NCBI RefSeq assembly: GCF_964204645.1 | Contig: NC_134032.1 | Location: 8,606,275 to 8,670,274 of the forward strand | Direction: 5' to 3' | From: Tubulanus polymorphus | Lineage: Eukaryota; Animalia; Nemertea | DNA: 64,000 nucleotides | Part shown: positions 1 through 64,000 of the stretch, in pieces | How positions within the stretch are numbered: position 1 is the first letter of the stretch | Layout of the letters: every line of letters starts with the position of its first letter | Program-made: the position numbers and the translations under genes | Notes under the pieces: model-generated | Seen by the model: only the letters and a program-made list of their open reading frames with translations | What the model was told of the DNA's origin: nothing | Database searches by the model: none

Positions 1-470
1 AAGTTAATAATTTGAAAATTAAAGTATTCGAATTAATGCAATTACCAGAGACAAAAGGTGTAAATATCAAAGATAGAGCAAAAGATGAATTTAACAATAT
101 AAGTGAAGATAAATTAAATAAATACGTTTAATAAACTCTATAATTGTTTTCTAAGGGTTTGAAAGTTGATGATAGGCATCTTTGTAAACAAATAGGCGAA
201 GATGAACGTGATAAAAAAGAAAGAAATTGAGCAATGCATGGAGGGAATTAAAAATAGAAATATAGCTGCAAAGCAGCGACAACGGGTTTCTGCCTTGCTG
301 GTTTAAATGTCGCACTGGGAAGCGCACAAAGATTTCACCAAATAATTCTTATCAGTTTTATAACATGCGACTATTTTGAAGGAGCGCGACACATATCCTG
401 GGTGTGTGGATCCACAAGGGCTACCACGTAAAAAGTGCTGATGAACATTGTTTTGTGTTTGGTATAGTAT

Positions 471-1265
471 AGTGTAGTGTAGTGTAGTGTAGTGTAGTGT
501 AGTGTAGTGTAGTGTAGTGTAGTGTAGTGTAGTGTAGTGTAGTGTAGTGTAGTGTAGTGTAGTGTAGTGTAGTGTAGTGTAGTGTAGTGTAGTGTAGTGT
601 AGTGTAGTGTAGTGTAGTGTAGTGTAGTGTAGTGTAGTGTAGTGTAGTGTAGTGTAGTGTAGTGTAGTGTAGTGTAGTGTAGTGTAGTGTAGTGTAGTGT
701 AGTGTAGTGTAGTGTAGTGTAGTGTAGTGTAGTGTAGTGTAGTGTAGTGTAGTGTAGTGTAGTGTAGTGTAGTGTAGTGTAGTGTAGTGTAGTGTAGTGT
801 AGTGTAGTGTAGTGTAGTGTAGTGTAGTGTAGTGTAGTGTAGTGTAGTGTAGTGTAGTGTAGTGTAGTGTAGTGTAGTGTAGTGTAGTGTAGTGTAGTGT
901 AGTGTAGTGTAGTGTAGTGTAGTGTAGTGTAGTGTAGTGTAGTGTAGTGTAGTGTAGTGTAGTGTAGTGTAGTGTAGTGTAGTGTAGTGTAGTGTAGTGT
1001 AGTGTAGTGTAGTGTAGTGTAGTGTAGTGTAGTGTAGTGTAGTGTAGTGTAGTGTAGTGTAGTGTAGTGTAGTGTAGTGTAGTGTAGTGTAGTGTAGTGT
1101 AGTGTAGTGTAGTGTAGTGTAGTGTAGTGTAGTGTAGTGTAGTGTAGTGTAGTGTAGTGTAGTGTAGTGTAGTGTAGTGTAGTGTAGTGTAGTGTAGTGT
1201 AGTGTAGTGTAGTGTAGTGTAGTGTAGTGTAGTGTAGTGTAGTGTAGTGTAGTGTAGTGTAGTGT
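471..1265. repeat. (AGTGT)n microsatellite, ~159 units
   Basis: Perfect pentamer array; it produces the spurious HYTTL ORF 421..1350. Confidence 0.99.
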
Positions 1266-1349
1266 AGTATAGTAGATATTTATTACTCATCACAGGTGTG
1301 CAAAATGGTTTGATAGGAAATGGTTTGCATGAACTAATCGTACCCGACA

Positions 1350-1407
1350 TTTCGATCTCACCCTAGAGATCATCGTCATGTGTCAGATCTCTAGGGTGAG
1401 ATCGAAA
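1350..1407. repeat. 22-bp perfect inverted repeat with 14-nt loop
   Basis: TTTCGATCTCACCCTAGAGATC (1350-1371) and GATCTCTAGGGTGAGATCGAAA (1386-1407). Confidence 0.9.
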
Positions 1408-1637
1408 CGTCGTGTGTTTTGCATATTTTAGATTGTTCGAATACAAAAACTACTTGATTTTTTAAATTCTTTTAATTTGTAGATAGTGGGTTTTTATCTT
1501 ATAAAATGCGTTCACTACGTTTGAGTGTGGTTATCGTTCTACCCGCTGGCATGGCACTGTGTATATGTACTTACACAGTATATCCGGATATCCGATTGGC
1601 TAATAATGACATCATCTAAGCTGCGCTTGTAGCTGCG

Positions 1638-1711
1638 CACCCGGTCTAGTGTGGCAGGATTTCGTACCTTGGCAATTTCGATGCCATCAGGTTCGAATCC
1701 CTGCCGGGGGA
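1638..1711 (+). other. tRNA-like sequence (degenerate tRNA or SINE head)
   Basis: A-box-like GGTCTAGTGTGGCAGG, B-box GGTTCGAATCC, and complementary CCCGG/CCGGG ends; anticodon arm does not fold convincingly. Confidence 0.4.
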
Positions 1712-2848
1712 GAATGTGTTAGGATATTAGGATATAGTCCGTGTTCAAGATACGTATATATGTTTGTTAGATATTACTACTAGTGCCCCCGACTGGTTAT
1801 TTCACTCATTAACACTTCAAATAATCCGTTTTTCTTTACGAATTATAGAATGGTTGATTTTAATCGGAAATTTCATAAAGTCGCGTTTTGCTTAGTTTCC
1901 GTACTACTTGTAAGCATCGATTTTGGATAAAATTATCTAGAATTCGTGTTAAGCGTTTACAGGATAAACAGCTTTTTAATAATTGCGAATTTTGCAGTTT
2001 GGACCGTAGGGTTTTGCAGGGTTTACTTGAATTTCCCTAACCATTATTACATTGTCTTCTTGCCCCCTCCGCTAACCCCCTTACCTCTCACCTCACGATA
2101 CCGAGTATATGTTGTTCGTTTGTTCGATGAGGTTTTCGTCAAATACTAAACGAATTTTAGTTGTGTGAAGTGGCATAGAGTTGTCAGGTGTTGCACGAAG
2201 ATACCTGATGTCGCCTACTGTTGCCAGGAGCCTTATTTCGCTATGTATTTTACTAACGGTTTATTACTTGATTTTCAGGTTAGACCCCCACGCCTGCGCC
2301 CCCTATTACTCAATCGACCCTGAATGTTCATAAATTATATTCATATATTATATTTTATTATATTATATTACAGTGTTTATTGCTACGCCGGTGTTGCTAC
2401 GCTGCTATTTCGCTTTTGTTCGGCGATCGTCGCAAAATCGGAATATTCTCAAAAGCTATTGTACGCGCACCGCCGACCAAGTAGTCACGAAAACCCTCAC
2501 TGACCGCTGCGGACCATTTCTTTTAGGTCCGGTTACGCTGAATGGTTTCCATCTCTATAATTCGCTTATCTCAACTTATTGATTCGTCGCGTATCGGCGG
2601 GGGTTTGAAAATTAGTCACTATCGCCACCTATTGTCTAGCGTGTAGACCGCTCGTTCGACGACGACCCAGTTCCGCAGTCCGCGGATGAAATTGAATCGC
2701 GATTGTCGGAATCTAGATTGTTGACTTTTTGATCCGCGAATCGACTTCATTTGGCAGACAACTACGAATTCTGAATCAAAAATAGTTACAAGGGATTGGA
2801 AAAATCGTGTGTCGCATTTGACGAATTACTTAGTTAACGAATTCAATT

Positions 2849-5056
2849 TCGACTCGGGCGTCTGGAACTGGGTCCGTCACGTGTGCGTTTGCTTTGCATC
2901 TCGCTGCGTTTTTTTTGGTGACGCTTCGCTTGAAAAAATCTCTTAATCGTTTTTCTACGCTTTTACGTATATTTTTATAAGCAGCTTAGCCAGCTTCCTC
3001 CAATCGTAAGTAGTAGGCCGTTTGTCCACGTCCGTCGTTTATACAGCACCACCGCAAAGCTGATTGCTGTATTTATGTGTATTTTGTTTCATCGTCACGG
3101 CAACCACATTTTAGTTGACTAACTAACCCCCTGTCCATGTACACCGTTAACTGTTGCAACCAAATTTTCGTTCGATTTTCCAAGTTTGTTATTCCCGTAA
3201 AAAAAGGAATCTATTCCCGATGATAATTCGGGAGAGGCTCTAATTCGCAGAGAACAGCGCTGCTCGTTCCTAAAGAAAAATAAAAAGAAGATATTGTCGT
3301 TTTCAATAAAATTTTCAATTATTTTTGCGATGACCTCTAGTTTTTTTATGGGAATAGTTCGTTTTTTAGTGTCCTTTAGTTTTTTTATCAATCAAAGATT
3401 TCGGAGTTGAGACTTAATTAAATCCAGGTTTCGTTTATCGGGCGTTTCCGTATATCTCGCACGTAGCCAAAGTTTTTAGTCTAGACCCCGGAATCGGTCT
3501 TTACGAATAAAAGAAAATTTATTCGAAAAAAATTCACCGTTGTTTGTTTGTCCTTGAATGTTTAGACGGCCCTCGCACTTGCTAAAATACATTTGAAATA
3601 TCGTTTTCGAAAAAGTCTCAAAATTTCAAAGATTCAAAAAACAAATCGGGTCAGTGTTTTTCGTTAGATAAATGTTAGACGGTCGCGGAAAATTATCGTC
3701 AAATCCACTCACTTTTAGAATCGTAGAATTTTGGTTTCCATAGACAAGGGGCTGTCCAATATCAATTAGTCGACAAAAACCCACAATAAAAAAGAAAAAA
3801 AAAACAGTTTTTGAAAATGGCTCATAGATTTGAGTCGAAACGTCAAACTATCAGATAGTTTTTCTTTTTTATTGTGGGTTTTTGTCGACTCGTAGAATTT
3901 TGTTCCATCGCACCCAGAAAACAACTTTATCCCACTTTTCCTGCGATTTTCGTTGATTTTTTCGAATGTTGAACCGTGCGCGATAACGAGTATTCGATAT
4001 TCGAAAGTGTTGTGTAATTTTGCCACGTGGCCGTGTTCTATAGAACAGGGTCCCGAGTCCTGTTCCACAGTTCTCTGAGATATAAGTTTGAACGGTATAT
4101 GGAAAGAGTTTTAGTTATGATCGTTCTCACAAATTAGATACTGGTTTAGACGTCGAATGCCAGCGATATAACTGCGTGCGGAAAGTGGCCCACCCTTGTT
4201 TTTGTTCTCATTGAAAACTTGAAGTAACCGATTGCGATCAAACCAAAATCAAAATGTGGGTTCACATATTTCCGTGAAACTGGACCCGGCAGTTGAATCG
4301 ATCTCGGAACTGTGGAATGGTGCTGAACCTGCATAGGTATGAAAGTCTGCCTTTCAATAATGCTGACGCATTGAAAAAAAAATGTTTGAAGGGTAAATTT
4401 TAAACACTTGGACTGGGTTTCATAGATGTGGAAGCAAAACAGTCTCCAGTCGCATTTGTTGAATCGTATTCAGACGAATTTCGACTCTAACGCCGGAAAA
4501 TCGAAAATCGACTCGGGCGTCTGGAACTGGGTCCGTCACGTGTGCGTTTGCTTTGCATCTCGCTGCGTTTTTTTTGGTGACGCTTCGCTTGAAAAAATCT
4601 CTTAATCGTTTTTCTACGCTTTTACGTATATTTTTATAAGCAGCTTAGCCAGCTTCCTCCAATCGTAAGTAGTAGGCCGTTTGTCCACGTCCGTCGTTTA
4701 TACAGCACCACCGCAAAGCTGATTGCTGTATTTATGTGTATTTTGTTTCATCGTCACGGCAACCACATTTTAGTTGACTAACTAACCCCCTGTCCATGTA
4801 CACCGTTAACTGTTGCAACCAAATTTTCGTTCGATTTTCCAAGTTTGTTATTCCCGTAAAAAAAGGAATCTATTCCCGATGATAATTCGGGAGAGGCTCT
4901 AATTCGCAGAGAACAGCGCTGCTCGTTCCTAAAGAAAAATAAAAAGAAGATATTGTCGTTTTCAATAAAATTTTCAATTATTTTTGCGATGACCTCTAGT
5001 TTTTTTATGGGAATAGTTCGTTTTTTAGTGTCCTTTAGTTTTTTTATCAATCAAAG
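2849..5056. repeat. ~549-bp direct repeat pair (2849-3397 and 4508-5056)
   Basis: The two copies read identical; they give identical ORFs 3119..3391 and 4778..5050. Confidence 0.95.
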
Positions 5057-5139
5057 TTCGTTCGTTCGTTCGTTCGTTCGTTCGTTCGTTCGTTCGTTCG
5101 TTCGTTCGTTCGTTCGTTCGTTCGTTCGTTCGTTCGTTC
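5057..5139. repeat. (TTCG)n microsatellite
   Basis: Perfect tetramer run right after the second direct repeat. Confidence 0.97.
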
Positions 5140-5222
5140 ATTTCATTCATTCGCTCATTCTGTATTACATTTTTGCGCATCGCTTCAACGGCAGCCGTCG
5201 TGCTTTTCTTCGTTATTTCCAG

Positions 5223-8200
5223 TGCGCATCCCGCCGTCGATCAACTCGGTGACGCCGAGTTCGCTGATCTCGTCGAGCGAACGCGCGACGTTGACGTGCA
5301 AGGCCAGCGGTTCCCCGAAACCAAAGTAAGTACCGCCCCCTCAACCCCCAGTTTTTCGTAAATTGTAGTTTCCAGTGCGTATCCCGCCGTCGATCGTGTC
5401 GAACCTACAATCGGCGTTGTAAGCCAGCTCCGAAAAAGCTGTGTTCAAGTGCAACGCCATCGTCGCCCGCCCGCCACCGCCGCAAGGTAGCGTTTCTTCG
5501 TAACGGGTTCCTATTTTGTTTTGTATATATGTATATAATTCTGTTCATGTTTTGTAAATTTTTATATTCCATATTTTGTATTCAATCTTGCCTCCACGTA
5601 CCATTCTTATGGTTGGAGTGAAATAAATATCTTATCTTATCTTCCGCTTAAGAAGACCTCGCAAGCGCTCGCACACGTACACGCACACGCACACACTACA
5701 CACGCGCACACAACACACGCCCGCACTTATGCGACTGAAAAATATCTTGGGAATTTCATTACAAAGTTCTGAGGAAGAGATTTTCACGATGAAACTTTGT
5801 GTATCCGTGAACATTTCGGATCGGAAAAGGTTTTTCCGCTGGAGGGTTATGAATTTGATTATTGATAAGTCTGCCCCTCTTGGGAGGTCATGAGAACCCA
5901 GTTCTCTGAGAGGTCCATCATTAAGATCTCAATTAGTCCAACTCCCTGAGAGACCCACCATCCATCCAGACTGAACCCTTTGAGAAAGGACAGGAGTCAG
6001 CCTCCCAGTATGTTTGGAAGTGTTGAGTTCCTCCAGCTGAGGGTCCCGAACTCCCCTACCCTGCCCTCCCGCTAGTAGAAAATACATTGAAAATATAGAT
6101 AAACTTATATAGCTTCGTTAATGCCTTAACGATACTTAAACCCTGTGTTGGTTTAGGTCGATAGTTGAACCAAGTTGCTCATAGTTGCCCGCACGGTCGT
6201 CTTCTTTCTTTTAGGATCCGCTGGATGATGAGTTCCGGTAACAGCGAGTTCTCTCCGGTCACTCACATCCCAGGATCCTACGAATTCCCGATAAAACCGG
6301 ATGGAACGCGCGATCACACGCAGTTGAAGGCGCGACCGAGTCGCAACAACGAGTTGGCCGCAAAGACCCCGCCGGAGAACGATAAATACGCGTGCTACGC
6401 CGAGAACGATTACGGAAAAACGGCGTCGAACAACGTGGTCGTCAATGAGAAATGTAAGTTCATGGCCGTCCTCTGCCAACACCCATCCCCCCACTTTATT
6501 TTGACTAGTGAAAACGTTAGTACAGTTACCCCCTCTTCCTCTCTCCCCGCTCTTCCCCTCCCTATTTTACTCACAGTTGGTGGTTTATTAATAATGAAAG
6601 TTTATAATTAAACTCATGAAATTTCTCTAATCGCGGACAGTTATGGATTTCTATCACGCAAAACATAATTCAAACTCCGTTTCTTTTCAACGATGTTCAT
6701 TAATTTCCCGGCGTTAAGACGCGATGATTAAAATTGGCAACGGATACGGGTAGCGTTACATTGTCATCGCGTAATAGGTGATTTACGATCCATTCGCTGT
6801 GGTATTAGGCGCATTTATCATGCTTAAAACGGCAATTTTAATTTTAATCCCCTGCTCTATTTCCACCCCCATGTTTTGTCATGATTTGACCTGCAGCACA
6901 AGTCCCGCTACATGCCTTATGTGCGGATTCTTTAGGCTCAAGTCGTCATTCAAAACTTGAAATTAGACCGGTTCTTAGATTTGAACCAATCTTCGAACTT
7001 AAGCCGCAGCAACCGTACTACCAATAGGCCCTGGATTATTATGGGTTTTTTTTATAGAAAATATCGATGAAGCCGGTCCTTGTCAATTTCTGGAATGTGG
7101 AAAAATTTACAAACGAATTATTAATGTAAAATCTCGTGTTCTCCTGCAGACACCGGTGACTTCAGCCCGGAGAATTTGAAGGTGAAACCGACGTTGCAGG
7201 TACAGGAAGGCTTGACCACCGAATTGAAATGCAACCCTCCGGACTCGTTCCCGAAGCGAGCCATCATCTCGTGGCTGATCATCAAAGGATACGGAAAGGT
7301 CGACGCCAGCACCGTACGCGCGATCACCACCGATACGAGGGTTATGATCGGTCCAAACGGTAAGAGTTCGATCTGAAAAAAGAAATATGTACGTTTATAT
7401 CCCATTATAACTGACTACTTAATACCCCTAAAGTGCTGGAGATTTTTAAAGATTTCATCCCAGTTTGTCACTGCCTCATGACATTTACACCGAGGTACAG
7501 CATATTGTTAGTTATTGATATTTCGGTATGTTTTTCTGCTGTCTTTCAAATTACTATTGGCATCAATACACTGCGATAAGGTGTACTAGCAAAGTTCATC
7601 AATTTATACACCGCATTGCGGTGTAGATGCACTGAAAGGGTTTTCTTTTGAAGAATGGATTTACTTAATTTTCCATGATATCGTGATGGGGGGATTAATC
7701 TAGGCGGACATTATGTTTAAGTGTTCTAAAATGATTTGATCGTACATAGGTAACCTGTTTTTCTCGCAAATTTTACCATCCGACGCGACCAAACCGGACT
7801 CGGATGAGACATACGTCTGTCAGTACAATAACGCCGCACAGGGTACTATCAAACAGGGCAGTCCGATTTCCATCAAAGTGAAACCAAGTAAGTCAGATCA
7901 CGTCAAATTTGAAGATAGAAAATGTTCTATTCTTTTTCTTGCCGTATCCATTTTGAACAACAAAATTTTGTTCTAAATACACAAATCTATTTTGACAAAA
8001 AGTCTAGATTTATTACGAGTTAGTCGTTTGTTTTCAAGCTAGAAATATTGAAATGTTCATTATTCTAGACTAGGGATCAATCGACGTGAGTTGAAGTTGA
8101 TTTTATGGACAAATTCAGATCAGACATTTCCAAAATTTGTGCTTGAAAATTGCGGTTTTTATTTAGCATTTTGTTTCAAGACGTCCAAACTTTTCGATTG

Positions 8201-11200
8201 CAGATCCCAACATGCCAAACAAGCCTCCGGCGTTGATGGCCAATTCGCCGCGGCTTGTAAGCGCATTAGAACGCGATCAGATCGACCTGTATTGTATTTC
8301 AAGCGCCAAGTAAGTGCTTAAAACGATTCGCTTTAATAGTCCGGTCATTCAAGTCGAAATTAGTTCATTTCCGATTTCGCTATTCCATTAACTACTACGT
8401 TCCATTCGAAATGAAGTCACCTTTTCACTGTAGTACATCGACTAGCCTAACACACCGGGGCTAGAAAGTGAATTTCATATCTTTTATGAGGCTCGTTTCG
8501 CAATATATTCGTGCTCGCGAGTTCATAATATTTGAAGTCGAGACCCAGTTTCGAAAATTTGAAAACTGGAAGTGAACTAATTTTGGCCGACTGTTCGGTC
8601 ATCGTGTCGGTGGGATAGTATTTGTGTACCTGCTGATTGTGTAAATATTTTTGCGTATATTTTATTTTTTCAGGCCGGTCGCTACCGTTTCGTGGCGTCG
8701 CCTCGACGGCAAGCCGATGCCGTCGAATCATTCGTATTCGAACGGCAACGTTCACTTGTATTTGAAAAACGTCGCACCGAGTTACACCGGCGAGTACGAG
8801 TGTACGGTGTCGAACTGGATGGGCAGTAAAACGTCCAGAACCCGCGTCGCAATCATAAGTAAGTTTTTATAGTAAAATGGGGTGGTCATGAAAAGTCAGG
8901 GAAATTTCTTTTCTTCAAATATTGTCTCGGTGGAATAGTCGGGGAATTTGTAAAAAAAGCTGAAAATCAGGGGCGGGCGCAGGAAAACCCTGTTAGTGCT
9001 AACCGTGGTTAGTGCACTGTGATTAGGCATAAATGGGAAAATAAGAGTGGCCACCCTAGAAAGCCAAAATCGCAATTTGAACAATGTTAATTTTTTGACT
9101 AAATTGTGATTGCTCGGCGAATATCCAGTTCCGTCGTAACATTCAGGAGTCACTCTCTAGAAACTATCAACATGATGCAATGCGGGGCAATCCCATTTTA
9201 TAGAGGCTGTCTCCGAAATGATTTTTGAGCCATTAGGGTGAATCCATTCGATGATTTTCATAACAATGTGTTCGGAAACATCCCTTTCTAGTTTCAACCT
9301 CAGATAAATGAGCGTGATTTATAAAAGAAAGGTGAACGTACGTATTCTCCTGAAATCGTTCATTTCTCTGCGATTTTACTTTCAGCTTTACCGAAGTTCA
9401 TCAAGAAACCGGTCGATTCGACGTACGTTATCGGCGGCACGGCTAAATTCGAATGTCAGGCAACCGGTATCCCGACCCCGACTACTGAATGGCTCGAAAA
9501 TCTCGTTCCAGTACCCCGTAAGTGAATGAAAATTTTTCAATGAGCTTATGGAAGTGGGGGGCCGTAACTTCAAATCTTAAACACGACTGGAAAATTTGGA
9601 GAGTAGCTTTTTACTCGTTTCGTTGGTATCGGTGATTCCCATTGGTCAGTTTGCAGACGTATGAACCAATCATGTCATGAAATGGCGTCTACTTATTGCT
9701 TGCCCTCCAATAAAAAAAATCATCCAAGAATCAAGGTAATACTTCTCTAAAGTCAAAAGATATGTGGTTTAGTTAGTAACTTAGGCTGAACGAAAGTGGT
9801 ACCTTGTTTCTCCGCAGTGGCCGGGTCATTTCTATGGACTTTCGCTTAAGCAAAGTCCATTGTATTATTGCTTATGAGACTTTTTTCTTTTGGTACAAAG
9901 TAACATTCGAACGAGAAAATATTGCACAAGAAAACTTTAATCTTTCAATGATTTTTTTATTCAGCGAAAAGTGATAAAAAACTGACGGTAACCGCGAACA
10001 CCTACGAATTACGTAACCTGATCCGTGGCGGGGAAGGCAGCGTGAACACTCCCGATATGAGAGTCGTCCAGTGTCGTGCTTCAAATATTCATGGTAGCAT
10101 CATAGCGAACGGATTTATAAACGTCGTTCGTAAGTATCAGTAAAATGATTTGTATGCTTATGATCCAGAGTATTTCAGGGAAATTATGTGAAACGACTCG
10201 AGTGACGGCCTTCTTATTCATCAAAAGTACGATGAGTTATTAACCCTTTCAGTGCTGATTAATAAAAACCCTCCCTGGAGTGCCATGCTGGTCAAATATG
10301 ACCCCTCCAATAAACCGTTCATAGATTTAAGAACTGGCCAGAACGTAGCTTGTACGTTTTCATTCAACGAATTGGGGTCATATAAGGAACACTGGACATT
10401 GAAGAATGCACCTTTTCAGAAAATTAAGTTTCTCTGGAAGTTTTTAGGTACTCAAAACTAATAATTAAGCAGCCTGGGGGTTCATATTTGACCCATCCCA
10501 AAAACATGTCAGTGTGAAAATATATCCAAAACTGATATTGATTTGTCATTAGGGACCAAGAAAACATAAATGTGCGGCTTGCCCTACTGCCAGAAATATG
10601 TTTGCGCATCCCAGGGCTATAGTGCTGGAGACAATTTGAAAATTCATAAAAAATTCCACCCTAGTGTGTTGAATAATGGGAATCATCTTTCAATAGAGAT
10701 AAAAACTAATCACTATTTACAGCTATACATCGCAGTGCGGTGTACTTGCAAAATCCATCTCCGATTTATACACCGCACTGCTGTGTAGACGCACTGAAAG
10801 GGTTAATGATGACCTCATTCTCCATAAGATTTCGATGATGAAGTTACTAACAATGACCTTCTCGTTCTCGACATCTTCGACGATTCAACCAATTTATGAT
10901 AAGTTACTTATAACGACTTCTTATTCTCGATAAATTCAGCAATAAATGCGGATAAATTTCGAACAGTTGCTAACCATAAGCTTCTCGTTCGCGATGAAAA
11001 CGATACCGTTGGAAATTGTCTTAAAGTTTTCTTGTTGTCTCCGCAGAGCCGCTCGAGATGCGCGAGCCGAAAGCGAGTAACAGCAAGAACGCGTCGGTGA
11101 TGACGTTCAAATTCAAAGATGCCGTCATCCTGCCGTGCAAAACGCAATCGGATCCGGCGACGATTCCGCAAATAGAATGGCTGTTCAACGACGGCATGAT

Positions 11201-14200
11201 CAAATACGTCGAGAACCAAATCTGGCAGGACAACTCGGACAACTCGCTGCATATCAACTCGTGGAAGTACAACAAAGAGGAAGACCTACGCGGCGACTAC
11301 ATGTGCATCGCTCGGACTATAACACCCGTACAGGTAGTACGCGGTACCTATACGCTCGCGTTCGAAGGCGTGGCAGGTATGTGTTGTTGTGCATGCATGT
11401 GTTCTGTTAACCTTTCAAGCAGCGAGCAACCAGAGCTGCCGACTATTCCTGATTTTCAGTATTTGTTTCGATTTTATAACGAGAAATACTGATTCGATTA
11501 GTTTGATGCGTGAAGGAATATTACAGATGTTACTGAAGGTCTTAGTGTTAATAACTGAGTGATTAATTTTCTTTCATATTTTAATGAAATGTTACTCGAT
11601 TTGTTACTGACAGCGCTTTTCAGGGGTTGCCCGCCCTGCAATTGCCACAGTCAACTAAGAAGTCCTCATTAGACGCTCTAAACCGGTCGGTTAATCATTT
11701 AACATTATCTATTTTTTCAGCGGTCGTCGCAACTGGTGGCACGAGTTTCTGGTGGGTGGCGATCGTCATCGCTCTCATTCTCCTGTTGCTCATCATTTTC
11801 CTCATCATTTGTCTGATCCGTCGTAACCGCGGAGAAACGTATCTCGGTAAGTACAGTGAACACCGCTACAATTTTAAACTTTCAATTTTCAGCCACCCTC
11901 TGATTAGTAGTTTCCTAATACCAATCTGTACCGTACCAAATTTTGGACCGTAAAAAATGTATGTATATTCTTGGCCTTATTCGAGTACAAAATGATTCTT
12001 CGAAAAAGATAAAATACAATATAAGACTTTGAACTCAATTCCCTTGCCAAACAAGCTCCAATTTTCGAATTAAACCAGTTTGCCCATGGGGGCAACTCAT
12101 TAAAATATGTATGCGACTATATCCAGGAAGTACAAACATGGAGATCGGAGTGACTATTTATCATCTATTCTCCTTCCGCCTCCAATTATTGTGAAATTTC
12201 CTCAAAAAATATTTTTAAAAAAACCCAGATTTCATACAGAATAACCAGAAAATTTAGGGATGAAATCCTCTGTTGAATATTACACGATAATACACGACAT
12301 TGGCAAACCTTAGTTCGCTCTTAGTTAAACGGGAATCAGATAAAACAAGGAAAATCCAGGGAAAACTCGGGGAATTTGACAGATTTGGCACACAAAAAAA
12401 ACAGGATAACTCTTTGAATTTCGATAATGGTATTGATCGCTCGTTTCAATGACAATACTTGAGTTATAAAGAATGAATGAATATTGTAACATATTTAAAT
12501 CATGAAATTTCTGGGATTCCTTTGGTAGAATTTTGTTTTGTAACCTCGAAAAATAAGGGGCATCTCGGGGAATTTTTAAACTGATCCCCCTGTCCGAGTA
12601 TTTGTAGATATTAAAATGTTTCCGTTCGCGGTTTTTTTGCAGTCGACGAGAACGAACGAAAACAAGGAAACGACCCGGAAAAAGAAATGAAAGACGCCGG
12701 TTTCCATGACTACGTACGACCGTAAGTAGCCGATCTACTCTTTGATTATAGACCGAAATAACGTTTGAAAGATTTTGTATTCTTTGAATATTCTTCCTTC
12801 TTCCTCTGTGCTTTCTCTTTCTTTTCATTTCCATTCCTTCTCTCCTCCCCCTCTCCTTTCAACAATCCTCTTCTCTCTGCTCTCCCTCTCTCCTACTCTT
12901 TCCTTTGTCCATTCCTCTGTTCCCCATCTTCTTGCTGCCTCCTCCATGTGCTCTCCCTCTCATTTCGTTCCTTCTATATCTGCTCTCTTTTCCGCCCTTT
13001 TTTCCTCTACTGCCACTTGGCTCTCATCTGTTCTCTATATTCCTCTATCTTCATCATCTCTCCTCTCACCCTCTCACTCCCTCTCCTGCCTCTCCTCTCA
13101 TCTTTGTTCTCTCCACTCTAACCCATCTCTCTGACTATCATAGCTCCCGCATTTTCCGAGACGAGCTAGCGACGTCTTACGTTTAGTTGCCGCAGTAACG
13201 CGGGCATTGTTGCTAGCGCGCATGGCAAAAACGAACGAAAAATCGATTGCACGAATTTTTTACGAAATATCGATTCATGTTTTTAAATTGGCATAATTTT
13301 TGTAGTCGGGTAAACAAACGCAAGTCCGTTCGAACGTACGCCCCTTTTTAGAAAGTGCCCTTCATGATTTTGATAGTTCTTATGTAACATGTTCAGAGCT
13401 CGGCACCACTTGAGATGTTCAGTGTAGGCCACGGCATCTTACCGGCGATTCAGCTGGCAGTCCGTTATTTAGCCTATAATGTTTACATAAACACATGTGG
13501 CTGACACTAGGCTCACACAGTTACACAGTTGATGAATTGAAATAACTTTTTTCATATTTCTTTGAAAACATTTTCATCATAGTATTCTTTTAAATTACAT
13601 TTCACTGATTCTAGAGATATTGAGATATTGACTGATTCTAGAGATATTTTAAAAATGAAAATTACTCCAGTAATTACAGATTTATACGAAAAAAATCATT
13701 TTCAAATTCATCAGTCATTTAACGTCGGCGAAACAACTACATGCATTGTTCAATGACGGAGGGACCCCCTTGGTCCTCATGCGCATATATTACGTTGAGG
13801 ATATAGATACAAAAGCGGGATAACACACAAGACGAGTGAAGTTAGCAAACATTTTAAATTGAACTATTAAACATCCGGAGTTACTTACAGGCCCGTACCC
13901 GCGGGGGGGGGGATGCGTTAGGTGCGCCACCCACACACCCACAAAATCTCAAGATCCTCTATTTTTTGTCAAAGAAAATTTCATAGACTTGTTTTCACAT
14001 CTCTCTTCTCTCGCACTTGCTCACATTCATAACTATGATACAGATGTAGACACTGTTATAAAAAAATTTGCCACTCCATAAAAGAAGGATGAGACTCCAG
14101 TGTATGATGTTGGATTCTAATAAAAACTTATCCTGAAAATGTTTCGATCGAGGATTAATTACATTTTTAGCCCTCTTGGGACTTTAGTCCCAGCGGGCTA

Positions 14201-16162
14201 TTGCGTTCACTTTTCGTCCGTCCGTCCATCCGTCCATCTGACGACGGAATCCAGTTATTTTGGGAAGTTTTGATGACGCTTCAAGGTAATGTCTTGATAT
14301 TTGTACATAGGGTTCATACATGTATCTACCCTAGACACATCTTCAGCCCAAAAACTGGCCTTGTTAGAATCAAGATGGCCGACTGGCAGCCATTGTTGTT
14401 CGCCAAAATCAGCACTTTTTACACGTTTTTGAACTTTTTGAGAGAAATTTTGAAGACGCCTTGATCATTCGTATATATTTGAACCCCCAGGGACCATCAG
14501 CATAACAAAAATTGGGTCGATCGGACTCAAGATGGTCGTCCTAGGACCTTTTAAGTGCCCAAAAATGTTAATTCTGGCCCGAAGTCTGAGTCCTGTAGCT
14601 TCCTACAGGTTTGCCATTTCTCATTGCAATTCTCATTATTCTTTGGAAAGGGATGTTTTATACCTGAGACAGGTATTTTTGATCAGCCAATTATGACGCA
14701 ATTGGCGGCCATCTTGGTGTCATTAGTACTCGTTCGTAGGTGGGAAAACGTTTTTCAACATCATATTGATACCTAAGCATATTTTGTTACAACAATGAAT
14801 TAGATAAGTTGTAGCTTATGGCGTGTTCTATGATTGTGGTGAGTTTCAAGTTCATTGGTTTTTATATGAACCGGGGCCGTTGAATAATAGAATATCTTAG
14901 TATTTCTATATTATATTTGTACCAATGCATATTTTGTTACCACAATCAATTGCAAAGTTGTAGCTCATGACATCGTCTATGATTGTGATGAGTTTAAAGG
15001 AAATTAGTTGTTCTATATGGTCACCAGGGGGCGTTGAATAGTAGAATAACCTAGCATTTCCTTAATTTTATACAAAAACCAATGACCTTGAAACTCACGA
15101 CAATCATAGAACATGTCAGCAGCTACGATTTTGTAATTGATTGTGATAACAAAATATGCCTCGTTACCAATTCAATATGGAAATACGAAGTTATTCTACT
15201 ATTCAACGCCCCTGGTGACCATATTCAAAACCCAATAACCTTGTATCTCACCACAATCATAGAACATGTCATGAACTACAACTATATGACAATACGTCAT
15301 ACAGAATTGAAAAATATGCTGCCCTCACAGAGGACTGCCTGTTATACTCCCATCTTGCTTGATATGTTACCATACAAAATTGAAAAATACATCTGCCCTA
15401 TAAAAGATCCTTTATTTCCTTCAAGTTCTATACCCTCTCCTCTATATAATTTGTTAATTTTCTCTGAATTTGGATTGATTATCAGCCGACCTGACTTAAC
15501 AACCATTTGAGAGTAGTTTTTGTTCTAATTAAGAGATCAACTACGCCCTAAAATATCAAAATACTCTCAAAATCAGAAGATTTTCTGGTTCATTTTAAAT
15601 TTTTTGACATCAAATTGCTCTTATTTTTGGCGAAAATACAATTAGGGATGTCAAGTAGCCCTGTCTGTCTGTATTTTTGATCTTAAAATAGGCATTGTCC
15701 CTGTTGTTTATTTGGTTTGTAAATTTCGTTAGATTTTTTGATTGAGTGTCCCTTACAGACCCACCACACCTGCCGGGAGCGGAATTACTGTCTGTCTGTA
15801 TTAGTTGCACCATCTTGCGTTGCTACAGGTTTATTGCACAATTTTTAGAAAAAAATGTTCTGCCCTCAAATCAGAAGACGCACGATGAGTCGCGCCATCT
15901 GGTGGCTTTTGAAGAAAGCACGTGCAACCGCGATTAGAATTTTTTTCGATTCCCTTCTTTATTCCGTAGGAATCAAGACTCGGTTAAAGGAAGTCGCGCG
16001 TCGTTGAGCAGCGAAATGAAAATAGACAGTGACGACGACAACGACTCGATGGCCGAATACGGCGACATCGACGACGGCAAATTCAACGAGGATGGCTCGT
16101 TCATCGGGCAATACGGAAAAGATCGCAAGGGGGCGTCGCCACCTTACTCGGCTAACGACTAG
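5223..16162 (+). CDS. L1CAM/neuroglian-family cell adhesion receptor: 5 Ig + TM + FIGQY tail, no FnIII; 5'-incomplete
   Basis: GT-AG exons with consistent phases: 5223-5325, 6215-6453, 7150-7359, 7750-7887, 8204-8309, 8674-8858, 9386-9517, 9965-10129, 11047-11376, 11721-11846 (TM), 12643-12721, 15970-16162 (TAG). Total 2006 nt, ~668 aa. Ig Cys pairs: TLTCK/YACY, LKCNPP/YVCQY, LYCIS/YECT, FECQA/VQCRA, LPCKT/YMCI. L1-like motifs GNLFFSQI and QCRASNIHGSIIANGFINVV; tail DSMAEYGDIDDGKFNEDGSFIGQY. Confidence 0.92.
5376..5486 (+). pseudogene. Degenerate tandem duplicate of the first Ig1 exon (pseudo-exon)
   Basis: After TTCCAG it reads VRIPPSIVSNLQSAL*ASSEKAVFKCNA; TAA at 5420-5422, and its end phase does not match the next exon. 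Confidence 0.75.
7420..7642. mobile_element. Partial piggyBac-like MITE
   Basis: Shares internal sequence and the GCACTGAAAGGG right end with the 10244-10802 element. Confidence 0.6.
10240..10806. mobile_element. piggyBac-like MITE with TTAA target-site duplication
   Basis: TTAA-CCCTTTCAGTGC ... GCACTGAAAGGG-TTAA terminal inverted repeats; located in the Ig4-Ig5 intron. Confidence 0.85.
11721..11846 (+). CDS. Transmembrane exon of the L1-family gene
   Basis: AVVATGGTSFWWVAIVIALILLLLIIFLIICLIRRNRGETYL, with a neuroglian-like RRNRG juxtamembrane sequence. Confidence 0.93.
12790..13135. repeat. Low-complexity C/T-rich tract
   Basis: Polypyrimidine sequence that generates several spurious S/L/F-rich ORFs. 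Confidence 0.85.
14164..15300 (+). mobile_element. Non-autonomous interspersed repeat (Helentron/HINE-like)
   Basis: Begins TTTTTAGCCC, has a subterminal palindrome and a (GTCC)n tract; a diverged inverted copy lies at ~60090-60735. Family assignment is tentative. Confidence 0.6.
15970..16162 (+). CDS. Terminal exon with the L1 ankyrin-binding motif
   Basis: NQDSVKGSRASLSSEMKIDSDDDNDSMAEYGDIDDGKFNEDGSFIGQYGKDRKGASPPYSAND*; FIGQY at 16100-16114. Confidence 0.95.
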
Positions 16163-17044
16163 TGCGCCGTATAAGCGCGTCGATCGCAGTCGTATTAAAA
16201 CGTTCGATTTTATTAATTTCATTTTCAAGAGTGTGATGTCCGGGTGGATGCAGGCGGATTTCAGGAGGACAGATTCCAGATACTAACAATGAACAGCCAT
16301 GACAATACAAAAAGCAACTTTATTATCTACGGATGTAATAATTACACAATACTTTGTTTGATGCAGCTGTAACAAATACCACAAAGAGACAAGAAAAAAC
16401 CAACGTGTCACGCGCGAATAGTGGCAGCGAATTTTGAAAGTACGAGACAACTTTTTTTGCGCGGAATAAATGAGCAAGTTAAGTCCGCTGGTCGCCGCGT
16501 TTACTGCGGTTTTCGAGCGGAATGCGTACCACGCGTGGAATTGTCGAATATTCAAAGTATTCGATTAGTTATTGTTTCTTTTTAAACGAGTATCGATTAC
16601 ACGTAATTGAAGTAGTAGCTGATAAAACCATCGTCAGTGTGCGCCGAGCGGGTGTCCATCTATTTCGCTTTGCATTCTGCTGTGAGTGTGTGTGTAGCCA
16701 CAGCGAGTGTCCGTGCGCGCGAATGTCTTCGAACGTGTATACCTTTTTCGAGCGCGCGACTAGTGGACTAATTCGATGTACGGTAACTATTTATATTAAG
16801 CTTCAAATTGTAATCAAATGTTGTTAAACGCCACTTGTATTATATAGAGATCAGCGCGTACCGAAATCCAAGCTACCCCCTCCCCTCCCTATTCCTACCC
16901 CTTACCTGCATCTGAGGCTTCCTTTCGTTGTAGATATCGAGTGTCTGGACAAACTATATTTTATACGTCCTTAAAAAGAAATATATTTATCATAATGATA
17001 ATTTATTTTCGTAAACCTAGTGCATATAATCACATGAACAGTAA

Positions 17045-19570
17045 ATGCTTTTTTAACAAATTACATAGTACGGTTACGAGGCATCCAGTGCAAGCCGACA
17101 GGCTTTACTTTACTTAAACTTAGGGCACTGGGACCTTGTGTATAGCGCAGGAGCATGGTGCATATAAATGAAAAAATACATTTAATATATATAAATTATA
17201 TAGATCATGCTATTGATAATGATAATGTTAATGATTATCTTCTTAATATTATCAAAAATATATATAGAGAGGATTTATGTATTTTTGATATTATACTATA
17301 TTTAATGATAATAGTAATGACGATAGTGAAGAAATGGAGATATTATAAACAATAATGATGATGATAATAATAATAACAATATTAATAATAGAAATAATAG
17401 CAATAGCAATAATAAATGATAATAACAGCAATCATATTAATAATGATAATAACAATGACAACAATAAAAATCACAAAAACAATTTTAATCATAATGATGA
17501 CAATATACTTATCATTACCATTACTATTTCAGTTATTAAGGTAAAGATACTCATAATATATCATGATAATAATAATAATGATGATGATTATGACGATGGA
17601 GATAACAAACGACACAGATACAGATAATAATGATTACAAAGATTTCTAAGATCGATAGTCTAGTATAGCAACCAGTTAGACAAGACTAAACACATACCAA
17701 GTTTCTCCTTGAAGGGAAATGAGTAATTAAACTTATTTCAGTAATGTTTGTTTTTTTTAAATTGGAATAATAGCGAATTCATGCTGGTGGGTGAACGGAG
17801 AACATTCGGAGTATTTCGCCAAAAACTAGGCATCTGAGCTAAGAAAGATTTACTGTATAATTTGGATTTATGGAAAGCAGCTCGCGCATAGTTTAACTGT
17901 CTAGTATTTTGGGGGTGGAAGTTAAAATTATGGTGAAATAAATTTAGCAGTGGAGATGGGAGGGAGTTATGGGTGTATTGAAATCGTAATTTGAAAATTT
18001 CAGTTGAATCAGATCATGGAATTTGAGTATTTTGTAAATTTTGGAAATAGGACCTGTTGGGGCGTTATAAGCCGAGTTTTCGATGAGTCTTAGTGCTTTT
18101 TCCTGATAGTAAAGAGACTTTTCGATTGACTAGATGATAACAAAGGCCCCCACGCAATAAGTGCATACGTTAGGTGAGTTTGGATATAGCTCAAGTATAA
18201 CAATTTTTTAGTTCAGCTGGGAGTGAGGTTTTTAAGCTTCTTAAAAGATATACATTTTTGTTCAATTTGTTAATTAATTGTTTAACATGAGGTTCCCAAT
18301 TTAGACGATCATCAATTAGCAAACCAAGAAAATAAGTAGAGTTTTCAATTTCAAGAAAGAGTCTTCCAAATGCTATTTTGTTTAGTGATTTGATCAATGG
18401 TTTGCTCTTTTTCTTACTACTTTGTCTTATCTATGTTAAGAGTGAGTTTATATGAATTAAACCAGTCAATGATAAGATTGAGATCAATCTTAGCATAATG
18501 CAATATTGAATTCATTTGTTTGTTGGAAATAAGGAAGTTAGTATCATCTGCGAAGGAAAGTGCTTTGGTGTAGCAGAGGTTGCGATTAAGATCATTGACG
18601 TAAATAAGAAAAAGTAAATGGCCAAGGACCGATCCCTGTGGGACACCAATTGAAATGGCATTATAGGAAGAGTAGGCATTATTGAATTTAACAAAAACGA
18701 TTTTACGATTGCATAAATATGATTTGAACCAATCATAGGCATGACCTCGAATACCATTGTGGGATGATTTAAACAATAATGTGTTGATATCGAGGGAATT
18801 AAAGGCCTTTGATAAGTCCAAAAAGAGGCCAAGGGAGTAATCCCCCTTTTCTAGATTTTGTAATATGGAGCCTGTAAATTCTGTAATTGCATGTGTAGTA
18901 GACAGTTCGTTTACAAAACATGGTCACAAGACATGGTAAATGATCAGACAGGTGTGACATCAGAACAGCACTTTGATGATCAGAACTCAGCGCCGGAGAG
19001 AGATATGTATTGTCAATTAACGTAGCTGTCGCGTGTGTTATTCTGGTTGGCCGTAAAATAGTTGGAAAAAGATTATTTGATAAATTGATATCCAAAAGTT
19101 TGGAAGTGTTTTTATGATGATAAATCTTCATATAATCTAGATTTTGGTCCATTTCTAATATCATTTCACACTTTTCATTCTTAATTTTGGGTATCAAATT
19201 GTCGTATTCGGAAAGAAATTCAATTTCGCTAGTTCCTGGGAGTTCGCCAATGGTTGTTTTTTACTAGATTGAAAAGCCATATCAATTTCAATAAAACACG
19301 ATTCTAATTTACCTTCAATGAACACTCTAGATCCGGTCTCTTATTATAGGTTAAGTTATTACTTATATAAATTGCTACTCCTCCGCGCTTTTTCGAAACT
19401 CTATGATTCTCTATGAATTGGTAACCTGGAATTTTGCGTATAATTGAATTGGAATCAGTCAAAAAAGTTTCACATAGCATTATGCTGTCATTGGTAACAT
19501 TTTGGGATTTAAGTTTTTCAATCAATATTTTGAGTTCGGTCAAATTTGTTGTTAAGACTATGTATGTTAA
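17045..19570 (-). mobile_element. Decayed non-LTR retrotransposon (CR1/L2-like ORF2: endonuclease + RT)
   Basis: Broken ORFs: DSIMLCETFL...RGGVAIY (APE endonuclease), PTRIT...TLIDN...LSDHLP, DLSKAF...GVPQGSVLG...YVND...FADDT (RT); AAT-rich tract in its 3' region. Confidence 0.9.
17150..17640. repeat. Degenerate (AAT)n low-complexity tract
   Basis: AAT/GAT-rich; gives I/N/D-rich spurious ORFs. Confidence 0.85.
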
Positions 19571-20320
19571 GTTGAATTATATTAAGGTTATTCGTATTCG
19601 TACTGAAATGATTTTTTTACTCTTGCAATTCGAGGTACGGGCATTGATAACTGAACTTTTCCAATTCACTGTCATTATTGATATTGGTAAAATCGCCGTT
19701 TCTTGATTAACGAATGTCGCCTAGAAGCGGTGTGTATATCTGCCGCGTTGCCACGGCGCCTCGGTACGCATGCGCATATATTTGAATATTTGATAATGTT
19801 ATGATATGATGAGGGGGTCTCTTGTTTTGAATATTGTGGGTCTGCTGTCTGTACCCACACCGATTCAGCCTACCAAGAATCCTTACAATACCTGATGACG
19901 CTTCACCAAGTCCACTGTCCGAACGAAATGTGGTTCCAGGCTACAGGTCGTTTCAAGGGGCTGCACACGGGTACGCGGGCAGCAGGTGGATTGAGCATTA
20001 CGAAAGCAATAGCGAATTCGTTCTTAACCGTTCGTTTGAAAACGCATGCGTTCGTATGTGCGGAATACTAAAATTGACGAAAAACAAATAAACAAAAAAA
20101 TCCTCGAAATTGAATCTATATAAATGTATGTACGGTGTATATTATTCTCTGCCCCATTCATTCACTATCTGTGTGCAAAACGCCTTTTTCCATACGAGCG
20201 AAATATTTGTTTTTTTTCCCTCGGTGAGATTTTTGAGAGATTCAGCAAGATCGAAGATGTGCAGTCAAACTCGTTTGCCGATAAGTGGTCATCTCGATTT
20301 TTTGGCTGACTGAAATTAGA

Positions 20321-20579
20321 CCCTTTCAGTGCTTACTAATTGATACCCTATAGTGCTGGAGATTATTTGAAAATTTTTGAAAGATTCCACCCGGCCAGTG
20401 CGCTGAATATAGGGGATATACGGCTATAATGCAATACATTGTATTGTTAGTTACTAATTTTTAACCGCACATGGAGACAAAAGTTTATTACAAATACATG
20501 CACTGAGACGCAGTGTGCTAGCAAAGTCCATCATTAATCGATACACCGCATTGCAGTGTAGATGCACTGAGAGGGTTAA
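20321..20579. mobile_element. Shorter copy of the piggyBac-like MITE
   Basis: CCCTTTCAGTGC ... GCACTGAGAGGG-TTAA. Confidence 0.75.
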
Positions 20580-22032
20580 GCCAAAATAATCGTAATTTCA
20601 TTGACTGTTTTCGGAAAAACCATAGTATAATTGGAGTTTTCATGATTTTCTTTTTTAATTTTCGCGACAGATAATAATAGTTTTAGCAGAAACGGAAATT
20701 ATAGATAAGATGTCTGTTTATTGATTATTATGATTATTATTATCGGATGTTTTATTAATCACCGCCCGCGGTACCGCGCGAACATGAAATAGAAACGACG
20801 TTTTTATAACTTTTTATTATAAGTTCTGTGTCAAACATTAAGATGATGAATAATTGCAATAAAATGCTGCTTATATATATACGAAAATACGATACATGAG
20901 TACGATAAATACGATATATGAGTTTTCAGTTTTAGTTTCTTCGTGCGTTTCTTTTCTCGAGACCCGAGTAAGTTGAAAGTGGGAGCTACATTGAACTCCG
21001 ATATATCGCCCTCCCATATACCGCTACCCCGCCTTCCGCCAATTTTCTCAATGTACATCACGATACAAATACATAGTAAAACACCCCCCTATTTACCACC
21101 ATACTCTTTATACCGCCTCAATCGTTCTGCGTGGGGCGGTATATCGGGGGTTGACTGTATAAACTCTAACTAGCAATTGTAGAGCTAGAGGTCTTAACTG
21201 GGGCCAGTGAGAGCTTGGATGTAAGGCCAGTTTAGCCAAACTCCAACCAGGATCTGCAACTCAGCAAATCGGCTGCTTTTATTGTTTAGACTGGAATAAA
21301 ATACCCTGTTTCCCCTGATCAGCCATGTCATTTTCTTAACTGCACAATAATTTGTAACCAGTTCATTCTATAACTGCTGGGTCTGTAATGGTTAGCTCGT
21401 TCATGATTTTAAAAGGTAATGGTCAGGGTATTAAGGCGGCAAGCTGGGTCAACGGCAGAAATGAGAAACAAGGTTTCAATTATAGTTAGCCTCGGCTGGT
21501 ATCATTTCAGTTGGGCGTCAAAGATACGTAAGATTGTAAACACGATTTCAAGACCACATCTATCTGTTTTTAAAATAATATTCTCTTAAGGCTGGTTTCG
21601 ATCGATTCTGGAATACTCGTCTAGCGCATTCATTATAACCAGAATACACTCAACGATGGACTATTCAGAATAAGTATCAATGGACTGCAGAACAGTTTTC
21701 TCATTATCTAGTTCTAATTTGATTTCACAGATGGTGCTTATGTGTACACGAATTGATAGTAAGTAGATCACGAAAACAGTTAGTTCCGGGAAATTGTAAT
21801 AGATGGCGATTGCATCAAATTATTTCCATACATTACCAAAATTATCATTAATTTGATTATCATTTTGCTAATTTCACTCAATTATCAATTTACGGAATTT
21901 ACTATGTATAGTTTGCTATACTAGGCTGTATTAATGCATAAAGCCTCCACTCGAGTGCACCGTTTCCACTGTCTTGGAATGTTTCATGTCAAGTTGTTGG
22001 CCTTCATTTCTTTTTCTCCACGATTGGAATTT

Positions 22033-22700
22033 AACGGAATCGGAATTGAAGAATTGCTTTACAGTACGTTTAATTCAACACCTAGAATTGAGATTTATCA
22101 TCAAAGATAGAAAATAATTCAGAAACATCGAAATAAATCAAAAGTCATCAAACAAAAAAATTGTTATGATCAGTCTTCACTCATTATTTCTTCGCTCGAG
22201 TTTCTACCGTGTCCCATCTGGAATCAAATGATGGTGCACTTTGTAAACCTACCACACCTACCGAGATTTCAGAATTAATACTTGAGGTAATTGAGGTACA
22301 TAAATTTCGGTTCCGGTTCTTGTGAACAATCTTCCAATTAGCCTAAACCGGCAAGCGACTGAGTGGTTTTAACCGTAAAATTTCAAGCAATGACTGTTGA
22401 ACTGGTATCTGCTGGTCCAAAATGATGATCTCTGATCTAGCTCAGGAATTCTCAGAACTATGTTTAAAAACACGAGAGGATATCGCTTCGTTCGAGGGAA
22501 CATTTGAATGTTTGAGCGAGATTTGGAAAGAAAGCAAATCCACAGCTTATGTACAGTCTGGAAGATTGAATTATAGAATTCACCTCATGTAATCATTATT
22601 CATGTCGTCGACGAAATATCCGAGGGAAATAGATTATGATGTAACATAATGATTCGTTATTCAACAGGATTTACATACGTATTTGAGACGATTTCTGGAT
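22033..22700 (+). pseudogene. Inverted remnant of the MATE gene 3' end plus downstream flank
   Basis: 22033-22136 reads NGIGIEELLYSTFNST..DLSSKIENNSETSK* versus NGTGNGELHYSTFKST...DLSSKIENNSETSK* in 61607..63154; similarity continues to the reverse complement of ~61000-61600. Confidence 0.85.
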
Positions 22701-23128
22701 TGACGGTTGGTGCGTTGGTATCTTCAGATTTCATCCTCGGTTTTTGACATTCCATCTTATGAGCCCAAGCGCGACCCACAGGTTAAGGTCAATGAATCCA
22801 GAGGATATGCATCGTAAGGACCTAGTCTCAGTTATCTACAAACAATGGCCCATCAATAGGTCGAGCTTTTGAAGATAGTTAGCCACCAGGAACCAGTCAA
22901 TCAAAAGTTCATTAAAGACAACCAGTGGATAGTTGGCGTACACTAGTTACAATCAGTTGCGTAGCAGCGCCGCGGTGCAGAATAGTACGCCGACTCCTCA
23001 TTAAAAATCATTGCAACTACAGTATTCATCCGTTGGGTATTGTTAACCAACCTTTCAGCAACTGACCCAGGAATTTCTATTCTCTAACGATAAATAAACT
23101 TAAAACAATACTGATTTATCATTTTTAC

Positions 23129-23222
23129 CATCATAGTTCTTCGCTACTGTTAATGTGTTCAGCACCGAGATGGCGATCACTGCGACTGACACCAACGTTA
23201 AAAACCTCACGATCGCCGACAT
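23129..23222 (-). other. Orphan signal-peptide leader exon
   Basis: MSAIVRFLTLVSVAVIAISVLNTLTVAKNYD followed by a phase-1 GT donor; paralogous to the leaders at 39652 and 59531; no Ig exon follows it. Confidence 0.75.
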
Positions 23223-23919
23223 ATTTTCTGCTTGTTCGGATTTCGAGTTTTAACATCCGATCGACACGAAATCTGCAAACGATAAACGGATGATTATTTG
23301 GAAAACGGAAGTCAATAGAATTTTTATGGTGATCCGCCAACTTCCGCAAATCAATGAATCATAGCAATTTTTCTCAATTCTATAAAATTCCATGAAATAT
23401 ACAAAAAAACTGCGGCCTACAACTGTGTGCTGGCCAAAAGAGCCCACAGATCACACTACTACCAATCTGACCCTATTTATCAACTGTTTTCTACAACCTT
23501 CCGATTATCTAGTGTGTTTCTCCCTGGGTTATGAAATGTATACCATCATGGACTAATGGTCGTAGATTTTTTTAATCAAACTGAACGAATCATGAATAAA
23601 GTAACGGTAATTTAAGAATTAACTTAATCATACCTACGCTTTGAATGTTTTTTGATGATCGTTGTTAGCTTGTATACGTTAACGAATGGTTCACACGTTC
23701 CTAGGTAAGCGGTGTTTCGCCCGATCGTCCTCAGAAGGAATTACTGCGGTTCGTCTGTTCGCCCGTTTGTCCGAAGATTCAGTTAATTTAGGAAGCTTTA
23801 AAGACGCAAGACAATAGCCGTCTTGATATTCAGTCTATACGTGTATCTACCCTAGACACGTCTACAGAAAAAAACCGGCCCGATCATGTTCAAGATGGCT
23901 GTGCGACGGGGATTCTTGC

Positions 23920-24230
23920 CATTAGTGATTAGGGCAAGAGGCATTTCTGTAGAAAATCCTTTCCTGAATCCAAACTGTGAATCAGTAAGTAATTTATATT
24001 TGTAAAAAAAACTTGATGATACAGGTATAAACAATCTTTTCCAGTAATTTAGATATACACGGTAGTGCTGAAATAAGTCGATGATTTGAGAGCCTGTCAC
24101 GATTTTTGTAGAATGGAGTAATAAGTGCATCTTTGAATAAATTAGGTACAATCCCAGATTATAACTACAAGTATAGCCGTAAAGAAGCGATAACGGGTTT
24201 TCTGACAAGCCATGCGGCTAAAATTAAGGA
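23920..24230 (-). mobile_element. LINE reverse-transcriptase fragment (duplicated at ~40555-40850)
   Basis: LLTDSQFGFRKGFSTE motif in a broken frame. Confidence 0.7.
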
Positions 24231-24732
24231 AAATTCAAACGAAATTGACCAACCAGATAAACAACAGGATTAATCCCGCTTTTACGATCAAAAAGAAAAA
24301 AATTAAGGGATATAGAAAATAAAAATATTTTATTTGTGGGATTCGAACTTGATGTGGCAACTTCAGAAATAAAGATAGGGGATTCGAACCAGATATAACT
24401 GAAGATAATGAAAAAATGTCATTGATGAAATTGGCTGCAGACAAAGATTTGGATATTCTCGGAGCATTGCCCTTTTGGACGTATATTTGGCACATGTGCA
24501 TATGGATAGAAATAATTGTTTTAAAGCAGTTTCTAAGTTTGCTATATTTTTGTTTGGAATCAGTTGTTTTCCGGGTTGAAGAGCGTTAAAACAGCAGGTC
24601 TTATAACGCTTTAATGAGGTTAAAACCCTTTGTCTTCCATGGCTGCTCGCGTCTTACATACCACGAATCATTGACACGTAGCGAGTAAAACTGAAATCAA
24701 TGTTCATTTGAGGGCATTTCTACAGCGGATTT

Positions 24733-25647
24733 TCATACAGAAATATTCACGAATTTCAGTAAAAGATATATGTAGAAATTTACCGCATAGTTACAAACTT
24801 GTAAGTGAACAAATATGTCATATAGAACTTCCCTCTGTTCCGGTGGGATTGGTAACAATGAAGTAATGGCGGATGGGAGTAAGAATATAGCAAATGCGAG
24901 TGAAACTGTTACAAGCATTATTGTTGTACGTTTTGAATTTGTAGTTTTCCGATCTGACGAAACCATTTTTGAACCTCTGAATAGCTGAACTATTATAGCG
25001 GTATTTGATATCACAATGAAGGATAAAGGCAGTATATAACCGTAGATAACAGATACCACAAAGTATGTTATTTGGTCCAATAACTTATAGGAACATGCGA
25101 AAAACTGGTCGTTGAAATGTATCGACAATGCAGGTGTGAAATATATAACAAGTACATTCACTGAAGTGATTAACAGTATAGCAAATCTAGCGAATCCCGG
25201 TGTACATATCAGACGAGATGTGAACGGGAAAAGAACAACTGCCGCGCGTTCTAAAGATATCGCTACTATCAACCACGAACCATTGGCGGCTGCAAGCGCC
25301 ATTATAAATTCATAGATTTGACAACCGATCACTGAATTTATCACATATATTGGGCCAGCGTTGAGATGAAAGAGAGCGAACTGTAAAACAGGCAACAGCG
25401 CCAGGCTTTCACTGTATACAAAATCACAGACTGACAGAACGATCAGATAGTTAGCGTATGATAAACCGCGGAATCTACGACTTATCATTACCAGGAAAGT
25501 AGCTGAATTTCCAAACGCTCCAAACAGGAAGATGATGGGCAGAATGACCAGTGACACGGTACGGCGGATTCCAGACCTGTTCACCACTGACATGAGAACG
25601 ATGTAGCTGTTATACGTTTTGCCGATTTCTATCCGTGTAGAATTCAT
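24733..25647 (-). CDS. Intronless class-A GPCR (FMRFamide-receptor-like/Srw-type), C-terminally frameshifted copy
   Basis: Seven hydrophobic segments; motifs GN, YLIVLSVCD, SWLIVAISLER, NYAVNFYIY. A 7-nt deletion at ~24757 relative to the 41342 copy replaces helix 8. Confidence 0.85.
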   Translation of the reverse strand: MNSTRIEIGKTYNSYIVLMSVVNRSGIRRTVSLVILPIIFLFGAFGNSATFLVMISRRFRGLSYANYLIVLSVCDFVYSESLALLPVLQFALFHLNAGPIYVINSVIGCQIYEFIMALAAANGSWLIVAISLERAAVVLFPFTSRLICTPGFARFAILLITSVNVLVIYFTPALSIHFNDQFFACSYKLLDQITYFVVSVIYGYILPLSFIVISNTAIIVQLFRGSKMVSSDRKTTNSKRTTIMLVTVSLAFAIFLLPSAITSLLPIPPEQREVLYDIFVHLQVCNYAVNFYIYLLLKFVNISV

Positions 25648-25741
25648 GATTCATATGAACATCAAATGAGAATACATCGACTGTCCGAGAGAGACGGACT
25701 ATAGAAGGGCGCTCTGCTGGCTGTTTGAGTGTGTACGGACT

Positions 25742-25810
25742 GTCTGAGAATGACATTCTGAGATCGAGTGTGTTGACATTCTGAGAGTGTATTGACATTC
25801 TGAGAGTGAC
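25742..25810. repeat. Short imperfect tandem repeat with GACATTCTGAGA core, upstream of the GPCR (also ~42388-42455)
   Basis: Three to four repeated units visible. Confidence 0.7.
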
Positions 25811-26155
25811 TGTTTTAGAATGCGCTGCCTGTCCCGAGAATGTACTGTAGCTGTGTCCTGTCGGGTATCAGAAAATCAATTTAACATATGTATGAAGATA
25901 TCATTAAAGTCTTTATATTACAGCTACAGCTCATTTGTAAGATTTATTGCTGCGAATAGAATATCAGTCCTCAGAAATCTGACACTATTCACTCGGATTT
26001 AATGAAAGTTTAGTTGTATCTTATAAAAATGGAATATATTCGTGACAATAATCGTGACGATAAATTCGTGAATATTTCTGTACATTTCAACATCAACAGT
26101 TGCCAGTAACCAGTAACACAGTTTTGTGGAAACATTATGCCGCTTAATTCTGAGA

Positions 26156-26640
26156 TTAGAAACCTCACAATCGGCGACTTATTTTCTACTAGTACGGTTT
26201 TCGAGTTTTAACATGCAATCGACAATGAATCTGTACGTGGAATGTGACTTCGTTGACAATATACCTGATAAGTGAGCCAAGATGTTGTTCGATAGTTCGA
26301 GTTAGGAGATAAGGGGCTTAAGATTTTACCGAATCAGGCTGTGAGAATTAATCGCTGGAATTTCCCGTTTGTCGCCAAAAAATAGAGACGAATCACGGCA
26401 ACTTTTAAACAGACACAGACAATAACAGGAAACGAAACGATAAACCGATGATTATTAGAAAAAGACGGAAGACATTTGAATTCTTCTTTTTTACGGTGAT
26501 CATCGAAATTCCGAATCAATGTCATAGGAAATTCTAAGAATTTCCTTTGAATTATACCCACAGCTGTGGATCTGGGATCAGAGTTAACTGATATACCATA
26601 ATCGACGGACAATAAAGATTCCGTACATTATCTTGATAAT
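26156..26640 (-). promoter_or_regulatory. Remnant of the Ig-gene promoter/5'UTR/leader start (ATG changed to AAG), upstream of the GPCR
   Basis: Aligns to 59508-59930 and 39630-39970; leader truncated after SPIVRFL. Second copy at 42856-43340. Confidence 0.65.
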
Positions 26641-28021
26641 GGGATTTCATTCCACCTGGGTTTCTTATACTTTTGTATCGAAGTGGACCACACATTATCA
26701 AGTTTCACTTCTCTATCCTCGGAATCAATTAATTAACATGCGGTAAAGTTGAGGAAAATTTGATCTCAAATTGCAGTTACGCGGAACTATACAAGCAAAA
26801 CGTTGTAGACCCTCACTTGCGACATGTGGAATCCTTCATTGCCACGGCCCTAGTTGATGTCCTTTCCTGTACTTGAGTGACACCTGGTGGATACTCGTGG
26901 AATTCTTTGCCAACAGTTGGCTACTCATTTGCCAAAATTACGTATTCTAGTTGTTCTACTGCAAACTAGCGTAAATCTGTTGTTGTTAGGATTCAGGCTA
27001 GAATACTGCTCTAAAGAAACGATCGTAAGATGAACCGATAAATAGACAACACGATGGCATTTCGATACTTGAATATTACATGATCAATCGAATTAATCAA
27101 ACTTTATTTCATATATTTATTCACTTGGCTATGAATGAGCTATGGTACTCGAGCTAGTATTTGTTGTATTAAAATCTTACGGAAAAATTTAGCATTAAGA
27201 GTCTTAGTTTAAGATTTGTTCATAGATTAGATATTACGGCGTCTAGATAAATTGACAACACAATGATGATAATCAGGTGAGATAATATTGTTTATCTTTT
27301 TTAAATTGCCAGGATATTTTCTGTGTAGACCTTCTGATGTACCTTCCATCATAGAACTAGAATTGAACGGAACGCCGACTCCATGACGTCATTTTATGAA
27401 ATTGCGATTTTCAAAATTTCAGCACCCTCACCGTTAGCCATAAACAATAGATATTCGGTGATAATTCGATATATTTTTCGCGCGAGCAATGATGATACAA
27501 TTTAACCAAATGTTGAACAGTAAAGTTTGGACTAGTTAAAAATAGGTGCCTCTATAGATGAATATCGTTGACAATGAATTATAAAATATGAGCAGAATGA
27601 TATTCACGATTGATAATTTATTTGAGTTATATGTATATCGACTGTTGAATTGAATTGACCGGCGACCAGTCTAGTCCCGCGATATTGATGACGCAGAGCA
27701 CATCCACTCAAAACTTTATTGCTAACGGCGTGGGGCTGTAAAAAACACAAGATTCCATGATAATCCGGAAAGATAAGAATTTTTTAAGTTTTAGCGGGGC
27801 GTGGTAAATTCCTTTAAGGAGTCGGCATTCACATTCGCTTATATTTCTATGCTTCCATTCGTCATTATTGATTGGTGAAGTTAACCGTATTGTTTACTTC
27901 AGGAATGCTGGAAAAAAAATAAAACAGACACTTTTCATTCATCTTTTTTGAAACTATCGACGAAGAAAGCCGCCGGTAGTTACTCTCGGTGTTTAAAGGG
28001 TTAACCAACGTAGACACATAC

Positions 28022-31000
28022 CTGTCTCGTCTTCGAACGCGAGCGTATAGGTGCCGCGTACTTCCTGTACGGGTGTCATAGTCCTAGCGACGCACGTGTA
28101 GTCACCGCGTAGGTCTTCTTCCGTGATGTATTTCCACGAGTTGATATGCAGCGAGTTGTCGGCGTTGTCCTGCCAGATTTGATTCTCGATGTAGTCGATC
28201 GGGCTACCGTTGTACAACCATTCTATCTGCGGAATCGTCGCCGGATCAGACTCCGTTTTGCACGGAAGGATGACGGTATCTGTGAATTCGAACGTCATCA
28301 CCGAAGCGTTCTTGCCGACGCTCGGTTTCGGTTTTCGCATCACGAGCGGCACTGCGGAGACAAGAACGTTCAACTTTTTACCGAATAATTCTAAAGATGA
28401 TTATCATTAGTATTTTTCATAGGTTTGAACATCATAATCATCACCGGTCGACATCGAAAATAAACTGACTCATCGAAGTAACCAAAATGAGATTAAGTTG
28501 TCATCAATAGGCGCTAATCATATATTGATTCTAATGATACTTACGGACAACATTTATATATCCGTTAGCTATGATGCTACCATGGATATTTGAAGCCCGA
28601 CACTGGACGACTCTCATATCGGGAGTGTTCACGCTGCCATCCCCGCCGCGGATCAGGTGACGCAATACGTAAGTATTCGCGGTTACCGTCAATCTGTTAT
28701 CATTCTTCGTATCTGAACAAAAATCATTGGAATTTGTTGATTCAAATATGTTTTCTCGAACTGTCTTTGAATTTGACTCAAATCAGCTCATTTTCGATTA
28801 GCTGACTTGAATAACAATAGGGGCATTTTGTCCAGTGACTTGACTGAAGTTTTCCGGAATTATTGTCACTACCAAAATATCCGTTGAACTAGATTAACTG
28901 ACACACAGTCTTGACCCTTGAGTGAAAATCTCTTCATGTCAAATCTTTCAAATAGGCAGTCAAAATTTAAACCTACTAGATTTTTAAACTCTAGAGACGA
29001 AATTACTAACTAAATTCGCTTGGGTCAAATTTTGGTCGTCCCATAGACCCACAGGTGCCGGTAGTCCATTTTCGAGAGTTAAGTTAGAAGTGATGTAAAC
29101 GCCATTCTGCTTTTATAAGATATAAATCGACAAATTGGAATTGCCAAAACATCAATGAGTATAAAACGTCTTCTTTCAAGTTTTCGAGCCGTGTTTAAGT
29201 TTTGACCCTACACTAAAACCCCATTTAACGATTGTCTCTGCACTTACGGTCAACTGGGACGAGATTTTCGAGCCATTCAGTAGTCGGGGTCGGGTTACCG
29301 GTCGCTTCGCATTCGAATCTAGCCGTGTCACCGATGACGTAAGTAGAATCGACCGGTTTCTTGGTGAACTTCGGTAAAGCTTAAATCAAAATTGTCGGCA
29401 ATTAACAAGGATTTCATCGAGTTTTCCGGAAAATAGTATTATCTTTTTCTTTTACATGAAACTTTTATAGATGGAAACGATTTCTGAAACCGTAATTATC
29501 GGTTTTGATTCGCAGCAAAACAAAAAATAAAGTTTCTATCCGTGATGGAATTCTTCAATCTTAAAGTGGGATTTTCCTCATTATCCATTTGATTGGTAGA
29601 TTTGGTCTGATAACTTCTCATTTCGTGTCCCTCAACAAACCCACTACACCTGCCGGGAGCGAAACATTCTTTGCCAGAACCAAGTGCACATGGAACCAAG
29701 AAGAGGACAACTTTGAATATCGTGACTTCTCGGAGCTCCAAGAGGAAAATAAACAGCTCTTGAAATGGCAATTTAGATATCCTTGGAGTCATCCCTAGAT
29801 AATGTTATGGCTTCAGAAACCATGATTGGGATATTGTTGGAGCCACCCACTTAAGAGAGGTTTAAAAGGCATGATTGTGAGAGTGATGACTGAATTTTTG
29901 ATGATTTGGGCGTCTTCGTAGCCATCCTAATTTCCTTCAAAACTTCACATCAAATTCAAACTGTCATTGTGAAATATCTTTAAGCTTTGAATCATACATT
30001 TTTCATGTTGATTTAGATTATAAAACAAAACTTACTCATGATTTCGACGCGGGTTCTGGACGTTTTACTGCCCATCCAGTTCGACACCGTACACTCGTAC
30101 TCGCCGGCGTAACTCGGGGCAACATTTATCAAATACAAGTGAACGTTGCCGTTCGAATACGAATGATTCGTAGGCATCGGCTTGCCGTCGAGGCGACGCC
30201 ACGAAACGGTAGCGACCGGCCTGTAAAAAAATATGCAAGAATATATACACACCTTACCATCGCGCATCCTCGCTTTCCAGGGTTTGATTACCATCCGCTG
30301 ACGTTCACGCCAAAAACGCTGGCTGCAAACCATTCTTTGATCCATTACGCTGGCCAAGATATCTTTGGCGGACAGGTTGAATGACCGGACTACTAAACTG
30401 AATAGGTTTAAGCACTTACTTGGCGCTTGAAATACAATACAAATCGATCACATCGCGTTCTAACGCGCTTACAACCGGCGGTGGATTCGCAATCAACGCT
30501 GGAGGCTTGTTCGGCACGTTGGGATCTGCAATCGAAAAATATTGATATTTCGAAAGAAATCATTGAGCAAAGTATAAGCAAATTTGGGGGGGGGGGCTGG
30601 GGGTAGTCAACAAATGTCAAACAACGTTAACTTTTCGCAATTTTGAATTTCGGTCGGAACTTCCAATATTTCGAGGAAAAGAAACAAACTTTGAATTCGG
30701 GAAACATCGGAATCAAATACTCTATTCGAGATATTATCATATATTTAGAACAGAATATCGGTCAATATTGGTATGGGATAAACGAAATAAAATTTTCCAT
30801 TTTGACTTACTTGGTTTCACTTTGATGGAAATCGGACTGCCCTGTTTGATAGTACCCTGAGCGGCGTTATTGTACTGACAGACGTATGTCTCATCCGAGT
30901 CCGGTTTGGTCGCGTCGGATGGTAAAATGTGCGAGAAAAACAGGTTACCTACGAACGAAGAGTTTACGCACGCTTTTAGAAAACATGGCCACGTAGATAG

Positions 31001-32506
31001 ATCCTATCAGATCATCGTGAAGTTAAGCCTTCAGACATTTTCAGAAAATATGACTGCCAGTGACATCATTAAATTTACTAGGCATTTTCGAAAAAGATGA
31101 CTGCCTTAGAAATTTCCATATGACACCATAAAAATACACTTTGACACTGCCCCGGAAAAATGGTGACATTAATTCCAAATTCATGGAACAATCTATTCAT
31201 CCTGATATTAAATTTTTTAAGTTAGGTGTGAAAAATTACATATTTTCGAAATCCAATATGATACCGTATTTTATTTACACTGCTCTGATACGCAGTTATG
31301 GGTTTATAAATGAATGGTGTTACATGTATCATCTATCATTATGGTACCAACGTACAAATAGTAGACTCCGCTCTTCTCGGTACCGGTCGACAAGATAACC
31401 GGCTGCGTCGGTGAAATTCCATTCTGATCCCTGTCGTAAAATTCCTAGACCTACCGGTCTCTATGTCGGTATTCGGTTCCAAATAGAACCAAGTTAGGCG
31501 GAGTCTACTGTATATTGTTTCTGCAGATCGAACTATTTTTGAACTCTTACCGTTTGGACCGATCATAACCCTCGAATCGGTGGTGATTGCGCGTACGGTG
31601 CTGGCCTCGACCCTTCCGTACCCTTTGATGATCAGCCACGAGATGATGGCTCGCTTCGGGAACGAGTCCGGAGGGTTGCATTTCAATTCGGTGAACGAGC
31701 CTTCCTGCAAGAGCAACATCGGTTTCACCTTCAAATTCTCCGGGCTGAAGTCACCGGTATCTGAAGGAGAGCACAAAGTGGTCGTTTAAAATTTTCTGCA
31801 GCCCAGACCCAGAAATCGACATGGTTTATCAAAATGTTTATCAAGAAAAGAACAGGAAAAATTAAATGATCCAGTGATCAGTTGTCGTACGGCTGGGGCT
31901 GCTTAAGTTCGGAGATTCTTTTAAATCTAAGAGAACGTAGGGCTTAGTTCGCAAAAGGACTATTTATTCGATAGCCACCAACCGAAGAGTGAAAGGATAG
32001 GGAGAGATGAGAGGCGGAGGAAGTGAGTGTTAACATTTCATCATCGATCTGAATGGCGATTGTAGTTGTAAACTTACATTTCTCATTGACGACCACGTTG
32101 TTCGACGCCGCTTTCCCGAAATCGTTCTCGGCGTAGCACGCGTATTTAAAGTTCTCCGGCGGGGTCTTCGCCGACAACTCGTTGTTTCGACTCGGTCGCA
32201 CCTTCAACTGCGTGGAATCGCGAGTTCCGTCCGGTTGAATCGGGAATTCATAGAATCCTGGGATGTGAGTGACCAGAGAGAACTCGCTGTTACCGGAACT
32301 CATCATCCAGCGGATCCTAAAAGAAAGAACACGACCGTGCGGCCAACTATTGGAAACTCGGTTCAACTGTCGACCCGGCTGGCCAAAGGGTACCGGTACT
32401 TACAGCGGTTTCGGAATGCCGCTGGCTTTGCACGTCAACATGGCGCGTTCGCTCGACGTCACCAGGAAACTTTTTGACACCGAATCGATCGACGGTGGAA
32501 TCCGTA
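28022..32506 (-). CDS. Ig1-Ig5 ectodomain module A (intact; no leader of its own, no TM/tail)
   Basis: Exons 32506-32404, 32316-32078, 31760-31551, 30948-30811, 30525-30420, 30220-30036, 29379-29248, 28712-28545, 28351-28022; all AG/GT and in frame. Read-through of the last donor gives GMCLRWLTL* ending at 27993. Confidence 0.8.
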
Positions 32507-34172
32507 CTGAAAACACAAATGAATGACCAACAACTAGGTTTCGATTGAGCATATGAATTTTTTTAGGGGGGGGGCATCCTGTTTCAAGAAAAATGGCATC
32601 TTTTTACCGTGAAAAGGGAAACTTTCCCATTGAAAGTGTCACAGATCTTAGATATGAAGTACCCGGGAACCTGAATAAATCATCTGAGATTGAATTCATT
32701 TTTATTTTCCTAAAACAGGAAAATCGTATCTGAATTTTGAAAAATCGTGACCAAATATTTTTACACTAACACGAAAGGCAAAAAATAGATATAAATTATC
32801 TCATCGAGTAGATAATTCTTTTTTTTAAGGTTACGAAGTTCACAGATCACGAGTGTTAAAATCTTACGGAAAAATTTAGCATTAAGAGTCTTAGTTTAAG
32901 ATTTGTTCATAGATTAGATATTACGGCGTCTAGATAAATTGACAACACAATGATGATAATCAGGTGAGATAATATTGTTTATCTTTTTTAAATTGCCAGG
33001 ATATTTTCTGTGTAGACCTTCTGATGTACCTTCCATCATAGAACTAGAATTGAACGGAACGCCGACTCCATGACGTCATTTTATGACATTGCGATTTTCA
33101 AAATTTCAGCACCCTCACCGTTAGCCATAAACAATAGATATTCGGTGATAATTCGATATATTTTTCCCGCGAGCATTGATGATACAATTTAACCAAATGT
33201 TGAACAGTAAAGTTTGGACTAGTTAAAAATAGGTGCCTCTATAGATGAATATCGTTGACAATGAATTATAGAATATGAGCAGAATGATAGTTTATTTGAG
33301 TTATATGTATATCGACTGTTGAATTGAATTGACCGGCGACCAGTCTAGTCCCGCGATATTGACGACGCAGTGCACATCCACTCAAAACTTTATTGCTAAC
33401 GGCGTGGGGCTGTAAAAAACACAAGATTCCATGATAAGAAAAGAATTTTCTAAGTTTTAGCGGGGCTTGGTAAATTCCTTTAAGGAGTCGGCATTCACAT
33501 TCGCTTATATTTCTATGCTTCCATTCGTCATTATTGATTGGTGAAGTTAACCGTATTGTTTACTTCAGGAATGCTGGAAAAAAAATAAAACAGACACTTT
33601 TCATTCATCTCGCGGAAGCAACACGTCTTGTTCCGTTCAAGTCAAATACCGTGGATGAAGCGATGATCCACCAGGTGGAAACATTGCGCTGCATTAGGAC
33701 AACAAACGATGTCGGATTTCTTCTCAGATTCGATTCGTAAATAAATTTACCAAACGAATGAACCCAGAAGATCATTTTGAGCTAATCTCTTGCCGCTGAG
33801 AAGAGCCTTGCCTAATTTTGGTATAGGTAATTAAGAATCTAGATGAACGTAGAGAATGATTTATATATTGGATCGAGATGTCCTATTGCAATGCACGCCA
33901 TCTGGTGGGAATGCTTGTGCTACGGGGTCCTCTATCTGAGCATACCAGCAGCAACCCGCACCATATGACGTGACTAAAAGTTCACGTTAATTTTTAACTT
34001 TCTACCGGATTTTCAAATCCCCGAATCCAAATACTACGGCAATACGAGCGTGGTTATAAGATAACAGATTTGTTTTTCTGAAACTATCGACAAAGAAAGC
34101 CGCCGGTGGTCGAAGGGTATCACCTAATAGTTACTCTCGGTGTTTAAAGGGTTAACCAACGTAGACACATAC

Positions 34173-37100
34173 CTGTCTTGTCTTCGAACGCGAGCGTATA
34201 GGTGCAGCGTACTTCATGTACGGGTGTCATAGTCCTCGCGACGCACGTGTAGTCACCGCGTAGGTCTTCTTCCGTGATGTATTTCCACGAGTCGATATGC
34301 AGCGAGTTGTCGGTGTTGTCCTGCCAGATTTGATTCTCGGCGTAGTTGATCGGGCTACCGTTGTACAACCATTCGATCTGCGGAATCGTCGCTGGATCAG
34401 ACTCCGTTTTGCACGGCAGGATGACGGTATCTGTGAATTCGAACGTCATCACCGAAGCGTTCTTGCCGTCGCTCGGTTTCGGTTCTCGCATCACGAGCGG
34501 CACTGCGGAGACAAGAACGAAAAAGCCACGTTCAACTTTTTACCGAATAATTCTAACGATAATTAGATGATTATCATTAGTATTTTTCATAGGTTTGAAC
34601 ATCATAATCATCACCGGTCGACATCGAAAATAAACTGACTCATCGAAGTAACCAAAATGAGATTAAGTTGTCATCAATAGGCGCTAATCATATATTGATT
34701 CTAATGATACTTACGGACAACATTTATATATCCGTTAGCTATGATGCTACCATGAATATTTGAAGCCCGACACTGGACGACTCTCATATCGGGAGTGTTC
34801 ACGCTGCCATCCCCGCCGCGGATCAGGTGACGCAATATGTAAGTATTCGCGGTTACCGTCAATCTGTTATCATTCTTCGTATCTGAACAAAAATCATTGG
34901 AATTTGTTGATTCAAATATGTTTTCTCGAACTGTCTTTGAATTTGACTCAAATCAGCTCATTTTCGATTAGCTGACTTGAATAACAATAGGGGCATTTTG
35001 TCCAGTGACTTGACTGAAGTTTTTCGGAATTATTGTCACTACCAAAATATCCGTTGAACTAGATTAACTGACACACAGTCTTGACCCTTGAGTGAAAATC
35101 TCTTCATGTCAAATCTTTCAAATAGGCAGTCAAAATTTAAACCTACTAGATTTTTAAACTCTAGAGACGAAATTACTAACTAAATTCGCTTGGGTCAAAT
35201 TTTGGTCGTCCCATAGACCCACAGGTGCCGGTAGTCCATTTTCGAGAGTTAAGTTAGAAGTGATGTAAACGCCATTCTGCTTTTATAAGATACAAATCGA
35301 CAAATTGGAATTGCCAACACATCAATGAGTATAAAACGTCTTCTTTCAAGTTTTCGAGCCGTGTTTAAGTTTTGACCCCACACTAAAACCCCATTTAACG
35401 ATTGTCTCTGCACTTACGGTCAACTGGGACGAGATTTTCGAGCCATTCAGTAGTCGGGGTCGGGTTACCGGTCGCTTCGCATTCGAATCTAGCCGTGTCA
35501 CCGATGACGTAAGTAGAATCGACCGGTTTCTTGGTGAACTTCGGTAAAGCTTAAATCAAAATTGTCGGCAATTAACAAGGATTTCATCGAGTTTTCCGGA
35601 AAATAGTATTATCTTTTTCTCTTTTACATGAAACTTTTAGAGATGGAAACGATTTCTGAAACCGTAATTATCGGTTTTGATTCGCAGCAAAACAAAAAAT
35701 AAAGTTTCTATCAGTGATGGAATTCTTCAATCTTAAAGTGGGATTTTCCTCATTATCCATTTGATTGGTAGATTTGGTCTGATTACTTCTCATTTCGTGT
35801 CCCTCAACAAACCCACTACACCTGCCGGGAGCGAAACATTCTTTGCCAGAACCAAGTGCACATGGAACCAAGAAGAGGACAACTTTGAATATCGTGACTT
35901 CTCGGAGCTCCAACAGGAAAATAAACAGCTCTTGAAATGGCAATTTAGATATCCTTGGAGTCATCCCTAGATATTGTTATGGCTTCAGAAACCATGATTG
36001 GGATATTGTTGGAGCCACCCACTTAAGAGAGGTTTAAAAGGCATGATTGTGAGAGTGATGACTGAATTTTTGATGATTTGGGCGTCTTCGTAGCCATCCT
36101 AATTTCCTTCAAAACTTCACATCAAATTCAAACTGTCATTGTGAAATATCTTTAAGCTTTGAATCATACATTTTTCGTGTTGATTTAGATTATAAAACAA
36201 AACTTACTCACGATTTCGACGCGGGTTCTGGACGTTTTACTGCCCATCCAGTTCGACACCGTACACTCGTACTCGCCGGTGTAACTCGGTGCGACGTTTT
36301 TCAAATACAAGTGAACGTTGCCGTTCGAATACGAATGATTCGATGGCATCGGCTTGCCGTCGAGGCGACGCCACGAAACGGTAGCGACCGGCCTGTAAAA
36401 AAATATGCAAGAATATATACACACCTCACCACTGACGTTCACGCCAAAAACCCTGGCCGCAAACCATTCATTGATCCATTACGCTGGCCAAGATATCTTT
36501 GGCGGACAGGTTGAAACACCGGACTACTAAACTGAATAGGTTTAAGCATCTTACTTGGCGCTTGAAATACAATACAAATCGATCACATCGCGTTCTAACG
36601 CGCTTACAACCGGCGGTGGATTCGCAATCAACGCTGGAGGCTTGTTCAGCACGTTGGGATCTGCAATCGAAAAATATTGATACTTCGAAAGAAATCATTG
36701 AGCAAAGTATAAGCAAATTGGAGGGGGGGGGGGGGTAGTCAACAAATGTCAAACAACGTTAACTTTTCGCAATTTTGAATTTCGGTCGGAACTTCCAATA
36801 TTTCGAGGAAAAGAAACAAACTTTGAATTCGGGGAACATCGGAATCAAATACTCTATTCGAGATATTGTCATATATTTAGAACAGAATATCGGTCAATAT
36901 TGGTATGGAATAAACGAAATAAAATTTTCCATTTTGACTTACTTGGTTTCACTTTGATGGAAGTCGGACTGCCCTGTTTGATAACACCCTGAGCGGGGTT
37001 ATTGTACTGACAGACGTACGACTCATCCGGTTTGGTCGCGTCGGATGGTAAACTGTGCGAGAAAAACAGGTTTCCTACGAACGAAGAGTTTACGCACGCT

Positions 37101-38641
37101 TTTAGAAAACATGGCCACGTAGATAGATCCTATCAGATCATCGTGAAGTTAAGCCTTCAGACATTTTCAGAAAATATGACTGCCAGTGACATCATTAAAT
37201 TTACTAGGCATTTTCGAAAAAGATGACTGCCTTAGAAATTTCCATATGACACCATAAAAATACACTTTGACACTGCCCCGGAAAAATGGTGACATTAATT
37301 CCAAATTCATGGAACAATCTATTCATCCTGATATTAAATTTTTTAAGTTAGGTGTGAAAAATTACATATTTTCGAAATCCAATATGATACCGTATTTTAT
37401 TTACACTGCTCTGATACGCAGTTATGGGTTTATAAATGAATGGTGTTACATGTATCATCTATCATTATGGTACCAACGTACAAATAGTAGACTCCGCTCT
37501 TCTCGGTACCGGTCGACAAGATAACCGGCTGCGTCGGTGAAATTCCATTCTGATCCCTGTCGTAAAATTCCTAGACCTACCGGTCTCTATGTCGGTATTC
37601 GGTTCCAAATAGAACCAAGTTAGGCGGAGTCTACTGTATATTGTTTCTGCAGATCGAACTATTTTTGAACTCTTACCGTTTGGACCGATCATAACCCTCG
37701 AATCGGTGGTGATTGCGCGTACGGTGCTGGCCTCGACCCTTCCGTACCCTTTGATGATCAGCCACGAGATGATGGCTCGCTTCGGGAACGAGTCCGGAGG
37801 GTTGCATTTCAATTCGGTGGTCAAGCCTTCCTGTACCTGCAACGTCGGTTTCACCTTCAAATTCTCCCAGCTAAAGTCACCGGTATCTGAAGGAGAGCAC
37901 AAAGTGGTCGTTTAAAATTTTCTGCAGCCCAGACCCAGAAATCGACATGGTTTATCAAAATGTTAATCAAGAAAAGAACAGGAAAAATTAAATGATCCAG
38001 TGATCAGTTGTCGTACGGCTGGGGCTGCTTAAGTTCGGAGATTCTTTTAAATCTAAGAGAACGTAGGGCTTAGTTCGCAAAAGGACTATTTATTCGATAG
38101 CCACCAACCGAAGAGTGAAAGGATAGGGAGAGATGAGAGGCGGAGGAAGTGAGTGTTAACATTTCATCATCGATCTGAATGGCGATTGTAGTTGTAAACT
38201 TACATTTCTCATTGACGACCACGTTGTTCGACGCCGCTTTCCCGAAATCGTTCTCGGCGTAGCACGCGTATTTAATGTTCTCCGGCGGGGTCTTCGCCGA
38301 CAACTCGTTGTTTCGACTCGGTCGCACCTTCAACTGCGTGGAATCGCGAGTTCCGTCCGGTTTAATCGGAAATTCATAGAATCCTGGGATGTGAGTGACC
38401 GGAGAGAACTCGCTGTTACCGGAACTCATCATCCAGCGGATCCTAAAAGAAAGAACACGACCGTGCGGCCAACTATTGGAAACTCGGTTCAACTGTCGAC
38501 CCGGCTGGCCAAAGGGTACCGGTACTTACATCGGTTTCGGAATGCCGCTGGCTTTGCACGTCAACTTGGCGCGTTCGCTCGACGACACCAGGAAACTTTT
38601 TGACACCGAATCGATCGACGGTGGAATTAGGGGGGGGCATC
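34173..38641 (-). CDS. Ig1-Ig5 ectodomain module B (intact if the cryptic acceptor at 38642-38644 is used)
   Basis: Exons 38641-38530, 38442-38204, 37886-37677, 37074-36943, 36660-36555, 36392-36208, 35549-35418, 34882-34715, 34502-34173; no stops or frameshifts seen. Confidence 0.72.
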
Positions 38642-39558
38642 CTGTTTCAAGAAAAATGGCATCTTTTTACCGTGAAAAGGGAAACTTTCCCATTGAAAGC
38701 GTCACAGATCTTAGATATGAAGTGCCCGGGAACCTGAATAAATCATCTGAGATTGAATTCATTTTCATTTTCCCAAAACAGCAAAATCGTATCTGAATTT
38801 TGAAAAATCGTGACCAAATTTTTTAAACTAACACGAAAGGCAAAAAAATATATATAAATTATCTCATCGAGTAGATAATTCTTTTTTTTAAGGTTACGAA
38901 GTTCACAGATCACGAGTGTTTAAAAAATAAATAAATAACGATCTGGAACGGCCTAAATTGGAACGAACTGGAAATGGATTGGACTTTTTGCTGGTGTGAA
39001 CGCTTGGTCCGTACTAAATTTGAACGGGCCAAATTTAGACCGTTCTAAAATACGTATTGTGAATTCACCAGTTGACAAGGTAAAGAGTAAAGATTAGTTA
39101 TTGTCGATATTTTGACTAAATGGACTACTGAACTGAGAAGTACGGAACTGGTTCTTCAATTCTTCAATTGCTGCCATAAAGTTGGTTCGAAAAACGGTAT
39201 CAAAGAACTCGAACCCCTCGGGACTCTGTGACCGAAATTCCCCAATCATGTACTTTGATTCAAACAAAAAATGTTGTTAATTCGACCGACGATCGCTCAT
39301 CTATATATCTGTAGTACTATTTCTCCCGGTGCGGTGGGCTCGTTAAGGGACTCCAAACAAAGCAAATCAAACGAAATCTACCAATCAAATAAATAATCGG
39401 ATCAAACCCTGTTTTAAGATCATCAGTTAAAACAATCTATAGTAATCCTATCAGATTAAAAGAATCTACAATGTAATTTGAACCGGCGTCTTTGGAACTG
39501 GGTGCGGCCGTTGGCAGGGAACTAGATCGAGAAGGCACGGGAGACTTTAAAGACCTAC

Positions 39559-39652
39559 CACCATAGTTCTTCGCTACCGTTAATGTGTTCTGCGCCAAGA
39601 AGGTGATCACTGCGACTGACACCAACGTTAAAAACCTCACTATCGGCGACAT
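39559..39652 (-). CDS. Signal-peptide leader exon for modules B/A
   Basis: MSPIVRFLTLVSVAVITFLAQNTLTVAKNYG followed by phase-1 donor GTAGGT, matching the phase-1 start of the Ig1 exon. Confidence 0.8.
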
Positions 39653-41341
39653 GTTTTCTACTTGTTCGGATTTCGAGTTTTAACATCCGATCCACACGAA
39701 ATCTGCACGTGGAATGCGACTCTGTTGACAATATACCTGATAAACGAGCTAAGAAATTGTTCGACATTTTGAGTAAGGAGATTAGGGGCTTACAATTTTG
39801 CCGAATCAGGCCGCGAGAATTGATCGCGGGAATTTCCCGTTTCTCGCTAAAAATATAAAGACCAATCACGGCGACTTTTAAACAGACACAAATCGATAAC
39901 AGCAAACGATAAACCGATGATTACTTGGAAAACGGAAGTCAATAGAATTTTTCTTTTTATCGTGATCCGCCAACTTCCGCGAATCAATGAATCATAGCAA
40001 TTTTTCTAAATTCTATGAATTTCCATGAAGTATACAAAATTGCGGCCTACAACTGTGTGCTGGCCAAAAGAGCCCACAGAGCCCTACTACCAATCTGACC
40101 CAAGTTACCAACTGTTTTGTTACAACCTTCCGATTATCTAGTGTGTTTCTCCCTGGGTTATGAAATGTATACCATCATGGACTATAATGATCGTAGATTA
40201 TTTTAATCAAACTGAACGAATCATGAATAAAGTAACGGTAATTTAAGAATTAACTTAATCATACCTACGCTTTGAATGTTTTTTGATGATCGTTGTTAGT
40301 TTGTATACGTTAACGAATGGTTCACACGTCCCTAGGTAAGCGGTGTTTCGCCCGATCGTCCTCAGAAGGAATTACTGCGGTTCGTCTGTTCGCCCGTTTG
40401 TCCGAAGATTCAGTTAATTTAGGAAGCTTTAAAGACGCAAGACAATAGCCGTCTTGATATTCAGTCTATACGTGTATCTACCCTAGACGCGTCTACAGAA
40501 AAAAAACCGGCCCGATTATGTTCAAGATGGCTGTGCGACGGGGATTCTTGCCATTAGTTATTAGGGCAAGAGGCATTTCTGTAGAAAATCCTTTCCTGAA
40601 TCCAAACTGTGAACCAGTAAATAATTTATATTTGTAAAAAAAACTTGATGATACAGGTATAAACCGGTATTACTTTTCCAGTAATTTCGATATACACGGT
40701 AGTGCTGAAATAAGTCGATAATTTGAGAGCCTGTCACGATTTTTGTAGAATTGAGTAATAAGTGTATCTTTGAATAAATTAGGTACAATCCCAGAATATA
40801 ACTACAAGTATAGCTGTAAAGAAGCGATAACGGGTTTTCTGACAAGCCATGCGGCTAAAATTAAGGAAAATTCAAACGAAATTTACCAACCAAATAAACA
40901 ACAGGGTCAATCCCTATTTTACGATCAAAAAGACGAAAAAATTGAGGGATATAGAAAATAAAAATATTTTATTTGCGGGATTCGAACTTGATGTGGCAAC
41001 TTCAGAAATAAAGGTAGGAGATTCGAACCAGATATAACTGAAGACAATGAAAAAATGTCATTGATGAAATTGGCTTCAGACAAAGATTTGGATATTCTCG
41101 GAGCATTGCCCTTTTGGACGTATATTTGGCACATGTGCATATGGATAGAAATAATTGTTTAAAGCAGTTTCTAAGTTTGCTATATTTTTGTTTGGAATCA
41201 GTTGTTTTCCGGGTTGAAGAGCGTTAAAACAGCAGGTCTTATAACGCTTTAATGAGGTTAAAACCCTTTGTCTTCCATGGCTGCTCGCGTCTTACATACC
41301 ACGAATCATTGACACGTAGCGAGTAAAACTGAAATCAATGT

Positions 41342-42292
41342 TCATTTGAGGGCATTTCTACAGCGGATTTTCATACAGAAATATTCACGAATTTCTCGTC
41401 CCAGTAAAAGATATATGTAGAAATTTACCGCATAGTTACAAACTTGTAAGTGAACAAATATGTCATATAGAACTTCCCTCTGTTCCGGTGGGATTGGTAA
41501 CAATGAAGTAATGGCGGATGGGAGTAAGAATATAGCAAATGCGAGTGAAACTGTTACAAGCATTATTGTTGTACGTTTTGAATTTGTAGTTTTCCGATCT
41601 GACGAAACCATTTTTGAACCTCTGAATAGCTGAACTATTATAGCGGTATTTGATATCACAATGAAGGATAAAGGCAGTATATAACCGTAGATAACAGATA
41701 CCACAAAATATGTTATTTGGTCCAATAACTTATAGGAACATGCGAAAAACTGGTCGTTGAAATGTATCGACAATGCAGGTGTGAAATATATAACAAGTAC
41801 ATTCACTGAAGTGATTATCAGTATAGCAAATCTAGCGAATCCCGGTGTACATATTAGACGAGATGTGAACGGGAAGAGAACAACTGCCGCGCGTTCTAAA
41901 GATATCGCTACTATCAACCACGAACCATTGGCGGCTGCAAGCGCCATTATAAATTCATAGATTTGACAACCGATCACTGAATTTATCACATATATTGGGC
42001 CAGTGCTGAGATGAAAGAGAGCGAACTGTAAAACAGGCAACAGCGCCAGGCTTTCACTGTATACAAAATCACAGACTGACAGAACGATCAGATAGTTAGC
42101 GTACGATAAACCGCGGAATCTACGACTTATCATTACCAGGAAAGTAGCTGAATTTCCAAACGCTCCAAACAGGAAGATGATGGGCAGAATGACCAGTGAC
42201 ACGGTACGGCGGATTCCAGACCTGTTCACCACTGACATGAGAACGATGTAGCTGTTATACGTTTTGCCGATTTCTATCCGTGTAGAATTCAT
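41342..42292 (-). CDS. Intronless class-A GPCR (FMRFamide-receptor-like/Srw-type), 316 aa, intact copy
   Basis: 7TM ORF with N-terminal NST sequon, ER motif at the TM3 end, NFYIY in TM7, and helix 8 GREIREYFC. Confidence 0.92.
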   Translation of the reverse strand: MNSTRIEIGKTYNSYIVLMSVVNRSGIRRTVSLVILPIIFLFGAFGNSATFLVMISRRFRGLSYANYLIVLSVCDFVYSESLALLPVLQFALFHLSTGPIYVINSVIGCQIYEFIMALAAANGSWLIVAISLERAAVVLFPFTSRLICTPGFARFAILIITSVNVLVIYFTPALSIHFNDQFFACSYKLLDQITYFVVSVIYGYILPLSFIVISNTAIIVQLFRGSKMVSSDRKTTNSKRTTIMLVTVSLAFAIFLLPSAITSLLPIPPEQREVLYDIFVHLQVCNYAVNFYIYLLLGREIREYFCMKIRCRNALK

Positions 42293-44720
42293 GATTCATA
42301 TGAATATCAAATGAGAATACATCGACTGTCCGAGAGAGACGGACTATAGGAGGGCGCTCTGCTGGCTGTTTGAGTGTGTACGGACTGTCTGAGAATGACA
42401 TTCTGAGATCGAGTGTGTTGACATTCTGAGAGTGTATTGACATTCTGAGAGTGACTGTTTTAGAATGCGCTGCCTGTCCCGAGAATGTACTGTAGCTGTG
42501 TCCTGTCGGGTATCAGAAAATCAATTTAACATATGTATGAAGATATCATTAAAGTCTTTATATTACAGCTACAGCTCATTTGTAAGATTTATTGCTGCGA
42601 ATAGAATATCAGTCCTCAGAAATCTGACACTATTCACTCGGATTTAATGAAAGTTTAGTTGTATCTTATAAAAATGGAATATATTCGTGACAATAATCGT
42701 GACGATAAATTCGTGAATATTTCTGTAAATTTCCGTATTCATATTACAGTGGTTCATTTCTAATGATTTATGTCAGCAGTCAAATATCAACATCAACAGT
42801 TGCCAGTATCCAGTAACACAGTTTTGTGGAAACATTATGCCGCTTAATTCTGAGATTAGAAACCTCACAATCGGCGACTTATTTTCTACTAGTACGGTTT
42901 TCGAGTTTTAACATGCAATCGACAATGAATCTGTACGTGGAATGTGACTTCGTTGACAATATACCTGATAAGTGAGCCAAGATGTTGTTCGATAGTTCGA
43001 GTTAGGAGATAAGGGGCTTAAGATTTTACCGAATCAGGCTGTGCGAATTAATCGCTGGAATTTCCCGTTTGTCGCCAAAAAATAGAGACGAATCACGGCA
43101 ACTTTTAAACAGACACAGACAATAACAGGAACGAAACGATAAACCGATGATTATTAGAAAAAACGGAAGACATTTGAATTCACCTTTTTTACGGTGATCA
43201 TCGAAATTCCGAATCAATGTCATAGGAAATTCTAAGAATTTCCTTTGAATTATACCCACAGCTGTGGATCTGGGATCAGAGTTAACTGATATACCATAAT
43301 CGACGGACAATAAAGATTCCGTACATTATCTTGATAATGGGATTTCATTCCACCTGGGTTTCTTATACTTTTGTATCGAAGTGGACCACACATTATCAAG
43401 TTTCACTTCTCTATCCTCGGAATCAATTAATTAACATGCGGTAAAGTTGAGGAAAATTTGATCTCAAATTGCAGTTACGCGGAACTATACAAGCAAAACG
43501 TTGTAGACCCTCACTTGCGACATGTGGAATCCTTCATTGCCACGGCCCTAGTTGATGTCCTCTCCTGTACTTGAGTGACACCTGATGGATCCTCGTGGAA
43601 TTCTTTGCCAACAGTGGGCTACTCATTTGCCAAAATTACGTATTCTAGTTGTTCTACTGCAAACTAGCGTAAATCTGTTGTTGTTAGGATTCAGGCTAGA
43701 ATACTGCTCTAAAGAAACGATCGTAAGATGAACCGATAAATAGACAACACGATGGCATTTCGATACTTGAATATTACATGATCAATCGAATTAATCAAAC
43801 TTTATTTCATATATTTATTCACTTGGCTATGAATGAGCTATGATACTCGAGCTAGTATTTGTTGTATTAAAATCTTACGGAAAAATTTAGCATTAAGAGT
43901 CTTAGTTTAAGATTTGTTCATAGATTAGATATTACGGCGTCTAGATAAATTGACAACACAATGATGATAATCAGGTGAGATAATATTGTTTATCTTTTTT
44001 AAATTGCCAGGATATTTTCTGTGTAGACCTTCTGATGTACCTTCCATCATAGAACTAGAATTGAACGGAACGCCGACTCCATGACGTCATTTTATGAAAT
44101 TGCGATTTTCAAAATTTCAGCACCCTCACCGTTAGCCATAAACAATAGATTATTCGGTGATAATTCGATATATTTTTCCCGCGAGCATTGATGATACAAT
44201 TTAACCAAATGTTGAACAGTAAAGTTTGGACTAGTTAAAAATATGTGCCTCTATAGATGAATATCGTTGACAATGAATTATAAAATATGAGCAGAATGAT
44301 ATTCACGATTGATAATTTATTTGAGTTATATGTATATCGACTGTTGAATTGAATTGACCGGCGACCAGTCTAGTCCCGCGATATTGATGACGCAGAGCAC
44401 ATCCACTCAAAACTTTATTGCTAACGGCGTGGGGCTGTAAAAAACACAAGATTCCATGATAATCCGGAAAGATAAGAATTTTCTAAGTTTTAGCGGGGCG
44501 TGGTAAATTCCTTTAAGGAGTCGGCATCCACATTCGCTTATATTTCTATGCTTCCATTCGTCATTATTGATTGGTGAAGTTAACCGTATTGTTTACTTCA
44601 GGAATGCTGGAAAAAAAATAAAACAGACACTTTTCATTCATCTTTTTTGAAACTATCGACGAAGAAAGCCGCCGGTAGTTACTCTCGGTGTTTAAAGGGT
44701 TAACCAACGTAGACACATAC

Positions 44721-47700
44721 CTGTCTTGTCTTCGAACGCGAGCGTATAGGTGCCGCGTACTTCCTGTACGGGTGTCATAGTCCTAGCGACGCACGTGTAG
44801 TCACCGCGTAGGTCTTCTTCCGTGATGTATTTCCACGAGTTGATATGCAGCGAGTTGTCGGCGTTGTCCTGCCAGATTTGATTCTCGATGTAGTCGATCG
44901 GGCTACCGTTGTACAACCATTCTATCTGCGGAATCGTCGCCGGATCAGACTCCGTTTTGCACGGAAGGATGACGGTATCTGTGAATTCGAACGTCATCAC
45001 CGAAGCGTTCTTGCCGTTCTTGCTGTCGCTCGGTTTCGGTTCTCGCATGATGAGCGGCACTGCGGAGACAATAACGAAAAAGCCACGTTCAACTTTTACC
45101 AAATAATTCTAACGATAATGAGATGATTATCATTAGTATTTTTCATAGGTTTGAACATCATAATCATCACCGGTCGACATCGAAAATAAACTGACTCATC
45201 GAAGTAACCAAAATGAGATTAAGTTGCCATCAATAGGCGCTAATCATATATTGATTCTAATGATACTTACGGACAACATTTATATATCCGTTAGCTATGA
45301 TGCTACCATGAATATTTGAAGCCCGACACTGGACGACTCTCATATCTGGAGTGTTCACGCTGCCATCCCCGCCGCGGATCAGGTGACGCAATATGTAAGT
45401 ATTCGCGGTTACCGTCAATCTGTTATCATTCTTCGTATCTGAACAAAAATCATTGGAATTTGTTGATTCAAATATGTTTTCTCGAACTGTCTTTGAATTT
45501 GACTCAAATCAGCTCATTTTCGATTAGCTGACTTGAATAACAATAGGGGCATTTTGTCCAGTGACTTGACTGAAGTTTTCTGGAATTATTGACACTATAA
45601 AAATATCCGTTGAACTAGATTAACTGACACACAGTCTTGACCCTTGAGTCAAAATCTCTTCATGTCAAATCTTTCAAATAGGCAGTCAAAATTTAAACCT
45701 ACTAGATTTTTAAACTCTAGAGACGAAATTACTAACTAGATTCGCTTGAGTCAAATTCTGGTCGTCCCATAGACCCACTGGTGCCGGTAGTCCATTTTCG
45801 AGAGTTAAGTTAGAAGTGATGTAAACGCCATTCTGCTTTTATAAGATATAAATCGACAAATTGGAATTGCCAACACATCAATGAGTATAAAACGTCTCCT
45901 TTCAAGTTTTCGAGCCGTGTTTAAGTTTTGACCCCACACTAAAACCCCATTTAACGATTGTCTCTGCACTTACGGTCAACTGGGACGAGATTTTCGAGCC
46001 ATTCAGTAGTCGGGGTCGGGTTACCGGTCGCTTCGCATTCGAATCTAGCCGTGTCACCGATGACGTAAGTAGAATCGACCGGTTTCTTGGTGAACTTCGG
46101 TAAAGCTTAAATCAAAATTGTCGGCAATTAACAAGGATTTCATCGAGTTTTCCGGAAAATAGTATTATCTTTTTCTCTTTTACATGAAACTTTTAGAGAT
46201 GGGAACGATTTCTGAAACCGTAATTATCGGTTTTGATTCGCAGCAAAACAAAAAATAAAAGCTTCTATCCGTGATGGAATTCTTCAATCTTAAAGTGGGA
46301 TTTTCCTCATTATCCATTTGATTGGTAGATTTGGTCTGATTACTTCTCATTTCGTGTCCCTCAACAAACCCACTACACCTGCCGGGAGCGAAACATTCTT
46401 TGCCAGAACCAAGTGCACATGGAACCAAGGAGAGGACAACTTTGAATATCGTGACTTCTCAGAGCTCCAACAGGAAAATAAACAGCTCTTGAAATGGCAA
46501 TTTAGATATCCTTGGAGTCATCCCTAGATAATGTTATGGCTTCAGAAACCATGATTGGGATATTGTTGGAGCCACCCACTTAAGAGAGGTTTAAAAGGCA
46601 TGATTGTGAGAGTGATGACTGAATTTTTGATGATTTGGGCGTCTTTGTAGCCATCCTAATTTCCTTCAAAACTTCACATCAAATTCAAACTGTCATTGTG
46701 AAATATCATTAAGCTTTGAATCATACATTTTTCATGTTGATTTAGATTATAAAACAAAACTTACTGATGATTTCGACGCGGGTTCTGGACGTTTTACTGC
46801 CCATCCAGTTCGACACCGTACACTCGTACTCGCCGGCGTAACTCGGGGCAAAATTTATCAAATACAAGTGAACGTTGCCGTTCGAATACGAACGATTCGT
46901 AGGCATCGTCTTGCCGTCGAGGCGACGCCACGAAACGGTAGCGACCGGCCTGTAAAAAAATATGCAAGAATATATACACACCTTACCATCGCGCATCCTC
47001 GCTTTCCAGGGTTTGATTACCATCCGCTGACGTTCACGCCAAAAACCCTGGCCGCAAACCAGGTATCTTGGCCATTACGCTGGCCAAGATACCTTTGGCG
47101 GACAGGTTGAAACACCGGACTACTAAACTGAATAGGTTTAAGCATCTTACTTGGTGCTTGAAATACAATACAAATCGATCACATCGCGTTCTAACGCGCT
47201 TACAACCGGCGGTGGATTCGCAATCAACGCTGGAGGCTTGTTCGGCACGTTGGGATCTGCAATCGAAAAATATTGATATTTCGAAAGAAATCATTGAGCA
47301 AAGTATAAGCAAATTGGGGGGTAGTCAACAAATGACAAACAACGTTAACTTTTCGCAATTTTGAATTTCGGTCGGAACTTCCAATATTTCGAGGAAAAGA
47401 AACAAACTTTGAATTCGGGAAACATCGGAATCAAATACTCTATTCGAGATATTATCATATATTTAGAACAGAATATCTGTCAATATTGGTATGGAATAAA
47501 CGAAATGAAATTTTCCATTTTGACTTACTTGGTTTCACTTTGATGGAAATCGGACTGCCCTGTTTGATAACACCCTGAGCGGCGTTATTGTACTGACAGA
47601 CGTACGACTCATCCGGTTTGGTCGCGTCGGATGGTAAAATGTGCGAGAAAAACAGGTTACCTACGAACGAAGAGTTTACGCACGCTTTTAGAAAACATGG

Positions 47701-50700
47701 TCACGTAGATAGATCCTATCAGATCATCGTGAAGTTAAGCCTTCAGACATTTTCAGAAAATATGACTGCCAGTGACATCATTAAATTTACTAGGCATTTT
47801 CGAAAAAGATGACTGCCTTAGACATTTCCATATGACACCATAAAAATACACTTTGACACTGCCCCGGAAAAATGGCTGACATTAATTCCAAATTCATGGA
47901 ACAATCTATACATCCTGATATTGAATTTTTTAAGTTAGCTGTGAAAAATTACATATTTTCGAAATCCAATATGATACCGTATTTTATTTACACTGCTCTG
48001 ATACGCAGTTATGGGTTTATAAATGAATGGTGTTACATGTATCATCTATCATTATGGTACCAACGTACAAATAGTAGACTCCGCTCTTCTCGGTACCGGT
48101 CGACGAGATAACCGGCTGCGTCGGTGAAATTCCATTCTGATCCCTGTCGTAAAATTCCTAGACCTACCGGTCTCTATGTCGGTATTCGGTTCCAAGTAGA
48201 ACCAAGTTAGGTGGAGTCTACTGTATATTGTTTCTGCAGATCGAACTATTTTTGAACTCTTACCGTTTGGACCGATCATAACCCTCGTTAGGTGGTGATC
48301 GCGCGTACGGTGCTGTCGTCGACCGTTCCGTACCCTTTGATGATCAACCACGAAGTGATGGCTCGCTTCGGGAACGAGTCCGGAGGGTTGCATTTCAACT
48401 CGGTGAACGAGCCTTCCTGCAAGAGCAACATCGGTTTCACCTTCTTATTCTCCGGGCTGAAGTCACCGGTATCTTAAGGAGAGCACAAAGTTGTCGTTTA
48501 AAATTTTCTGCAGCCCAGACCCAGAAATCGACATGGTTTATCAAAATGTTTATCAAGAAAAGAACAGGAAAATGATCCAGTGATCAGTTGTCGTACGGCC
48601 GGGGCTGCTTAAGTTCGGAGATTCTTTTAAATCTAAGAGAGCGTAGGGCTTAGTTCGCAAAAGGACTATTTATTCGATAGCCACCAACCGAAGAGTGAAA
48701 GGATAGGGAGAGATGAGAGGCGGAGGAAGTGAGTGTTTGACATTTTATCATCGATCTGAATGGCGATTGTAGTTGTAAACTTACATTTCTCATCGACGAC
48801 CACGTTGTTTGACGCCGCTTTCCCGAAATCGTTCTCGGCGTAGCACGCGTATTTAACGTTCTCCGGTGGATTCTTCGCGGCCAACTCGTTGTTGCGACTC
48901 GGTCGCACCTTCAACTGCGTGCGATCGCGCGTTCCGTCCGGTTTAATCGGGAACTCGTAGACTCCAGGGATGTGAGTGATCTGAGTGAAATTGCCGTCAC
49001 CGTAACTGACCATCCATCGGATCCTAAACGAAAAAGATAATGCGAATACGATGACCAGCTAATTCTAAGCACATAGAGGTCACCCTCAAGGCGGCATAAA
49101 TGGGAGAGAGCCTCATTGACCATAAAGAGATGAACTTATCCTTTTGCAAGTATGAAATATATTTCGATGACTCATGACTTCTCTAGGACATTTCAGACTC
49201 GTGACCTCTTCTAGCATGTGGATTCATTTTAGTTATGCCATCATCAGATACCAGGTGGCACATACGTAGTATTGGAAGACGCAAGATGTTTTGCGGGTCA
49301 ATTTTGGTCCTGGTTCATTGGATTTAACATGAATTTCCTCTTTGATGATGATTTCTTATTCAATACATTTATGATTATGATGTTATTGTTTGTTCTTTGG
49401 AGTCGAAGATGACAATAACTTCATTTCCAGGTCATGTGGGTTCTCGGGTGAATGATGAGGCCAAGTTTGGCTCTTAAGCAAGTTGAAAATTGTGTGCTAT
49501 ACAGAAGCTGGGTCGGGTGTAGCCTTTCCGAGAGTACGTTTCTGTATTGGCTCATCAGATCACCTGTTTTCGGTGCTCGTTGGCCCTTGTTGGATCGTGC
49601 TTCTGAAGCTAGCTCTGTCAAGGCAGGGCTATCCCAGCTTTTGGCATTGATAGCAAACGTAACATTTTTCGGCTGTCCTTGTAGCGATCCGTTTGCCCAC
49701 CTGGTCATTGGACATTTTGCCAGAGGCAAGTTTACCAAATAGGAACTGTTTTGAGATGCGGACCATCTGACTTGTGCAATCTGAATCTAGGTATAGGTAC
49801 TTTGGAGGCCTGCTGTGATGTGGAAATCAGTATTGAGGATTCTATCTTGCCATCTTATTTGAAGGATCCTGCGAAGACATCTCATGTGGAAGTGGTTTAG
49901 CTGATTTGCAGGTCTAATATCGACAGTCCAGGTCTCGCAGGCCTAGCCGTGATGCGAGGACGATGGCACGGTATACTGAGTAAGTTCTTGGTCATGGTTG
50001 TTATCCTTCTGCTGTCTCCCAGACGCATGTTTAAGTCTACATAAAGCAGAGCTGGCAGCGTGTTCACTAGGTAGACTTATAAGTGGCCAACTCCAACCAG
50101 GTTTATCCCATTTAATCTGAATTGCAGGCTTGGTGTAAAGTTTCTCGGATGCGGGTTGACAAAGTAATTTGTCTTTGGGATGGACATATAGCGAGACCGA
50201 ACTTATCGCAGGCTGAAGAAAGGCGAGCCATGTCACGCTGCAAACTGCGTTAAGTGATGGTATACAATGCGGTATCGTCGACGAAGAAGATATTCCAGAG
50301 TTTCTTTTAACTCTATATATGATTCGTAAGTTGAACAGCCCTAAATCAGTTTTTGAATTGACCTTTATACCCTAGAGAGTCGCAAAATGCACAACAGAGC
50401 ATTGTAGTGGCCAGAACACCCCCTCTACGTCCTACATTTTCCGTAAGCTGGTTTAACCTCTATATCTTGTACAGGATGTTGTTGAAATAGCTATTTTATA
50501 TATCAAAGATGACCACCAGTCAGCCATCTTGAAAGGTTTTTTCGGTGATAAAGCTATTTCATCAGGGCTTTCCTGGAAGGTAGAAACTCTCAAATCAATA
50601 GGATTCTTCCCAACATAATGTCATAAATGTCAAAGGAATCTTAGGTGGGTCGCGCTACCCGCGGCGTTGCACTATGACAAATATTTTCTGGAGCTGTTCA

Positions 50701-50892
50701 AAATCGCTGATTTTTTAATGAGGCCTTGAAAACACATAACTTATAGGTAAGATACCGTCAACGTAGTAGTAACAGGTGGTGGGCTACCTACCTGGGTTTT
50801 GGGGAACCGCTTGCTTTGCACCTTAACGTGGCACGATACCTCGACGATCAGACAATTCCCTGACACCAAATCGATTGATGGTGGGATTCGCA
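44721..50892 (-). pseudogene. Ig1-Ig5 module C (frameshifted)
   Basis: Exons 50892-50792 (101 nt, -2), 49023-48785, 48472-48264 (209 nt, -1), 47660-47529, 47256-47151, 46949-46765, 46105-45974, 45438-45271, 45059-44721. Confidence 0.85.
49370..50460 (-). mobile_element. Decayed RTE-like LINE fragment in the first intron of module C
   Basis: The - strand reads CETWTV...LNHFHMRCLRRILQIRWQDRI, typical of the region downstream of RT in RTE elements; multiple frame breaks. Confidence 0.75.
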
Positions 50893-51088
50893 CTGAAATT
50901 TTAAAAAGCACACTGCTGCCTAATGAAGTGATGCAAAAATGAGATATAGAATGAAGTATCCGTTATCATCGAAAGTGGTATGAATTATTATTTGTCCATA
51001 GTCCTACATTTTGCTAAAGTGATGAATTTAAAAACAATAGAAATTTCAAAATTTCAATTACATTTGCGGCTATTTTCTACTTCCTTTC

Positions 51089-54000
51089 CGATCACGCTTT
51101 CGGACGCGAGCCTATAGGTGCCGCGTACTTCCTGTACGGGTGTTGTAGTCCTGGCGACGCACGTGTAGTCACCGCGTAGGTCTTCTTCCGTGTTGTATGT
51201 CCACGAGTTGATATGCAGCGAGTTGTCGGACTTGTCCTGCCAGATTTGATTCTCGATGTAGATGATCGGGCTACCGTTGTACAACCATTCGATTCGCGGA
51301 ATCCTCGCCGGATCAGATTGCGTTTTGCACGGCAGGATGACGGTATCTGTGAATTTGAACGTCATCATCGACGCCCCGTTACTCGGTTTCGGTTCTTGCA
51401 TCTCGAGAGGCACTTTGAATACAACGTATGAACTTGAAAAAATTTATTCATAAAAAGAGGGTCATACTTTATCATAGGTTTTAATATAATCAGAGGTTCG
51501 ACTTCAGTAACAGATCATAATCTTACTGAATAACGTTCTGGATTGAAGACATTGAAAATTAGAAGGTCGTCATTATAGAAACTAATCATAATCTTTGAAA
51601 TCATCGATAATGATAAGATTGCCACAAGTAGCCGCCTTAAATCATTAACAATGATTTTACTAATACTTACAAACAACATTAATATATCCGTTCGCTATGA
51701 TGCTACCATGAATATTTGAAGCCCGACATTGGACAACTCTCATATCTGAAGCGCCTTCCCCGCCACGGGTCAGGTTACGCAATTCGTAAGTGTTCGCGGT
51801 TACCGTCAATTTGTTATCATTATTCGTCGCTGAATAAAATGCAATGTTTCTATAAATTTGCTGTCTTGGACTCTTTGGAGTTATTTCGATTTTATATGAA
51901 ATTACCTCGATCATTTCGATTAGCTGACTCATAAATCATTTACTAACCGAAATGGCATTTTGCCAAATTAATCTGTTAAACTAGATCCAGGACCCATTTT
52001 CAAATTTTTTGAACATATTTCTAATCTTTAATCTCTCGAGTTGGAAACGTTAGGTACCGTTTGTCTATGTCGGACAGACAGTAAGACGTTATGTAAACGC
52101 GATTCTGATTTTATAAGAATAGACACAATATCCGTAAATCGACAAATTAGAACTCCCGATACTAATCAGTAAACATTTAAAAGTTCCCCAGCCGTAATTA
52201 AGGTTTGAGGTTACGACCTCCATTTCTATTCAAAATGTTTTCTTTACTTACGGGGTACTGGGACGAGATTTTCGAGCCATTCAGTAGTCGGAGTCGGGTT
52301 ACCGGTCGCCACGCATTCGAATTTAGCCGTGTCGCCGATAACGTACGTCGAATCGACCGGTTTCTTGATGAACTTCGGTAAAGCTTAAAATGAAATGTTG
52401 GAAATTAACAAAGATTTCCTCGCGATTTCACGAATATAAACTATTTTTTTCTGTTTTACAAAATATTTCTGAAACCGTCATTATCGGTTTCGATTCGCAG
52501 CAAAAAAAAATCCTAATGGCGAATATTTCTTTACACACCAGGCTCGCCATTTTGTGACGGGCTATCACATGTTCTTGACATATAAATAAATTAACTTATA
52601 CAATCCTCAGTTTAAGTCGGTACCGACAACCATATGGCCAAAAGACTTCTCTGCCATCAGATCTCAGCAGAATCTATGAAAAATGTATTCTAATTGCTAA
52701 ACAATCAAGCCCAGTCCTATCTCTTCTTACAATATTGTCAAAGAAAGTATATAAGAAAATATGATACGAAATGAGAGAGCATGACTAATTAGTTTGACAG
52801 GGATTAACCTATTGTCACGTGAAGAGAGAAAAATTTGAAATCTTACATAATGCAAAATGAGACTCTTTATATTTTGATAATACAGCAGTTACGAAGAGCA
52901 AGACTTCAGAATGATTATTGCACTATACAAAGTAGGGTTACAGCAGTTTACTAACTAAAACTAACAGATTTGTCACGAAAGTGCCGCACTTGAAATATAC
53001 AACCACTACGGGATTCGAACAGACCAACAAAAGACCAACCAGGTGTGAAAAAAATCGCTTCTAAATGCCGAATGAAAATATCTTAGGAAGTGTTGAATGA
53101 AACCCTCGATGCGGGTATTTTCGCAGCCATCCTAATTTCATTCAAAACTTCACGGTATATTCAGCTTGTCATTTGAAATATTTTCGCTGTGAATCATTAA
53201 TTCTTTATTTTCATTTACTTATAAAAAAAACTTACTCATGATTTCGATGCGGGATCTGGACGTTTTACTGCCCATCGAGTTCGACACCGTGCACTCGTAC
53301 TCGCCGGCGTAACTCGGGGCGACATTTTTCAATAGCAAGTGATCGAAACCATTCGAATACGAATGAGTTGGAGGCATACGCTTGCCGTCGACTCGACGCC
53401 AAGAAACTATAGCAATTGGGCTGGAAAATATGAAAAATGTACACAACTCGTTTGCGCAAAATAAACCGCTATCGCATAATGACTTTGGCTTCGGTCGATA
53501 TTAGTTCATTATCAATTCTCAACTTTGAGCTGGAAAATAAGAATCGAATTGGTCCGACAAATGCTTTCAGACGAGCCTCGAAAAGATATATAGTGCGTAA
53601 AGATTCACTCTTCTACCCCCGGTATTTGGCGTCGTGTAGTATTCACTGACAATTGATCTACCAGAAGCCGAGGAAAATATGATTCGATTTTGTGCAGAAC
53701 CGAGTAACTAGTAACGAAACGTGGTAGATCCTCATTTGCCACAAGAGTGGAATCCTTTATTGCTACGGTAGTTGATGTCCTAATTGACACCTGGTGGATC
53801 TTCACTGACCTCAAATGGATTCCTGTTTTCTATTGCCACGGTAGTTGATGTCCTGGTACCGGAATGATTAAACCTTGCAGTTTTGACTCGTCTCATGGAG
53901 TCAGACATGAGAAATAAACTAATTTTGACTATTCCGAACTGCTTAACCGAAATAAACTTACTTTGCACTAGAAATACAATATAAATCGATCGTTTCAGTT

Positions 54001-56371
54001 TCTAAGGCGCGTACAACAGCTGGCGAATTGGCAATCAATGTCGGAGGTCTGTGCGGCACATTGGCGTCTAGAATTGGAAAAATATCGATATTTCGAACAA
54101 AATCATTGAACAAAATCATTCTAAAAGATTGGTAGCAAATATTTCCCCAGATATTTGTAATGAACAAAATTCCATAGAACAGAGAGAAAGTAAACGGAAA
54201 CTATTATTCATGTTTTTCAAATTCGACGTATTTTGACTTACTCGGTCTAACTTTGATGGTAACCGGACTGCCCTGTTTGATAACCCCAAGAGCGGAGTGA
54301 AGGTATTGACAGACGTACGTCTCGTCCGAGTTCGGTTTGGTCGCGTCGGTCGGTAAAACTTGTGAAAAATACAGGTTACCTATGAATAGAATGTTTAAAA
54401 GCACGGTTACAAAACATGGTCACCACGACAGATCCCTATGGTATCATCAAATTACCCCCATTTCCAGAAGATTCTGGCAGCTTTCGTAAATCCCCCATCA
54501 AATTGACCATAGAGGCCCTTTCGGGAAAGATGGCTAACTTCTATATGACCTCTATATGACCTTATCAAAATACCCCTGTAGACACTTCCAAAAAGATGAC
54601 TGCCACCATCAAATCCCCTTGATATCATCAAGCTAGCATAAAACCAGAACGTTAGCTTCAAGATACGCGAAGCAGAATGTTGCCATAGCGCTACAAATAG
54701 GATAGGTGACAAATTACAGTTATATGTATGAAATCCGTTGGTCCTGGGAGACATATTGATGATTAAAATAGGGAATTCCCTGGATTGTTTATGTTCGAAC
54801 CAATCATGGTAACGTTCCCTTTCATATTCGGCCCGGATGTATACTGGCACACCTGTACTGGGATACTCGTCCTTTCTTAAGGTGTGATTATTTCAATAAT
54901 TCGTTTCTGTGTGTGGGGCTAAAACCGCTTCAATGCGTAGCTAATATGGCCTAGCTGCAGATTTCCCCTGGACTTATGCGCTTATATATGAACTTAACGC
55001 TTAAAAATCTTGTTTTTACTATGAAAGATTTCGGACTAGTATCTGTACTCTGTTACCCCTAATGTTTTGCCTCAGATGATCAAGTTTCATCGGAAAATCT
55101 ACTTTTTAATTCTCGCAGCTGCGTCAGATATTGACGAATTTACGTGTTGTGTGAAAACTTACCTTTTTACAAAGATTTATTCGTAATTCATTATGAGGCC
55201 GTAAGCTTGTAAACTGCTCTGATACGCAGTGAAGAGTGGCATACGAATAATGATCTCATCTATCATGATATTAACGTATATCATTTCTGCGGATTGAACT
55301 CTTACCGGATGGACCGATCATAACCCTCGAATCGGGGATGATCGCACGTACGGTCCTGGCGTCAAACCTTCCGTAGCCTTTGATAATCAACGACGAGATG
55401 ATGGCTCGCTTCGGGAACGAGTCCGGAGGGTTACATTTCAATTCGACCATCTCTCTTTCCTGTACCTGCAACGTCGGTTTCACCTTTAAATTCTCCGGGC
55501 TAAAATCACCTATATCTGAAGCAGATCATAAAGCGGTCGTTTGAAATTTCCTGCAGCCCACAATTTTCATCGAGAAAAATCTACAAACGAACATCCAGGA
55601 CCTACGTAGTTGTAGTACGACCATGGTTGCTTTAGTGTGAAAATGGGTTCAAATCTAATGGATGATCGAGCTAAGGAGGTCTTATTCTAAGTCTTGATTG
55701 TCGAGTTAAGCCAAAAAAGATTCACTTCGAGCGTACAGGTGAACAACACCGTTTCTACCAACTATCACACGGTTATAAGTAATATTGGGGAGTGGAAGGG
55801 GAGATGGGAGAGAGAGGAGAATGGGAGGGGTCATTTCTAATTGATCTAAATACATCTAAAAGATGATAAACGGGATAGGGCACCTGGTAGGGAGGACGGT
55901 CATAAACTTACATTTCTCATTGACGACCACGGTTTTCGACACCGTTTTTCCGTAATCGTTCTCGGCGTAGCACGCGTATCTAACGTTCACCAGTGGATTT
56001 TTGGCGGCCAACTCGTTGTTGCGAGTTGGTCGCACCCTCAACTGCGTGTGATCGCGCGTTCCATCCGGTTTAATCGGGAGTAGGGATGTAAGTGACCGGA
56101 GTGAACTCGCTGTTACCGGAACTCATCATCCAGCGGATCCTAAAAGAAAGAAGACGACCGTGCGGGCAACTATTCGAAGTTCGGTTCAACCAACAAGCAA
56201 TTATCTAAATATCATAGATAATTGCTCGTAGGTTCAACTGTCGACCTGACCAGCCAAAGGGTACTTACGTCGGTTTCGGAATGCCGCTGGCTTTGCACGT
56301 CAACGTGGCGTATTCGTACGACGACACCAGGGAACTTTTCGACACCGAATCGATCGACGGTGGAATCCGTA
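51089..56371 (-). pseudogene. Ig1-Ig5 module D (most diverged; frameshifted)
   Basis: Exons 56371-56269, 56139-55912 (228 nt, -11), 55515-55306, 54379-54242, 54067-53962, 53420-53236, 52383-52252, 51829-51671, 51412-51089; the last donor is GA instead of GT. Confidence 0.85.
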
Positions 56372-59300
56372 CTGAAAACACAAATGAATGACCAACAGCT
56401 TGGTTTCGATTGACTATATGATCTCTGGAATATGATTTCGGATTTGACGCTTCTGATGATAGCATTTAATATGGACTTCATCAATAAGTTATCCAGTTTC
56501 ATTGATTAATGCGTTTATTCAACGAATGAACCGTGCTGTTATACTGAGAATGTAACTCGTGATAGTTGAGTTTTTGTTGATTTGTTGAAAGGTAATGGAA
56601 ATGAAAATTATTAGATGGTAATAACCCATAGCTGCAAAGAAATGAAATATAATGAGTTTTCTGTACAGCTGCAACTTTCGCATTCGTTCTAAAGAGAATT
56701 AAAACATTTGGAGAAAGATATCATCGCCGAACGATGTAACTGGAATTAATGCACGGTGTTACTGAAACGAATGCTACCTTGATTAATAACTTGGAGCCGC
56801 CCTCTCTCTTTGACTCATAAATGCGATTATCTCAATGGGTAAAGTGTTTGTAGCAATGTAGTGAAAGGACTATTCACGCATGTGCGAATTAGTCGGTGTT
56901 GTCGGCATTTTTATGCTTCATTCAAAGAGCAATACTGTACAGGGATCTACATGTTCAGACAGATTAAAATGCATTTCTGTAAGCATTTGCAAAGCGAAAG
57001 TAGTTGAATTTGACAGGAGACGAATCTATCAATGAAAAAAGCTGGGAAAAGTAAAATTATGATAATGCTTCGCTGAATAACCATAGGGTTTTCTGCCGAA
57101 TTTGACAAAACCGCAATACAATCTAATAATAATGAAGTGGGGTTTAGTTTACGTTGGATTGTTCAGAAACTTGGTGAAGGGCTTGTGTGGTCGCGTGGTG
57201 GTGGTATTTTTCTTTTTGAAGCTCGGTAGGCCATCGATGGTGTAATAATTCCTGAGGTGGTTTTTTTGGAATGCAGGCTAGATTTAGCGGGAAGGGATCA
57301 CGTGGTCGAAACTTGGTAGTAGATGACAGTAGGGGGTAGAGACGGTAGAACGGTACTGGCAACCATCAGTAAAGGACGCATTTCAAAATTTCGCATATCC
57401 TCGCTGTTGTTGGTAATTTTGTAGAGGATCGGATTCAGTCGTCACGCTTTTTATCTGAACGTATGTTTTTGAAAAGAAGTAGAAATATATGTAGAATATC
57501 TTTTCCGAGTAGAAAATGTTTTCATCATAGATCACAAGTGTTTTAAAGATAAACAAGATCGGATTCAATTGTTCACGCCGATCGCGCGATTTATTTTATC
57601 TTATGTTATGAAAAGAAGTAAAAATAAATATTGAATATCTTTTCGTGTCGATAAATTTTTTTTATAGGTTTCGAAGTTCATAGATCACGAAGCCATTTGC
57701 GACGGAAGGAATTTGTTCCAGCATTCAGCACCGCTAAACGAACAGCAACTTAACGTTAGCAACTGAACGTCCTATCCGAGATCGTCCAGAATTTGCTTAT
57801 TTAGATTTTGGCTATTAGTTCCTGTCGGCAGACATTTCCTCGCATTTTCCTTGTGAATACAGTCAACCTCAATCCGTATAACTTGGGACCGAGCTTTTTA
57901 GTACGGATCGAGTGACTTACGGATAACCCTAATTCTAATTCTACGAATCAATGACCATTCGTCTAAGCACATAAAGCGTTAAATAGCCGGTCTAAAGATC
58001 ACTAAATCGCCTCTTAAAATCATATGGCTACTGAAGATACTTTAAAGCAATGCGATAATGCACCATTATTAAATGTAGGAGCTATATATAGACTGACATT
58101 AGGTGGATTACTTCAGCGTTTTCGAGAATAGTAACATATATAACACATTGACCACAAACCTCATTACAATTGTTTTTATCTCTTTTTACTATATCCTCAA
58201 CAGCTGGATTACACATTAGGCTTTACATAGAAATTGGATAACGGGACCACGTAAGTGAAAATACGGATAATGAATACGAATTATAGAGACAGATTTTTGA
58301 AGGGAATAACGTTAGTTGAAAAGATCGGGGCCGACCGATTTGCTATATAATCGCTATATTGGAAAAACGTTCATGAAATCGCATCTGAGTTGTCAAAACA
58401 CTTTGAGAGTCCTGTTGTACTACATGATTGTGTTCAAGTGTTCAAGTATCACCCAGAACCTTTTCGATTTGATAGCTATTAGAATAGATAACTACATGTT
58501 CTTATAAGCAAGAAAATTAACTTGAAAGTTTATTGACGCCTTGAAAAAAAATACACACATTGCTTAATATTGTCGACAATAAAAAATATGATATCAAATG
58601 TAATGTCAAGGATCAACTAACTTATTTCAAATGACAGGCAACCAGTCTAACCCCGATATATTAATGACGTAACGCACATTCTCTCAAAAATAGGTATCAA
58701 ATTTATTCATAAAAAATTTTATGAAATATTTTCAGTCACAAAATAAATGCCAAAATTCACAATTGTTATTTTGAAACGCCAATATTGATGACGTAGTGCT
58801 CATCGACGCACACAGAGCCCTCATATAACGCATACTAGGTATCAATGTGTATGAACATTATTGTAATGGTTTTTACGGTGTCAAGAAATATTCCATATTG
58901 CATTCATCCTGATCTAACAAAAGAACATCATTTAGATTTGCGCCAATAAGAACCCGTTCGCGGTCATAAAGAAACAAACTGGTACGTGGCATATTACATA
59001 AACCGCGTTTACACACCACTAACTTGTTGTACCAGTCCAAATGGGTCCGCCCCTGGAACCGGACAAATTTGGAACGTAACCAAATAGAGTGGGCGTTCAT
59101 ATACACGTTGCTAAATTGGTTACGCAGAGTTATGACTTGCCCCGCAATTTAAACAAAAAAATGCTGTAAATTCGACCGTCGATAACTGTACTTAGATTTA
59201 CGATTTCAAAATCAAACCCCCCAATTCATTTCACTCTCGGCAGGGTGGGTTTATTAAAGGGACACAAATAAAAAAAAAATCAAACAAAATCTACTAATCA

Positions 59301-59440
59301 AATAGATAACATGGTAAATCCCTGTTTTAAGATTTTAAAAGAATCTAGAGTAAGATTTGATGTGGCTTCTATAGAACTGGGTCCGGTCGTTGGTTTGCCG
59401 CGAGCTAGATCGAGAAGACACGGGAGACTTTAAAACCTAC

Positions 59441-59531
59441 CAGAGTCCTTCGGTACTGTTAATGTGCTCTGCGCTGAGATGGCGATCACTGCAACTGACA
59501 CCAACGTTAGAAACCTCACAATCGGCGACAT
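59441..59531 (-). other. Signal-peptide leader exon for modules D/C
   Basis: MSPIVRFLTLVSVAVIAISAQSTLTVPKDS followed by phase-1 donor GTAGGT. Confidence 0.8.
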
Positions 59532-60089
59532 GTTTTCTACTTTCGATTCGGTTTTCGAATTTTCAACATCCGATCGGCACGAAATCTGTACGTGGAATGC
59601 GACTCCGTTGACACAATACCTAACGTATACCCATATACACTAAGTGAAGAAAAAAATTGTTCGAAAGTTCGAGTGAGCAGATTTGGGGCTTAAAATTCTA
59701 TCGAATCAAGCTGTGAGAATAAATCATCACTCAAAAAAGGAGAGCAATCACGAGGACTTTTAACCAGACATAAATCAATAATAGCAAATGATAAACCGAT
59801 GATTATTCGGAAAAGCGGAAGCAAATAGAATTTTCATTATTTTACGGTGATCTACCCACAACACTGTGGAAATGGGTACAAAGTTAAATACCATAATGGA
59901 CAATAAAGATACCATACATTATCTCAATAAGACTAAATGAATGATAATTTACGAAAATTTAAGTGATCATTACTATTATGCCTACTACGCGTTGATGAAA
60001 AAATTCATGATCGTTGTTAGTTGGTATACGAATGAAAGGTTGGCAAACGTCCCAAAGTAACTGGCGTAGTTACCGTGGTTCGTTCGTTC

Positions 60090-60735
60090 GCCCGAAGACC
60101 CAGTTATTTTGGGAAGTTTGGGAAGACTAAGTTAATGCATTGTTCTACGCCCCCTAGTGGCTATATGCAAAAACCAAAGACCTTGAAACTCACCACGATC
60201 ATAGACCATGTCATGAGCTACAACTTTCAAATCGATTATGGTAACAAAATATGCTTAGGTATCGATATAATGTGGATAAACTTTTTTCCACCTACGAATG
60301 AGTACTGATGACACCAAGATGGCTGCAAATTATGCATAACTTCCTGATCATATGTACTTGTCTCGAGTATAAAAGATCCCTTTCCAAAGAATAACCATCA
60401 CAAATTGCACTGAAAAATGGACAGCCATCTTGAGTCCGATCGACCCAATTTTTCTCATGCTGATGGGCCCTTGGGGATGCAAATACATACGAACGATCAA
60501 GGTAAATGATAAAAGGGTCTTCAGAATTTACCTCGAAAACTTCGAAAATGTGTAAAAAGTGCTGATTTTGGCGAACAAAAATGGTTGCCAGTCGGCCATC
60601 TTATATCTGACAGGACCAAGACATTACCTTGAAGCATCTTCAAAATCTTCTCAAAATAACTGGATTCCGTCTACGGACGGACGACGGACGAAAAGTGAAC
60701 GCAATAGCCCGCTGGGACTAAAGTCCCAAGCGGGG
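60090..60735 (-). mobile_element. Inverted copy of the 14164-15300 interspersed repeat
   Basis: GGACGGACGACGGACGAAAAGTGAACGCAATAGCCCGCTGGGACTAAAGTCCCAAG is the reverse complement of the start of the 14164 element. Confidence 0.8.
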
Positions 60736-61606
60736 AAAAAAACTGGTCCGATCTTATTCAAGATAGCTGTATGTCGGCTATTCTTGTTTACCGAAATTAT
60801 AGAACTTTTTTCGATTTTTCTAATAGGTTTTACAAGCGGGCGTTCAACAGAATTGAAATTGTTAGGCATTTCGTTAAGCTCACTCCACGTGACGCCTCTA
60901 TGTATATTGGATTTAGTTAATTCATATTCATCGTTTTCTAGAAATTGTTTCGACGTGCAAAATTATATTTTACATTCTGGTTGTTTGTCAGAATGTATTC
61001 AAATCTTCTCAAATTTGTAAATCCGGTTGTATCACGGATCAATATGTTACATCATAAATCATAATCTATTTCCCTCTAGTATTCAAATCGTCCACATCAC
61101 CAGTGACTATAGCGTTGTATAATCAATCTTCCAGACCGCACGTACAAGCTGTGCATTTGATATCCTTTTGAAAAATCACCCTCACGCATTCAAATGCTCC
61201 CTCGAACAAAGCGATATGCCTTCCAATGTTTTAGTTTTAGTTCTGGAAATTCCCGAAAGATCAATCGTCATTTGTTTGTAGGTACCAGTTCAACAGACCA
61301 TTCAGTCGCTTGCCGGTTCAGGCTGGTTGGAAGATTGTTAAACAGGCACCGAAACTGCGAAATTTTCAATTATATGTATGCACTTCGATTTTAACAAAGA
61401 ATTCAACCGGCGATGACATGATGTACTTCGATTTTGATTTTCAAAATCTAAATCCCCGTTTCGGTCCTGGCAGGTGTTGTGGCTTTGTAGGAAACACCAT
61501 TTATGTGAAACCAGATGGGACACGATAGAAACTGAAGCGAAGAAATTATTAATAATGAGTAAAGACTGATCATTACGAATTTTTTTATTCGTCATGAATT
61601 TCCGAT

Positions 61607-63088
61607 TTATTTCGATGTTTCTGAATTATTTTCTATCTTTGATGATAAATCTCCATTACAGGTGGCGTCGTGTGTTGATTTAAACGTACTGTAATGCAAC
61701 TCTCCATTTCCAGTTCCGTTTTGGATTACCTTCAGATCGTTTGTAGTTCTGTGACGCGCTAGCTTAGATTGTTTATCCCAGTCTAAAACAAATATGGCGT
61801 ACGGAACGAATATCATCGTATTCAAAACGCACGAACATTGATATCCCAACACCACACTCAAAGCGCCTAAGCGAGTAAAATACAATAAAATCAAACCTAA
61901 CGATGTTCCTATAATCAAAGAAATGAGACACGTAATCGAAATCAAGGCTATTTTAGCGCATCCTCGAATTGCAGCGTTAAATACAGCATCAACAGCAAAT
62001 ACGGGCAGACTCGCTCCGATGTACAGAAACGTGAATTTCAGTTTGTTTTCGACCGGTTTATCGCTAGCAAATCCCCGAGCGAAAACAGCGTGAAGCGAAC
62101 AAATTAGTACACCTAAAACTACAGCGACCGTCATCGAAATACCTTGATAAAACAACAGAGCTCGCTTAGCCGTCTGACCGTCCCTGGATGATAACAGGAA
62201 ACCGACTCTTATACAACACGCTTCTGATATACCCCAAATTATATTCAGGTTTATATAAATCACTTGCAACGAGACGCTTAGCGTTACGAGTTCGACCATA
62301 CCAAAAGTACCGGTCAAAATTATACCGATTGTCAGAGATGTAGAAATAGACATTAGTGACACTACTGACCCGAGAGCCATACTAATGATCTCCCATAGAT
62401 TCTTAAATATGTCCGCATTAACTCTGTATACAGCCATTGTATCTTTATTTACCAGAGAAGACGCAATAGCCATGGTAACCGTTCCGAGGACAAAAAATAC
62501 AAGCAAAGAGATGGCCCCTAGCCTGGGCAAACGTAGGACGATGACTGTGACGTAACAGATAACTGCGCTGACAACGTTATTACATATCGCTACTGTAACG
62601 ACTGGTATAACAATATTCTGAGACATTAGAAAACGCGTGAAAATGTCATTCGCGAGCACAAAAATGTTAGCGGGTGACATCACCATCAGTATCTTTCCAG
62701 CCTCTGCGGCAACGGTTGCATTTTGGCCGAGCAGTACGAATATTCTATCAGCAGTAAAATTTAGCGGTAGCATAGCTAAACTGATAAAAACCAGTATCAG
62801 CAACCCTCTCTGTAACAACAAGCGTAAATAACGATAGTTTTTGGCGCCGAAAGCTTGCGAGAATAATCCTTCTATACCCATCGCCATACCCATACCGAAA
62901 GTGTATATGAGTCCGAGGAGCGTGTCTACCAGAGAAAAAGCGGCTTGCGAAATCAAATTCGATTGCGCAACTATCATACAACACGTTATATACGGTAAAT
63001 CGATTAAAACAGGAACGACTACAATCGGCCAAGACGCCACGAGAAAGAAACGCAATTCCTCGCCTAACCAATCCGGAAGCGCGTTCAT
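61607..63088 (-). CDS. MATE (SLC47-like) multidrug and toxin extrusion transporter, single coding exon
   Basis: Multi-TM ORF with MATE-like motifs GMAMGIEGLFSQAFGAKNY, LQRGLLIL, ACCIRVGFLL, NAAIRGCAK. First in-frame ATG at 63088; the frame stays open upstream to 63154. Confidence 0.9.
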   Translation of the reverse strand: MNALPDWLGEELRFFLVASWPIVVVPVLIDLPYITCCMIVAQSNLISQAAFSLVDTLLGLIYTFGMGMAMGIEGLFSQAFGAKNYRYLRLLLQRGLLILVFISLAMLPLNFTADRIFVLLGQNATVAAEAGKILMVMSPANIFVLANDIFTRFLMSQNIVIPVVTVAICNNVVSAVICYVTVIVLRLPRLGAISLLVFFVLGTVTMAIASSLVNKDTMAVYRVNADIFKNLWEIISMALGSVVSLMSISTSLTIGIILTGTFGMVELVTLSVSLQVIYINLNIIWGISEACCIRVGFLLSSRDGQTAKRALLFYQGISMTVAVVLGVLICSLHAVFARGFASDKPVENKLKFTFLYIGASLPVFAVDAVFNAAIRGCAKIALISITCLISLIIGTSLGLILLYFTRLGALSVVLGYQCSCVLNTMIFVPYAIFVLDWDKQSKLARHRTTNDLKVIQNGTGNGELHYSTFKSTHDATCNGDLSSKIENNSETSK

Positions 63089-64000
63089 TTTCGATTTGTA
63101 TCCTTTTGCCCCTTGTTTTCTTGTTGAATCGCTGTTTTGGAATTCGATATCCACATGTAGCCAACTACACTCTGCTTTCCTTCTGGTAGGCTATATACCT
63201 GAATTTGAGCCGTTTATATTCTGTGCACAGCAGTTAAGAGTATAAAACGTAATATATTTATGCTGATCTATTCAACGAAGAAAAAAGTCATATATGATAA
63301 AAAGAAACGTTTAATTGCAAATGCTGGAATTTTGTTATAAGCTGTTTTTCAATTGGCCGTTGAAATGAATACCGTTTATTACATGTAGGCGTCTACAGCC
63401 GCGTGTCACATTTTCCTGTCGTTTCTATATCAGTTCATTTCTACGGATATGTCTGTAGGCCTACCTCTGGACTGACTCAACTGGTTCTACAAACAACACC
63501 CACCCGGTGGCACATCTAGTGAGTGAATATTTATTTACCCGAATCAAAAAGTCTGAATGAAGCATCGGTTTTCACATCCATTGTGTTAATTGAAGAATTG
63601 GCCAAAAGTCTTCTTTGATTCAAGTTGACTAAAGAGACTAGAAAAGTGGCACCATTTTTTTTTGAATGTTTAACAATATGTTTGGCCTGGAAATCGAGGG
63701 GCGGTAGACTCAATTTCACATCTAGTCATATCAAAGACTGATTTGAGGTGTGTACTCCAAAAATGCGGAGGCCGGACGGATCCTTCTCCGCAGAATCCGG
63801 TCCCCATTCCCCACCGCCACTTGTTCGGCACCGTCGATGCAATCATCCGGTACAAGCGTCTATTCAATTTTTCTGTTTTCTCCCTTTTGTAAGGTGCCAG
63901 CGTTGTGTAACCATGCTTTGCTTGGCCTGCATGTTCCAACTGTGTGCGAAAAATGTATTTGTATTGTATTGTATCCAGCACTGGCACGTGAGTCTCGACA

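Follow-up and report, generated by a model that had tools for sequence, protein, structure and literature searches.

The nine-exon Ig block that stands in four copies on the minus strand beside the membrane-anchored receptor gene P makes up two genes, an intact one formed by modules B and A and a decayed one formed by modules D and C. B-A encodes a secreted protein of ten Ig domains. We consider it likely that the whole belongs to the L1/neuroglian family as a germline multigene locus that arose through nested segmental duplications and that includes a secreted derivative and gene conversion. What we see is the usual expansion of a gene family, in which copies trade sequence, and not a system that generates diversity from cassettes. 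The data show the anatomy of the locus, its splicing and expression, the number of copies, their lesions and the mosaic patches.

The window (the whole 64,000-nucleotide stretch analyzed) comes from the ribbon worm Tubulanus polymorphus, which hosts the locus. Gene P (plus strand) lies tail-to-tail with B-A (minus strand), and the decayed D-C copy adjoins B-A. The family is restricted to ~110 kb on one chromosome.

Short anchored receptors

All nine Ig exons of P have AG/GT boundaries and open frames and match the RefSeq protein P0111 (XP_074657069.1, 698 aa). The window does not include the leader exon, which is ~2.8 kb upstream of the first base of the window. The features of gene P are as follows.

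5223-11376, plus strand: nine Ig exons E1-E9 (Ig1-Ig5)
5223-5325, 6215-6453, 7150-7359, 7750-7887, 8204-8309, plus strand: exons E1-E5
8674-8858, 9386-9517, 9965-10129, 11047-11376, plus strand: exons E6-E9
11721-11846, plus strand: transmembrane exon with AG/GT boundaries, phase 1, a hydrophobic stretch and then RRNRGETY
12636-12722 (limits approximate), plus strand: cytoplasmic exon, found by tblastn of P0111
15950-16162, plus strand: last coding exon with the FIGQY ankyrin-binding motif and stop, found by Pfam Bravo_FIGEY and tblastn of P0111
5373-5475, plus strand: dead alternative exon 1 (E1b), 89% to P2 E1b in tblastn

The transmembrane exon begins 344 nt past the Ig5 exon, without an FN3 exon in between. 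Pfam Bravo_FIGEY scored 1.5e-12 on the tail exon of P and 2.9e-23 on the related protein P0010. A preliminary description of this DNA had reported a single plus-strand set of transmembrane and FIGQY exons, which is correct for the window (11721-11846 and 15950-16162). Its further claim of one anchored receptor is true within the window but not overall: a second anchored paralogue, P2, lies 46 kb upstream of P, beyond the window and head-to-tail with it on the plus strand, and the canonical FN3-bearing L1 gene is a separate gene on another chromosome. In P2, two alternative exons encode the first half of Ig1. Its E1b is intact and is used by the P2 RefSeq isoforms X4 and X7; E1b of P has an in-frame TAA and a diverged 3' end.

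The RefSeq models P0111 and P0097 both comprise five Ig domains, a transmembrane segment and FIGQY, and hydrophobic windows were found in P0097 at the leader and near residue 597 only. A whole-genome search gave no FN3 match at the locus, the best match adjoining the chromosome-3 FIGQY gene, and Pfam listed no PF00041 for P0097, P0024 or P0010. The same short receptor, named 'neuroglian-like' by RefSeq, occurs in Lineus longissimus. It therefore represents a nemertean subfamily. The idea of a lineage-specific locus is supported. The founder type would have been a nemertean short L1 receptor with a signal peptide, five Ig domains, one transmembrane helix and a FIGQY tail, the first four Ig domains being predicted to form the L1/contactin horseshoe and the sixth Ig and FN3 being absent.

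The best solved relative was neurofascin (6e-41, collinear over Ig1-4), compared with 1.7e-17 for hemolin. CHL1 was collinear over Ig1-5, with 37% identity in the transmembrane segment and tail. An AF2 model, taken from module B (83% identical to P2), had a pLDDT of 82.8 and matched horseshoe Ig1-4 structures with TM-scores of 0.83-0.86, versus 0.36 for the extended Robo1; it superposed on hemolin 1BIH with a TM-score of 0.75. With the L1/neuroglian family P and P2 share the signal peptide, a predicted horseshoe-type Ig1-4 head in which each domain is split over two exons, a single transmembrane segment, an RNRG-type motif next to the membrane and the FIGQY tail that binds ankyrin. They depart from it in having five Ig domains, not six, in the transmembrane exon that comes straight after Ig5, and in the lack of FN3 domains, of which the L1 family has three to five.

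The secreted gene B-A and the decayed pair D-C

The minus strand contains the following features.

39559-39652, minus strand: leader (signal-peptide) exon of B-A with ATG, hydrophobic core and phase-1 donor, matching P0021 residues 1-32
34173-38641, minus strand: module B, all nine Ig exons intact, encoding the N-terminal half of the secreted product
32853-33573, minus strand: terminal-exon copy downstream of B, its start exactly matching the A terminal exon
28022-32506, minus strand: module A, all nine Ig exons intact, encoding the C-terminal half of the secreted product
27100-27907 (lower limit approximate), minus strand: terminal exon of B-A with AFLK, stop and ~0.8 kb of 3' UTR
59441-59531, minus strand: leader exon upstream of D with ATG, hydrophobic signal and phase-1 donor
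51089-56371, minus strand: module D, decayed, with lesions in E2, E3 and E9
44721-50892, minus strand: module C, decayed, with lesions in E1 and E3 and a retroelement insertion
23129-23222, minus strand: orphan leader exon with no module downstream

Four nine-exon modules are thus present as first described, but they differ in sequence. Likeness among A, B and C is 97-98%, introns included (for C only from mid-exon 2 on); D is 71-90% like the others, in exons only (71% in E5, otherwise 83-88%), and reaches ~90% in some repeat arms. The arrangement as two leader-module-module units was confirmed, with leaders upstream of B (39652-39559) and D (59531-59441), and no transmembrane or FIGQY exon follows any module. 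Two other parts of that picture had to be given up. The modules are not bare cassettes, since downstream of A, of B and of C there is a short terminal coding exon (starts at 27907, 33573 and 44606) that supplies four residues, a stop and a 3' UTR. Nor are the modules four independent variants; they make up one intact gene, B+A in a single mRNA, and one decayed gene.

The evidence for a single B-A transcript comes from runs X5/X6, which we took to be RNA from their behavior (intron-free coverage and GT..AG joints on the minus strand). Spliced joints were found for six of the eight introns of A: E1/E2, E4/E5, E5/E6, E6/E7 and E8/E9 at the predicted boundaries and E7/E8 with an acceptor 3 nt upstream of the prediction. 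E2/E3 and E3/E4 appeared as loose contig ends only. The RNA also contains the B-type E1/E2 junction. A joint ties E9 of B to E1 of A (28022->32506; depth 78, B/C-type base at 28028), so that both blocks are in the same RNA, and a second joint ties E9 of A to the terminal exon (28022->27907; depth 115, A-type base) across a 114-nt GT..AG intron. The terminal exon is further supported by a 927-nt RNA contig, and AATAAA occurs in the 3' UTR at 27121 and 27108. The terminal-exon copy after B is skipped in the observed RNA, as the contigs have no B-type letters at 27689 or 27697. Logan contigs are short, no single record covering leader, B, A and terminal exon, and the joint from the leader to E1 of B lies outside the stretch compared with RNA contigs.

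The Ig block begins and ends in intron phase 1, and E9 of B therefore splices in frame to E1 of A. RefSeq already models this gene as "hemicentin-2-like" (P0021, 1110 aa), with the order leader-B-A-AFLK. The protein is without a hydrophobic segment past the leader, and its C-terminus is too short for a GPI signal. E1 of B has a substitute acceptor 9 nt upstream, used by RefSeq isoform X1 (P0021), because a 60-bp deletion took out the native one; RefSeq isoform X2 skips this exon and thereby lacks the signal peptide. We suggest that ectodomain exons on the minus strand turned into a gene type of their own, equipped with a dedicated leader and a short terminal exon, and that the block of the intact copy would have doubled in tandem very recently (~2% divergence). 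Splicing of B E9 to A E1 would then yield a secreted protein of ten Ig domains that has two horseshoes.

The second pair is broken at several points. Module D has an 11-bp deletion in E2, a change of a conserved Trp to Ser in E3 and a GT-to-GA change in the E9 donor; RefSeq model P0098 needs a frame workaround there and joins D to the upstream MATE gene. In module C the old E1 (50892-50792) has a 2-bp deletion, a retroelement is inserted at about 49.4-50.4 kb, and a 1-bp deletion in E3 creates a TAA within the remaining exons (E2-E9, 49023-44721). The terminal-exon copy of C starts at 44606, and RefSeq has only a partial protein of 401 aa (P0023) for this module. The B-A layout is repeated in D-C as an older, now decayed copy.

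Gene conversion and alternative readings

Differences among A, B and C amounted to 6.0% in exons versus 2.4% elsewhere (p 1.5e-9), and synonymous divergence was uneven among exons (p 1.6e-4). Exon sites private to A or B equalled P in 23 of 46 cases, versus 3% expected. This agreement of half of the private changes with P indicates exon-limited germline gene conversion. The predicted exchange between the plus-strand gene and the minus-strand modules is visible as P-like patches in exons of A and B.

30852-30889, minus strand: patch in exon 4 of A, where A equals P/P2 and is without a 6-bp deletion; B and C share the other state
37820-37844, minus strand: patch in exon 3 of B, eight clustered sites at which B equals P/P2 and A and C differ
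36280-36344, minus strand: patch in exon 6 of B, where B equals P; arms 98% complementary

Exon 4 of A is 97.4% identical to P; for B and C the values are 88-91%. Since base 36280, common to P and B only, sits as a P-private base in an otherwise P-like tract of B, conversion apparently ran from the anchored gene P to the secreted gene, with B as recipient; this direction rests on few sites, and part of the pattern could be exchange between A and C. Where the direction is readable, it is therefore opposite to the proposed role of the modules as sequence donors. The differences between P and P2 resemble changes that each lineage would ordinarily acquire by itself, and none of them forms a tract derived from a module. 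We propose that gene conversion between the paralogues, which stand in inverted orientation, moves short tracts about the size of an exon. This would explain why, relative to introns, exons are more similar between old copies but more diverged between young ones.

The module lineage stands at a dS of ~0.25-0.3 from P and D. For P versus A/B, dN/dS was 0.30 over a dS of 0.25, and 536 codons remain open in A and 536 in B. For A versus B, dN/dS was 0.73, indistinguishable from neutrality. Together with the odd changes in B (an extra Cys in Ig5 and the loss of the native E1 acceptor), this suggests that the doubled form may be too young for selection to have tested it.

These data bear on three other readings. 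Very unlikely is a variable system of Ig recognition built on four cassettes without tails, which would provide soluble variants and/or, after the manner of avian Ig pseudogene conversion, donate sequence that diversifies the anchored receptor. Such a system would accord with the exchange between the strands, with differences between individuals at some module sites (e.g. the last two bases of A E1 and a 3-nt E2 insertion present in RNA and in the smaller part of the DNA reads), and with the two Ig1 first halves of P2. However, the four modules give one intact gene, C and D being broken; B-A owns its leader, splicing, stop and UTR; base 36280 marks P as the donor; the P/P2 differences are free of module-derived tracts; and nothing points to diversification in the soma or to a repertoire of large size, neither a somatic mechanism nor signal sequences having been seen. 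The minus-strand modules might instead be non-functional, decaying duplicates, with B-A as the youngest open copy and its transcription incidental. We find this unlikely: despite an age of dS ~0.25-0.3, A and B each keep their 536 codons and all splice sites, the dedicated leader and terminal exon are retained, dN/dS versus P is 0.30, and the RNA is correctly spliced with notable k-mer depth. In its favor stand the death of two of the four modules, the A-versus-B dN/dS of 0.73, the lost E1 acceptor of B with the signal-less isoform X2, and the modelling of D as a read-through tail of the MATE gene.

An assembly artefact, with haplotypes or collapsed repeats mis-assembled as tandem copies, might be suspected from the ~98% identity of A, B and C, from the reference-private A bases 28585 and 32237, found in no read set, and from a perfect 549-bp repeat near 2849 and 4508. 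The read depth makes this extremely improbable. In X8, an independent WGS read set from the year 2026, depth on A was ~23x (at 95% likeness) versus 7.2x expected per copy, i.e. ~3x, the single-copy expectation being computed from assembly size. It was ~12x, about two times single-copy, where only A and B exist. Reads on A divided 424:1013 into near-perfect ones and those of 95-99% likeness. The ~3x depth fits three real copies A, B and C and answers the question raised earlier of whether the array is an assembly duplication. Moreover, A-type and B-type junction forms both occur in read sets X8 and X1, and the RNA joins a B-type E9 to E1 of A.

Known systems and meaning

The closest parallel to B-A is hemolin of Lepidoptera, a secreted four-Ig horseshoe akin to neural adhesion molecules (PMC9163686). 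Both are secreted, consist of L1-type Ig domains only, lack a transmembrane segment and tail, and come from an adhesion-receptor ectodomain. B-A differs in its independent origin in another phylum, in having ten Ig domains (two tandem five-domain units) where hemolin has four in one horseshoe, and in being nearer to neurofascin than to hemolin in sequence; it is known here from sequence and RNA. Proteins of the hemolin type are characteristically induced on infection and bind molecules on microbial surfaces.

Avian Ig pseudogene cassettes are promoter-less and unexpressed and donate one way into the expressed gene. The locus resembles these and Dscam arrays in its repeated Ig blocks beside an expressed receptor and in its short inter-copy conversion tracts. 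Unlike in the avian case, conversion is germline and, where readable, runs from receptor to secreted gene; B-A is expressed as spliced RNA and possesses a leader and a UTR of its own, and the blocks are on the opposite strand. Unlike in a Dscam-type array, both blocks are in one RNA and are not mutually exclusive.

We infer that the secreted protein may work extracellularly: it could be a soluble, bivalent binding partner of L1 type for the short receptors, could compete with them, or could serve as a hemolin-like factor. One specific version, which we regard as tentative and rather unlikely, is that the double horseshoe is a soluble bivalent cross-linker or decoy of the adjoining short L1 receptors, with receptor-to-ligand conversion keeping the binding faces matched. 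If the bivalent-partner reading is true, a hemolin-like factor arose independently in nemerteans, and the alternative Ig1 half-exons of P2 together with allelic variation in the modules might give a modest polymorphic recognition code.

The pairing of an anchored L1-type receptor with a soluble ectodomain derivative, as first proposed, has held up, the derivative being transcribed and spliced in RNA. The locus illustrates how an adhesion receptor may give rise to a secreted relative: ectodomain exons are copied, own first and last exons are gained, and the block is later doubled, in frame because it is phase-symmetric. It would be a second, independent case of the route thought to have yielded insect hemolin, seen at a very young stage, with one copy working, one dead, and gene conversion still linking receptor and derivative. 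The nemertean short L1 receptor, with five Ig domains and no FN3, tests which parts of L1 are needed for horseshoe adhesion and ankyrin coupling. Two automated names can be corrected: the gene called 'hemicentin-2-like' derives from an L1 ectodomain, and LOC141910332 combines a MATE transporter with a pseudogene fused to it. The orphan leader at 23129-23222 is a relic of a repeat unit of leader, modules and GPCR.

Layout of the locus and the anchored receptor genes

Self-comparison of the window (chromosome piece C8:8606275-8670274 of the ribbon worm Tubulanus polymorphus) revealed nested repeats. Region 23275-32326 matches 39902-49033 at 97%, and within this repeat lies a tandem unit of ≈6.1 kb (27166-32861 and 32853-38925); in a fourth copy, at 51-56.4 kb, likeness is confined to exons. 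The short L1-type receptor gene on the + strand, P, aligns with each of the - strand copies A to D in nine islands of 71-97% identity, the introns being unaligned. All nine islands of P have AG/GT boundaries and open frames, and their joint product has five Ig domains. In this nine-exon block, the introns have phase 1 at entry, followed by 2, 1, 1, 1, 2, 1, 1, 1, and again 1 at exit; since phase 1 is found at both ends, the whole block is phase-symmetric. The preliminary description had one anchored gene facing four tail-less cassettes. This layout was largely right as to the one anchored gene and four - strand modules, but the modules constitute two genes rather than four cassettes: B-A is spliced as one mRNA, and C and D carry lesions. 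The 3' part of P is as follows:

Exons of gene P downstream of Ig4
ends at 11376, + strand: exon 9, followed by the TM exon
11721-11846, + strand: TM exon
near 12.64-12.72 kb, + strand: cytoplasmic exon
15950-16162, + strand: last exon (Pfam Bravo_FIGEY, 1.5e-12)

The Ig5-to-TM interval of P lacks an FN3 exon. When the whole genome was searched for FN3 with a vertebrate query region, the locus gave zero matches; the best match lay on chromosome piece C3, at 4.4 kb from a third FIGQY exon, and this identifies the C3 gene as the canonical L1/neuroglian gene. P and its twin P2, 46 kb upstream, are 79-96% identical, including introns, and RefSeq names both 'neural cell adhesion molecule L1-like' (P0111, 698 aa, and P0097, 714 aa, respectively). 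Among solved structures, P2 is closest to neurofascin, with collinear alignment over Ig1-4 (6e-41). CHL1 is collinear with P2 over Ig1-5 (Ig5 falling on CHL1 Ig5 in BLAST), and the two proteins share 37% identity in TM and tail. Exon 9 alone, compared with solved structures, gave a weak neurofascin match in which the matched domain is not indicated. The same short architecture without FN3 occurs in 'neuroglian-like' proteins of Lineus longissimus (634-703 aa) and in an unnamed metatranscript. These sequences mark the short receptor as a nemertean L1 subfamily and not a truncation artefact. Our literature searches found no description of nemertean L1 genes; the genes of the locus are already known in RefSeq by automated names, and a paper describing them was not found.

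In P2, exon 1, which encodes the first half of Ig1, exists in two versions ≈75 nt apart, ≈42.1 kb before the window start, each used in different RefSeq isoforms; some isoforms also include optional mini-exons between leader and Ig1. The sole remaining copy of the second version in P is a dead relic with an in-frame TAA (5373-5475). The first intron of P contains a perfect 549-bp direct repeat (2849-3397 and 4508-5056, 1.1 kb apart), which stems from duplication in the very recent past or from a problem in the local assembly.

Transcript and predicted secreted product of gene B-A

Four sequencing runs were compared with 27300-33200. Two of them (X5 and X6, from 2014 and one sample) show zero depth in introns and joints that are GT..AG on the - strand; they thus behave as RNA and were taken as such. 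They contain spliced joints for 6 of the 8 internal introns of A. Five lie at predicted boundaries (E1/E2, E4/E5, E5/E6, E6/E7 and E8/E9), and exon 8 begins 3 nt upstream of the site equivalent to that of P; at E2/E3 and E3/E4 only loose contig ends were seen. From its donor at 28022, exon 9 is spliced over a 114-nt intron to the acceptor at 27907. The terminal exon that begins here is ≈0.8 kb long, reaches polyadenylation signals near 27.1 kb and encodes four residues followed by a stop. Because the RNA continues into this terminal exon, we rejected the idea that exon 9 of the modules is spliced to the GPCR gene downstream.

A further joint goes back from 28022 to 32506. Such a joint could stem from a circular RNA, a reading that was rejected in view of the B/C-type base at 28028 on its exon 9 side. 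The depth of the joint (78) is the same as that of the contig with the B/C base, whereas the A-type contig (depth 115) continues into the terminal exon. Hence, A exon 1 follows B exon 9, the terminal exon follows A exon 9, and the product is one mRNA: leader-B-A-stop. RefSeq isoform X1 of this gene (P0021, XP_074656305.1, 'hemicentin-2-like', 1110 aa) is built in just this way and uses the substitute acceptor of B exon 1 that we had predicted beforehand, the native acceptor having been removed by a 60-bp deletion. The leader is the sole hydrophobic segment of P0021, so the protein should be secreted. The preliminary description had suggested a soluble derivative and had left open whether the modules are transcribed at all; the spliced RNA bears out transcription, and P0021 supports the soluble form.

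Between B exon 9 and B's own copy of the terminal exon, a B-specific insertion of ≈500 bp (33610-34128) lengthens the intron from 114 to 599 nt, which may promote joining to A exon 1. The P0024 search for a secreted paralogue in Lineus, word-filtered and length-limited, gave only the isoforms of one gene and a metatranscript relative, a weak sign that Lineus lacks such a paralogue.

The preliminary description had allowed for an assembly duplication. X8 is a raw WGS run that belongs to another sample and another study; spread over a 268-Mb genome, its 1934 Mb give a computed depth of 7.2x per copy. Depth on A was ≈23x at 95% likeness and ≈12x where only A and B share sequence, 424 reads matching A at ≥99% and 1013 at 95-99%. 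Both the A-type and the B-type form of the 60-bp indel are present in reads. Measured against the computed single-copy depth, these data fit three real copies (A, B and C) and no artefact. Two reference bases private to A, at 28585 and 32237, were seen in none of three read sets (X1, X5 and X8) and may be private alleles or consensus errors. Variants also occur at the end of A exon 1 ('AA'/'CT') and in exon 2, where 3 nt are inserted.

Decay, exchange and selection among the modules

Leader exons and neighbouring gene
39652-39559, - strand: leader exon before B (ATG, signal-peptide core, phase-1 donor)
59531-59441, - strand: leader exon before D (ATG, signal-peptide core, phase-1 donor)
23222-23129, - strand: orphan leader exon
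61610-63190, - strand: single-exon ORF of a MATE-family transporter (527 aa; Pfam MatE, 1.7e-22)

Further leader copies lie within the locus and none in the rest of the genome. All nine exons are open in both A and B. In C, the old exon 1 lacks 2 bp, a retroelement has inserted between exon 1 and exon 2, and exon 3 contains a TAA created by loss of 1 bp; in D, 11 bp are missing from exon 2, a conserved Trp has become Ser, and the exon 9 donor is gone. RefSeq modelling agrees that D-C is a decayed copy: C is a 401-aa partial protein, and D is fused to the upstream MATE transporter through a frame workaround, ending in frameshifted C exons. This fusion (LOC141910332, P0098) is probably read-through or a model artefact. 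Because C exon 1 and the 5' part of its exon 2 are old sequence, C is an older module mostly overwritten or replaced by a copy of the A region plus the adjoining GPCR gene. Downstream of P2 lie a - strand leader (≈16.6 kb before the window start) and a - strand fragment of module exon 1 and half of exon 2 (≈25.3-25.6 kb before it), which means that the pair of anchored gene and inverted module was itself duplicated and the second array mostly deleted.

A, B and C differ at 1.7-3.0% of aligned sites. Private non-exon sites number 50 in C, 15 in A and 22 in B; C being the outlier, the branching ((A,B),C) is favoured. Private differences are 2.5x denser in exons than elsewhere (6.0% versus 2.4%, p 1.5e-9), and 23 of 46 A- or B-private exon sites equal the P base (≈3% expected), in keeping with the proposed exchange between the + gene and the modules. 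P-like sites are clustered as follows:

P-like clusters
30889-30852, - strand: A exon 4, plus a 6-bp indel
37844-37820, - strand: B exon 3
36344-36280, - strand: B exon 6

Synonymous divergence per site between P and the modules ranges from ≈0.03 (exon 4) to ≈0.46 (exon 1; p 1.6e-4), and this unevenness, with unalignable introns, indicates exon-limited homogenisation. At 36280, P has a base that the other older copies lack and only B shares; it lies within a P-like tract, which points to transfer from P to B. Differences between P and P2 include no module-derived tracts. The modules had been proposed as sequence donors for a variable recognition system; the direction at 36280 and the lack of such tracts in P speak against the former, and this lack and the broken state of C and D against the latter.

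We calculated dN/dS per exon, leaving out split codons and adding up the counts; searches used the exons themselves, and full-length comparisons relied on public proteins. The dN/dS was 0.30 for P versus A or B, and 0.73 for A versus B, the latter from only 51 changes and indistinguishable from neutrality. The module lineage has an age of dS ≈0.25-0.3 with 536 codons still open, from which we infer selection on the secreted form until it was recently doubled; for the doubled state, too little time has passed for a judgement.

Predicted fold and neighbouring elements

An AlphaFold2 model of module B (16-row alignment, mean pLDDT 82.8) was compared with solved structures by Foldseek. It matched the Ig1-4 horseshoes of contactin-5 (TM 0.86), axonin-1 (0.84) and neurofascin (0.83) and the hemolin horseshoe (0.75); the extended Ig1-4 of Robo1 gave only 0.36. 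Complex prediction for Ig1-4 of P2 with Ig1-4 of module A scored 0.01, a value given no weight for or against an interaction. Adhesion of both the homophilic and the heterophilic kind is mediated by horseshoes of the L1 family (PMC3406286), and hemolin is a secreted horseshoe, kin of neural adhesion molecules, with immune roles (PMC9163686). Most likely, the B-A product would be an extracellular bivalent L1-type binder acting on short receptors or partners; a hemolin-like role would be our second choice.

GPCR genes and repeats
24733-25647, - strand: single-exon rhodopsin-type GPCR (Pfam 7tm_1, 2.3e-15)
41345-42295, - strand: second copy, single exon
26156-26288 and 42856-42988, - strand: leader-region pieces upstream of the GPCR copies, ATG mutated in both
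≈10.4 kb before the window start, + strand: leader-region piece upstream of a GPCR copy
18191-19543, - strand: non-LTR retrotransposon fragment (Pfam RVT_1, 1.4e-14)
49424-50371, - strand: non-LTR retrotransposon fragment between C exons 1 and 2, without Pfam assignment
29467-29860: high-copy repeat in intron 6 of the modules (DNA depth 4-5x that of neighbours, hundreds of loose read ends)
312-1350: tandem array of a 10-nt unit (≈100 copies, 99% identical)

The GPCR gene was duplicated together with the Ig modules, and its copies differ at the C-terminus (open frames of 304 versus 317 aa). Just upstream of each copy, the first ≈130 nt of the Ig-gene leader region (5' UTR and start of the signal peptide) recur, which suggests that a promoter and first exon duplicated from the Ig genes now serve the GPCR genes. 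The repeat at 29467-29860 also resembles 15680-15784, and the array at 312-1350 yields an artefactual 309-aa repeat ORF.

Follow-up and report, generated by a model that had tools for sequence, protein, structure and literature searches.

Organisation of the Ig-gene cluster

The window, a 64,000-nucleotide stretch of contig NC_134032.1 of Tubulanus polymorphus, carries copies P, A, B, C and D of a cluster of L1/contactin/hemolin-like immunoglobulin-superfamily genes, each derived from a 5-Ig, 9-exon unit (e0 to e8). The cluster comprises six full copies (P, Q, A, B, C, and D) and one truncated copy. The first-pass annotation had counted five paralogues; the number was corrected because Q and F fall outside the window. 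P and Q are on the + strand, Q being the second + strand gene 46 kb upstream of the window, and A, B, C, and D are on the − strand, which holds leader-B-A, leader-D, and the decayed unit C. No further donor copy beyond the six was detected in the 268-Mb assembly with P e2, P e5, and the 5′ part of B e2 as queries.

Gene P (5225..11376, +), the putative donor, showed open frames and AG..GT at every exon. Its e0 was located by homology (approximately 5225-5326) and is followed by e1 (6215-6453), e2 (7150-7359), e3 (7750-7887), e4 (8204-8309), e5 (8674-8858), e6 (9386-9517), e7 (9965-10129), and e8 (11047-11376). Five Ig domains are formed by e0+e1, e2+e3, e4+e5, e6+e7, and e8. Pfam and PDB searches were run exon by exon. 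Exons e5, e6, and e8 of P gave Pfam I-set and Ig_3 matches, and the I-set (PF07679) scores of e5 and e6 were 31.1 bits and 30.3 bits against a gathering score of 23.7. In the PDB matches e5 corresponded to Ig3 (E 5e-11) and e6 to Ig4 (E 1e-10) in neurofascin and contactins, while the best match of e8 was neurofascin Ig1; e1 and e2 gave no clear match in these exon-by-exon searches. A protein atlas search returned generic Ig clusters only, and a word search with the e8 peptide returned no homologue candidates in its allowed length range, which does not cover longer relatives. The unit shares I-set Ig domains with the Ig1-Ig4 proteins of the L1CAM/neurofascin/contactin/hemolin type, and each domain is likewise spread over two exons. 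Unlike these proteins, it has a fifth Ig and is repeated, and no fibronectin-III or membrane exons were found adjoining the units.

Units A and B are head-to-tail tandem units on the − strand. Unit A (28022..32501; e0 32403-32501 down to e8 28022-28351, from the alignment and exon table) had no stops and no frameshifts. Unit B (34173..39652; e0 38529-38627 down to e8 34173-34502) is transcribed and spliced, and its signal-peptide leader exon has its ATG at 39652 (leader ORF). X2 and X5 RNA contigs joined e2, e3, e4, and e5 of B exactly at the predicted borders, and loose ends gave the e1>e2 and e5>e6 connections. The phase-1 acceptor of A e0 is compatible with the donor of B e8. A and B probably belong to one leader-B-A gene, with A probably its second 5-Ig half and a single 10-Ig secreted protein its probable product. 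This gene is spliced as predicted and is abundant among the RNA contigs in one RNA data set.

Both remaining − strand units are frameshifted. Unit C (44721..50890) is pseudogene-like: e2 has lost 1 nt (at P 7334) and e0 (50791-50890) contains a frameshift. Its close similarity to A (about 97-98%) stops within e1 at 49033. Unit D (51089..56366) is the most diverged copy and has an 11-nt deletion in e1. There is no GT donor after its e8, and D therefore reads into a stop.

Mosaic patches in three exons

The first-pass annotation had described three exon patches in which one of the − strand copies matches the + gene against its sisters. Exact k-mer matches, a six-way alignment, and the site table reproduced all three exactly; the matching stretches of P (+) in the alignment are 7192-7216, 7795-7846, and 8722-8786.

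In the first exon of Ig2, the e2 patch of B (37820..37844, −) carried the P and Q states at eight sites (P 7192-7216). A and C have a common alternative state at these sites, and the encoded peptide is TLQVQEGLTT in B and MLLLQEGSFT in A and C. The annotated 30-mer has exactly two occurrences, at 7191-7220 (+) and 37816-37845 (−). Three B-private changes (37868, 37869, and 37873) flank the patch, and its largest possible tract is B 37748-37867. The B-private motif adjoining this patch has no second occurrence within the window.

In the second exon of Ig2, it is A that differs. The e3 patch of A (30852..30903, −) has 6 nt that B and C lack by a common deletion, together with P/Q-type states at P 7809, 7811, 7845, and 7846. 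P 7838, inside the patch, keeps the A/B/C/D state and not that of P. The largest possible tract is A 30803-30928, and the divergence of this exon from P was 1.4% for A and 7.6% for B.

The e5 patch of B, in the second exon of Ig3 (36280..36344, −), showed P-type states over P 8723-8786. B equals P at 8723, 8766, 8770, 8773, 8776, and 8786 (B 36280-36343), where A and C again have a common alternative state. Three of these six sites are synonymous, which bears out the earlier remark that the match takes in silent sites. The state that B has at P 8786 is a P-only one, and the reference B is private at P 8722. The annotated 24-mer was exact at 8765-8788 (+) and 36278-36301 (−) and matched D only with three mismatches. 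The largest possible tract is B 36217-36395. In e5, B differs from P by 2.2%, compared with 5.4% between P and Q.

The groupings of the three patches are thus incongruent (AC|B in e2, BC|A in e3, AC|B in e5). Contiguous runs of B or A match the diverged paralogue P and their flanks match the sister copy. Within the patches, silent sites and the 6-nt indel travel together with replacement sites.

Exon and intron divergence

The introns of A, B, and C hardly differ from each other, as had been noted (A-B 0.84%, A-C and B-C about 2%), and those of the + gene are strongly diverged, with no significant similarity between P and A in 5 of 7 introns. The overall dS between P and A was only 0.22, although the same five introns could not be aligned. 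The A-B comparison gave 48/1499 differing sites in exons (3.2%) and 23/2749 in introns (0.84%), a fourfold higher value in exons (p=2.6e-8). The difference was sharper in e1-e3 in the 5′ half (exon 23/587, intron 1/919, p=4.5e-9), and the introns flanking the patch exons show few or no differences between these two units. P and Q showed the usual direction, opposite to that of A and B, with 3.5% in exons and 7.0% in introns.

The exons in which A, B, and C differ are e1, e2, e3, and e5, and these had a pS to P of 0.03-0.16 and identity runs with P of 54-72 nt. The values for e4, e6, and e7 were a pS of 0.29-0.32 and identity runs of 35-41 nt, with 1, 0, and 2 A-B differences, respectively. In triplet permutations, B was significant as a mosaic of A and P (p=4e-5), and A as a mosaic of B and P (p=5e-4). 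Among the derived A/B exon differences in e1-e7, 19/33 were the P/Q state (binomial p=2e-15; tallied by hand from the site tables, with polarity from C and a generous chance rate of ~6%).

A further hand tally counted the A-B differences in e1-e3 that match no paralogue, and gave 11 in exons against 1 in introns (p=2e-4). Codons P 6255-6257 and 6381-6383 had 3-5 different residues among the copies. With these 11 unmatched differences and two variable codons, P/Q conversion alone does not account for the whole excess in exons. Contributions may come from selection, from donor alleles outside the sample, or from old islands that A-B homogenisation left untouched. The local tree is ((A,B),C) in the 5′ half, but e8 and the 3′ flank give ((A,C),B), so exchange among A, B, and C certainly occurs.

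RNA contigs, reads, and the assembly

X5 RNA contigs from a separate 2014 study (37673-37819 and 37790-37886) showed 0 differences over the B e2 patch, at the B-private sites, and at the junction with e1. The X1 DNA unitig at 37838-37899, again with 0 differences, links the e2 patch, the private sites, and A/B/C-type intron. Beside the e5 patch, an X2 RNA contig (likely source study) carries the B-private 36344 variant. The raw-read depth of the shared introns was about 18x compared with about 6-7x per single copy, close to three copies. P-derived reads contaminate the e5 region, with loose ends into P introns, so that depth cannot confirm the e5 patch; the support for it comes from the X2 contig alone.

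These data bear on whether the patches are a chimeric consensus of paralogues, or whether A and B are two haplotypes laid in tandem. The 99-100% identity of A and B across long intron stretches would fit such an artefact, as would the reference being unlike other samples at some B-private sites (e.g., 37073 and 37518). However, contigs from a different study and the X1 unitig reproduce the e2 patch in its B context, the shared introns have the depth of about three copies, and P is separated from B by 30 kb and is on the other strand; we regard an assembly artefact as very improbable. For the B e2 patch in particular, the chimeric assembly that the first-pass annotation had named as a refuting case fails on the X5 contig, the X1 unitig, and the read depth.

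Two further depth observations concern B. Raw reads of another sample were nearly absent over the B e2 patch (about 1.7x, compared with about 6-7x per copy), and the B-specific X1 unitig had a depth less than half that of its neighbours.

Polarity of the patch states

Polarity was read against D, which is a paralogue rather than an outgroup species. The e3 states at 7811, 7845, and 7846 are common to B, C, and D, and only A has those of P/Q, together with the 6 nt. The e5 states at 8770, 8776, and 8786 (and at 8722) are common to A, C, and D, and only B has those of P. The patch states are accordingly derived relative to D in e3 and e5 but not in e2, where B has the D state at 6/8 sites and both B and D have 7163T. 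Since B equals D at these six sites, B may be ancestral there and the A/C cluster derived. The e2 patch is therefore ambiguous, as B may simply keep the ancestral state.

The first-pass annotation had named retained ancestral states with crossover among A, B, and C as another refuting case. This is no explanation for e3 and e5, where the states are derived relative to D, and it is a possible one for e2. It had also left the direction of transfer open; transfer from the + gene to the − strand copies can be argued by parsimony. CpG hypermutability was considered behind parallel changes at 7811, 8770, and 8786 and was rejected, with CpG observed/expected of 1.24 in the window and 1.6 in the P exons.

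Origin of the patches

The gene conversion or recombination proposed by the first-pass annotation is supported by the incongruent groupings, the near-identical flanking introns, the synonymous sites, and the 6-nt indel. We consider it probable that the patches arose by germline short-tract interlocus gene conversion, which placed P/Q-type sequence into single copies, most likely with P/Q as donors and A and B as recipients. The mosaic itself, its statistical significance, its recurrence in RNA and in other samples, and the excess of exon differences are observed; the mechanism and the direction from the + gene to the − strand copies are inferred. P and Q, 20-75 kb from A/B/C and in inverted orientation, would have acted as ectopic donors. 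The exons of A/B/C, and not their introns, still contain stretches of 54-72 nt that match P and Q perfectly, and the short tracts would be confined to these exons. A tract of 52-126 nt would have entered e3 of A and one of 64-179 nt e5 of B, possibly with another of 25-120 nt into e2 of B.

The patches could also be old exon islands that recent A/B/C homogenisation spared under selection for differing Ig surfaces, with exchange restricted to A/B/C and the + gene keeping the ancestral state. The B state in e2, shared with P, Q, and D at 6/8 sites along with 7163T of B and D, fits such islands, and so do the excess of exon differences matching no paralogue, the hypervariable codons, and the tree shift that reveals A/B/C exchange. 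On the other hand, D indicates that the P/Q-like states of e3 and e5 are derived, one event would have restored in A precisely the 6 nt of P/Q, and B is closer to P in e5 than P is to its young duplicate Q. The window has no CpG depletion that would favour parallel changes, and many separate intron-only tracts would be required. On balance we find retained islands unlikely.

The A-B dN/dS of 0.71 and the hypervariable codons are what independent convergent substitutions under positive selection might leave, with single copies coming to resemble the + gene. Such convergence does not account for three synonymous sites out of six in the e5 patch, an exact 6-nt indel, or contiguous runs, and we regard it as very unlikely. 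We give equally little credence to somatic programmed conversion that diversifies an expressed gene in the style of chicken antibody genes, because the patches are in a germline assembly and recur unchanged in other samples; nothing favours it directly, although the gene is abundant in one RNA set and the decayed C and D adjoin it.

Along with germline conversion as the preferred origin, we see a small chance that it forms part of a wider process, in which the highly expressed, secreted 10-Ig protein keeps its two internal 5-Ig repeats different, and varies between individuals, via recurrent exon-limited copying from the inverted paralogues, with some patches segregating. The drop in depth over the e2 patch, the low X1 unitig depth, and the hypervariable codons hint in this direction. 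If true, a ribbon worm would possess a system of templated diversification that acts in the germline or, conceivably, in the soma.

Comparison with known systems

Interlocus conversion also occurs in globin, RHD/RHCE, CYP21, and MHC/KIR genes. The present case resembles interlocus conversion elsewhere in its tracts of tens to about 200 nt, its mosaic divergence, and its incongruent local trees, and in the restriction of exchange to places with surviving identity runs, here the exons. Conversion between nearby or tandem paralogues is described, as far as the available text of the sources goes, for newt sodium-channel paralogues (PMC8476164) and HMA4 tandem paralogues (bioRxiv 10.1101/2025.10.29.685298). 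We see no mechanistic difference from such cases; particular to this one are the inverted orientation of donor and recipients, the 20-30 kb between them, and two recipients that appear to be repeat halves of a single gene. The probable mechanism, gene conversion between duplicated genes, is ordinary and the example is new.

In the human red and green opsin genes, introns are more alike than exons, a pattern attributed to selection that keeps the exons different in the face of homogenisation. A and B are likewise young duplicates, as is C, and their exons differ more than their introns. Unlike in the opsins, around half of the differences in exons here were copied from a third paralogue, which is older.

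Diversified immunoglobulin-superfamily immune genes of invertebrates include the snail FREPs (PMC7588048) and the duplicated Dscam half-Ig exons (PMC3236188). Judging from the excerpts of these two papers, the Tubulanus cluster shares with them half-domain Ig exons, tandem duplication, and conversion discussed as a source of variety. By the same excerpts it differs in having no fibrinogen domain and no large alternative-exon array, and an immune role or somatic change is without evidence in the Tubulanus cluster. The finding would gain greater weight only if the exchange turned out to recur, to be polymorphic, and to be linked with a role in immunity or recognition.

The patches call for caution with gene trees and dS dating in this cluster. 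As a probable case of gene conversion confined to exons they are clean and, in e3 and e5, well polarised, in a phylum whose molecular evolution has received very little study, and they show a route by which young duplicates become more different in their exons than in their introns.

Copies of the Ig unit

Self-comparison of the window and searches of the 268-Mb assembly gave six full copies of one nine-exon unit (e0–e8), one more than the five paralogues of the first-pass annotation. The sixth copy, Q, is on the + strand 46 kb upstream of the window, and a truncated copy (F) was also found outside it. Inside the window are P (5225-11376, + strand) and four − strand copies: A (28022-32501), B (34173-38627), C (44721-49037, with a frameshifted e0 at 50791-50890), and D (51089-56366). 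AG..GT was present at all exon borders, the exceptions being alignment slips at e7. The unit encodes five Ig domains (e0+e1, e2+e3, e4+e5, e6+e7, and e8). In domain searches with exons queried singly (exon columns were merged solely for counts), e5, e6, and e8 matched Pfam I-set and Ig_3; e5 and e6 aligned with Ig3 and Ig4, respectively, of neurofascin and contactins, and the best alignment of e8 was with neurofascin Ig1.

A second copy of e0, the half-Ig1 exon, was observed in P at 5378-5458 (+), ~50-75 nt past the first, and also in Q, 42.0-42.1 kb upstream of the window start. It contains a stop in P and is intact in Q. This second copy may serve as a mutually exclusive alternative to the first half-domain exon, a possible parallel to those of Dscam, or be a decaying duplicate. 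Upstream of P e0, a perfect 549-bp direct repeat (2849-3397 and 4508-5056, +) could represent mobile-element ends or an assembly duplication.

Exon-confined patches

Alignment and the site table reproduced exactly the three patches in which one − strand copy matches the + gene, P: e2 in B (37820-37844; P 7192-7216), e3 in A (30852-30903; P 7795-7846), and e5 in B (36280-36344; P 8722-8786). The described intron background also held, with A–B divergence of 0.84% and A–C and B–C divergence of ~2%, while P and A introns showed no significant alignment in 5/7 cases. A and B differed at 48/1499 exon sites versus 23/2749 intron sites (p = 2.6e-8), a contrast that sharpened to 23/587 versus 1/919 in the 5′ half (p = 4.5e-9). 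The 602-nt intron adjoining e2 showed no difference between A and B. P and Q showed the ordinary reverse pattern (exons 3.5%, introns 7.0%).

With polarity set by C, the site-table tally for e1–e7 showed the P/Q state in 19 of the 33 derived A/B differences, against a chance expectation of at most ~6% (p = 2e-15). Permutation tests on exon sites identified two mosaics, B as A+P (p = 4e-5) and A as B+P (p = 5e-4).

Eleven A–B differences in e1–e3 matched no paralogue, versus 1 in introns (site-table tally, p = 2e-4). Three B-private changes adjoin the e2 patch, site 7838 (sites are numbered by P position) within the A tract of e3 is not P-type, and at the codons P 6255 and 6381 the copies encode between three and five different residues. 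Selection may contribute to these differences, as may donor alleles that were not sampled, patchy repair of mismatches, or islands that escaped A–B homogenisation. In the local tree A groups with B in the 5′ half, ((A,B),C), and with C in e8 and the flank, ((A,C),B), which indicates that exchange among A, B, and C also occurs.

Assembly artefact and direction of transfer

Reads and contigs from four sequencing runs (X1, X2, X5, and X8) were placed on B 36150-37950. X2 and X5 evidently derive from RNA, X5 belonging to a separate 2014 study: contigs of both runs splice e5-e4-e3-e2 at the exact predicted borders, and loose ends support e1>e2 and e5>e6. Two X5 contigs (37673-37819 and 37790-37886) had 0 differences from B over a span including the entire e2 patch, the three B-private sites, and the A/B/C/D-type site 37885. 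An X1 unitig (37838-37899) joins patch sites, private sites, and A/B/C-type intron, and the B-private variant at 36344 was present in an X2 contig. In the X8 raw reads, shared introns had ~18x depth versus ~6-7x per single copy. About three copies would account for this depth, and A and B are therefore separate units rather than collapsed alleles. These results reject an artefact for the e2 patch and only weaken it for e5. At the e2 patch X8 depth fell to 1.7x, and the B-specific X1 unitig had less than half the depth of neighbouring unitigs, a weak hint that this patch is polymorphic. Separately, at 36431 B lacks 38 nt of the e4–e5 intron present in A (30260-30297) and C, ~40 nt upstream of the exon carrying the e5 patch. 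X1 and X8 contained reads with the 38-nt form, whose source is A and C.

The direction of transfer, left open earlier, was argued from D, the farthest copy in e3 and e5 (15-19% from every other copy). In e3, the states at 7811, 7845, and 7846 are common to B, C, and D. Only in A are the P/Q states found, together with six bases absent from B and C; a single transfer from P/Q to A would suffice. In e5, sites 8770, 8776, 8786, and also 8722 are the same in A, C, and D. Here B is the only − strand copy with the P states; the one at 8786 is P-only (Q has another base), and a single P to B transfer would suffice. Transfer the other way would call for several derived changes arising inside ~60 nt in a copy that is very young. 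Parallel CpG changes are a poor escape for the patch-shared states, since the CpG observed/expected ratio of 1.24 gives no sign of depletion. The e2 patch stayed ambiguous. B has the D state at 6/8 sites and shares 7163T with D, so B may be ancestral here, in which case the derived feature would be the cluster of eight changes common to A and C.

Probable older exchange between the + genes and A/B/C

P and A had an overall dS of 0.22, yet their introns were saturated. The proportion of synonymous differences was 0.16, 0.07, 0.03, and 0.10 in e1, e2, e3, and e5, respectively, and 0.26-0.32 in e4, e6, e7, and e8; perfect-identity runs with P reached 54-72 nt in the P-close exons and 29-41 nt in the others. 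A–B differences numbered 4, 11, 8, and 8 in e1, e2, e3, and e5, and 1, 0, and 2 in e4, e6, and e7. The P-close exons are thus the sites of A/B/C differences, as predicted by continuing homology-dependent exchange with P/Q. In e5, B was closer to P (2.2%) than P was to Q (5.4%).

The + genes P and Q also have a mosaic structure. Between P 6840 and about 8785 their identity is ~99%, introns counted as well, and from the 3′ part of e5 onward it is only 85-97% (Q at 34.5-39.9 kb upstream of the window start), implying recent long-tract exchange between the two.

Arrangement of the cluster

A and B lie head-to-tail (27166-32861 and 32853-38925 in the self-comparison), a signal-peptide (leader) exon with its ATG at 39652 is upstream of B, and the B e8 donor and A e0 acceptor are both in phase 1. 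Leader-B-A therefore probably makes up a single gene with 10 Ig domains, with the B e8–A e0 join inferred. D carries a leader of its own, has lost 11 nt in e1, and lacks a donor past e8. Besides its e0 frameshift, C has a 1-nt deletion in e2 and numerous private changes.

A 9-kb duplication comprises A and C with their respective 3′ flanks. Each flank contains an intronless rhodopsin-type GPCR ORF (24736-25647 and 41345-42292, both −; Pfam 7tm_1, E ~2e-15), so the duplication moved the Ig unit and a GPCR gene together. Remnants of the leader/promoter segments of the B and D genes were found downstream of A and C (26156-26527, 42856-43225, and 23126-23367), with the start codon lost in the first two; they record past duplication within the cluster.

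Elsewhere in the window, a long tandem array with a repeat period of 10 bp spans 462-1273 and is strongly skewed to G over C; an ORF overlapping it matched pentapeptide and lamprin entries in Pfam, which were judged spurious. An open frame of 515 aa at 61610-63154 (−) has a MatE (MATE transporter) domain (E 1.5e-22).

Conclusions

The proposal of gene conversion or recombination was supported: short-tract interlocus gene conversion confined to exons is a well-supported reading of the patches. None of the results points to an immune role or to somatic change. This process is well known in tandem gene families, classic vertebrate examples included. The present cluster is a new example of it, to which the analysis adds a sixth copy, a direction, and an exon-over-intron statistic.
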